Assembly: GCA_043778225.1 (NCBI GenBank)
Contig: JAYWGM010000025.1
Location: forward strand, 1-35,895
Length of the DNA: 35,895 nt
Source of the DNA: Deinococcales bacterium
GTDB taxonomy: Bacteria; Deinococcota; Deinococci; Deinococcales; JAAFIG01
Direction of reading: 5' to 3'
Position 1 is the stretch's first letter. Each line of letters opens with the position of its first letter. A model generated the notes under the pieces. That model was not told the origin of the DNA and made no database searches. It worked only from the letters and a program-made list of their open reading frames with translations. Made by a program: the position numbers and the translations under genes. Shown in pieces: positions 1 to 35,895 of the stretch.

Positions 1-1
1 G

Positions 2-73
2 GTGTTGATGGCTGACCCCATTCGAGTGCGGAATCAGACCTTGTTTGCTTGGTGGGATCAGTTAGGGAAATAA
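2..73 (+). CDS. Possible 3' end of an upstream gene (partial)
   Basis: Open frame VLMADPIRVRNQTLFAWWDQLGK* from the window edge to TAA at 71-73; too short to assign. Confidence 0.3.
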   Translation: MLMADPIRVRNQTLFAWWDQLGK

Positions 74-302
74 TTTAAGTCTTTATCCGAGTTTCTTATC
101 ACACAGTACCAATAGCCAATTCCTAACGCACAACGCGACCCATTTTTATTGCAACTAAACAAGTTCAATGTTGTTGAACTCACCGCAATCAAGGTCAAGC
201 CAGCTTCACCACTCTACTTTTACGTCATCAAAGTTTCAGATAACGGGTTTATACCTTCAGGACTTCCACACATCACAGCTATAGCAGAACCGGATAAAAA
301 TT

Positions 303-340
303 AAACAAAAAACCCCTTGAGTGACCGACTCGAGGGGTTT
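303..340 (-). terminator. Intrinsic terminator of the acyl-CoA dehydrogenase gene
   Basis: Hairpin AAACCCCTTGAGT-GACCG-ACTCGAGGGGTTT with an A-run at 303-312 (U-tract on the minus strand), about 15 nt past the stop codon. Confidence 0.8.
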
Positions 341-354
341 CTCAAAACCATTGC

Positions 355-2136
355 TTACTTGAGTGGGTAGCCATCCGCCTCGAGAACGGCGGCTGCCACC
401 TCACGGCGCAACTGAATAATGTTGACCGCCTCGGTTTTAGTAAAGCGCCGTAAAGCTGCCATGGTCATGCGGAAATCGTCGCCAGACAGGAAACTCGAGA
501 TGGCTTCACGTCCACTGCTCATGGCTTTATCGGCGGCTTGGGCGACCAGAATTTGTGCCATGGCGGTTGCAATTTTTGCATCCTTGCCGCTTTGGACAAT
601 TTTTTGGGCGCGAACCACAGCGCTTTCGGCAACATAGGCATGGATAATCATGTCAGCAGTTCGCATCATGGTTTCTTGTTGTTCGCCAAGTTTTGTGCCA
701 AATTTTTGGGCTGCACTGCCAGCCACCGCTAAAGCTGCCTTTTTGAGGTTTGCCACAACTTTGGTCTCGCTTGCTAAAGGTGCATCGGATTCGTCAAGGT
801 CAAAGCTCGGCTCGAGCAATTCGGCTTGGAGTTTTTGGGCGGCTTGGAGCAAAGGCAATTCGCCTTTGAGCGCCATTTTCAGTAACTCGCCCGGAATCAG
901 CATTCGGTTGATTTCGTTTGTGCCTTCAAAGATGCGGTTAATCCGAGCATCACGGTAGGCTCGAGCCATTGGGTACTCTTCGGAATAACCAAATCCGCCA
1001 AAGACCTGTAAGCCCTCGTCGGCACACATCGAAAGCACTTCGGTCGCAAAAACTTTAACCATGCTGGCTTCAACACGGTGCGTTTCGATCGCTTTAAGTT
1101 TATCCATGCCTTTTTCGACGGCAGCATCTATTGCGCCAGTCACACGGTAGGTAATTGTTTCGGCAGCAAAAATACTGGCTGCCATTTGCCCTAATTTCTC
1201 GAGAATCGCGCCGTAGCTGGCAATCGGCTTACCAAAACTATGGCGTTCTTTGGCGTATTTGGCAGAATGCTCGAGAATCACTTTACTGCCACCCGCCCCA
1301 CCCGAACCGAGCTTATAACGACCCATATTGAGGATATTAAAAGCAATTTTTGCGCCCCAGCCGACTTCGCCCAGTAAGTTTGCCACGGGAACTTTGACAT
1401 CCTCGAGAATTAATTGGGTGGTGCTGCTGAGTTTAATGCCAAGTTTTTCTTCTTCTTTGCCAAGACTGACCCCAGCAAAAGCGCGTTCAACCAAAAACGC
1501 GCTAAATTTATTGCCTTCGGGGGTTGGAACATGGGCAAAAACCGTAAACATATCGGCAATACCGCCGTTGGAAATCCACATTTTTGTACCACTCAAAAGA
1601 TAATGGCTACCATCTTCGGACAGCACGGCTTTGGCTTTGGCGGCTTGGGCATCCGAGCCAGACCCCGGTTCGGACAGACAGTACGCGCCAATCAGTTTAC
1701 CGTTTGCCATGTCTGGCAAGTATTTTTCTTTGGTTGCTTGGCTGCCAAAATAAACCAACGGTAACATTCCGATGCTGGCATGAGCGCCAAACGAAACCGC
1801 AAAACCGCCACCTCGAGAGAGCGCTTCGCCAACGTAGCAAGCTAGGGTTTTAGAAAGGTCAAGCCCACCGAATTCCTCGGGGACTTCGAGCAGAAAAAAG
1901 CCTTGCTCGCCGCATTCATGCAGGATTTTTTTGAGCAGGTCGTTGTTGTGATGCTCTAAGGTTTCCTGGTTGGCAACCACTCGAGCCTTGACAAATTCTT
2001 CGACGGCGCGAAACATCTCGCGCATATCTGGGGTGAAATCCTCTGGGGTGTAGACATCGGCGTGGGTAGCAGCTTCTAAAAGAAATGTCCCACCGGGTTT
2101 GACAGTCTTTATGGCTTCTGGGCGTTCAGCAATCAT
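355..2136 (-). CDS. fadE: Acyl-CoA dehydrogenase, long FadE/ACAD9-VLCAD-like form
   Basis: AYCLSEPGSGSDA, GTKMWISNG, QVFGGFGY and RINRIFEGTNEINR motifs plus C-terminal extension; GGAGG RBS upstream. Confidence 0.93.
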   Translation of the reverse strand: MIAERPEAIKTVKPGGTFLLEAATHADVYTPEDFTPDMREMFRAVEEFVKARVVANQETLEHHNNDLLKKILHECGEQGFFLLEVPEEFGGLDLSKTLACYVGEALSRGGGFAVSFGAHASIGMLPLVYFGSQATKEKYLPDMANGKLIGAYCLSEPGSGSDAQAAKAKAVLSEDGSHYLLSGTKMWISNGGIADMFTVFAHVPTPEGNKFSAFLVERAFAGVSLGKEEEKLGIKLSSTTQLILEDVKVPVANLLGEVGWGAKIAFNILNMGRYKLGSGGAGGSKVILEHSAKYAKERHSFGKPIASYGAILEKLGQMAASIFAAETITYRVTGAIDAAVEKGMDKLKAIETHRVEASMVKVFATEVLSMCADEGLQVFGGFGYSEEYPMARAYRDARINRIFEGTNEINRMLIPGELLKMALKGELPLLQAAQKLQAELLEPSFDLDESDAPLASETKVVANLKKAALAVAGSAAQKFGTKLGEQQETMMRTADMIIHAYVAESAVVRAQKIVQSGKDAKIATAMAQILVAQAADKAMSSGREAISSFLSGDDFRMTMAALRRFTKTEAVNIIQLRREVAAAVLEADGYPLK

Positions 2137-2222
2137 ACAAAACCTCCGTGCCTCGAGACAATCGCGTCAAACTCGAGGACAAATTGAAATTCTTGTACTT
2201 AGTCTAACAAAATTTTGGAGCT

Positions 2223-2290
2223 TCGTAAAGTATCAAAATCGTTTCATCGTAACGTATCAAAATCGTTTCATCGTAACGTATCAAAATCGT
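2223..2290. repeat. Tandem repeat, 24-bp unit GTATCAAAATCGTTTCATCGTAAC, about 2.8 copies
   Basis: Exact units at 2230-2253 and 2254-2277, partial copies at 2278-2290 and 2223-2229. Confidence 0.92.
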
Positions 2291-2339
2291 CAGGATTTTA
2301 TTTTGGATACTTGGTCTTTTTTCACGGTAGAATCAAGCC

Positions 2340-3083
2340 ATGAGACAATCACGAAAAATTTTAGTGACGGGTGCTTCACGCGGTCTTGGTCAAGCCATCG
2401 CGCTCGAGCTTGGCAAACTTGGTCATAGCATTGCAGTCCATTATGGGCGTTCAAGCAGCGAAGCCGAAAATGTAGCTGAGCAAATCCGTGCCAATGGCGG
2501 GCAAGCGGTCTTGATTCAAGGCGATTTATCGAGTCTCGAGGGTGCAAAAGCCGTGGCGCTGGCAGCTACCCAAGCGCTGGGTGGTCTCGAGGTGCTGGTC
2601 AATAACGCTGGGATTACCAAGGATGGCTTGGTGATGCGAATGAAGGATGAGGATTGGGAGGCGGTCTTGGACACCAATTTATCAGCGCCGTTTGCTTTAA
2701 TTCGTGGGGTCATTCGTGGAATGCTAAACGCCAAATGGGGACGGATTGTCAATGTCTCGAGTGTGGTCGGCTTAATGGGCAACCCCGGGCAAGCCAATTA
2801 TATTGCCGCTAAAGCTGGTTTGATTGGCTTAACCAAAGCCATTGCCAAAGAATACGGCGCGAAAGGAATTACCTGTAATGCGGTTGCGCCGGGCTTTATC
2901 GAGTCGGACATGACCAAAAAATTACCCGAAGCCCTGAAAAATAAGTACCTCGAGAGCATTCCGGCTGGGCGTTTTGGGCAACCCGAGGACGTGGCAGCCG
3001 TGATTGCCTTTTTGGTTTCGGATGGGGCAGCTTATGTCAATGGGCAAACAATTGCCGTGGATGGTGGCTTGTACGCTCATTGA
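2340..3083 (+). CDS. fabG: 3-oxoacyl-ACP reductase
   Basis: TGASRGLG, NNAGITKDGLVMRM, GNPGQANYIAAKAG (YxxxK) and VAPGFIESDMT; TAGAAT box 6 nt before the ATG. Confidence 0.93.
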   Translation: MRQSRKILVTGASRGLGQAIALELGKLGHSIAVHYGRSSSEAENVAEQIRANGGQAVLIQGDLSSLEGAKAVALAATQALGGLEVLVNNAGITKDGLVMRMKDEDWEAVLDTNLSAPFALIRGVIRGMLNAKWGRIVNVSSVVGLMGNPGQANYIAAKAGLIGLTKAIAKEYGAKGITCNAVAPGFIESDMTKKLPEALKNKYLESIPAGRFGQPEDVAAVIAFLVSDGAAYVNGQTIAVDGGLYAH

Positions 3084-3095
3084 TGCGGCATACGC

Positions 3096-6000
3096 TCATT
3101 GACGGTTTGTCTGCTCAAAAGCCCGCAGTTCGTCAAGGACATGGGTCATTTGGATTTTTCCACTGATGCGCTCGGCGATTTGTAAAATCAGGTTGGCATC
3201 GGCTTCGCTAAACGCATAAGTCTCGGTAGACTCGAGGTTAATTACGCCCAGCACTTGTTTTTGGTTAGTAATCGGCACACAGAGTTCGCTCTGAATTTTT
3301 CCAGACAGATGCACAAAATCGGGTTCAAGACTGGCATCGTTAATCAGCATGACTTGGTTATTTTTAATACTGCGAACCATCACGCCGCGTCCGCTCATGG
3401 CATGAGCAGCAATCGTGTGCTGATAGCCAACCGCGTGTTGCAGCACCAATTGGTCTTGCTCGAGCAGATAGATACTGACCATCGGGACTTCGAGGGTTTG
3501 GCTGATGCTGACCACAATATCTTGAATCAGTTTTTGGGTGGTATCCGCAAAAGATGCCGCATTGCGAATCGTATCAATCAGTTCTAAGCGCTTGGTTTGG
3601 GCATAGCTTTGTTCGTACAATTCGCGGTACTGATTTTCGGACTCGGCTAAAGCACGCCTTTGTTCTGCCTCGAGTCTTTTTTGCTCGAGTTCGGCGCTGA
3701 TGTCGCGCAAAAGAATAATCGAACCCTTAAAAATTTCTTGCTCGAGCCGTGGATAAGACCTGCCTTCAAGGCTGATGATTGAGCCATCAATGCGCTTGAC
3801 CCCAAAACGGTAAGTGCGGGTTTGCCCTTGGTGGATAAATTGTCTTTCGGCAATCAGCGCTTCTAAGTCTTCGGGAATCACCCAAGTAAAGACGGGCAGC
3901 CCAATCATCGCTTGGCTCGAGCCACAACCCAGCAGTTCGACTGCGCCGGGGTTGGCATACTCGACGATACTTTCGGGGCTGACAAACAACAAACCTTCGG
4001 TGATTGCATTGGCAACCAAAGTCACGGTACGGCTTTCGCGTTCAAGGGCGCGGCGGGCTTGGTGGGTGGCTTGCTCGAGCGCAAGCTGCTCGCTGATGTC
4101 ATAAATTGTGGCAATTGTGCCTTGCCATTGTCCATGCGAGTCATAGCGCGGCGAGCCATAACCTTCGATAAAGACACTATGACCATCTTTATGAAGGATG
4201 CGATAGCGGTATGCTCCCGCTTGTCCAGAGCGTCGTTCTGACAGCGCAAGCTCGAGCAATTGATGATCATCGGGATGAATCAGTGCCGAGGGGTGTTTGC
4301 TTTGTAAATCTTCTAAGGTATAACCAAATAATTTGGTAAAAGCTGGATTGATGTATTCAAAACGTAAATCGCTGTTGGTCACCACCAAACCCGCTTGTAA
4401 ACCATTGGTAATCGAGAGGGCATAATCACGTTCTTGTTCGATTTTTTGCTCGAGTACCAGCAAAGAGGAAGTGACTTTACTGGTAAATTCGTTTTCGGCT
4501 TGGAGTTGCCTTTGAATTTTGCTGATTTCTGCGCCATGTTTTACTTCAAGGCTGATGTCACGGATAAAACCAATTCCACCACCAACCAAGTTGCCATGGC
4601 GGTCATGGCGTGGGTAGCCGGTCACTTCGATCGGCAATTGACTGCCATCCTTGTGAATTGCCGTATAGCGATTGACTGTGCGCCAGCCTTCGTTGCGTTC
4701 TTGAAGGGCGGCTTTGACTTCTTCGGTATTGATCACCAAATCGGTTGGGCTGAGTCCAATCAGTTCTTCGGGTTCATAGCCAAGCATTCTGGCATAGACT
4801 GGGCTGACATATTCAAAAACGCCTGCTTCGTTGTTGACCGTTACACCTTGTTCGATCGTCTCGAGAACCATTTGGGCAAAGGCTTGTTGTTGCGCTAATT
4901 CGGTTTGGGTATGCAGCAGGGCTTCTTGGGTCTGACGTTTCTCGAGGGTCGTCTGATTGATGTCGCTGGTATCAATCACGACTGCATTTGCTCCAACAAA
5001 GACTCCTGCTTGAAGAATCGGTCGGATAAAAACCTCGACCGTAAAATCTCTAAAATCAAATGAAGCATTAAATTCGTCGCCAGCCAAGGCACTTTCAATT
5101 AGGTTGGCAATAATTGGGTCATCAAAGACTTCTAGTAAAGGTGTACCAAGTAAATTCTGCGCCATCGCTTCGCCACCAAAGTGTTTGACCCCCTTGCCCT
5201 CGAGCAGCGTCAGGCAGCCATTGGTATCAATCGCAATTGCCAGAATCGGCAAGGAATCGAGCAATTGTTCGATTCGCCGTGAAGCCTCGAGCAAGGCTTG
5301 TTGTGACCCCACACGCTCGGTCACATTTAAGGCAATCGCAATTGTGCCAGTCTGTTGGTCTTGCTCAATGATTGGCTTGACCCACGCATCAAAAGTTTGG
5401 TCGCGCCACTGCACCAATTGATTGACGGTTTTACCTTGGCTGGCTTGACTAAACATCGCCAAGGCTTCGGGGGCTTCGGTCAGGTCTTTGGCGAGGCTGT
5501 TACCGACTTGCGCCCGATGTCCTCCAATGGCTAGGGCATTTCGGACTTGATTGAGTGCGCCACCATGAATACTGGTGATTTGCCCGTTCATATCGGCTTT
5601 GACCAGCAATAACGGCAACTGACTAATCACCAATTCAAGGTCGCTCTGAACCCGCTCGAGTTGCTGTTTGGTTTCGACTTGCTGACTGATGTCCACCGCT
5701 AAAACATTGCAGCCCGCAATTCTGCTGTTTGCAAGCAGTGGCACAACCCAAATTTCATATTTGTGATTGCGCCACGAAATCGTCGTGTGGGTGGCTTGTC
5801 CGTGCAATGCCTGATAGACAATTTGTTGAATTTCGGACTGGTCAGCAAAAATTTCGGAGATTGTTAGACCAAGTAAATCATCGCTGCCACGCTGAAAATT
5901 TTTGAGCAAATTGCCTTCGATAAAAGTCAGCACAGCTTTGGTATCGGTCTGTAAAAATAACATCGGTAAATGCTGCACCAAACTCTGAAAACGTTCAATT

Positions 6001-6893
6001 GTGACATTGCGGGCGGGGTCTGCCGATAAACCACTGAACTCGAGAATTCCACTGACCTCACCAGCCGCATTGTAAATCGCTTGGAGGCTCGAGCGGACTT
6101 GAATCCGAAATCCAGACTGGTGCAAGCGAGTGACCAAATGCGGGGCAACTGGTTTATGGGCTAACCTTTGCACCAAACGCAAAAAAGACGCTTGGTCATC
6201 GTTTGGAATCAGCACCGTGATGGATTGCCCAAGCATTTTCTGGCTCGAGAAACCATAGGTCGCTTCTGCGCCTGTGTTCCAAGCAAAAATTTTACCACTT
6301 GGGTCAAAAGCCACAACACTTTCTTTGGCTTGCATCACCGCATCCTCGAGTAGCGAAGCGGTGGTGCTGGGCTTTTCTTGCTGACTGAGGCTTAAAGCGG
6401 TATTGATGCTTTTCATGGCAAGGTTAGCAATACCTGTCAGTAACTCGAGTTGTGGTGTTTCTAGGCTGTGTGCTTGTTGGTCTAAAATCAGGATTGACCC
6501 CATCACATGACCAGAATGAGACCACAATGGAATACTGACCACAAACTGGTAGTTCTCTATTCCCAAAAAGGCTTCGATGTTGCAAACCACGCTTGGCTCG
6601 CTCGAGTGGCTTATTTTGGCAGGGGCAAACCAAGTAAAATCTTTTGGTAAACTCCGCGCCAGTTGTTCTGAACCTAAGCCGTGGGTGGTGATTAAACGCA
6701 CACTGTTGCTCGAGACCCAGCAGACCGCCGCGACTTTTGCGCCAATCGCATGGCTTGCCAGTTCAGCAGCTTGTTGCAAAGTGCTGCTGGCAAGTTGCCG
6801 AACTGGGGCGTATTCGGTCAGCATATCGGCTTTTAACCAAGGGTTAAAGACCTTATTTGATTGGCTGGTTTTGATTTGAATACGCTCATTCAT
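3096..6893 (-). CDS. Cytoplasmic multi-sensor protein: GAF, about 7 PAS/PAC domains, C-terminal GAF, no recognisable output domain
   Basis: PAS signatures (WNTGAEATYGFS, YVSPVYARMLGYEPEELIG, YINPAFTKLFGYTLEDL, YANPGAVELLG); GAF signatures (SIPLWSHSGHVMGSILILD, SELCVPITNQKQVLGVINLES); GGGAGA RBS. Confidence 0.88.
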   Translation of the reverse strand: MNERIQIKTSQSNKVFNPWLKADMLTEYAPVRQLASSTLQQAAELASHAIGAKVAAVCWVSSNSVRLITTHGLGSEQLARSLPKDFTWFAPAKISHSSEPSVVCNIEAFLGIENYQFVVSIPLWSHSGHVMGSILILDQQAHSLETPQLELLTGIANLAMKSINTALSLSQQEKPSTTASLLEDAVMQAKESVVAFDPSGKIFAWNTGAEATYGFSSQKMLGQSITVLIPNDDQASFLRLVQRLAHKPVAPHLVTRLHQSGFRIQVRSSLQAIYNAAGEVSGILEFSGLSADPARNVTIERFQSLVQHLPMLFLQTDTKAVLTFIEGNLLKNFQRGSDDLLGLTISEIFADQSEIQQIVYQALHGQATHTTISWRNHKYEIWVVPLLANSRIAGCNVLAVDISQQVETKQQLERVQSDLELVISQLPLLLVKADMNGQITSIHGGALNQVRNALAIGGHRAQVGNSLAKDLTEAPEALAMFSQASQGKTVNQLVQWRDQTFDAWVKPIIEQDQQTGTIAIALNVTERVGSQQALLEASRRIEQLLDSLPILAIAIDTNGCLTLLEGKGVKHFGGEAMAQNLLGTPLLEVFDDPIIANLIESALAGDEFNASFDFRDFTVEVFIRPILQAGVFVGANAVVIDTSDINQTTLEKRQTQEALLHTQTELAQQQAFAQMVLETIEQGVTVNNEAGVFEYVSPVYARMLGYEPEELIGLSPTDLVINTEEVKAALQERNEGWRTVNRYTAIHKDGSQLPIEVTGYPRHDRHGNLVGGGIGFIRDISLEVKHGAEISKIQRQLQAENEFTSKVTSSLLVLEQKIEQERDYALSITNGLQAGLVVTNSDLRFEYINPAFTKLFGYTLEDLQSKHPSALIHPDDHQLLELALSERRSGQAGAYRYRILHKDGHSVFIEGYGSPRYDSHGQWQGTIATIYDISEQLALEQATHQARRALERESRTVTLVANAITEGLLFVSPESIVEYANPGAVELLGCGSSQAMIGLPVFTWVIPEDLEALIAERQFIHQGQTRTYRFGVKRIDGSIISLEGRSYPRLEQEIFKGSIILLRDISAELEQKRLEAEQRRALAESENQYRELYEQSYAQTKRLELIDTIRNAASFADTTQKLIQDIVVSISQTLEVPMVSIYLLEQDQLVLQHAVGYQHTIAAHAMSGRGVMVRSIKNNQVMLINDASLEPDFVHLSGKIQSELCVPITNQKQVLGVINLESTETYAFSEADANLILQIAERISGKIQMTHVLDELRAFEQTNRQ

Positions 6894-7033
6894 ACATTTC
6901 TCCCGAATCGGGGTTTATTAGAACAATCTTTAGTTCACAAATAACTGACGCGACTTACAAAAGTATGACACAGTGTCGGGCTTTTGGTTTTTAGAGTTTA
7001 AGACGAATGCGTTTTGATAAGAACCAACCAAGG

Positions 7034-7092
7034 TATGGGCAGTAACCAATCCAGCTATGGGCAGTAACCAATCCAGCTATGGGCAGTAACCA
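7034..7092. repeat. Tandem repeat, 22-bp unit TATGGGCAGTAACCAATCCAGC, about 2.7 copies
   Basis: Units start at 7034, 7056 and 7078. Confidence 0.92.
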
Positions 7093-7114
7093 CTCAATCT
7101 GGTAGGCTAAAGGT

Positions 7115-7870
7115 ATGAATGAAACAAAACCCAACAATCCTTGGGGAATTGCGATTGTGATGCTGATTGTCGGCTTCTTTGCGGGCTTATTGGCTGCGCC
7201 GCGCTCTGCGCCAGTGGTTGCCAACCCCTCAGCCTCGAGTAGCCTTGACCTGAGTGGTAAAGCTCCAATTGTCCTCAATCTCGAGCAGAACGGGCAAAAA
7301 AGCCAGATTGTCGGTAATCCACTGCTTGCCGATGCCAGCAGTGGCGCAACCTATATTTTAGGGCAAGCCAGCGCCAAAGTGACGATGATTGAATTTGGCG
7401 ATTATCGCTGTGGCTACTGCCGTTTATTTACCACCCAGACTTTTCCTAAAATTTTAGAGCAGTATGTTAAAACTGGTAAAATTCGCTATATCTACCGCGA
7501 TACGGTCAGTGTTGGCGGCGAACAAACCGTGACGGTCTCGAGTGTCGCGGCTTGCGCCAATGAACAAGGTAAATTCTGGGATTTTCATGCCATGGCACAC
7601 AATAATCTCGAGACTTGGGGCAATGCCAATGGCACAGAACTGATCAGTACCCTGACACAAATGAGTCAGCAAATTGGGATCAATGGTACGACCTTACAAA
7701 GTTGTGTCTCGAGCAACCACCATGCCACAAGACTCAAAACCGACATCGAACTGGCACAGCGCTTTGGGGTCACGGGGACACCTTCGTTTGTGATTAACGG
7801 CTACTTTTTTAGTGGGGCATTACCTTTTGAGGTCTACCAAAAGATTTTTGAATCTTTTGGTGTGGTCTAG
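7115..7870 (+). CDS. Membrane-anchored DsbA/BdbD-family thiol:disulfide oxidoreductase
   Basis: N-terminal hydrophobic helix, EFGDYRCGYC (CxxC) and GVTGTPSF cis-Pro loop; TAGGCT box 6 nt upstream. Confidence 0.88.
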   Translation: MNETKPNNPWGIAIVMLIVGFFAGLLAAPRSAPVVANPSASSSLDLSGKAPIVLNLEQNGQKSQIVGNPLLADASSGATYILGQASAKVTMIEFGDYRCGYCRLFTTQTFPKILEQYVKTGKIRYIYRDTVSVGGEQTVTVSSVAACANEQGKFWDFHAMAHNNLETWGNANGTELISTLTQMSQQIGINGTTLQSCVSSNHHATRLKTDIELAQRFGVTGTPSFVINGYFFSGALPFEVYQKIFESFGVV

Positions 7871-7958
7871 CAGGTTATTCAACAAAGAGAAAAGACTAAG
7901 CTGTACGGTTTCTCGAGGATGGCTAAAGTGTCTTTGCAAATCTTGGTATAATTTTTTT

Positions 7959-8336
7959 ATGAAAGCTGCTTGGATTATCTTGAGTACCGCCGTTGGGATT
8001 GGTTTTGGCTATGCAACTTTGGGTGTACTTTCGCTGCTTGGCACAACCCAACTCGGTTGGCAACTGTGGTGGCTCGAGCCGAGCGTTGGGCTGGGTGCAG
8101 GGCTGGTGTGTTTTGCAATCTGCCAAAAGGCGGCGGGTCAGCCAAGCCAAGCCCATAACCGAGGCGAACGGGCGATTTGGCGTTTGGCATACCGCCGAGG
8201 CTGGGAACTGAGTTTAGAGCAAATTTTAGCCGAAACGATGCTCGAGGAAAGCGCGGCTCGATCCACGCTCCAAAACCTCGAGCAAAAAGGACAAGCCGTG
8301 CTGACTGCTCCTAACAAATGGCGGTTACAAACATAA
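7959..8336 (+). CDS. Hypothetical membrane protein (2 TM plus possible winged-helix C-terminus)
   Basis: Start moved to ATG 7959 (TATAAT at 7947-7952, 6 nt upstream); two hydrophobic segments, then LSLEQILAETMLEESAARSTLQNLEQKG. Confidence 0.7.
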   Translation: MKAAWIILSTAVGIGFGYATLGVLSLLGTTQLGWQLWWLEPSVGLGAGLVCFAICQKAAGQPSQAHNRGERAIWRLAYRRGWELSLEQILAETMLEESAARSTLQNLEQKGQAVLTAPNKWRLQT

Positions 8337-8362
8337 AATATCAATGTGCTATATTCTCGGAC

Positions 8363-8611
8363 ATGAGTTTGCTCGAGTTAAAAAATCAGGCATTGCAATT
8401 ATCGTTTCACGAACGAGCCGCTTTAATGCGTGACTTAAAAAAGTCTTTATCGGAAGCTGAACTCGATGCGCTACTTCTTGAGGAATCCCTGACTCGTTTG
8501 ACCGAGTTGAAAAACGGTACTGTGCAACGTGTTTCTGGAAACAAGTGGTATCAACGTGGCAAAAATGCTGCGTTGAGCCTTTCATCCTCATGCAATCACA
8601 CAAATGCTTAA
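8363..8611 (+). CDS. Addiction-module antitoxin (TIGR02574-like), C-terminus probably frameshifted
   Basis: MSLLELKNQALQLSFHERAALMRDLKKSL...EESLTRLTELKNGTVQ fits the family pattern; TATATT box 7 nt upstream; directly precedes a RelE/ParE gene. Confidence 0.72.
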   Translation: MSLLELKNQALQLSFHERAALMRDLKKSLSEAELDALLLEESLTRLTELKNGTVQRVSGNKWYQRGKNAALSLSSSCNHTNA

Positions 8612-8879
8612 AGCTGAGGATTACTTTGAGCGTATCCATGCCAAATTAGCCTTACAATTTCGGGAAGCCATAAATCTCGAGATTGAAACATTGCTTGAAT
8701 TCCCCGAATCTGCGCCAGTGGTACATCCACGCGGTTTAAGACGGCGGCTATTAACTGGTTTTAAGTTTAAGATCATTTATATCATCTATATCATCGAAGA
8801 GGAACTTGGCTTGCTCACCATTTTATCGGTGCGGCATACGAGTCAAGCTGATGAGTTCTTAGACCAGTTGCTCGATTAA
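8565..8879 (+). pseudogene. RelE/ParE-family toxin with an interrupted N-terminus (intact ORF only 8604-8879)
   Basis: In-frame MLR*AFHPHAITQMLKAEDYFE with TGA at 8574-8576; FHPxA, FPES, RRRLL and ILSVRH ParE-like motifs; 9-bp duplication giving IIYIIYII. Confidence 0.62.
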
Positions 8880-8895
8880 GTTGTAAAATAATTTT

Positions 8896-9639
8896 ATGAA
8901 TTTTCTCGAGCAAGTGGTTTTGATTACCGGTGGCGCAAGTGGCATGGGGGCAGCTTGTGTGCAGGCTTTTACCGAGTCTGGCGCAAAAGTGGTGCTGATT
9001 GACCGCAACCAAACCCTTGGCTTAGAAGTGAGCAAGCGCACTGGCTCGAGTTTCGAGGCTGGCGATATTGCTGACTCGAGTTTTTGTGAGGCTGCGGTAC
9101 AGCGCAGCTTTGAGCAATTTGGACGGATAGACGTGTTGGTCAATGCTGCCGGTATTATTGTGCGCTCGAGTGGCTTAGAAACCTCCGACGAGGCTTGGCA
9201 TAGAATCATGAATGTCAATCTTTCGGGGTCGTTTTTTATGGCTCGAGCCGCCTTAAAAATCATGAAGACCCAACAACGTGGTGCAATTGTCAATTTTGGC
9301 AGTATCTGGGGCGATGTTGGCGCAGCTGGTGTGGCGGCATATTGCGCCAGCAAAGGGGCAATCCATAACCTGACCAGAGCCTTAGCACTCGAACACGCCC
9401 AAGATGGCATTCGGATTAACGCCGTTTGCCCCGGCGAAGTCAACACCCCAATGTTACAAGCCGAGCGCTCAGAACCGATTACCCAAGCCCTGCTCGAGCA
9501 ATTGGCGCAAACCGTGCCGATGGGGCGTTTGGCTGCTCCAGAAGAAATTGCTCGGGTGGTTTTATTTCTTGCCTCGAGCCAAGCAAGTTATATGACTGGT
9601 TCGCTGGTGACTGTGGATGCGGGTTTTACTGCCCGTTAG
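8896..9639 (+). CDS. Short-chain dehydrogenase/reductase (SDR)
   Basis: TGGASGMG, NAAG, YCASKG and NAVCPG; TAAAAT box 6 nt upstream. Confidence 0.92.
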   Translation: MNFLEQVVLITGGASGMGAACVQAFTESGAKVVLIDRNQTLGLEVSKRTGSSFEAGDIADSSFCEAAVQRSFEQFGRIDVLVNAAGIIVRSSGLETSDEAWHRIMNVNLSGSFFMARAALKIMKTQQRGAIVNFGSIWGDVGAAGVAAYCASKGAIHNLTRALALEHAQDGIRINAVCPGEVNTPMLQAERSEPITQALLEQLAQTVPMGRLAAPEEIARVVLFLASSQASYMTGSLVTVDAGFTAR

Positions 9640-9658
9640 AATGCTAATCTGAGCAACT

Positions 9659-10129
9659 ATGGATAAGGATTACCAAACGTGGGATGGAATTACTGACCAA
9701 GTGAATGCTTTAGCAGCCAAGCTCCAAGACGAGCAATTTGACCTGATGATGGTCATTACAAGAGGCGGCATGATTCCGGGCGCGGTACTTGGCTATCGGC
9801 TGGGAATTCGCAACATTGTCGTGGCGGCGGTCGAATTTTATGATGACCGAACGGGCGCTCGAGGGGTGCATCCAACTTTTTTGCAGTTTCCAGCCGATCC
9901 TATATTGACTGGTAAACGGGTACTGATTGTCGATGAAGTCTGGGATTCTGGGCGCACGATTCAAGCTGTGGCAACCCGAGTTCATCAGGCGGGTGGTGTG
10001 CCAATCACGGCGGTGCTGCATTACAAACCTCGGATGTCCGAAACTGCCCTAGAACCCGATTATTATGTCTTGGCAACCAATGCTTGGATTGTTTATCCGT
10101 GGTCAAGGCACGAAAAACTCGATGCGTAA
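9659..10129 (+). CDS. Type I phosphoribosyltransferase (xanthine/hypoxanthine PRT-like)
   Basis: ITRGGMIPG, VLIVDEVWDSGRT PRPP loop and WIVYPW. Confidence 0.88.
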   Translation: MDKDYQTWDGITDQVNALAAKLQDEQFDLMMVITRGGMIPGAVLGYRLGIRNIVVAAVEFYDDRTGARGVHPTFLQFPADPILTGKRVLIVDEVWDSGRTIQAVATRVHQAGGVPITAVLHYKPRMSETALEPDYYVLATNAWIVYPWSRHEKLDA

Positions 10130-10186
10130 AATTTGTCCTCATCTCAAAACCATCTCAATCCCATCGGCTCGAGAAAGAATAAAAAA

Positions 10187-11209
10187 ATGCAAAACACTTG
10201 GACTGCTTTTACAAAGGCGGCACTCAGTCAAGCCAAACTCGAGGGTTTAGCCTTCTCGAGCCACACCAAGCTCGAGATTTCTGGGCAGGGTAGCCTCGAG
10301 ACACAGATATTGGAAAATCCTTTCAAGCGCTGTGTGATTTCTTGGAATGCCCTTACCCCCGACGACTCAGGCTTGCTGCTCGAGGCTCGGGTGCGCTTTG
10401 GGCAGCGCTGGTCGAAGTATTTACGGATTGCCCAATGGAGCAATAATCCACTCGCCAATACTTCGTTTGAGGATTCAGACCAAGGGGTGCTGCTCGAGAC
10501 CGACACGATTATTTGCAAAAATTCTGCCGATGCCTTACAGCTTCGGGTGACGCTGCGCGGACAGGCGGTTTTGACGGGTTTAGCAGCGACTTTTACCGAT
10601 GACACAAGCCCAACGCTTGGCGCGGCTTCTGACCAAAAAGCGTGGGGTCTGGAGTTGGCTGTGCCACAGCATTCACAGATGATTTATCCCAAAGGTGGTC
10701 AGGTCTGGTGCAGCCCAACCAGCACCACGATGTTGCTCGAGTATTGGGCAAATAAACTCGGGCTGCCACTGGCAGATACTGTGCCGAAAGCTGCCCAAGC
10801 TGTCTGGGATGTGGCATACAACGGCGCGGGTAATTGGGCATTCAATATGGCATATGTTGGTGCTAAGGGCTTGCAGGGTTTTGTGGCACACTTGGGCAGT
10901 TTTGCGGCTGCCGAAGCCTATCTTGCCAACGGAATCCCAATTGCGCTTTCGATTGGTTGGGAAGACGGTACGCTTGATGGTGCGCCAATTGGGCATTCGC
11001 ATGGGCATTTGGTGGTGCTGCGTGGCTTTACTCCCACCGGCGACCCGATTATCAACGACCCAGCCCACCCATCTGACCAAGCCGTGCGGGTGATTTATAA
11101 GCGTGACCAACTCGAGCGAGCTTGGTTGCTGCACAGTGGTGGAATTGTGTACATTGTGCAACCAAACAACTATACTTTTCTTGATGCTCACCCAAATACA
11201 GCAAATTAA
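10187..11209 (+). CDS. Peptidase C39-like protein with an N-terminal beta-rich domain
   Basis: HSQM...WCSPTS (Gln/Cys), GHLVV (His) and IINDP (Asp); ATG 10187 preferred over TTG 10133. Confidence 0.82.
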   Translation: MQNTWTAFTKAALSQAKLEGLAFSSHTKLEISGQGSLETQILENPFKRCVISWNALTPDDSGLLLEARVRFGQRWSKYLRIAQWSNNPLANTSFEDSDQGVLLETDTIICKNSADALQLRVTLRGQAVLTGLAATFTDDTSPTLGAASDQKAWGLELAVPQHSQMIYPKGGQVWCSPTSTTMLLEYWANKLGLPLADTVPKAAQAVWDVAYNGAGNWAFNMAYVGAKGLQGFVAHLGSFAAAEAYLANGIPIALSIGWEDGTLDGAPIGHSHGHLVVLRGFTPTGDPIINDPAHPSDQAVRVIYKRDQLERAWLLHSGGIVYIVQPNNYTFLDAHPNTAN

Positions 11210-11213
11210 ATTG

Positions 11214-11525
11214 ATGGATTCACCACTCGAGCAAATCAAAGCCCTGAGCCACGATTTGCGTTTTGAAATTGTTTCGATTCTGGCACAGCGCGAGTGTTGT
11301 GTTTGTGAACTCGAGGTGCTGCTCGGGCTAACCCAAAGTAAAGTTTCCTATCATTTAGCCGCCCTGCGCGAAGTTGGCTTGGTCTCGAGTGAACAGCGTG
11401 GCAAAAACGTATTTTATCGCCTCGAGCGTACCGAGCTTTATTTGTTGGGCGGTAAATTGCTCGAGCGACTGCTCAAACCGCGCCCTGACCTTGCCCTGAC
11501 AAATCAAATAGAATTGATGTGTTAA
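11214..11525 (+). CDS. arsR: ArsR/SmtB-family As(III)-responsive repressor
   Basis: KALSHDLRFEI, ECCVCEL metal site and SKVSYHLAALREVGLV; precedes arsC. Confidence 0.9.
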   Translation: MDSPLEQIKALSHDLRFEIVSILAQRECCVCELEVLLGLTQSKVSYHLAALREVGLVSSEQRGKNVFYRLERTELYLLGGKLLERLLKPRPDLALTNQIELMC

Positions 11526-11528
11526 TCT
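11503..11528 (+). promoter_or_regulatory. Putative ArsR operator (ATCAA-N6-TTGAT) plus -10 TAATCT for leaderless arsC
   Basis: Palindrome at 11503-11518; near copy AGCAA-N6-TTGAT at 11200-11215 over the arsR start; TAATCT at 11523-11528, 6 nt before ATG 11535. Confidence 0.65.
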
Positions 11529-11534
11529 TTTGAG

Positions 11535-11990
11535 ATGCGGATTTTGATTCTTTGTACCCACAACAGCGCTCGTAGCCAAATGGCAGAAGGCTGGGCGCGT
11601 TTCTATGCCACAGAATTTGGGCTTGAGTGCCAAGTTCTGAGCGCTGGCACAGAAGCCACCTTTGTTAAGCCCGACGCAATTCAAACCATGCACGAAGTTG
11701 GCATAGACTTGGGCAGCCACTCGAGTAAAACGCTTTACGACCTACCAGACCCTTGGAATTTTGAGTATGTGATTACCGTTTGCGATAGCGCCGCCGAAAA
11801 TTGCCCAGTCTACCCAGCCCAAACCAAGCGCTTACATTATCCATTCAAAGACCCAAGTGGGCATTCGCTCGAGATGTGGCGGGTTGTGCGTGACCAAATT
11901 GGCGCACAAATGAAAGCCTTGGTTGTGGCTCTAAAAAACCAGCAACCAGTCCCGCCAACCTACGAAGCCACGCCAAGTGTGGAAAGCTGA
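11535..11990 (+). CDS. arsC: Arsenate reductase, LMW-PTP/thioredoxin-coupled type
   Basis: CTHNSARSQMAEG P-loop, VCDSAAENCP and FKDP. Confidence 0.9.
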   Translation: MRILILCTHNSARSQMAEGWARFYATEFGLECQVLSAGTEATFVKPDAIQTMHEVGIDLGSHSSKTLYDLPDPWNFEYVITVCDSAAENCPVYPAQTKRLHYPFKDPSGHSLEMWRVVRDQIGAQMKALVVALKNQQPVPPTYEATPSVES

Positions 11991-12655
11991 TGCTGCGCCG
12001 TTTGTTGTCCGAATGGATTGGCACATTTGCGATTGTCTACTGTGGGGTTGGCGCAATTGCTTTAACCCAAACAGGTTTACTGAACGGTGGCTTATTGGCA
12101 ATTGCCATGGCTCACGGCTTTGCAGCGATGGTCATGATTTATGCGGTTGGCAATGTCTCTGGCGCACATTTTAATCCAGCCATCACAATTGCGCTAACCC
12201 TGACCAAGCGTTTTTTGTGGCAAGATGTACTGCCTTATATTGCGGCGCAGTTATTGGGCAGTTTAGCCGCTATTGCCACCCTAAGTCTGACCCACAGCGC
12301 GGCACTCGAGAAAGTCCAATACGGTGCAACTTTGCTTGCGCCCAATGTTTCGGGGCTGGCTGGTTTTACAATCGAAGCAGTGCTGACTTTTTTCTTGGCT
12401 TTTGTTGTTTTTCGCGTGGCGGTTTTTCAATCCCACCCTGCGGCTGGCGCGATGGTTGGCGCAACGATCATGATGTGTATTGCGGCTGCCGGACCACTGA
12501 CAGGAGTGGCGCTCAATCCGGCTCGAGCTTTTGGACCGGCAATTTTTGGCAATTGGCAAGACCACTGGATCATGTGGGCTGCGCCAATTTGCGGTGCAGT
12601 TATCGGCGCTTTTACGGCTCAAGCCCTCGAGACAAAAAAGGATGTGACCCCATGA
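11990..12655 (+). CDS. MIP/aquaporin channel in the ars operon
   Basis: SGAHFNPA and [10 protein letters not shown] motifs; six hydrophobic helices. Confidence 0.92.
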
Positions 12656-13080
12656 AAAAGCCTTCGGTATTATTTCTTTGCACGGGCAATACCGCCCGTA
12701 GCCAAATGGCGGATGCACTGCTGCGCCACCATGCCCCAGACGAATTTGAAGTTACCAGTGCTGGACTCGAGCCGGGGGTACTGAATCCATACACCGTGCG
12801 GGTTCTCGAGGAACTTGGTATCAGCACCCAAGGGATGCACGCCAAAGGGGTAATTCCCATGCTTGGTCATCAGCATTTTAACTACATCATCACGGTTTGC
12901 TCGAGAGCCGAAGAAAAATGCCCGATGTTTCCGGGAGTTTCATACCGCCTAGCGTGGGCATTTGAAGACCCGGCTGCTTTTGTCGGCAACGATACCGACA
13001 CGCTCGAGAAATTCCGTGAAATTCGCAATGCCATTTCGGAGCGGATTCTTGGCTGGAAAATGGGTGGCTACAAAGTCTAA
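12652..13080 (+). CDS. arsC: Second arsenate reductase (LMW-PTP type)
   Basis: [21 protein letters not shown] and FEDPA; ATGA overlap with the aquaporin stop. Confidence 0.88.
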
Positions 13081-13661
13081 TCCTCAAATAAGTCTTTTAA
13101 GGCAGTGAATGGATTCTCGCGCTTACTTTCTTGAACTCCAAAGACTGGACAGTCGGCTCGAGCTTCGGGGCAAGCGGCGGTTCGATTGAGGTTCGCGCCG
13201 CAAGCTGCACATAAGCCTTTGCATTTGGATTTGCATTTGACCATGGTTGGAATATCCAGACTGATGCTTTCGGCAAACAATGCCGTCAGGTCGATGTTCG
13301 GGTCGCCAAAGACAATCACTTCGTCGTCGTCCTCGACTAAACGGGTCGGTATTTTAACGCTGGCATCAAAGCGCAGTAGACTCTCGAGCCGCGATTCAAG
13401 GCTGTACTCCACTGGGTCAAGGCAGCGCCCGCAATCAAGACTGAGCGTGGCTCTGATTGTGCCAGCCAACCAGTATTCGTTGTCGCCAAGATGCGAGGCA
13501 ATGGCTCGCCACTCGGCATGACCCACAAGCGGAATGGTGTTGGTCTCGAGTCCGTGGGTGGTTGGCACAGTGTACTCGAGAACATCGATTTGTCCAGCGT
13601 TGGAGACATCGCCACCACCGCGCAGGATTTGAGAAAGGTTCAAACTTGGAGCTTCAATCAC
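13077..13661 (-). CDS. yceD: YceD/DUF177 family metal-binding protein
   Basis: CGRCL, CKSKCKGLCAACGANLN and NPFTALKDLF; GTG start 6 nt after TAGACT. Confidence 0.88.
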   Translation of the reverse strand: MIEAPSLNLSQILRGGGDVSNAGQIDVLEYTVPTTHGLETNTIPLVGHAEWRAIASHLGDNEYWLAGTIRATLSLDCGRCLDPVEYSLESRLESLLRFDASVKIPTRLVEDDDEVIVFGDPNIDLTALFAESISLDIPTMVKCKSKCKGLCAACGANLNRTAACPEARADCPVFGVQESKRENPFTALKDLFED

Positions 13662-13670
13662 AGCTACAGT

Positions 13671-14675
13671 CTACACGAGTTTATGTGCCTCGAGATGCGC
13701 TTGATGGCTCAGTAAACCTCCAATTTCCTCCATTTGCGCTTGGCTTAAAGCCCCTTGCGCCAGAACCGCTGCATTTTCTTGGACTTGTTTTACGGTTCTA
13801 AAGCCCGGAATCGGAATCGTCTGGCTGCTGCGTGCCAATAGCCAAGCCAACGCGCCTTGCGCCAAGGTACGCCTGCCTGCCATCAGAACTTCTCGAATTG
13901 CCTCGAGTTTGGCTAACCAGACTGGGTTTGGTTGACCATGTTGAAAATACGCCATCCAAGCTGGCGAAATAAAACGCACATCGCTGGCTGTAAATGCCGC
14001 CCCACCCGAGAATTTACCAGTTAGCATTCCCATCCCAAGTGGACCGCGGTTAATACTCGAGAGGTTGTGTTGCTCTAGAAACTCGAGCATGGCGCTGTTG
14101 TCTTCAAAAATATTTTGCTGATGTTGAATCGCCACACAGTTTGGAGCAGCCGCAAAAACCTTGGCTCGAGCCAAATCGTCGGTACTCCAACCATACGCTC
14201 GAATCAGTCCTTCTTGCACCAGTTGCTCGAGGGTAACTAGAATCTCTGATGCTTTGGAAATCGGGTAATCGCCAACGTGCAACTGAAAAAGGTCAATATA
14301 ATCAGTCTGTAAACGCCTCAGGCTGGCAAGACACGAGGCTCGAATATCGGCTGGGGTACAATGAACACCGCGCACAACTTTTTGCGCTTCGTCCAGACCA
14401 TAGCCAAATTTTGTGGCAATCACAACTTGCTCTCGAGCCGCGCCAAGTGCTTTACCCAGAATCACTTCGCTGTGTCCAGCCCCATAGTTGGCAGCCGTAT
14501 CAAAAAAAGTAATCCCCATCTCAAGGGCTGCCTCTATGGCTTTTATAGACTCGAGGTCGCTGACTGCTCCCCAGCCTGCTTCTTGGGTGTCAAATTTCCA
14601 CTCACCACCAATTGCCCAACAGCCCATGCCAATTGCGCTCACGCCAATGTTGCTCCGACCAAGATTTCTTTTCAT
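13671..14675 (-). CDS. Aldo/keto reductase
   Basis: GMGCWAIGG, FFDTAANYG, IATKFG, DYIDLFQLH and IPIPG. Confidence 0.93.
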   Translation of the reverse strand: MKRNLGRSNIGVSAIGMGCWAIGGEWKFDTQEAGWGAVSDLESIKAIEAALEMGITFFDTAANYGAGHSEVILGKALGAAREQVVIATKFGYGLDEAQKVVRGVHCTPADIRASCLASLRRLQTDYIDLFQLHVGDYPISKASEILVTLEQLVQEGLIRAYGWSTDDLARAKVFAAAPNCVAIQHQQNIFEDNSAMLEFLEQHNLSSINRGPLGMGMLTGKFSGGAAFTASDVRFISPAWMAYFQHGQPNPVWLAKLEAIREVLMAGRRTLAQGALAWLLARSSQTIPIPGFRTVKQVQENAAVLAQGALSQAQMEEIGGLLSHQAHLEAHKLV

Positions 14676-14681
14676 TCGCCC

Positions 14682-14712
14682 AGCCTAAAGCCTCAAGCGC
14701 ACTCAAGGTCAA
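14682..14712 (-). promoter_or_regulatory. MerR-type promoter for the AKR gene (19-bp spacer)
   Basis: Minus strand TTGACC-19 nt-TAGGCT-6 nt-ATG; imperfect dyad CCTTGAGTGCGCTTGAGG in the spacer. Confidence 0.8.
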
Positions 14713-14744
14713 GCCCTAGACCTTTTGAGGTTCTATACTGCCCC

Positions 14745-15113
14745 ATGACTTTCTCGATTGGCGATGCTGCGACCCAAGCTGGAATCAGTATTCATACGCT
14801 GCACTATTACGAACGCGAAGGTTTACTGCACGTGGCTCGAGCCAGCAGTGGGCATCGGCGCTACTCGAGCAGCGACCTTGAATGGATTGGAATTTTAACC
14901 TGTCTGCGAAAGACTGGAATGCCGATTCGCACCATGCGTGAATTTGCCGCGCTGGTTCAGCAAGACTCGAGCAATATCCCAGAGCGAATTCAAATTCTTA
15001 AAGCCCATCGGCTCGAGGTGATTGAACACTTAAAATCTTTGCAACACAACCTTGACCATGTTGAGTACAAAATAGATTACTACCAAAAAGTTTTAGCGCA
15101 AAAAGTCGTTTGA
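14745..15113 (+). CDS. MerR-family regulator (AdhR/NmlR-like)
   Basis: MTFSIGDAA...HTLHYYEREGLL...GHRRY...CLRKTGMPI; TATACT 5 nt upstream; the track's start at 14361 is an extension overlapping the AKR gene. Confidence 0.9.
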   Translation: MTFSIGDAATQAGISIHTLHYYEREGLLHVARASSGHRRYSSSDLEWIGILTCLRKTGMPIRTMREFAALVQQDSSNIPERIQILKAHRLEVIEHLKSLQHNLDHVEYKIDYYQKVLAQKVV

Positions 15114-15200
15114 AAATGCTACTCATGCTGCTTCTCGAGCGCAATATTCAGCCCAAACCTTATGTTATAACTGGATAACACCACTTGCAATTGGAGGACT

Positions 15201-15503
15201 ATGCAGCTCACCGAACGCGAAAAAGACAAATTGATGATTGTTGTGGCAGCCGACCTTGCCCGTCGCCGCTTGGCAAGGGGCTTAAAGCTCAATCACCCTG
15301 AAGCCATTGCGCTGATTACCGCCGAGGTTCTCGAGGGTATCCGTGATGGTCAGAGTGTTGAATACCTCATGAGTTACGGCGCAACGATTCTCAAGCGCGA
15401 ACAAGTGATGCTCGGTATTCCCGAAATGATTCACGATATTCAAGTCGAAGGAACATTCCCAGACGGCACAAAACTGGTCACAATTCACGACCCGATTCGC
15501 TAA
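15201..15503 (+). CDS. ureA: Urease subunit gamma
   Basis: [20 protein letters not shown] and [25 protein letters not shown]. Confidence 0.97.
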
Positions 15504-15514
15504 GGAGAAATAGC

Positions 15515-15871
15515 ATGATACCCGGTGAATACATCGTTGAAGAAGGCGAAATAGAAATCAATCTGGCTCGAGAAACCTTGCAGCTTGTGGTTGAAAATCG
15601 GGCTGACCGACCAATTCAAGTCGGGAGTCATTTTCATTTCTTTGAAGTCAATCGCGCCCTTGGCTTTGACCGCGAGGCAGCTTACGGGATGCGTTTGAAC
15701 ATTGCCGCAGGCACAGCCGTGCGTTTTGAACCCGGAGAACGCAAAGAAATCGAACTGGTCGCCCTTGGTGGCTCGAGAATCGTGTATGGCATGAATGCAC
15801 TGGTGATGGGTGAACTTGCCACGCAGCGCGAGGCAGCACTCGAGAAAGCCAAAACCGAGGGGTTCTTATGA
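15515..15871 (+). CDS. ureB: Urease subunit beta
   Basis: [19 protein letters not shown] and GTAVRFEPG. Confidence 0.97.
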
Positions 15872-15893
15872 TACCCAAAAGCAAGGGATTTGT

Positions 15894-17591
15894 ATGAAAC
15901 TGAGCCGCCGACAATACGCCGACTTGTACGGCATTACCACGGGCGATAGGGTACGGCTTGCCGATACCGATTTACTGATCGAAGTTGAACATGATTACAC
16001 AGTTTACGGCGAAGAGGTCAAATTTGGTGGCGGTAAAGTTATCCGTGATGGCTTAGGGCAATCACAACGCACTCGAGCCGATGGCGCACCAGACTTGGTG
16101 ATTACCAATGCCCTGATTCTTGACCATTGGGGAATTGTCAAAGCCGATGTTGGGGTGCGCGATGGAAGAATCTGCGCCATTGGCAAAGCGGGCAATGCTG
16201 GCACACAAGATGGTGTTACGCCCGGACTCGAGATTGGTGCAAGTACCGAAATTATTGCTGGTGAAGGACATATTTTAACCGCAGGTGGCGTGGACACCCA
16301 TATTCATTTTATTGCGCCGCAACAGGCTTGGGAAGCGCTTTACAGTGGCATCACGACCATGATTGGTGGCGGCACAGGACCGACGGCTGGCACAAGCGCC
16401 ACGACTTGCACCCCCGGCGAATGGCATATCCACCGAATGCTCGAGGCGTTAGAAGGCTTACCACTTAATTTTGGTTTACTTGGTAAGGGCAACGCCAGTT
16501 TAACCGCACCGCTCGAGGAACAAGTGCGGGCTGGCGCAATTGGCTTAAAACTCCATGAGGATTGGGGAACAACCCCCGCCGCGATTCATGCAGCGCTCGA
16601 GGTTGCCGAGAAATTTGATGTCCAAGTCGCTATTCACACCGATACCTTAAATGAATCTGGGTTTGTTGAAGACAGCATCAAAGCCTTTGCCGGACGCACG
16701 ATTCACACCTACCATACCGAAGGGGCGGGTGGGGGTCACGCCCCAGATATTATCAAAGTTGCCAGTCTGCCCAATGTGCTGCCCAGCAGCACCAATCCAA
16801 CCATGCCGTTTACGATCAATACCTTAAAAGAACATTTGGATATGCTGATGGTTTGTCATCATTTAAGCCCACGAATCCCAGAAGATGTGTCCTTTGCCGA
16901 AAGTCGCATCCGCCCTGAAACGATTGCTGCCGAGGATATTTTGCATGACCTCGGGGTGTTTAGCATGATGAGTAGTGATAGCCAAGCCATGGGCAGAATT
17001 GGCGAAGTGATTTTGCGAACTTGGCAAACCGCCCATAAGATGCGTCAGCAGCGCGGAGAACTTGGCTCGAGTCGCCATGATAACCTTCGGGCAAAACGCT
17101 ATGTCGCCAAGTACACCATCAATCCAGCCATTGCTCACGGGGTTGCCCATGAAGTTGGCAGTGTTGAAGTTGGTAAATTAGCCGATTTGGTGCTGTTCAA
17201 ACCCGCTTTTTTTGGGGTCAAGCCAAGCATGATTATCAAAGGTGGTTTTGTGGTCGCCGCCCAAATGGGCGACCCGAACGCCAGTATCCCCACGCCACAG
17301 CCTGTCTATACCCGCCCAATGTTTGCGGCTCACGGACTGGCGCACCGCAGCACTTGTCTGCATTTTGTTTCGGCAATCAGTCTCGAGACGGGTAATTTAC
17401 CCGCCTTGACCCGCCGTTTAAGTGCGGTTAAGAACACCCGCAACATTGGCAAAAAGGACATGATTCATAACAACGCCATGCCTGAAATCGAAGTAGACCC
17501 AGAAACCTACAAAGTCACAGCAGACGGCGAGCATCTCGAGTGTGAACCAGCCAAGGAATTACCCATGACCCAACGGTACTTTCTTTTTTAA
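15894..17591 (+). CDS. ureC: Urease subunit alpha
   Basis: Ni ligands present: [34 protein letters not shown] flap and SSDSQAMG; start at MKLSRRQYA. Confidence 0.97.
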
Positions 17592-17592
17592 T

Positions 17593-17934
17593 ATGCACGA
17601 AGCCTCGATTGCCATAGACTTGGTGCAGATGGTGATAGAACAAGCCGAGTTGCATGACGCCACAGCCGTCACTCGAGTGGTAGTTCGACTTGGAATGCTC
17701 TCAAGTGTGATTCCAGAAGCCCTTTATTTTGCTTGGACAAGCGCTCGAGAAGACACGATTGCTGAACTCGCTAACCTCGAAATTCATACCGTACCCGCTA
17801 CGGCAATTTGCACGACCCACGGTACAGTGACCTTAAATTTGCAACGCGGTATTCGCTGCCCAATCTGCGATGCGCCAACCCCACAAATCATCACGGGCGA
17901 AGAACTCGAGTTGGACAGTTTAGAATTGGAGTAA
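17593..17934 (+). CDS. hypA: Nickel metallochaperone HypA
   Basis: N-terminal MHE Ni motif, CTTH and CPIC zinc knuckles, GEELELDSLE. Confidence 0.88.
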   Translation: MHEASIAIDLVQMVIEQAELHDATAVTRVVVRLGMLSSVIPEALYFAWTSAREDTIAELANLEIHTVPATAICTTHGTVTLNLQRGIRCPICDAPTPQIITGEELELDSLELE

Positions 17935-17936
17935 CT

Positions 17937-18593
17937 ATGGAAAACACCGCCCGAATTGTGACAGTCCGCCAAGGCATCTTAAAACACAATGACCAACTGG
18001 CGCTCCAGAACCGCCAGCAATTCCAAGCCCTTGGCTTACGGGTTATTAACCTTGCCTCGAGTCCGGGAGCTGGAAAAACCGCCCTGCTGGAACGTACCTT
18101 TACCGATTTTGGCTCGAGTCTTCGCATGGCAGTCGCAGTTGGCGACCTCGCCACCGAAAACGATGCAATCCGCTTACGCCAAGCAGGAGCAATTGCCCAT
18201 CAGATTGTGACCGGTACAATTTGTCATTTGGATGCCCAGATGGTGCAGAATGTACTGCCAAATTTTGACTTGCCCAGTTTACAAACCCTTTTTCTCGAGA
18301 ATGTTGGCAATCTGGTCTGCCCCAGTAGTTACGACCTTGGTGAAAGCGCCAGAGCGGTGCTGCTCAGCACCACCGAAGGCGAGGATAAACCACTCAAGTA
18401 CCCGACCATGTTTAACACCGCCGACGTTGTGCTGCTGACCAAAATGGACATTGCCCAAGCCGTTGGCTTTAACCGCGAGCTTGCCCTCGAGAATATAGAC
18501 CGTGCGCGTCCGGGTGTGCCTGTGCTGGAAGTCTCGAGCAAAACGGGTTTGGGCATGGCGACTTGGTACGATTTTGTCCGAGGGAAAATGTGA
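17937..18593 (+). CDS. hypB: Nickel-insertion GTPase HypB
   Basis: SSPGAGKT, CHLDA, ENVGNLVCP, EGEDKPLKYP and TKMD. Confidence 0.93.
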   Translation: MENTARIVTVRQGILKHNDQLALQNRQQFQALGLRVINLASSPGAGKTALLERTFTDFGSSLRMAVAVGDLATENDAIRLRQAGAIAHQIVTGTICHLDAQMVQNVLPNFDLPSLQTLFLENVGNLVCPSSYDLGESARAVLLSTTEGEDKPLKYPTMFNTADVVLLTKMDIAQAVGFNRELALENIDRARPGVPVLEVSSKTGLGMATWYDFVRGKM

Positions 18594-19084
18594 AACTCGA
18601 AGGGCTAAAATTACCAATTCAACAAAATCGGACATCTCCCCTACTTGATGGCTTGATTCGTATTGACCAGCCACCGATTGTTGAACAAAAAAAGTATAAA
18701 ATTATTGAGTTACCCATGACTTGTTTAGAGCGCCGACAAGTCAGACGGCGATTACGCACCCCAGACGGACTCGAGTTAGGTTTGGCATTGCCAACAGGCA
18801 CAATTTTAATTCCAAATCTGGTCTTGCACACCACCAGCGATACAGCGTATGTGGTTCGGGCAGCCCCAGAAGAAATTGTGATTATCCGACCAAAAGACAC
18901 CAAAGAAGCCATTTTTCTAGCCCATCAAATCGGTAATCTGCACCGCGATTATGAATTGCAAAAGTACGGTTTACTGATGCACGTCCTGTACGACCCAGCC
19001 CTCGAGTTGTTGCTGTTGCGCTTAGGCGTAACCTTTGCTCGAGACCGCCAGCCGTTTCTTGGTAAACCCAGTTGGGAACACTGA
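18590..19084 (+). CDS. ureE: Urease accessory protein UreE
   Basis: RRRLRTPDGLELGLALP, AHQIGNLH and YDPALE; GTGA overlap with the hypB stop. Confidence 0.85.
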   Translation: MKLEGLKLPIQQNRTSPLLDGLIRIDQPPIVEQKKYKIIELPMTCLERRQVRRRLRTPDGLELGLALPTGTILIPNLVLHTTSDTAYVVRAAPEEIVIIRPKDTKEAIFLAHQIGNLHRDYELQKYGLLMHVLYDPALELLLLRLGVTFARDRQPFLGKPSWEH

Positions 19085-19707
19085 TGCTGCGCTTACTGCA
19101 ACTAGCCGACAGTGCCATGCCAAGCGGCGCGTATGCTTTTTCGGACGGGCTTGAAACCGATACGCAAAATGCTCGAGTCCATGATGCAAGTAGCCTTTCG
19201 GCTTGGCTCGAGACACAACTGCGCTTTGGTTGGGGACAGTCTGATGCCACAGCTTGTGCTTTGGCTTGGCATCCCGAACAGCGCCACAAAATCAATGCCG
19301 AGCTCAGCGCCATCAAAAATATCGAAACCCTGCGCCGAGCCAGTCTGCAAATCGGTACGACCTTAGAACGCAATGCACTTCAGATTTGGAATCTAGCCCT
19401 CGAGTTACCCCAACCTGTGCATCATGCCGTGATTTTTGGAGCATTAGGACACGCTTTTGGTTGCACCCAAAAGGAAACCGTCACCGCCTTTATCAGCAGT
19501 TACTTAATCGGAAAAGCCACCTCTGCCACGCGCTTACTGCGGATTGGGGGAATCAGCACTCAAAAAATGATTGCCAAGCTCGAGCCTGTGGTGCTTGAAG
19601 TGATTGAACAGGCTTGTCTGGCTCGAGAAATTCAGTCGTACACACCACTAATTGATTTTTCCGCCCACGCCCAAGCCAAATTGCACTTGCGCTTATTTCA
19701 AAGTTAA
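19084..19707 (+). CDS. ureF: Urease accessory protein UreF
   Basis: LLQLADSAMPSGAYAFSDGLE and C-terminal RLFQS. Confidence 0.92.
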   Translation: MLRLLQLADSAMPSGAYAFSDGLETDTQNARVHDASSLSAWLETQLRFGWGQSDATACALAWHPEQRHKINAELSAIKNIETLRRASLQIGTTLERNALQIWNLALELPQPVHHAVIFGALGHAFGCTQKETVTAFISSYLIGKATSATRLLRIGGISTQKMIAKLEPVVLEVIEQACLAREIQSYTPLIDFSAHAQAKLHLRLFQS

Positions 19708-19716
19708 GAGGTTTTT

Positions 19717-20385
19717 ATGAGTCTAAAAATTGGCGTTGGAGGTCCGGTCGGCAGTGGCAAAACCGCGCTGCTCGAGGTCTTGTGTCAGCGCCTGAGAAGC
19801 GAATATCAACTTGGGGTGATTACCAATGATATTTACACCTTCGAGGATCAACAAATCCTGACTCGAGCCGAAGCACTGCCCGCAGAACGGATTCTAGGGG
19901 TTCAAACAGGAGGTTGTCCGCACACTGCCATCCGTGAAGATGCCAGTTTGAACCTCGAGGCAATTTTGCAACTCGAGCGAGCATTCCCAGACTTAGAAAT
20001 TATTTTTATCGAATCTGGCGGCGATAACCTGTCCAGCAGTTTCAGTCCAGAATTGGTGGATGCGTGGCTGTTTGTGATTGATGTGGCTGGCGGTGAAAAA
20101 GTCCCGCGTAAAGGTGGACCGGGGATTCAGAGTGCCGACCTTTTTGTGATTAACAAAATTGACCTCGCGCCAATGGTTGGTGCAGATTTAAGAGTCATGG
20201 ATGCGGACACTCGAGCCGTGCGTGGCAATAAACCTTTTGTGATGACCAACTTAAAAGATGGAACTGGGGTGGCGGATATTGTCTCTTGGATTAAACGCGA
20301 ATTGCTGCTCGAGAATGTTGAAGCGATTCAATCTGGACTGGCTGCCGCTAGTGCTACTGAGTTAGCTGCCGATAGGTTGGACTAA
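19717..20385 (+). CDS. ureG: Urease accessory GTPase UreG
   Basis: [33 protein letters not shown] and NKID. Confidence 0.96.
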
Positions 20386-21164
20386 TGCGAACCCAGCACG
20401 GCAAACTCGAGCTTGTTTTTGGCTGGTCAGACGGCAAAACTGTGCTGCGGCACTCGTACCATCAAACACCTTTGCAAATCATCCGACCTTTTGAACTCGA
20501 GCCAAATACGCTAACCCTGACGATTATCAATCCCACGGCTGGAATCATGGGCGGCGATCAATTTGAAATTTCGGTTGTTCTCGAGCCTCAGGCAAAAGTG
20601 ATTCTCTTAACCCAAAGCGCCAGTAAAATCCATAAAATGCACCTTGGCGAATCTGCCACGCAAAACCTACATTTTGAAATTGCCAATCAGGCTCGGCTCG
20701 AGTATTACCCGCAACGCATTATTCCTTTTGCCGAATCCGAATTTAGCCAAAGCAGTCAGATAAACCTCGAGCCTCATGCCGAATTTGCCATGCTCGAGAC
20801 TTGGGCAAGTGGCAGAATTGCTAAAAATGAACGCTTGGCATTTCGGCGCTACGCCAACCAAACCAGGGTTTTTATTGCGGGTCGGCTCGAGTATTTAGAA
20901 CGGTACAATTTAGAACCAAGTCGTGCCGACTACGCCGCGCTGGGTTTACTCGAGCAGCAGACCCACAGTTTAAGTGGGGTTTTTATTGGACAAACCAAAA
21001 CAGCTTTTGAATTACCAGTGCAACACGGAAAAACCCAATCTGGTCATACTTGGGTACGGGCTTTGAGCCAAGATAATGTTGTGCTTGACCGAGCCATACA
21101 AACCACAAGGGACACGCTCAGGCAAGCCTTTTTTAACTTACCCGCAATGCAAATACGAACTTAA
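20385..21164 (+). CDS. ureD: Urease accessory protein UreD
   Basis: PLQIIRPF, NPTAGIMGGD, TQSASKIH and LEYYPQRIIPF; last gene of the operon. Confidence 0.9.
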   Translation: MRTQHGKLELVFGWSDGKTVLRHSYHQTPLQIIRPFELEPNTLTLTIINPTAGIMGGDQFEISVVLEPQAKVILLTQSASKIHKMHLGESATQNLHFEIANQARLEYYPQRIIPFAESEFSQSSQINLEPHAEFAMLETWASGRIAKNERLAFRRYANQTRVFIAGRLEYLERYNLEPSRADYAALGLLEQQTHSLSGVFIGQTKTAFELPVQHGKTQSGHTWVRALSQDNVVLDRAIQTTRDTLRQAFFNLPAMQIRT

Positions 21165-21196
21165 ATCTCACCTCGAGTGACGGGCTTACCTTGTAC

Positions 21197-21233
21197 TTGA
21201 CAAATATCGCTTAACTGTATATACTCAGTATAT
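21197..21233 (+). promoter_or_regulatory. Sigma70 promoter with an overlapping YtrA-type operator
   Basis: TTGACA(21197-21202)-17 nt-TATACT(21220-21225); perfect dyad ATATACT-C-AGTATAT at 21219-21233. Confidence 0.8.
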
Positions 21234-21237
21234 TGAT

Positions 21238-21609
21238 ATGCACAGTGACCTGATTGTCTCCCAAACCGATGGTCGCCCAATGTATCTGCAAATCATGCAG
21301 CAAATCAAGGCGCGTATTGCTGTTGGTGACTGGAAAAACGGACAAGAAATCCCGTCTATTCGTCAATTGGCTGCCGATTTACGGGTCAGCGTAATTACCG
21401 TCAAACGCGCTTACCTCGAGTTGGAACGCGAAGGGATTATTTACACCCAGCACGGCAAAGGCTCGAGCGTCGCACAAACCAACCTACAACCTCAGCTTTA
21501 TGCCCAAGAACTTTTAAGCCATTTACAACAAGCGGCTCGTTTAGGCGCACTGCTCGGACTCGAGACCGAGCAATTGCTGGCACAACTCAAAAGCTGTATC
21601 GAATCATAA
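21238..21609 (+). CDS. GntR-family regulator, YtrA subfamily
   Basis: PMYLQIMQQIK and PSIRQLAADLRVSVITVKRAYLELE; short C-terminus; heads ABC genes. Confidence 0.92.
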   Translation: MHSDLIVSQTDGRPMYLQIMQQIKARIAVGDWKNGQEIPSIRQLAADLRVSVITVKRAYLELEREGIIYTQHGKGSSVAQTNLQPQLYAQELLSHLQQAARLGALLGLETEQLLAQLKSCIES

Positions 21610-21619
21610 GGAGTCTCTC

Positions 21620-22516
21620 ATGCACGAATTCGCGGTTCAATTTGAACACGTTACAAAAACCTATCGGCATTTTCATCTTCAAGACATTTCCTTTACCCTA
21701 CCAACAGGCAGCATCATGGGGTTTATTGGCACAAACGGCGCGGGGAAATCCACGACCATTCGTATTCTTATGGGCTTGGTTCATCAAGAAAAAGGCAATG
21801 TGCGGGTTCTCGAGCAGCCGATGCCAGCCAGACAAGTGGCTGCCAAAGCCGACATTGGATTTGTCTCTGAGGATTTACGCTTGTACAAAAGCACCAGCCT
21901 CGAGTGGCACATGAATTTTATTGCTTCGATTTACCCAAGTTGGGATAAGAACTATGCCAAACATTTACTTAAACAATTTGACTTAAAAGCCACCCAACAA
22001 ATCAAAGGGTTATCTCATGGGCAAAGGGTTAAATCAGCACTGCTCTTGGTGCTGGCTCGCCGCCCAAAATTACTGGTCTTGGACGAACCAACCACTGGCT
22101 TAGACCCAATTGCCCGCAGCGAAGTGCTGGGTGAACTGATGCAAGTCCTGACCGACGAAGAACGCACCGTGTTTTTCTCGAGCCAAAATACTTTGGATGT
22201 CGAACAAATCTCTGACCAAATCACCTTTATTAACCAAGGGCAAATCATAGACTCGAGCGACAAAGAAAGTTACTTAGAGCGTTGGCGCAGAATCCGCTTA
22301 GAAATTCCTGATGGCACAACCTTAACGCCACGTCCCGAGATAATCTCAAGCCAAGGCAGTGGGCGTTTAATTACGTTAATCACCAATCGATTTAGTCCCG
22401 CTTTAAGTGCCGCATATCAATCCACAGGTGCAAGTATTCGAGCAATAGACACCATGACGCTCGAGGAAATTTTTATCGCCAATGTGCAACACCAACGCAA
22501 AATGGAGGCAACATGA
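21620..22516 (+). CDS. ABC-2 type ATP-binding protein (YtrB-like)
   Basis: GTNGAGKST, LSHGQ and LLVLDEPT; the H-loop reads SSQN. Confidence 0.92.
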   Translation: MHEFAVQFEHVTKTYRHFHLQDISFTLPTGSIMGFIGTNGAGKSTTIRILMGLVHQEKGNVRVLEQPMPARQVAAKADIGFVSEDLRLYKSTSLEWHMNFIASIYPSWDKNYAKHLLKQFDLKATQQIKGLSHGQRVKSALLLVLARRPKLLVLDEPTTGLDPIARSEVLGELMQVLTDEERTVFFSSQNTLDVEQISDQITFINQGQIIDSSDKESYLERWRRIRLEIPDGTTLTPRPEIISSQGSGRLITLITNRFSPALSAAYQSTGASIRAIDTMTLEEIFIANVQHQRKMEAT

Positions 22517-23187
22517 ACACAGCCATTCTCAAAGCGCTGATTAAAAAAGACTGGTATTTGCACCGCTACCTGATTCTTGGTTACTTAATGGCTGGTTTCG
22601 CGGCATTGATGATGGTCAGCATACCAAGTGAATTTTGGTTCTCGGTGGGCAGTATTTGCCTTATTACCGTCTTAATTGCCTTGGGGTTTCATCTTCCCGT
22701 AAGCATGGTCATCGAAGAACGCGCTCAACACACCCTGCCATTTATCATGAGTTTACCCCTATCAGTACGAGAATACACCACCGCTAAAATCTTTGCCAAT
22801 TTACTGATTTACTTAGTACCTTGGCTGATACTGGTAACAGCCAGTTACATCCTGATTCTAACTCGAGATAACCTACCTGACGGACTAATCCCTTTTGTCA
22901 CCATTATTTTAGTTGAACTGATGGTCAGTTCGTGCCTGATTTTAAGTGTTGCTTTAATCACCGAATCTCAGGCTTGGACTGTTGGTGCAGTGATTCTTGG
23001 CAATATCATTTTACAAGGCTTTATGGGATTTATTTCCAACCTTCCAAGCATCAAAACCTACATTACAGGCTCGAGTATTGTCTGGAATACCACCAGTATT
23101 CTCATTGTGCTTGCTGAACTAACCGTGATGTTTGTATTGCTTGCAATTACATTTTTCGTACAATTCAAGAAAACTGACTTCATTTAA
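22513..23187 (+). CDS. ABC-2 transporter permease
   Basis: Six hydrophobic helices, IKKDW and SLPLSVREY; ATGA overlap with the ATPase. Confidence 0.85.
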   Translation: MNTAILKALIKKDWYLHRYLILGYLMAGFAALMMVSIPSEFWFSVGSICLITVLIALGFHLPVSMVIEERAQHTLPFIMSLPLSVREYTTAKIFANLLIYLVPWLILVTASYILILTRDNLPDGLIPFVTIILVELMVSSCLILSVALITESQAWTVGAVILGNIILQGFMGFISNLPSIKTYITGSSIVWNTTSILIVLAELTVMFVLLAITFFVQFKKTDFI

Positions 23188-23204
23188 GATTTGCCAGGAG
23201 TGTT

Positions 23205-24143
23205 ATGCTCGAGATTAGACCTTTTACCCAAGAAGATTACCAAACCATTGCTCGGCTTGAAATGAGTATTTTTAGCGATGAAGTGCTGACTGCCGAAAGT
23301 ATCCAAGAAGAAGACCAGCACAACCCTTTGCACATTAAACAAGAACGTTTTTTGGCTTGGTACAGCGGTCTGGCTGTCGGGTTTGCCCACCTCACCCAAG
23401 ATGCTTGGCAGTACCATCCGCAACGTTTTATTTTCTGGGTTGTGGTGCATCCAGATTTTCAACGCCAAAGCATCGGCACACAACTTTGGCAAAAATTATT
23501 AGAAGCGGTCGCGGCATACAACCCCATCAGTATTTCTGCCAGCACCCGCGAAGATTGTTTTGGCTTAGAATTCTTAAAAAAACGCGGTCTGCTCGAGAAA
23601 ATGCGAACTTGGGAAAATCGGATTGAGGTGCAAGACTTTGACCCAAGCCCATATGGCAACTTAAAACATCAACTCGAGACTCAAGCAATACAAATTTTAA
23701 GTGCTGCCCAACTCCAAAACCTGCACCCAGACTTTGCACTGCGTTATTACCAATTGAATACCGACACAGAACATGATGTACCACGGGCTTACACAGCCAC
23801 AGTTCCAACTTTTAAGGAATGGAAAAGTGTTAATTTGCAAAGCCCTAAAGTGCTGCTCGAAGGTACATTTATGGCACTTCATGGTCTAGAGTATGTCGGA
23901 ATGTCCCAGCTTTTTAAGTCCGACAGCGATTACTTAACGATTGGTTTAACAGGCGTTCGCCGAGAATACCGAGCTAAACACATTGCACTAGCCTTAAAAG
24001 TGGCTTGTCTCGAGTGGGCAAAAAACAATGGTTACGCCGAAATCCGCACTTGGAATGACAGCCATAACCAAGCTATTTTGGCTCTGAATAAAAAACTTGG
24101 TTTTACCCAATGCCCGGCTTGGATTGAGTGCATCAAAGAATAA
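23205..24143 (+). CDS. Tandem GNAT acetyltransferase
   Basis: Two acetyl-CoA motifs, VHPDFQRQSIG and TGVRREYRAKHIALALK; NQAILALNKKLGF. Confidence 0.88.
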   Translation: MLEIRPFTQEDYQTIARLEMSIFSDEVLTAESIQEEDQHNPLHIKQERFLAWYSGLAVGFAHLTQDAWQYHPQRFIFWVVVHPDFQRQSIGTQLWQKLLEAVAAYNPISISASTREDCFGLEFLKKRGLLEKMRTWENRIEVQDFDPSPYGNLKHQLETQAIQILSAAQLQNLHPDFALRYYQLNTDTEHDVPRAYTATVPTFKEWKSVNLQSPKVLLEGTFMALHGLEYVGMSQLFKSDSDYLTIGLTGVRREYRAKHIALALKVACLEWAKNNGYAEIRTWNDSHNQAILALNKKLGFTQCPAWIECIKE

Positions 24144-24214
24144 GTTCTACAAATAAATCATGCTCGAGCATCAGTTGGTTGCTTTGGTGTTTTATTGCAC
24201 CTAAAAGGAAAACA

Positions 24215-25375
24215 ATGAATAACATAAACCCTACCGAACGCCTACATGGTTTAGATGCTGTTCGAGCCATTGCTTTACTGCTTGGTGTGGTGCTTCATGC
24301 CACGATGTCTTTTTTGCCAGGGATGCAAATTTGGATTACAGTAGACTCGAGCCGCAGCCCAGCCTTGAGTGTGCTTTTTTATGGGCTGCATATGTTCAGA
24401 ATGATTACCTTTTTCTGGATTGCTGGTTTTTTTGCTTCGCTCAGTTTTGAACGACTCGGGCTTAGAAAATTTATTTTAGATCGTCTCAAACGAATTGTTT
24501 TGCCTTTGACACTGGCTTGGCTTCCAGTCATTGCCAGCATTACAGCCATTGCGACTTGGAGTGCCACCATTGCCAATGGTGGCATTCGCCCGCCCACCAT
24601 GGCAACGCCAGCGCTTTCGCCAAGTAATTTTCCATTGGCGCACCTTTGGTTTTTGTACTTGCTGATTCTTTTTTATATCGTGTTTTTAGGCATACAGCAA
24701 ATCAATAAAAATAATTGGCTGTCTCGAGTCAGTACACCTTTGGTCAAGTTTTTATTGAGTTGGTTTGGCACGGTATTTGTTGCCTTACCAATGGTGCTGG
24801 TTTTGTATTTCAATCCCACTTGGTATTGGTGGTTTGGTGTGCCAACTCCAGACACTGGTTTGCAGCCAAACATCACGGCGGTTATTATTTACGGCTATGC
24901 TTTTGCGCTGGGCTGTATGGTGCAACAACAAGCGAGCTTACTTAAAAACCTCGAGCAGCGCTGGGTATTCCATTTGGTTGTCGCACTTTTTAGCACCGTC
25001 TCGAGCCTTTGGATGGTTGGGATTTCACCTGTATTTACCATCGCACCACTTGGCACACCTAAACTTCTGTACGCTTTTTTGTACAGTCTGGCAGCTTGGA
25101 ATTGGGTCTTTGCTTTACTTGGATTTGCACTGCGATACTTGGCAAATTTTAACCCGCTCAGGCGCTATATTGCCGATGCTTCTTACTGGATTTACCTTGT
25201 GCATTTACCACTGGTCATGGCATTACAAACCCTTGTTTCCGGACTCGAGTTTTCTTGGATTATAAAATTCCCAAGTATTGTGTTGATTGCGTTTGTGGTG
25301 CTGTTCTCGAGTTACCACCTGCTGGTGCGAAACACTTGGTTTGGCGTTATTTTAAATGGCAAACGAATAAAATAA
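24215..25375 (+). CDS. Acyltransferase-3 family membrane protein (OpgC/MdoC-like)
   Basis: RLHGLDAVRA, HMFRMITFFWIAGFF, HLWFLYLL and ASYWIYLVHLP; AAGGA RBS before ATG 24215. Confidence 0.88.
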   Translation: MNNINPTERLHGLDAVRAIALLLGVVLHATMSFLPGMQIWITVDSSRSPALSVLFYGLHMFRMITFFWIAGFFASLSFERLGLRKFILDRLKRIVLPLTLAWLPVIASITAIATWSATIANGGIRPPTMATPALSPSNFPLAHLWFLYLLILFYIVFLGIQQINKNNWLSRVSTPLVKFLLSWFGTVFVALPMVLVLYFNPTWYWWFGVPTPDTGLQPNITAVIIYGYAFALGCMVQQQASLLKNLEQRWVFHLVVALFSTVSSLWMVGISPVFTIAPLGTPKLLYAFLYSLAAWNWVFALLGFALRYLANFNPLRRYIADASYWIYLVHLPLVMALQTLVSGLEFSWIIKFPSIVLIAFVVLFSSYHLLVRNTWFGVILNGKRIK

Positions 25376-25430
25376 AGGTCTGCGCCATTGTGCAGATGCG
25401 TTGATGCTCGAGCAAGAGTTATCTTTTAGC

Positions 25431-25991
25431 ATGATTCAACTTAAATTTCTCAAAAACCAAACAGTCCTGACCACACCAGACTTGCGACTTGAGCAGTTAA
25501 GCCAACTGCACTTTGAAGGTCTGTTTGCCAGCTTGAACCACCTCGAGACACGCAAATTAACGGGTACACACGCCACCTTTAAGCCCGAGGAAGTTCATCA
25601 ATTTTTAGCTCGCTTGCCATCTCGAGATGACCGTGCAGATTGGGCGGTTATTCGGCAATCTGACAATGTTTTTCTTGGCGAAATTGTGCTGAATGACTTA
25701 GATTTAGATAATCAAAGCATGAATTTTCGGATTGGACTTGTACCAGAATACCTCGGGCAAGGGTACGGCACACAAGCCACTCGAGCCGTGGTTACTTATG
25801 GTTTTGATCAAGTAAAGTTGCACCGCATTAGCCTTGGGGTATACGCCTTTAACCCAAGGGCGCAACGGGTCTATGAAAAATGTGGTTTTATTCGCGAAGG
25901 TATCGAGCGCCAGGCGCTTTTCTGGGATGGGCAATGGGTAGACCAAATCATCATGTCGGTGCTAAGTACCGACCCTCGAGTTGAACAATAA
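25431..25991 (+). CDS. RimJ/RimL-type GNAT acetyltransferase
   Basis: GQGYGTQAT, LHRISLGVYAFNPRAQRVYEKCGF; start uncertain. Confidence 0.88.
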   Translation: MIQLKFLKNQTVLTTPDLRLEQLSQLHFEGLFASLNHLETRKLTGTHATFKPEEVHQFLARLPSRDDRADWAVIRQSDNVFLGEIVLNDLDLDNQSMNFRIGLVPEYLGQGYGTQATRAVVTYGFDQVKLHRISLGVYAFNPRAQRVYEKCGFIREGIERQALFWDGQWVDQIIMSVLSTDPRVEQ

Positions 25992-25992
25992 T

Positions 25993-26376
25993 TTAGGTGG
26001 CAATTTCCCAAATATGACCGCTTGGGTCGGCAAAACTAATGGTGCGAACCCCCCAAGGTCGGTTGATTGGACCGTTTAAGAACGTCACACCTCGAGCTAC
26101 TAAATCCAGATAAGTCGCATCCACATCTTCAACATTGATGGTCAACATCATCCTCGAGCCAGACTCGAGGTTTGCCACTTTTGCAGGTGCAATCAGTTCA
26201 TGCGCCTCCGAAATTTTGAGGACATTAATGACCATATTTTGAAACTTAAAAACGACTGAGTTTTCATCTTCAAAAACCACAGCTAATTCAAAGACTTTTT
26301 GGTAAAACTGCTTAGAGGCGGCTAAGTCCTCAACAAATAGCGTGATGGTGTTGACGTTCCAGTTGCTCATGGTCAT
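25993..26376 (-). CDS. VOC/glyoxalase-bleomycin resistance family protein
   Basis: ITLFVEDLAASKQFY, VEDVDA and PWGVRTISFADPSGHIWEI. Confidence 0.9.
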   Translation of the reverse strand: MTMSNWNVNTITLFVEDLAASKQFYQKVFELAVVFEDENSVVFKFQNMVINVLKISEAHELIAPAKVANLESGSRMMLTINVEDVDATYLDLVARGVTFLNGPINRPWGVRTISFADPSGHIWEIAT

Positions 26377-26382
26377 TCTCCT

Positions 26383-27024
26383 TTACAGTCTCGAGGCTAA
26401 GGTTGAGTGCAAACGCAGCAATTCTAACGTATTGGATGATAAATTCTCTAAGCTCGAGCGGTGGCTTTCAAAGGCACTTTGGCTCTCAAAACGGACAAAG
26501 CAAACAAACACTGTTTCGGGTCTAACGGGTAATTTTGGAAAAGTGTTCTGGCTGTTTTCGGTGCAGTAGGTGGCAAGAATTTCTGCCTTGGCAGTTTGTA
26601 AAGTCGGCTCGAGTTGAAAAGAATAAAAAGTGGCGACTGACTCAAGATTTTTATAAATCAGCACGACAAGAATTCCATCTTTATGTTTTCGTTGTTCTAA
26701 ACTCGAGAATCCTTGTATCGGTTTTAGCAGCAGTACATTGTCCGAATCAATCATTGTGGTGTTAGCCGCCTCACGGTGAGCTTGCCAAATTGCACCAAAA
26801 TAGAATTGCTCGAGGGCTTCTTTGCGTTTTTCCATGCTTGGGAAGGCACGAATCCAAACAAAGCAATCTGGACGGTCAAGGTCGTAAAACTGTCCAATTA
26901 AGTACATCCCAGCGTCTTCTTGCCCAGTGATAAGTTTGCCTTCAAAAAGTTCGATTAACGCATCGCGTTGACCAGTGTGTAAGGTGTACTGTCGTAGTTC
27001 AATCAGGCTAGTCTCGAGGTTCAT
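26383..27024 (-). CDS. NIPSNAP-family protein
   Basis: IELRQYTLHTGQRD, FVWIRAFPSM and IDSDNVLLL; AAGGAGA RBS before ATG 27024. Confidence 0.82.
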   Translation of the reverse strand: MNLETSLIELRQYTLHTGQRDALIELFEGKLITGQEDAGMYLIGQFYDLDRPDCFVWIRAFPSMEKRKEALEQFYFGAIWQAHREAANTTMIDSDNVLLLKPIQGFSSLEQRKHKDGILVVLIYKNLESVATFYSFQLEPTLQTAKAEILATYCTENSQNTFPKLPVRPETVFVCFVRFESQSAFESHRSSLENLSSNTLELLRLHSTLASRL

Positions 27025-27494
27025 GGTGTCTCCTTTCGCGCAAACTGCATAATCCAATTTTTTTCCCAAGTTTCCCCATTATCACTCGAGAATTCTTGTT
27101 CCCAAAGTGCGCTGTTGCTGCTGATTCCAGACCATCTAAAGCGTACTCGAATTGGGATTCCATCCAATATGTCCAGACCTTCAAAAACCCCAATGCCATC
27201 TTGAAAACCACCAAAAACTGGTGGCTCGAGGTTGCCTGTGACGTTGCTCATCCAGTAAATACTCCATTGTTGGGTGTCTAAATTAAACAAGCGCAGGGTC
27301 ATGCCAATAAAGTTTGGTCGCCAATCTGGGGCGATAAAGTCGTCAAGATTGCCAAGACCGCCAAGGATTGGGTTGGCTGTGCCTGTAGCGGTAAATGTTT
27401 CCCAGTCGGTGCAACCTTGCAAGCGTTTTTTAAGGAATGTATTTGTAATGCTCCAAGCGCCAAAAAGAAAATCAAAATCGTGTTTTGCATCCAT
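27021..27494 (-). CDS. DUF1579-like beta-rich protein
   Basis: HDFDFLFGAW, WSIYW and WEQEFSSDNGETWEKNW; GGAGG RBS before ATG 27494. Confidence 0.75.
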   Translation of the reverse strand: MDAKHDFDFLFGAWSITNTFLKKRLQGCTDWETFTATGTANPILGGLGNLDDFIAPDWRPNFIGMTLRLFNLDTQQWSIYWMSNVTGNLEPPVFGGFQDGIGVFEGLDILDGIPIRVRFRWSGISSNSALWEQEFSSDNGETWEKNWIMQFARKETP

Positions 27495-27524
27495 ATTTGT
27501 AGCCTCCAAAAAAAGTCTAAAACC

Positions 27525-27551
27525 AATTCCCGACAAATTACGGCGGGAATT
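27525..27551. promoter_or_regulatory. Putative WYL-regulator operator palindrome
   Basis: AATTCCCG-N11-CGGGAATT between divergent starts, just upstream of a minus-strand -10 TAGACT (27514-27519). Confidence 0.65.
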
Positions 27552-27568
27552 CATGGCAAACTAAACTT

Positions 27569-28519
27569 ATGTACAGCCCAACCTTGCGATTGCTGACTTT
27601 ACTCGAATTACTCGAGTCCAAAGAAAAAATAACTGGGCTTGAATTGGCGCAGCAACTCGAGGTCAGTTCACGCAGCGTCCAGCGCTATATTTTGCAATTA
27701 CAAGACTTGGGAATACCAGTTGAATCCACCCGAGGTGTGGGTGGGGCATACCGCTTAAAACCGGGGTTCAGGCTGCCGCCGCTTATGTTCACCAACGAAG
27801 AAGCCTTGGCGCTGTCTTTGGGATTACAAGCCCTCGAGCCACTTGGTTTAATGGCTTTTGCACCCGCTCAGGCTTCGGCGCAAAGCAAATTAACAAGGGT
27901 CTTGCCAACGGCGGTGCGCCAACAAATGCAAATGGTACAAGATACAGTCCTGCTCGAGCCTTTCCCGTGGCTGGTCAAAACCAATTCGGGTATGTTGCTA
28001 CAACTTCTAAAAGCCATAAAAGCCCTCGTTCCAATTCAATTTGCCTACCTGTCGGCTCGAGAAAAACGCACCACTCGGGTGGTAGAACCGTACAATCTGC
28101 TGCATTTTAACCGACGCTGGTACTTGGTTGGGTATTGCCAATTGCGGGCTGCACCTCGAGTGTTTCGTTTAGACCGCATAGCAGAAATCGAACTGCTTGA
28201 GGGGAGCTTTGAGCGCCCTACAAATTTTGATGCTCTGAAATTCTTGCGCGATTCGATTCCTTTTGCCCCTGCACCGTGGAATGTCGAGGTATTGTTGGAC
28301 TTACCGATTAGCGAGGCTCGTTGGCGGGTTCTACCGCATCAGATGGCACTCGAGGAACACAGCACTGGTACAGTTTTGCGTTGCGGCAGTGGCGACCTCG
28401 AATGGATGGCGGCAATACTGCTGAGTTTTAAGTGCGAATTTGAGATTCGGCAACCACCAGAATTAAAAGTTGCCTTTAGAACCGTGGCAGAGCGAGCCAT
28501 GCAGGTCTTTGAAGAATAA
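27569..28519 (+). CDS. YafY-family HTH-WYL-WCX transcriptional regulator
   Basis: N-terminal HTH (LEVSSRSVQRYI), GGAYRL...LPPLMFTNEEA, RWYLVGYC and FRLDRI. Confidence 0.93.
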   Translation: MYSPTLRLLTLLELLESKEKITGLELAQQLEVSSRSVQRYILQLQDLGIPVESTRGVGGAYRLKPGFRLPPLMFTNEEALALSLGLQALEPLGLMAFAPAQASAQSKLTRVLPTAVRQQMQMVQDTVLLEPFPWLVKTNSGMLLQLLKAIKALVPIQFAYLSAREKRTTRVVEPYNLLHFNRRWYLVGYCQLRAAPRVFRLDRIAEIELLEGSFERPTNFDALKFLRDSIPFAPAPWNVEVLLDLPISEARWRVLPHQMALEEHSTGTVLRCGSGDLEWMAAILLSFKCEFEIRQPPELKVAFRTVAERAMQVFEE

Positions 28520-28642
28520 TTTTTGTTTTTCGGCTTGAGACAAAAATCAACTCGAGCAGATTTGTTTAGAAGTATAAGGTATGCCAACTGCGCCCCGGTT
28601 CAATGTCGGCATCGGTAAATCAGCCTATAGGAGTTTATTGCC

Positions 28643-29506
28643 TCAAGATTTTTGTTGATGAATTGCCACACCAATAATCACCAAAACAATTCCAAATAAC
28701 TCGGTGGTACTTGGTATTTGCCCAAGCACCAAAAAACCAATCAGGGCTGCTGAAGCGGGCAGCAAAGACAATAAAAGTGCAAATGTAGCCCGTGGCAAAC
28801 GAGCCATTGCCAATTGGTCGCAAATGTACGGAATCACCGAAGAGCAAATGCCAACCCCAATTCCAGCCATCAAGAGCAGAGGATGGGTCAATGTCGGTAA
28901 GGCATCCTTAAAACCAAATGGCATCACCACAATCAAGGCAATCAGCATCGAAGCTCCTAAACGATCAATCCCAGCCTGACCACCATCTCGAGCAATCCGA
29001 TGCCCAAGAATGATGTAAAACATAAATAGCCCACCATTAGCACAGGCAAGCGCCAAACCAATCGGTTCTACCTCGAGTCGCAGATTAGTCAGTAAACCCA
29101 CACCACCGATGGCTAACCCCAGAGCAATCAGGTTGCGCCATGTTCTTACACCAATGGCGGCTAAAATAATCGAAGCCAAATACTCAATTGCGCCAACTGT
29201 AGCCAGTGGCAAACGGTCAATCGCCAAGTAGAAACAGCAGTTCATCAAAGCAAGCACAAGCCCAAGCCCAAGCAGTAACCAACGTTGAGCAGTGGAGGCT
29301 TGCAAAAAATAACGCCAAGGTTGCCGCCAAATCGCAAAGACAGTAGCCGCACTGGCAATCCGTAACCATGCCACACCAAGCACATCTACTCGAGCAAATA
29401 ACAAAACCGCAAAAGCTGGACCGAGGTAATGGAAAACCGCACTGATTAAAAAATATACATGAGGCGGCAGAAATGCCCCTGAAGGCTCGAGTGGTGTTTT
29501 GGACAT
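28643..29506 (-). CDS. EamA/RhtA-like DMT permease
   Basis: About 10 TM helices, AWLRI, FYLAIDRLPL and SSVIPYICDQLAM; TACACT 6 nt upstream. Confidence 0.9.
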   Translation of the reverse strand: MSKTPLEPSGAFLPPHVYFLISAVFHYLGPAFAVLLFARVDVLGVAWLRIASAATVFAIWRQPWRYFLQASTAQRWLLLGLGLVLALMNCCFYLAIDRLPLATVGAIEYLASIILAAIGVRTWRNLIALGLAIGGVGLLTNLRLEVEPIGLALACANGGLFMFYIILGHRIARDGGQAGIDRLGASMLIALIVVMPFGFKDALPTLTHPLLLMAGIGVGICSSVIPYICDQLAMARLPRATFALLLSLLPASAALIGFLVLGQIPSTTELFGIVLVIIGVAIHQQKS

Positions 29507-29568
29507 GGTTTAAGTGTATGCTGTCATTCTGGTAGTGTATATAAGAAAACCAAAGTAAATAGGAAAAT

Positions 29569-30063
29569 ATGACTTCAAAATTAAAGAAAAATAGTGTTTT
29601 TACTTATAATGTATCCAATCCATTGCTTGACCAAATCAATCTTCAGTTGCTGCAACTGCTCCAAGAAAACCCAAGATTAACGATGTCCGAATTGGCTCGG
29701 CAGGTCGGTATGTCCTCGCCAGCCGTCAGCGAACGCGTTAAGCGTTTAGAAGAAGCCAAGGTTATTCGTGGTTATGCCATTCTCTTTGACCCACAAGCCT
29801 TAGGGCTACCTTTAAGTGCATATGTTCGCCTTCGCCCACATACAGGACGACTTGCGGAAATTGTAGAACTGGCGCAAAGTATTCCTGAAATCGTTGAATG
29901 CCACCGAATTACAGGTGATGACTGCTTTATTCTCAAAATACACTTTCCTGCTATGGATCAACTTGACCGTTTACTTGACCGCTTTATGATTTATGGCAAC
30001 ACAACCACTTCAATTATCCAATCTTCGCCTGTGGTTGCTCGAGGGCTGCCGTTGCCAAGCTGA
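29569..30063 (+). CDS. Lrp/AsnC-family regulator
   Basis: LDQINLQLL...SELARQVGMSSPAVSERVKRLEE and ECHRITGDD; divergent from EamA. Confidence 0.92.
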   Translation: MTSKLKKNSVFTYNVSNPLLDQINLQLLQLLQENPRLTMSELARQVGMSSPAVSERVKRLEEAKVIRGYAILFDPQALGLPLSAYVRLRPHTGRLAEIVELAQSIPEIVECHRITGDDCFILKIHFPAMDQLDRLLDRFMIYGNTTTSIIQSSPVVARGLPLPS

Positions 30064-30206
30064 GATTAATTTTTCTGCTCGAGGTAACTGAAGCCTCTAA
30101 ATAACTGTCTGACTCGAGGAATCCCAACGCTGCAATAGCTAAGTTGGTGGACAAAGTGGCAAGGTTGCGTCTGTATCCTCGGACAAACCATTTGCAAACT
30201 GTCCTA

Positions 30207-30263
30207 TTGACCAATTCACTACTCTGTGATACATTTTAGTGGTAGTAAGTATCACGCTATACC
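30207..30263 (+). promoter_or_regulatory. padR promoter with two adjacent candidate operator boxes
   Basis: TTGACC-17 nt-TACATT; boxes CACTA-N4-GTGATAC-N4-TAGTG (30217-30241) and GGTA-N4-GTATCAC-N4-TACC (30241-30263). Confidence 0.6.
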
Positions 30264-30281
30264 TAGAAAGGAGGCATCACC

Positions 30282-30608
30282 TTGGAAAACCTGACAGAAA
30301 TGTTAAAAGGCGTACTCGAGGGCTGCGTACTCGAGATTGTCAGTCGCGGAGAAACCTACGGCTATGAAATTGCATCAACCTTACGCACACTAGGCTTTAC
30401 GGATGTCGTCGAAGGTACGGTTTACACGATTCTCGTGCGGCTTGAAAAAAATAAGCTCGTTCACATCGAGATAAAACCATCCACTAAGGGTCCGCCCAGA
30501 AAGTTTTATTCGCTCAACGAGGCTGGTTATACCGAACTGGCGATGTTCTGGGCAAGATGGAACTTTCTTTCACTCAAACTTGGTGAACTAAAAGGAGAAA
30601 GCAAATGA
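30282..30608 (+). CDS. PadR-family regulator
   Basis: MLKGVLEGCVL, YGYEI, EGTVYTILVRLEK and GPPRKFY; AAGGAGG RBS with TTG start. Confidence 0.92.
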   Translation: MENLTEMLKGVLEGCVLEIVSRGETYGYEIASTLRTLGFTDVVEGTVYTILVRLEKNKLVHIEIKPSTKGPPRKFYSLNEAGYTELAMFWARWNFLSLKLGELKGESK

Positions 30609-30946
30609 CTAATTTCCTAACTAAAATCATCGGAGATAAAAAAGAATGGAACAAAATGCAGGCGCGTGCCAAGGCATTACCACGCGACTATCAAATTGTT
30701 TACAGCGAAATTCAAAAATATATGTGGCAGCTTACGGGTGGCGACGGTATGGATATTATCGCCATCCTCAAAGACTTGCTTGGACTGTTTGAATCTGGTG
30801 CAGCCGATGGTAAGCAGGCACTAGAAATCACTGGTGAGGATATTGCTGCGTTCTGCGACGAGCTTTTGCGAAATGCCAAGACATTTACCGAAAACTGGCG
30901 TGAGAAGTTAAACCGCGACGTGATCAAGAAGCTCCGAGACATCTAA
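30605..30946 (+). CDS. DUF1048-family protein
   Basis: KKEW...ARAKALPRDY, LLGLFESGAADG and ITGEDIAAFCDEL; typical PadR partner. Confidence 0.85.
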   Translation: MTNFLTKIIGDKKEWNKMQARAKALPRDYQIVYSEIQKYMWQLTGGDGMDIIAILKDLLGLFESGAADGKQALEITGEDIAAFCDELLRNAKTFTENWREKLNRDVIKKLRDI

Positions 30947-30973
30947 AAGCACAGTAGCTAAAAACATATTTGG

Positions 30974-30997
30974 TTCACAAAGCGCTTTGTGAATTTT
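30974..30997 (+). terminator. Perfect 20-bp palindrome followed by TTTT (terminator or operator)
   Basis: TTCACAAAGCGCTTTGTGAA at 30974-30993. Confidence 0.4.
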
Positions 30998-31092
30998 GGG
31001 TTACTTATTCAAAAATAACACTTCAGAAATGCCAACCGCATTTCGCACCTAAACCATTCTCGAATTCGCTCGAGCAATAAGGAGAAAACCCC

Positions 31093-32349
31093 ATGACCCA
31101 AGTCTCAACTGTACAATCAACCATTGACCCCTCGAGCAAATGGCAACCGCGCTTCTGGACGATTGCCATTGGACAAGCCTTATCCTTAGCAGGCAGTCAA
31201 ATCACCCAGTTTGTGCTGCTTTGGTGGATTACTTCTACAACAAACAGTACGGCTGCACTTGCCACGGCTGGCATTGTCGGGCTACTACCACAAGCCCTAC
31301 TTGGACCACTGGGCGGAGTCTTGGCAGACCGTTTTTCAAGGCGTTTACTGCTGATTATTTCCGATGCTATTTCTGCGATTTGCATCGTTGTGTTGATTAT
31401 TCTATTCGCCACCAATAGCGTCCAGCTTTGGCACGTTTACACCATGATGTTTATTCGCAGCACGATGCAGGCTTTTCAAAGACCAGCTTTTGACGCGAGT
31501 GTCCCCAATATCGTACCCACTGATTTTATTCCAAAAATGTCTGGTATATCTCAGGGTTTTCTCGGGATTATCACGATTGTTGCTGCTCCACTAGGTGCAG
31601 TGGTATTGGCAATTCTGCCGTTACAAGCTGCCCTGATGATTGATGTGGTCACGGCGGTACTGGCAATTACAACTTTACTGATGTATCACATTCCACAACC
31701 GCTCGAGACGCAAAACAAAACCTCGAGCGTCTGGACAGATTTCAAGGAAGGCGTTAGTTATGTAACTCGAGATTCAGGATTACTGAGTTTATATATACTC
31801 TTAGGCATTGTGGTTTTCTTAATCACGCAAGCCAATATCCTCACACCATTGCTGGTCAAGCAACTGTTTGGCGGTGGTCCAAATGAAATTGCTTTACTTT
31901 CGGTCATGTCTGGCGTGGGCTTAATCCTCGGTGGCGTGTTGGCTTCGGTCTTGCCACAACGCCGACCTATTCTGACGATGATTATCTTTTTTGCGATTGG
32001 ATGCGTTGCCGTTAGCTTAACTGCACTTGCACCTGTGTTCTGGCTGGCATTGGTTGGCTGGACTTTTTATGGCATGGGATTTTCGGTTGGCAATGCCAAA
32101 ATGTTTACGCTGCTGGCAACCGTCGTGCCAAATCAGATTCAAGGGCGTACCATATCGTTGCTCACGACAATTATGGGTGTGGTTGGACCACTTGGGCTGC
32201 TGATTGCCGGACCACTCGGTGAGACCATTGGGGTGCGTGGCGTATTCGTCTGGGGCGGGCTACTGAGTGCGGTCATCTGTGTACTTTGGCTTTTTATGCC
32301 AGCCATTCATAAACTCGAGCAAACCAACAACAAAACCTCAACGTCTTGA
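31093..32349 (+). CDS. MFS efflux transporter (MefA/DHA3-like)
   Basis: FWTIAIGQALSLAGS, GVLADRFSRR and about 12 TM helices; AAGGAGA RBS. Confidence 0.9.
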   Translation: MTQVSTVQSTIDPSSKWQPRFWTIAIGQALSLAGSQITQFVLLWWITSTTNSTAALATAGIVGLLPQALLGPLGGVLADRFSRRLLLIISDAISAICIVVLIILFATNSVQLWHVYTMMFIRSTMQAFQRPAFDASVPNIVPTDFIPKMSGISQGFLGIITIVAAPLGAVVLAILPLQAALMIDVVTAVLAITTLLMYHIPQPLETQNKTSSVWTDFKEGVSYVTRDSGLLSLYILLGIVVFLITQANILTPLLVKQLFGGGPNEIALLSVMSGVGLILGGVLASVLPQRRPILTMIIFFAIGCVAVSLTALAPVFWLALVGWTFYGMGFSVGNAKMFTLLATVVPNQIQGRTISLLTTIMGVVGPLGLLIAGPLGETIGVRGVFVWGGLLSAVICVLWLFMPAIHKLEQTNNKTSTS

Positions 32350-32404
32350 TTGCACCGTCAGGCGTGGCACACAATGACCTGTAACTCGAGTATGCTCTAA
32401 GCCT

Positions 32405-32851
32405 ATGCCCTATCCTGCCACCGAATATGCCCAAGCCTTTATCAAGCATCGTCAGCCACTTTTGGCTTTACTCGAGCAAATCCCATCTGAACACGGCGAC
32501 TTTACAATTCGAGCAGATGCGCTGAGTTTTCATACCATGCTTGACCACCTCAGCCAGACCGATGGCTATTTGTTGGATGTTCTGGCGGGTCGCAAATTTA
32601 TTCCAGCCGCCGCCAGCCCAGATTTCTCGAGTGCGCTGTTGCAACTCAAAAGCAGCACCCTAAAAGTACAGCAGTTACTCGAGAACCTAACCGAAGTACA
32701 ACTGAGCCAAGAAATCAAGGCTTTTGGGCAAACTTGGAAAGCCTACCGGCTGATTGATTTTGGACGTGAACACGAAGCCCATCACAAAGGGCAACTCTGG
32801 ATGATGGCTCGAGCCGTGGGCATAGAACCCCCAATGTTTTATCAGTTCTAA
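32405..32851 (+). CDS. DinB/YfiT-family protein
   Basis: Metal His triad (LDHL ... EHEAHHKGQL). Confidence 0.88.
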   Translation: MPYPATEYAQAFIKHRQPLLALLEQIPSEHGDFTIRADALSFHTMLDHLSQTDGYLLDVLAGRKFIPAAASPDFSSALLQLKSSTLKVQQLLENLTEVQLSQEIKAFGQTWKAYRLIDFGREHEAHHKGQLWMMARAVGIEPPMFYQF

Positions 32852-32864
32852 CCTTGGAGGTCAA

Positions 32865-33401
32865 ATGGACATCACCGTTACTTTTCAGCCAAAAAACCGT
32901 GCAGCATGGCGCAATTGGCTCGAGGAAAATCATGCCAGATGTCAAGAAATCTGGCTTTTAATGCCTAAAAGCCCCAGTTTGAGCTACCTCGAGTCGGTCG
33001 AAGAAGCCCTTTGTTTTGGTTGGATTGATGGCATTTCTAAGCGCTTTGATACCGAATTACTAGCCCAACGTTTTACACCACGCCGCAAAAAAAGCAACTG
33101 GACAGAACTCAATAAAGAACGCGCACGGCGCTTAATTGCTCAAGGTCGTATGACCGAATCTGGGCGTGCTATTTTGCCAGACCTGACCCTCGAGCCACTG
33201 CAAATTGCGCCAGACATCCAAAGCGCCTTACAAGCCGACCCGCAAACTTGGCAGAACTTTTTGGCGTTCCCAGATATTTACCAACGAATTCGGATTGGTT
33301 ATGTCGAAGAAATGCGCCAGAATCCACCCGTATTTCAAACGCGACTACAAAACTTTGTGGGTCGTACCAAACAGAATAAACAATTTGGCGGTCTGTTATA
33401 A
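32865..33401 (+). CDS. YdeI/OmpD-associated family protein
   Basis: WRNWLEENH, EEALCFGWIDG and FTPRRKKSNWTELNK. Confidence 0.9.
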   Translation: MDITVTFQPKNRAAWRNWLEENHARCQEIWLLMPKSPSLSYLESVEEALCFGWIDGISKRFDTELLAQRFTPRRKKSNWTELNKERARRLIAQGRMTESGRAILPDLTLEPLQIAPDIQSALQADPQTWQNFLAFPDIYQRIRIGYVEEMRQNPPVFQTRLQNFVGRTKQNKQFGGLL

Positions 33402-33420
33402 AACCAGCCTTACTGCGGCA

Positions 33421-33648
33421 TTGCCATTAAAATCTCGAGAGCCTGATTGGGCTGCCCTACACAAGCCCTGTCGTTCCACACTGATTCTAATTGGGGTTCA
33501 TACCCAAGCCAAACTCGAGCGTGAAGTGCTGGGTGGCGTTGCCCAAAGTGTTTCGGAAGAAGCTAAAATTCTAGTCTTAATCGTACCAACCAAAAGTAAA
33601 AAAACAGGTTTTGAAGCCCGTTGGGCAAGTGTGGTAATGCAGCCGTAA
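33421..33648 (+). pseudogene. Universal stress protein C-terminal fragment
   Basis: LILIGVHTQAKLEREVLGGVAQSVSEEAKILVLIVP resembles DLIVLGTHG..LDRILLGSVAQAVAHHAHVPVLL in the neighbouring USP; N-terminal half absent. Confidence 0.55.
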
Positions 33649-33685
33649 CACCAGTCGTCCAAACTGTTTTTAAGTGAGGTGAACC

Positions 33686-33856
33686 ATGCGAACCATCCCC
33701 GTTATCGGCAGTTTTATCTTGTTGCTATCCAGTTTATTCGTGGCAATAAATTTGCAAAAACCACTGGCAGGACTGATTATCTTGTGTCTTAGTTTACTGA
33801 CATTATGGCTCGAGGTCAGTCGTTCAGGTTCAATAAAGGAGAGGTATGTTCGCTAA
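33686..33856 (+). CDS. Small 56-aa two-helix membrane protein (not in the ORF track)
   Basis: GAGGTGA RBS; MRTIPVIGSFILLLSSLFVAINLQKPLAGLIILCLSLLTLWLEVSRSGSIKERYVR*; overlaps the USP start. Confidence 0.6.
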   Translation: MRTIPVIGSFILLLSSLFVAINLQKPLAGLIILCLSLLTLWLEVSRSGSIKERYVR

Positions 33857-34793
33857 AGTCTGTATTCCTATTACCAACGAATCTCTATCCATTCATGCGG
33901 CTCGAGCCGCACTGGACTTTGCCCATAAACTCGGTGCTAAGGCTGTATTTGTTTCGGTTTTTAGTATGCCAATTATTTACCGTTCTCAAAGCGAAGATGA
34001 TGTGCGCTTAGAATTGCAAAAAACCACCGAAGCCTTTCTCGAGACATGGATTGAATTTGCCGAGCATCGTAAAGTACCTGTCAGTATCGTTGCGATCGAA
34101 GCTCGAGACTCAGGCATTGCACAAACCATCGCCGAAACTGCCTTGCAAGAACACTGCGACCTGATTGCCATGGGAACACACGCTTATGAAGGCATCAACC
34201 GCTTGTTGCTCGGCAGTGTAGCTGAGGCAGTCACACGCCATTCGCATTTGCCAGTGATGCTCTTCCATTTGGGTCTTGTGCCGACCGCTAAACCATTTGA
34301 ATGCACAAGAATTTTGGTGGCAGTGGACGGCAGTGCTGCTACCAACGAAGCCTTGGATGTGACTCGAGCTTTAGCCAAGCAATTATCTGCCCATGTCGAA
34401 GTGCTGCACGTAATTCCAGATGTCCCAATTGTTTATGACACGATCATGCCAAGTATAGATTACTCAAAACTTGCTACCGATTACATGAACAAAGGCAAAC
34501 AAATTCTCTACAACGCCGAAGCCAAACTGGATGTGAGCAACAAAGAACTGGTTCTCGAGCCAGCCCACCGCCGCCGCATTGCCGATGTGATTCTGGGGAT
34601 TGCCAAAACCCATCATGCCGATTTAATTGTCCTTGGCACACATGGTTATGGTGGTTTAGACCGAATTTTACTTGGAAGCGTGGCACAAGCTGTGGCGCAC
34701 CATGCTCATGTGCCAGTCTTACTGACTCGAGCCGTAGAGCGCGAAAAAAGTCTGGAAGCCACCAATACTGCTTTTACAAGTCTTGCCATTTAA
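33846..34793 (+). CDS. Tandem universal stress protein
   Basis: Two USP domains (DLIAMGTHA...LLGSVAE; ILVAVDGS...DLIVLGTHG...LGSVAQ). Confidence 0.93.
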   Translation: MFAKVCIPITNESLSIHAARAALDFAHKLGAKAVFVSVFSMPIIYRSQSEDDVRLELQKTTEAFLETWIEFAEHRKVPVSIVAIEARDSGIAQTIAETALQEHCDLIAMGTHAYEGINRLLLGSVAEAVTRHSHLPVMLFHLGLVPTAKPFECTRILVAVDGSAATNEALDVTRALAKQLSAHVEVLHVIPDVPIVYDTIMPSIDYSKLATDYMNKGKQILYNAEAKLDVSNKELVLEPAHRRRIADVILGIAKTHHADLIVLGTHGYGGLDRILLGSVAQAVAHHAHVPVLLTRAVEREKSLEATNTAFTSLAI

Positions 34794-34839
34794 GGCTCAA
34801 GCAATAGAACATCGAGCTTGCATAACCACTGGTAAGAAA

Positions 34840-35676
34840 CTAAGCCAAACCAACACTCGAGAAACTTTCATTGGCTGTCAACCTCATTGGTTGGCGGCTA
34901 CATATTTTTTCACCACTTTTGATGCGTTCAGCAAGCTCTAAGGTTTCAGGCATCGGTGAATCCTCGAGTTCGACCTGTAAAAAATGAATAAAGCGTCGGT
35001 AATGCTCGATCGCAACGTATTTATCCTCGACCACCGATAGGCAGGTCATGAGTTTTTGATGGTGATTTTCGCCAATATACGGGTCTAGGTGTAGGGCTAT
35101 ACCTAAAGCACTGACCGCTTTGGCACACGCCCCAGTTCCACAGTGCAGCAAAGAAATCTCGAGGTTGGCACGAACATAAACCCCACGCAGTTGCTCACGC
35201 AGTTCATTTGCCCAAGTCGCCGTGATATTCGGCAAAAAATCGCCTTGGTAAAGTGCAACAACACGCCCAAAGGCTTGCAGACGCAGTTCTTTATTTGGGG
35301 CGTGGTCAGCTTCTTCTAGGGTCTGATACAGTTGGTGTAGGTCTGTGGCAGCCAGTACGGTAGCGTTTAAGCAGTAACGATTATTTTTCTCGAGCAGTGC
35401 AGTATTATGCCCAAGCGCCTGACGAATACGGTGGACTGTAACCCGAAAACGGTTGTTACTTTCTTTGTTTGGCTCGGTTTGCCAAAGTTGCTCGAGAATT
35501 TCTTCTTTTTGCTTACCATTGGGATGAGCCAATAAGTAAAAAAAGAGTTCTTCGGCAGTTTTACTCTTAAATTGGGCTGTATGGTTATTGACCAGCACAT
35601 GGTATCCACCAAGTGTCGCAATCTCAAGAAGCGGGCAAGCCTCGAGAACTTGTTGCCCTGTGCGACCTTGACCCAT
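34840..35676 (-). CDS. SARP/AfsR-type regulator (winged helix plus BTAD)
   Basis: TLGG, ELFFYLLAH, LW...FRVTVHRIRQAL, LYQGDFLP and LDPYIGENHHQKLM; AAGGAGA RBS. Confidence 0.88.
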   Translation of the reverse strand: MGQGRTGQQVLEACPLLEIATLGGYHVLVNNHTAQFKSKTAEELFFYLLAHPNGKQKEEILEQLWQTEPNKESNNRFRVTVHRIRQALGHNTALLEKNNRYCLNATVLAATDLHQLYQTLEEADHAPNKELRLQAFGRVVALYQGDFLPNITATWANELREQLRGVYVRANLEISLLHCGTGACAKAVSALGIALHLDPYIGENHHQKLMTCLSVVEDKYVAIEHYRRFIHFLQVELEDSPMPETLELAERIKSGEKICSRQPMRLTANESFSSVGLA

Positions 35677-35695
35677 TTGTTCTCCTTGACATCAC

Positions 35696-35745
35696 ACAAA
35701 AACCCAAATTCTCGAGTAGGCGCGACTCGAGTGAATTTGGGTTTT
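35696..35745. terminator. Long hairpin built on two CTCGAG sites, possible bidirectional terminator
   Basis: AAAACCCAAATT-CTCGAGT-aggcgcg-ACTCGAG-tg-AATTTGGGTTTT. Confidence 0.6.
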
Positions 35746-35769
35746 ACAAGAGTTGATACAAGGATAGTT

Positions 35770-35880
35770 GCCCGAACTGAAGTCTGGCTGAAAGGTAACT
35801 GAGTGCAGCGTCGGACAAGTCGGTAGACTTGGCGAGCTATGCGAGTACCGATAGGTGCTTTGTCGTGGAGTTCGTAGGCT
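35770..35880 (+). ncRNA. Candidate structured non-coding RNA or IS-end region (unassigned)
   Basis: Hairpins CAAGTC-GGTA-GACTTG and GAGTACC-GATA-GGTGCTT (G-U pairs favour the + strand), enclosed by CGAACT/AGTTCG pairing. Confidence 0.3.
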
Positions 35881-35895
35881 TGAGGGACGATAGAC

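What the first reader, a model, noticed from the sequence alone, without database searches (positions are those of the whole stretch)
329..35731. CTCGAG is a highly iterated palindrome (about 1 per 160 bp)
Seen: about 220-225 CTCGAG copies by hand count versus roughly 9 expected for a random hexamer in 35.9 kb, about 25-fold. It occurs in almost every gene and in all three frames (Leu-Glu, Ser-Ser/Arg, x-Arg via CGA), so codon or amino-acid bias alone does not explain it. Established: restriction sites are usually avoided, whereas cyanobacterial HIP1 (GCGATCGC) is a methylase-linked, genome-wide iterated palindrome of unresolved function. From memory, to be verified, CTCGAG is also enriched and methylated by an orphan MTase in Meiothermus. 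Inference: a HIP1-analogous system in this lineage, with an orphan CTCGAG methyltransferase plus methyl-directed repair that creates sites, or a DNA-binding/chromosome-organisation role.
Basis: partly seen in the sequence, partly recalled or inferred. Interest (0 to 1): 0.8.

Follow-up and report, generated by a model that had tools for sequence, protein, structure and literature searches.

The report
Hyper-abundant CTCGAG palindrome in Deinococcales
One six-letter palindrome, CTCGAG, sits about every 160 bases in this uncultured Deinococcus relative, inside and between genes, and is kept by a pressure on the DNA word itself, much like the still unexplained HIP1 word of cyanobacteria.

Summary
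The window holds 225 CTCGAG (first 329, last 35726-35731) against 4.3 expected. The genome holds 24,877, one per 162 bp, and CTCGAG is its commonest hexamer.

The excess is not codon usage: synonymous shuffles give 9 times fewer. It is not a sub-word effect or a longer repeat. Density is equal in genes and spacers, all three reading registers are used, and the Leu-Glu dipeptide is 2.3-fold over-represented. Sites are conserved 2-3 times better than other hexamers.

All 19 genomes of the family carry the excess. Weaker excesses occur in some genera of two sister families, and one genus avoids the word.

- No DNA methyltransferase orthogroup is shared across the family.
- I found no XhoI-type nuclease and no Vsr.
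- The T-containing neighbour words are not depleted.
- There is no clustering at dnaA.

My best reading is a whole-word, per-site DNA-level bias read by an unidentified, vertically inherited factor. The leading candidate, at about 0.35, is a self-DNA tag in DNA uptake and recombination, as now proposed for HIP1.

This scan has already reported the same word on other DNA of this genome and of relatives. I found no published report of it.

The parts
329..35731 (.). 225 copies of the bare palindrome CTCGAG, mean spacing 158 bp
   Evidence: 225 against 4.31 expected; first and last site. Flanks carry at most 0.033 bit per position genome-wide.
355..2136 (-). Acyl-CoA dehydrogenase gene with 9 sites, used as the test gene for site conservation and turnover across the family
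   Evidence: Pfam. Codon alignment of 18 orthologues: 25 site positions. One is kept in 17 of 18 and one in 15 of 18. Others are clade-specific, and one is displaced by 2 bp between close relatives.
10238..10300 (.). Four sites within 63 bp of one gene, three read as Leu-Glu and one as Ser-Ser
   Evidence: sites at 10238, 10255, 10271, 10295; translation ...KLEGLAFSSHTKLEISGQGSLE....
30336..31068 (.). Longest site-free stretch of the window (733 bp between sites at 30330 and 31069)
   Evidence: By comparison, the genome has only 19 gaps over 1,500 bp, most of them with low G+C.
26153..26169 (.). Two sites 11 bp apart, an example of the rare close pairs
   Evidence: Gaps under 20 bp are 0.27-0.55 of expectation in genes.

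Best explanation
CTCGAG is a true signature word of this lineage. It is a bare six-base palindrome that has accumulated to about one copy per 160 bp everywhere in long-resident DNA.

Shown:
- The pressure acts on the DNA word as a whole and on each site separately.
- It is equally strong in genes and spacers and uses all three reading registers.
- It is strong enough to fix 42-69% of all synonymous opportunities and to raise Leu-Glu and Ser-Ser in the proteome.
- It keeps existing sites 2-3 times better than other hexamers, while new sites still arise and old ones are lost.
- It is inherited by the whole family across a G+C range of roughly 43-62%.
- It is not tied to any conserved methyltransferase, XhoI-type nuclease or Vsr.

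Inferred: a vertically inherited protein that reads CTCGAG gives DNA carrying the word an advantage. I commit to the following mechanism at about 0.35. The word is a self-DNA tag for DNA uptake and homologous replacement. Fragments richer in CTCGAG are taken up or recombined preferentially, so any mutation that creates a site spreads and any that destroys one is replaced (molecular drive). This works without each of 25,000 sites needing its own fitness effect. The descriptive core, a DNA-level whole-word bias that is not codon usage and has no conserved cognate MTase, I hold at about 0.9.
For: Abundance and models.

Not codon usage:
- 22,250 sites in called genes against about 2,400 after synonymous shuffling and about 1,050 after whole-codon shuffling.
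- LE has O/E 2.31, the highest of all dipeptides, while EL has 0.96. 13,248 of 19,171 LE are written CTC-GAG.
- Synonymous contexts realised: 69%, 56% and 42% in the three registers.

DNA level:
- 6.17 sites per kb in genes against 6.22 outside them.
- Spacers of 20-300 bp have 6.1-8.0 per kb at G+C 0.42-0.44, which is O/E 35-44 against 26 in genes.
- The profile along genes is flat.
- Counts are Poisson-like: per-gene dispersion 1.40, and 2-kb bins of a 400-kb stretch of G013 have var/mean 1.03.

Whole-word bias: all 9 one-mismatch neighbour classes stay near compositional expectation (O/E 0.16-1.40). The three transition neighbours are the commonest, as expected for decay products of a large pool.

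Maintenance:
- The site is kept in 134 of 217 aligned cases, against 8,537 of 30,811 for any hexamer (same genus, 77.6% identity).
- Across genera the figures are 66 of 137 against 3,705 of 22,917.
- With all three amino acids identical, register CTC-GAG is kept in 55 of 70 against 2,230 of 5,909, and register xxC-TCG-AGx in 15 of 16 against 2,254 of 5,963.

Lineage:
- All 19 family genomes have one site per 147-233 bp.
- Samples of three other genera show 3.8-6.1 times the synonymous shuffle, with sites in all registers.

Foreign DNA lacks the word:
- 19 gaps over 1,500 bp, mostly at G+C 0.31-0.40.
- Genes with G+C below 0.38 have 0.91 sites per kb.
- By contrast, MTase loci that are patchy within the family carry full density (6.1-6.8 per kb). 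This fits gene flow inside the tag-sharing clade.

ComEC is present in 30 of 31 genomes searched.

HIP1 is now proposed to be an uptake signal, with methylation-dependent enhancement of transformation (PMC13756078, abstract and Discussion read).
Against: - No reader protein was identified.
- ComEC is present in every family of the order, including those without the excess, so it does not discriminate.
- Known uptake signals are 9-12 bases long, not palindromic, and occur about once per kb (recalled). This word is shorter and 6-8 times denser.
- Thermus is known for sequence-independent uptake (recalled).
- Sites in register xCT-CGA-Gxx are not kept better than background when the amino acids are conserved: 13 of 29 against 0.38, and 6 of 21 against 0.26.
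- The conservation counts pool several related genomes and are not independent.
- The MTase survey used five Pfam families in six genomes, five of them incomplete MAGs (87-94% complete). Different non-orthologous MTases could methylate the same site.
- No methylation data could be examined.
- Accessory genes at full density also fit vertical descent with loss.
Confidence: 0.35

Rival explanations
1. Binding word of an abundant, lineage-specific DNA-binding (nucleoid) protein. Many weak six-base sites spread evenly over the chromosome serve compaction or organisation and are kept by weak selection on each site.
For: - Density is uniform in genes, spacers and along genes.
- There is short-range exclusion below about 20-40 bp, the size of a protein footprint: pair correlation is 0.25 at 9 bp, 0.5 at 15 bp and about 1 from 50 bp.
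- The word is kept across a G+C range of roughly 43-62%.
- Xu et al. 2018 drew a nucleoid-structure reading for HIP1 (abstract).
Against: - There is no helical or longer periodicity in spacing.
- No significant 4-130 kb periodicity appears in 400 kb of G013: peak power is 46.0 against a null-maximum mean of 45.6.
- No candidate protein was identified.
- Selection on each of 25,000 sites separately is hard to sustain.
- The close-pair deficit may equally reflect avoidance of hairpins in mRNA.
Confidence: 0.2
2. CTCGAG is the target of an orphan methyltransferase, and the methylated word has an epigenetic, replication or repair role, with or without methyl-directed repair that creates sites.
For: - HIP1 contains the targets of two conserved orphan methyltransferases (Elhai 2015 abstract; PMC13756078).
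- An orphan CTCGAG enzyme exists in Nocardia (passages of PMC4752239).
- This genome has at least 15 MTase-like genes, some without a neighbouring nuclease gene.
- Methylation itself could not be examined.
Against: - No MTase orthogroup is shared by more than 3 of the 6 genomes compared.
- G013 (one contig) has no PF01555 hit and G010 has no PF00145 hit.
- G000 has no match to any D12-class hit of the other five genomes.
- Five candidates are high-identity orthologues in only 3 to 5 genomes each: 4 of 19 and 5, 3, 3 and 3 of 31.
- The MTase beside the only XhoI-family nuclease found in the order (G021) has no counterpart in G000.
- Vsr is found in 0 of 19 family genomes.
- T-containing neighbours are not depleted.
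- The spacers either side of dnaA have 1 site each, below the genome average.
Confidence: 0.15
3. Neutral biased repair or gene conversion that does not depend on methylation. A sequence-specific mismatch-processing enzyme converts near-cognate words to CTCGAG, and the word has no function.
For: - Density is equal in functional and non-functional DNA, and placement is Poisson-like.
- Foreign DNA lacks the word, as expected for a slow resident process.
- Sites turn over.
Against: - A mismatch-type-specific process should drain particular neighbour words. None is drained, and the transition neighbours are the commonest.
- Vsr is not found in the family.
- Xu et al. argued from site conservation against continual replenishment for HIP1 (abstract). 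The same conservation is seen here.
Confidence: 0.1
4. A Chi-like word. A palindromic signal recognised from either direction by a helicase-nuclease protects own DNA ends from degradation and promotes recombination.
For: - The word is over-represented, spread through the core genome and missing from foreign islands.
- A palindrome needs no strand polarity.
Against: - RecC (PF04257) was found in 0 of 31 genomes of the order sample.
- AddAB-type enzymes were not searched.
- Known Chi words are far less enriched (recalled).
Confidence: 0.05
5. By-product of codon, dipeptide or sub-word preferences, or of a dispersed repeat.
For: - In high-G+C sister families, most CTCGAG is CTC-GAG in frame.
- In five of the six genomes first sampled, counts are only 0.8-1.9 times the synonymous shuffle.
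Against: In this genome:
- Counts are 9.2 times the synonymous shuffle.
- Density in spacers equals that in genes.
- The reverse word GAGCTC, which uses the same codons, has 24 copies.
- Flanks carry no information.
- 68% of TCGA lie inside the word.
Confidence: 0.01

Closest known systems
HIP1 (GCGATCGC) and alternate highly iterated palindromes of cyanobacteria (Elhai 2015, PMC4390886; Xu, Lawrence and Durand 2018, PMC5861425)
   Same: - It is a palindromic word that is hyper-abundant genome-wide, in genes and spacers.
- It is not explained by codon usage.
- Sites are conserved between genomes.
- It is shared by a whole lineage and is scarce in imported DNA.
- Its function is unresolved.
   Different: - The word is different and shorter (6 against 8 bases), and it occurs in a different phylum.
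- I found no conserved cognate methyltransferases.
- No 4-130 kb periodicity was detected in the 400 kb tested.
- The proteome effect is very strong (LE O/E 2.3).
- HIP1's own core, CGATCG, is depleted here (O/E 0.20).
DNA uptake sequences (DUS of Neisseriaceae, USS of Pasteurellaceae) and the uptake-signal hypothesis for HIP1 (Rodriguez-Cruz et al. 2026, PMC13756078)
   Same: - It is a clade-specific word that accumulates in all registers of genes and in spacers.
- It changes peptides.
- It is shared by related genera.
- It is mildly enriched between convergent genes (8.0 against 6.2 per kb).
   Different: - It is six bases long and palindromic, and several times denser.
- No uptake bias is known for this group.
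- The uptake genes are not specific to the enriched lineages.
Orphan-methyltransferase motifs that cluster at replication origins (Dam GATC; CTCGAG in Nocardia; Blow et al. 2016, PMC4752239)
   Same: The hexamer is the same as in the Nocardia case.
   Different: Here the word is enriched everywhere, not clustered at dnaA. No conserved orphan enzyme was found.
XhoI-type restriction-modification (CTCGAG)
   Same: The recognition word is the same.
   Different: Restriction leads to avoidance, as seen in genus g7 of this order (37-942 copies per genome in 35 genomes). Here there is the opposite, and no PF04555 nuclease in 19 of 19 family genomes.

Membership tests
Highly iterated palindromes (HIP class, defined on cyanobacterial HIP1) | Palindromic word at least about 15-fold over-represented genome-wide | tested here: met
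   O/E is 26.7 (order 0), 47.5 (order 1) and 15.1 (order 2). CTCGAG is the commonest hexamer.
Highly iterated palindromes (HIP class, defined on cyanobacterial HIP1) | Present in coding DNA in all registers and in non-coding DNA, beyond codon usage | tested here: met
   Registers are 13,248 / 4,452 / 4,550. Counts are 9.2 times the synonymous shuffle. Density is 6.17 against 6.22 per kb, and spacers have O/E 35-44.
Highly iterated palindromes (HIP class, defined on cyanobacterial HIP1) | Sites conserved between genomes more than control words | tested here: met
   134 of 217 against 8,537 of 30,811, and 66 of 137 against 3,705 of 22,917. With amino acids fixed, 55 of 70 against 0.38. Register xCT-CGA-Gxx is only 13 of 29. 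Genomes are pooled and not independent.
Highly iterated palindromes (HIP class, defined on cyanobacterial HIP1) | Shared by a whole lineage | tested here: met
   19 of 19 family genomes in 5 genera. Weaker excess in some genera of two other families.
Highly iterated palindromes (HIP class, defined on cyanobacterial HIP1) | Conserved orphan methyltransferases whose targets lie in the word | tested here: not met
   No orthogroup spans more than 3 of 6 genomes among five Pfam MTase families. Candidates are patchy. Limits: incomplete MAGs, and no methylation data.
Highly iterated palindromes (HIP class, defined on cyanobacterial HIP1) | Periodic distribution on a 10-90 kb scale (Xu et al. 2018) | tested here: inconclusive
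   A periodogram of 2-kb bins over 400 kb of G013 has peak 46.0 against a null-maximum mean of 45.6 and 95% point of 67.0. Only one stretch was tested, with a different method from the paper.
DNA uptake sequences (DUS/USS) | Clade-specific over-represented word in genes and spacers | tested here: met
DNA uptake sequences (DUS/USS) | DNA uptake machinery present | tested here: met
   ComEC (PF03772) is present in 30 of 31 genomes, but in all five families alike. Other competence genes were not searched.
DNA uptake sequences (DUS/USS) | Preferential uptake of DNA carrying the word | not testable with these tools
   Needs an uptake or transformation assay.
DNA uptake sequences (DUS/USS) | Word of 9-12 bases, non-palindromic, about one per kb (recalled) | tested here: not met
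   Six bases, palindromic, one per 162 bp. Flanks add no information.
Very-short-patch (Dcm/Vsr-type) repair-driven word bias | Vsr endonuclease and cognate C5 methyltransferase | tested here: not met
   PF03852 is found in 0 of 19 family genomes. G010 has no PF00145 hit.
Very-short-patch (Dcm/Vsr-type) repair-driven word bias | Depletion of the T-for-C neighbour words | tested here: not met
   TTCGAG has O/E 1.39 and CTTGAG 1.40, the highest of the nine neighbour classes.
XhoI-type restriction-modification | XhoI-family nuclease with adjacent methyltransferase | tested here: not met
   PF04555 is found in 0 of 19 family genomes and in 1 of 12 others (G021). That system's MTase has only motif-level matches in G000.
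Origin-clustered orphan-MTase motif (Dam-like; Nocardia CTCGAG) | Motif clusters in the non-coding DNA at dnaA | tested here: not met
   The spacers either side of dnaA (351 and 303 bp) hold 1 site each, 2.8 and 3.3 per kb.
Chi sites | RecBCD- or AddAB-type enzyme | tested here: inconclusive
   RecC (PF04257) is found in 0 of 31 genomes. AddAB- and AdnAB-type enzymes were not searched.

The most novel reading that the evidence does not exclude
CTCGAG is a clade-wide self-DNA watermark of a branch of Deinococcales. It is read by a conserved factor that is not a methyltransferase, during DNA uptake or recombination, and has been driven to one copy per 160 bp. This would be the first highly iterated palindrome outside cyanobacteria, the shortest and densest functional genomic word known, and an independent test case for the uptake-signal theory of HIP1.
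Probability: 0.3. Interest if true: 0.85.

Novelty: new variant of a known kind. Interest (0 to 1): 0.7.

Why it matters
Highly iterated palindromes have so far been a cyanobacterial puzzle, unexplained for three decades. A second, independent case has now appeared in another phylum, with a different word and apparently without the conserved methyltransferases. It lets one ask which features of the phenomenon are essential.

The pressure is strong enough to reshape the proteome: Leu-Glu is the most over-represented dipeptide. Comparative protein analyses, codon models and gene finders for these genomes should take that into account.

The graded series within one order supplies natural contrasts for finding the responsible gene by phylogenetic correlation. 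The series runs from avoidance in one genus, through no excess, a 2-7-fold excess over synonymous shuffles, and up to 9-fold here. Several of the intermediate genomes are complete and may come from cultures where uptake, methylation and binding can be tested.

In practice, absence of the word flags imported DNA in these genomes.

Tried and rejected
- **Ribosomal RNA for naming.** There is no 16S gene in this 89%-complete assembly. The only name is 'uncultured Deinococcales', from the best related record (L001, 68% identity).
- **Cognate methyltransferase.** I tested five candidates one by one and clustered all hits of five Pfam families from six genomes. None is family-wide.
- **XhoI-type system.** The only one in the order sample is in G021. 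Its MTase has no counterpart here.
- **Vsr and RecC.** Not found.
- **Origin clustering.** Absent.
- **Spacing rules.** There is no helical or other short periodicity and no significant large-scale periodicity in 400 kb of G013. The only features are a deficit of pairs closer than about 20-40 bp and a modest excess of pairs 20-30 bp apart inside spacers: 100 against 67.7 (z 4.2) for 20-25 bp, and 80 against 62.1 (z 2.4) for 25-30 bp.
- **Doublets.** CTCGAGNCTCGAG (123 copies) has no common flanks.
- **Population variation.** Two coded runs (X1, X2) hold the window, but only as contigs identical to it. The listed differences come from other organisms' conserved genes, so no polymorphism test was possible.
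- **Phages.** It was dominated by high-G+C phages that also carry GAGCTC, so it says nothing about phages of this family.
- **Literature.** No paper was found that links CTCGAG with iterated palindromes, with over-representation in bacterial genomes, or with Deinococcota or Meiothermus. In one search only 15 of 151 papers were listed. Elhai 2015 does not mention CTCGAG, Deinococcus or Thermus.
- **Not available.** REBASE could not be consulted. The supplements of Blow et al. 2016 were not opened and may list methylomes of relatives.

Full report
**Observation.** The window holds 225 exact copies of CTCGAG. 100 dinucleotide-preserving shuffles give 4.31 +/- 2.18, and none exceeds 11. 38 of 39 called genes carry a copy. 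The three reading registers hold 116, 33 and 40 copies. Synonymous shuffles of the window's genes give 19.5 +/- 3.7 against 189 observed.

The window is contig C25 of a 4.03-Mb, 107-contig assembly with 48.7% G+C and 89% completeness. Genome-wide there are 24,877 copies, one per 162 bp, and CTCGAG is the commonest hexamer. O/E is 26.7, 47.5, 15.1, 3.6 and 1.16 under Markov orders 0 to 4, and the word ranks first at orders 1-3. The order-4 value is uninformative because the two pentamer sub-words exist almost only inside the word.

**What it is not.**
- *Not a sub-word effect.* 68% of all TCGA and 71% of all CTCG lie in CTCGAG. The next NTCGAN word has 1,454 copies.
- *Not part of a longer repeat.* Fifteen positions on either side carry at most 0.033 bit each.
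- *Not codon usage.* I used my own ORF-based gene calls (3,644 genes, 89.6% coding). Called genes hold 22,250 copies. Shuffling synonymous codons within each gene leaves about 2,400, and shuffling whole codons leaves about 1,050.
- *The same-codon control fails.* The reverse word GAGCTC, built from the same two codons, has 24 copies.

**Where the pressure acts.** Density is 6.17 per kb in genes and 6.22 per kb outside them. In spacers of 20-300 bp between called genes it is 6.29 (tandem), 6.14 (divergent) and 8.04 (convergent) per kb. These spacers have G+C of 0.42-0.44, so O/E is 35-44 against 26 in genes. The profile along genes and in flanking DNA is flat, with a small rise at 3' ends.

**Effect on proteins.** Of all peptide contexts that could encode the word synonymously, these fractions do so:

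| Context | Realised |
|---|---|
| Leu-Glu | 69% |
| [STPA]-Arg-[VADEG] | 56% |
| xxC-Ser-[Ser/Arg] | 42% |

Leu-Glu is the most over-represented dipeptide in the proteome (O/E 2.31; Glu-Leu 0.96), and Ser-Ser is at 1.57. In samples of three other genera of the family, Leu-Glu is at 2.0-2.6. In other families it is 0.95-1.67. The pressure therefore acts on DNA and is strong enough to alter proteins.

**Placement.**
- Per-gene counts are close to Poisson (dispersion 1.40).
- In a contiguous 400 kb of the one-contig relative G013, 2-kb bins have var/mean 1.03. No periodicity stands out: peak 46.0, null-maximum mean 45.6, 95% point 67.0.
- Gaps are close to exponential apart from a deficit below about 20-40 bp. 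No gap of exactly 6 occurs, since that would create GAGCTC.
- Inside spacers, pairs 20-25 bp apart are enriched (100 against 67.7, z 4.2), with a smaller excess at 25-30 bp (80 against 62.1, z 2.4). Some doublets form cores of terminator-like hairpins.
- Only 19 gaps exceed 1,500 bp (2.2 expected). Most have G+C of 0.31-0.40.
- Genes with G+C below 0.38 have 0.91 sites per kb.

Long-resident DNA is therefore saturated, and imported DNA is bare.

**Evolution.** The best related public record is labelled 'uncultured Deinococcales'. All 19 genomes of the family (5 genera) have 12,028-35,442 copies, one per 147-233 bp. Their G+C ranges from about 43-49% to about 62%.

In an 18-genome codon alignment of the acyl-CoA dehydrogenase gene there are 25 site positions. 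One is kept in 17 of 18 genomes and one in 15 of 18. Others are clade-specific, often reached through two or three base changes or amino-acid replacements. One is displaced by 2 bp between close relatives.

| Comparison (window 1-20000) | CTCGAG kept | Any hexamer kept |
|---|---|---|
| Same genus, 77.6% identity | 134 of 217 | 8,537 of 30,811 |
| Other genera | 66 of 137 | 3,705 of 22,917 |

With three consecutive amino acids identical in both genomes, the word is kept as follows:

| Register | Same genus | Other genera | All other hexamers |
|---|---|---|---|
| CTC-GAG | 55 of 70 | 29 of 37 | 0.38 / 0.26 |
| xxC-TCG-AGx | 15 of 16 | 4 of 5 | 0.38 / 0.27 |
| xCT-CGA-Gxx | 13 of 29 | 6 of 21 | 0.38 / 0.26 |

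The last register is not distinguishable from background. Where this genome has the site, a same-genus relative has it in 68 of 103 cases. Where this genome writes Leu-Glu otherwise, the relative has the site in 9 of 51 cases. These counts pool related genomes and overstate independence.

**Breadth in the order.** A survey of 151 genomes in 5 families shows a gradient.
- Genus g7 (35 genomes) avoids the word, with 37-942 copies per genome.
- Many high-G+C genomes have 2,000-4,000 copies. In five of the six genomes first sampled, nearly all are in frame and only 0.8-1.9 times the synonymous shuffle.
- Several genera of families f2 and f5 reach one per 295-650 bp, at 1.9-6.9 times the shuffle in 20-60 kb samples.

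The family of this window is therefore the extreme of a graded trait, not its only carrier.

**Test of the methylation model.**
- G000 has many MTase genes: 7 PF07669 hits over cut-off, 5 PF01555 and 5 full-length PF00145.
- An orphan-looking PF01555 gene is a high-identity orthologue in 4 of 19 family genomes.
- An orphan-looking C5 gene is so in 5 of 31 genomes.
- A TaqI-like gene is so in 3 of 31 genomes.
- Two further candidates are so in 3 of 31 each.
- G013 has no PF01555 hit and G010 has no PF00145 hit.
- Clustering all hits of PF01555, PF00145, PF07669, PF02086 and PF02384 from five other genomes covering all five genera, together with G000, gives no orthogroup in more than 3 genomes.
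- PF04555 (XhoI) is found in 0 of 19 family genomes and Vsr in 0 of 19.
- The nine one-mismatch neighbour classes have O/E of 0.16-1.40. The three transition neighbours are highest, with TTCGAG at 1.39, CCCGAG at 1.18 and CTTGAG at 1.40. This is the opposite of what very-short-patch repair produces.
- The spacers either side of dnaA hold one site each. This differs from the Nocardia orphan-CTCGAG case described by Blow et al. 2016 (passages read).

The caveats are assembly incompleteness, possible non-orthologous enzymes, and the absence of any methylation data.

**Mechanism.**

*Shown:* a whole-word, per-site, position-independent bias that is inherited vertically by the family. It is independent of the patchy restriction-modification content. 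GGCC and GATC avoidance differ between genera, while the CTCGAG excess does not.

*Inferred:* the odds in favour of the word are roughly 35-100-fold, both in spacers and in synonymous contexts. That is a weak-to-moderate bias per site, applied to tens of thousands of sites. A drive explains this more easily than selection on each site.

*Commitment:* I therefore favour a self-DNA tag in uptake or recombination, at about 0.35. This is in line with the current uptake-signal proposal for HIP1 (PMC13756078, abstract and Discussion read). It also fits the observation that accessory genes patchy within the family carry full site density while low-G+C islands carry none. ComEC is present in 30 of 31 genomes but does not discriminate.

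*Rivals:*
- a nucleoid-protein binding word (0.2);
- a methylation-linked role (0.15);
- non-methyl biased repair (0.1);
- a Chi-like word (0.05; RecC found in 0 of 31 genomes);
- a compositional by-product (0.01).

**Novelty and prior notes.** My searches found no paper on CTCGAG hyper-abundance. This scan has already described the same word on another piece of this genome (e1-2303518, later marked 'part of it fell', with no statement of which part) and on relatives.

I re-derived the counts independently. This report adds:
- the negative methyltransferase, Vsr, XhoI, RecC and origin tests;
- the neighbour-word argument;
- the Poisson placement;
- the order-wide gradient.

Noticed in passing
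whole window and genome (window has 0 GGCC, 1 GAGCTC): Nearly all other palindromic hexamers are extremely rare. About 30 of 64 have O/E of 0.05 or less (GACGTC 1 copy, GGGCCC 1, GGCGCC 3 in 4.03 Mb). GGCC has 131 copies and GATC has O/E 0.13. Many of these avoidances recur in samples of four genera of the family, while others (GGCC, GATC, CGCGCG, TGGCCA) differ by genus.
   Followed up: partly
genome-wide: The 8-base palindrome CCTCGAGG is 4-6 times rarer than other flanked forms: 243 copies against 1,117-2,203 for the other fifteen NCTCGAGN words. The three other palindromic extensions are only mildly low.
   Followed up: no
G000 contigs C65, C95, C92, C93, C99, C9, C79, C101, C41, C40, C33, C38, C2, C55 (loci L081-L098): At least 15 DNA methyltransferase-like genes, several with nuclease partners (HNH, EcoO109I-type, GmrSD, type ISP). 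Each is found in only a few related genomes. Two loci with G+C of 0.33-0.38 have few CTCGAG and look recently acquired.
   Followed up: partly
order survey, genus g7 (35 genomes): One whole genus of the same order strongly avoids CTCGAG, with 37-942 copies per 1.9-4.8 Mb. No PF04555 nuclease was found in the three members searched.
   Followed up: partly
L344 (G021:C1:68001-82000), about 6659-8835: A complete genome of a sister family carries an XhoI-family nuclease next to a PF01555 methyltransferase. Both have lower third-position G+C than their neighbours. The genome still has 3,937 CTCGAG.
   Followed up: partly
window 355-2136 (-), alignment columns 329/331: In the acyl-CoA dehydrogenase gene, this genome, G007 and G006 have the site 2 bp downstream of where three close relatives (G005, G003, G004) have it. 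The site therefore lies in a different reading register at nearly the same place.
   Followed up: no
genome-wide spacers; examples printed: Pairs of sites 20-25 bp apart are enriched inside spacers (100 against 67.7 expected). Spacers between convergent genes have the highest density (8.0 per kb). Some CTCGAGNCTCGAG doublets are cores of G+C-rich hairpins followed by T runs.
   Followed up: partly
window 8896-21164: Ordinary chromosomal content: short-chain dehydrogenases, an arsR / phosphatase / aquaporin-like arsenic cluster (11103-13080), and a urease alpha gene with accessory genes (15810-21164).
   Followed up: no
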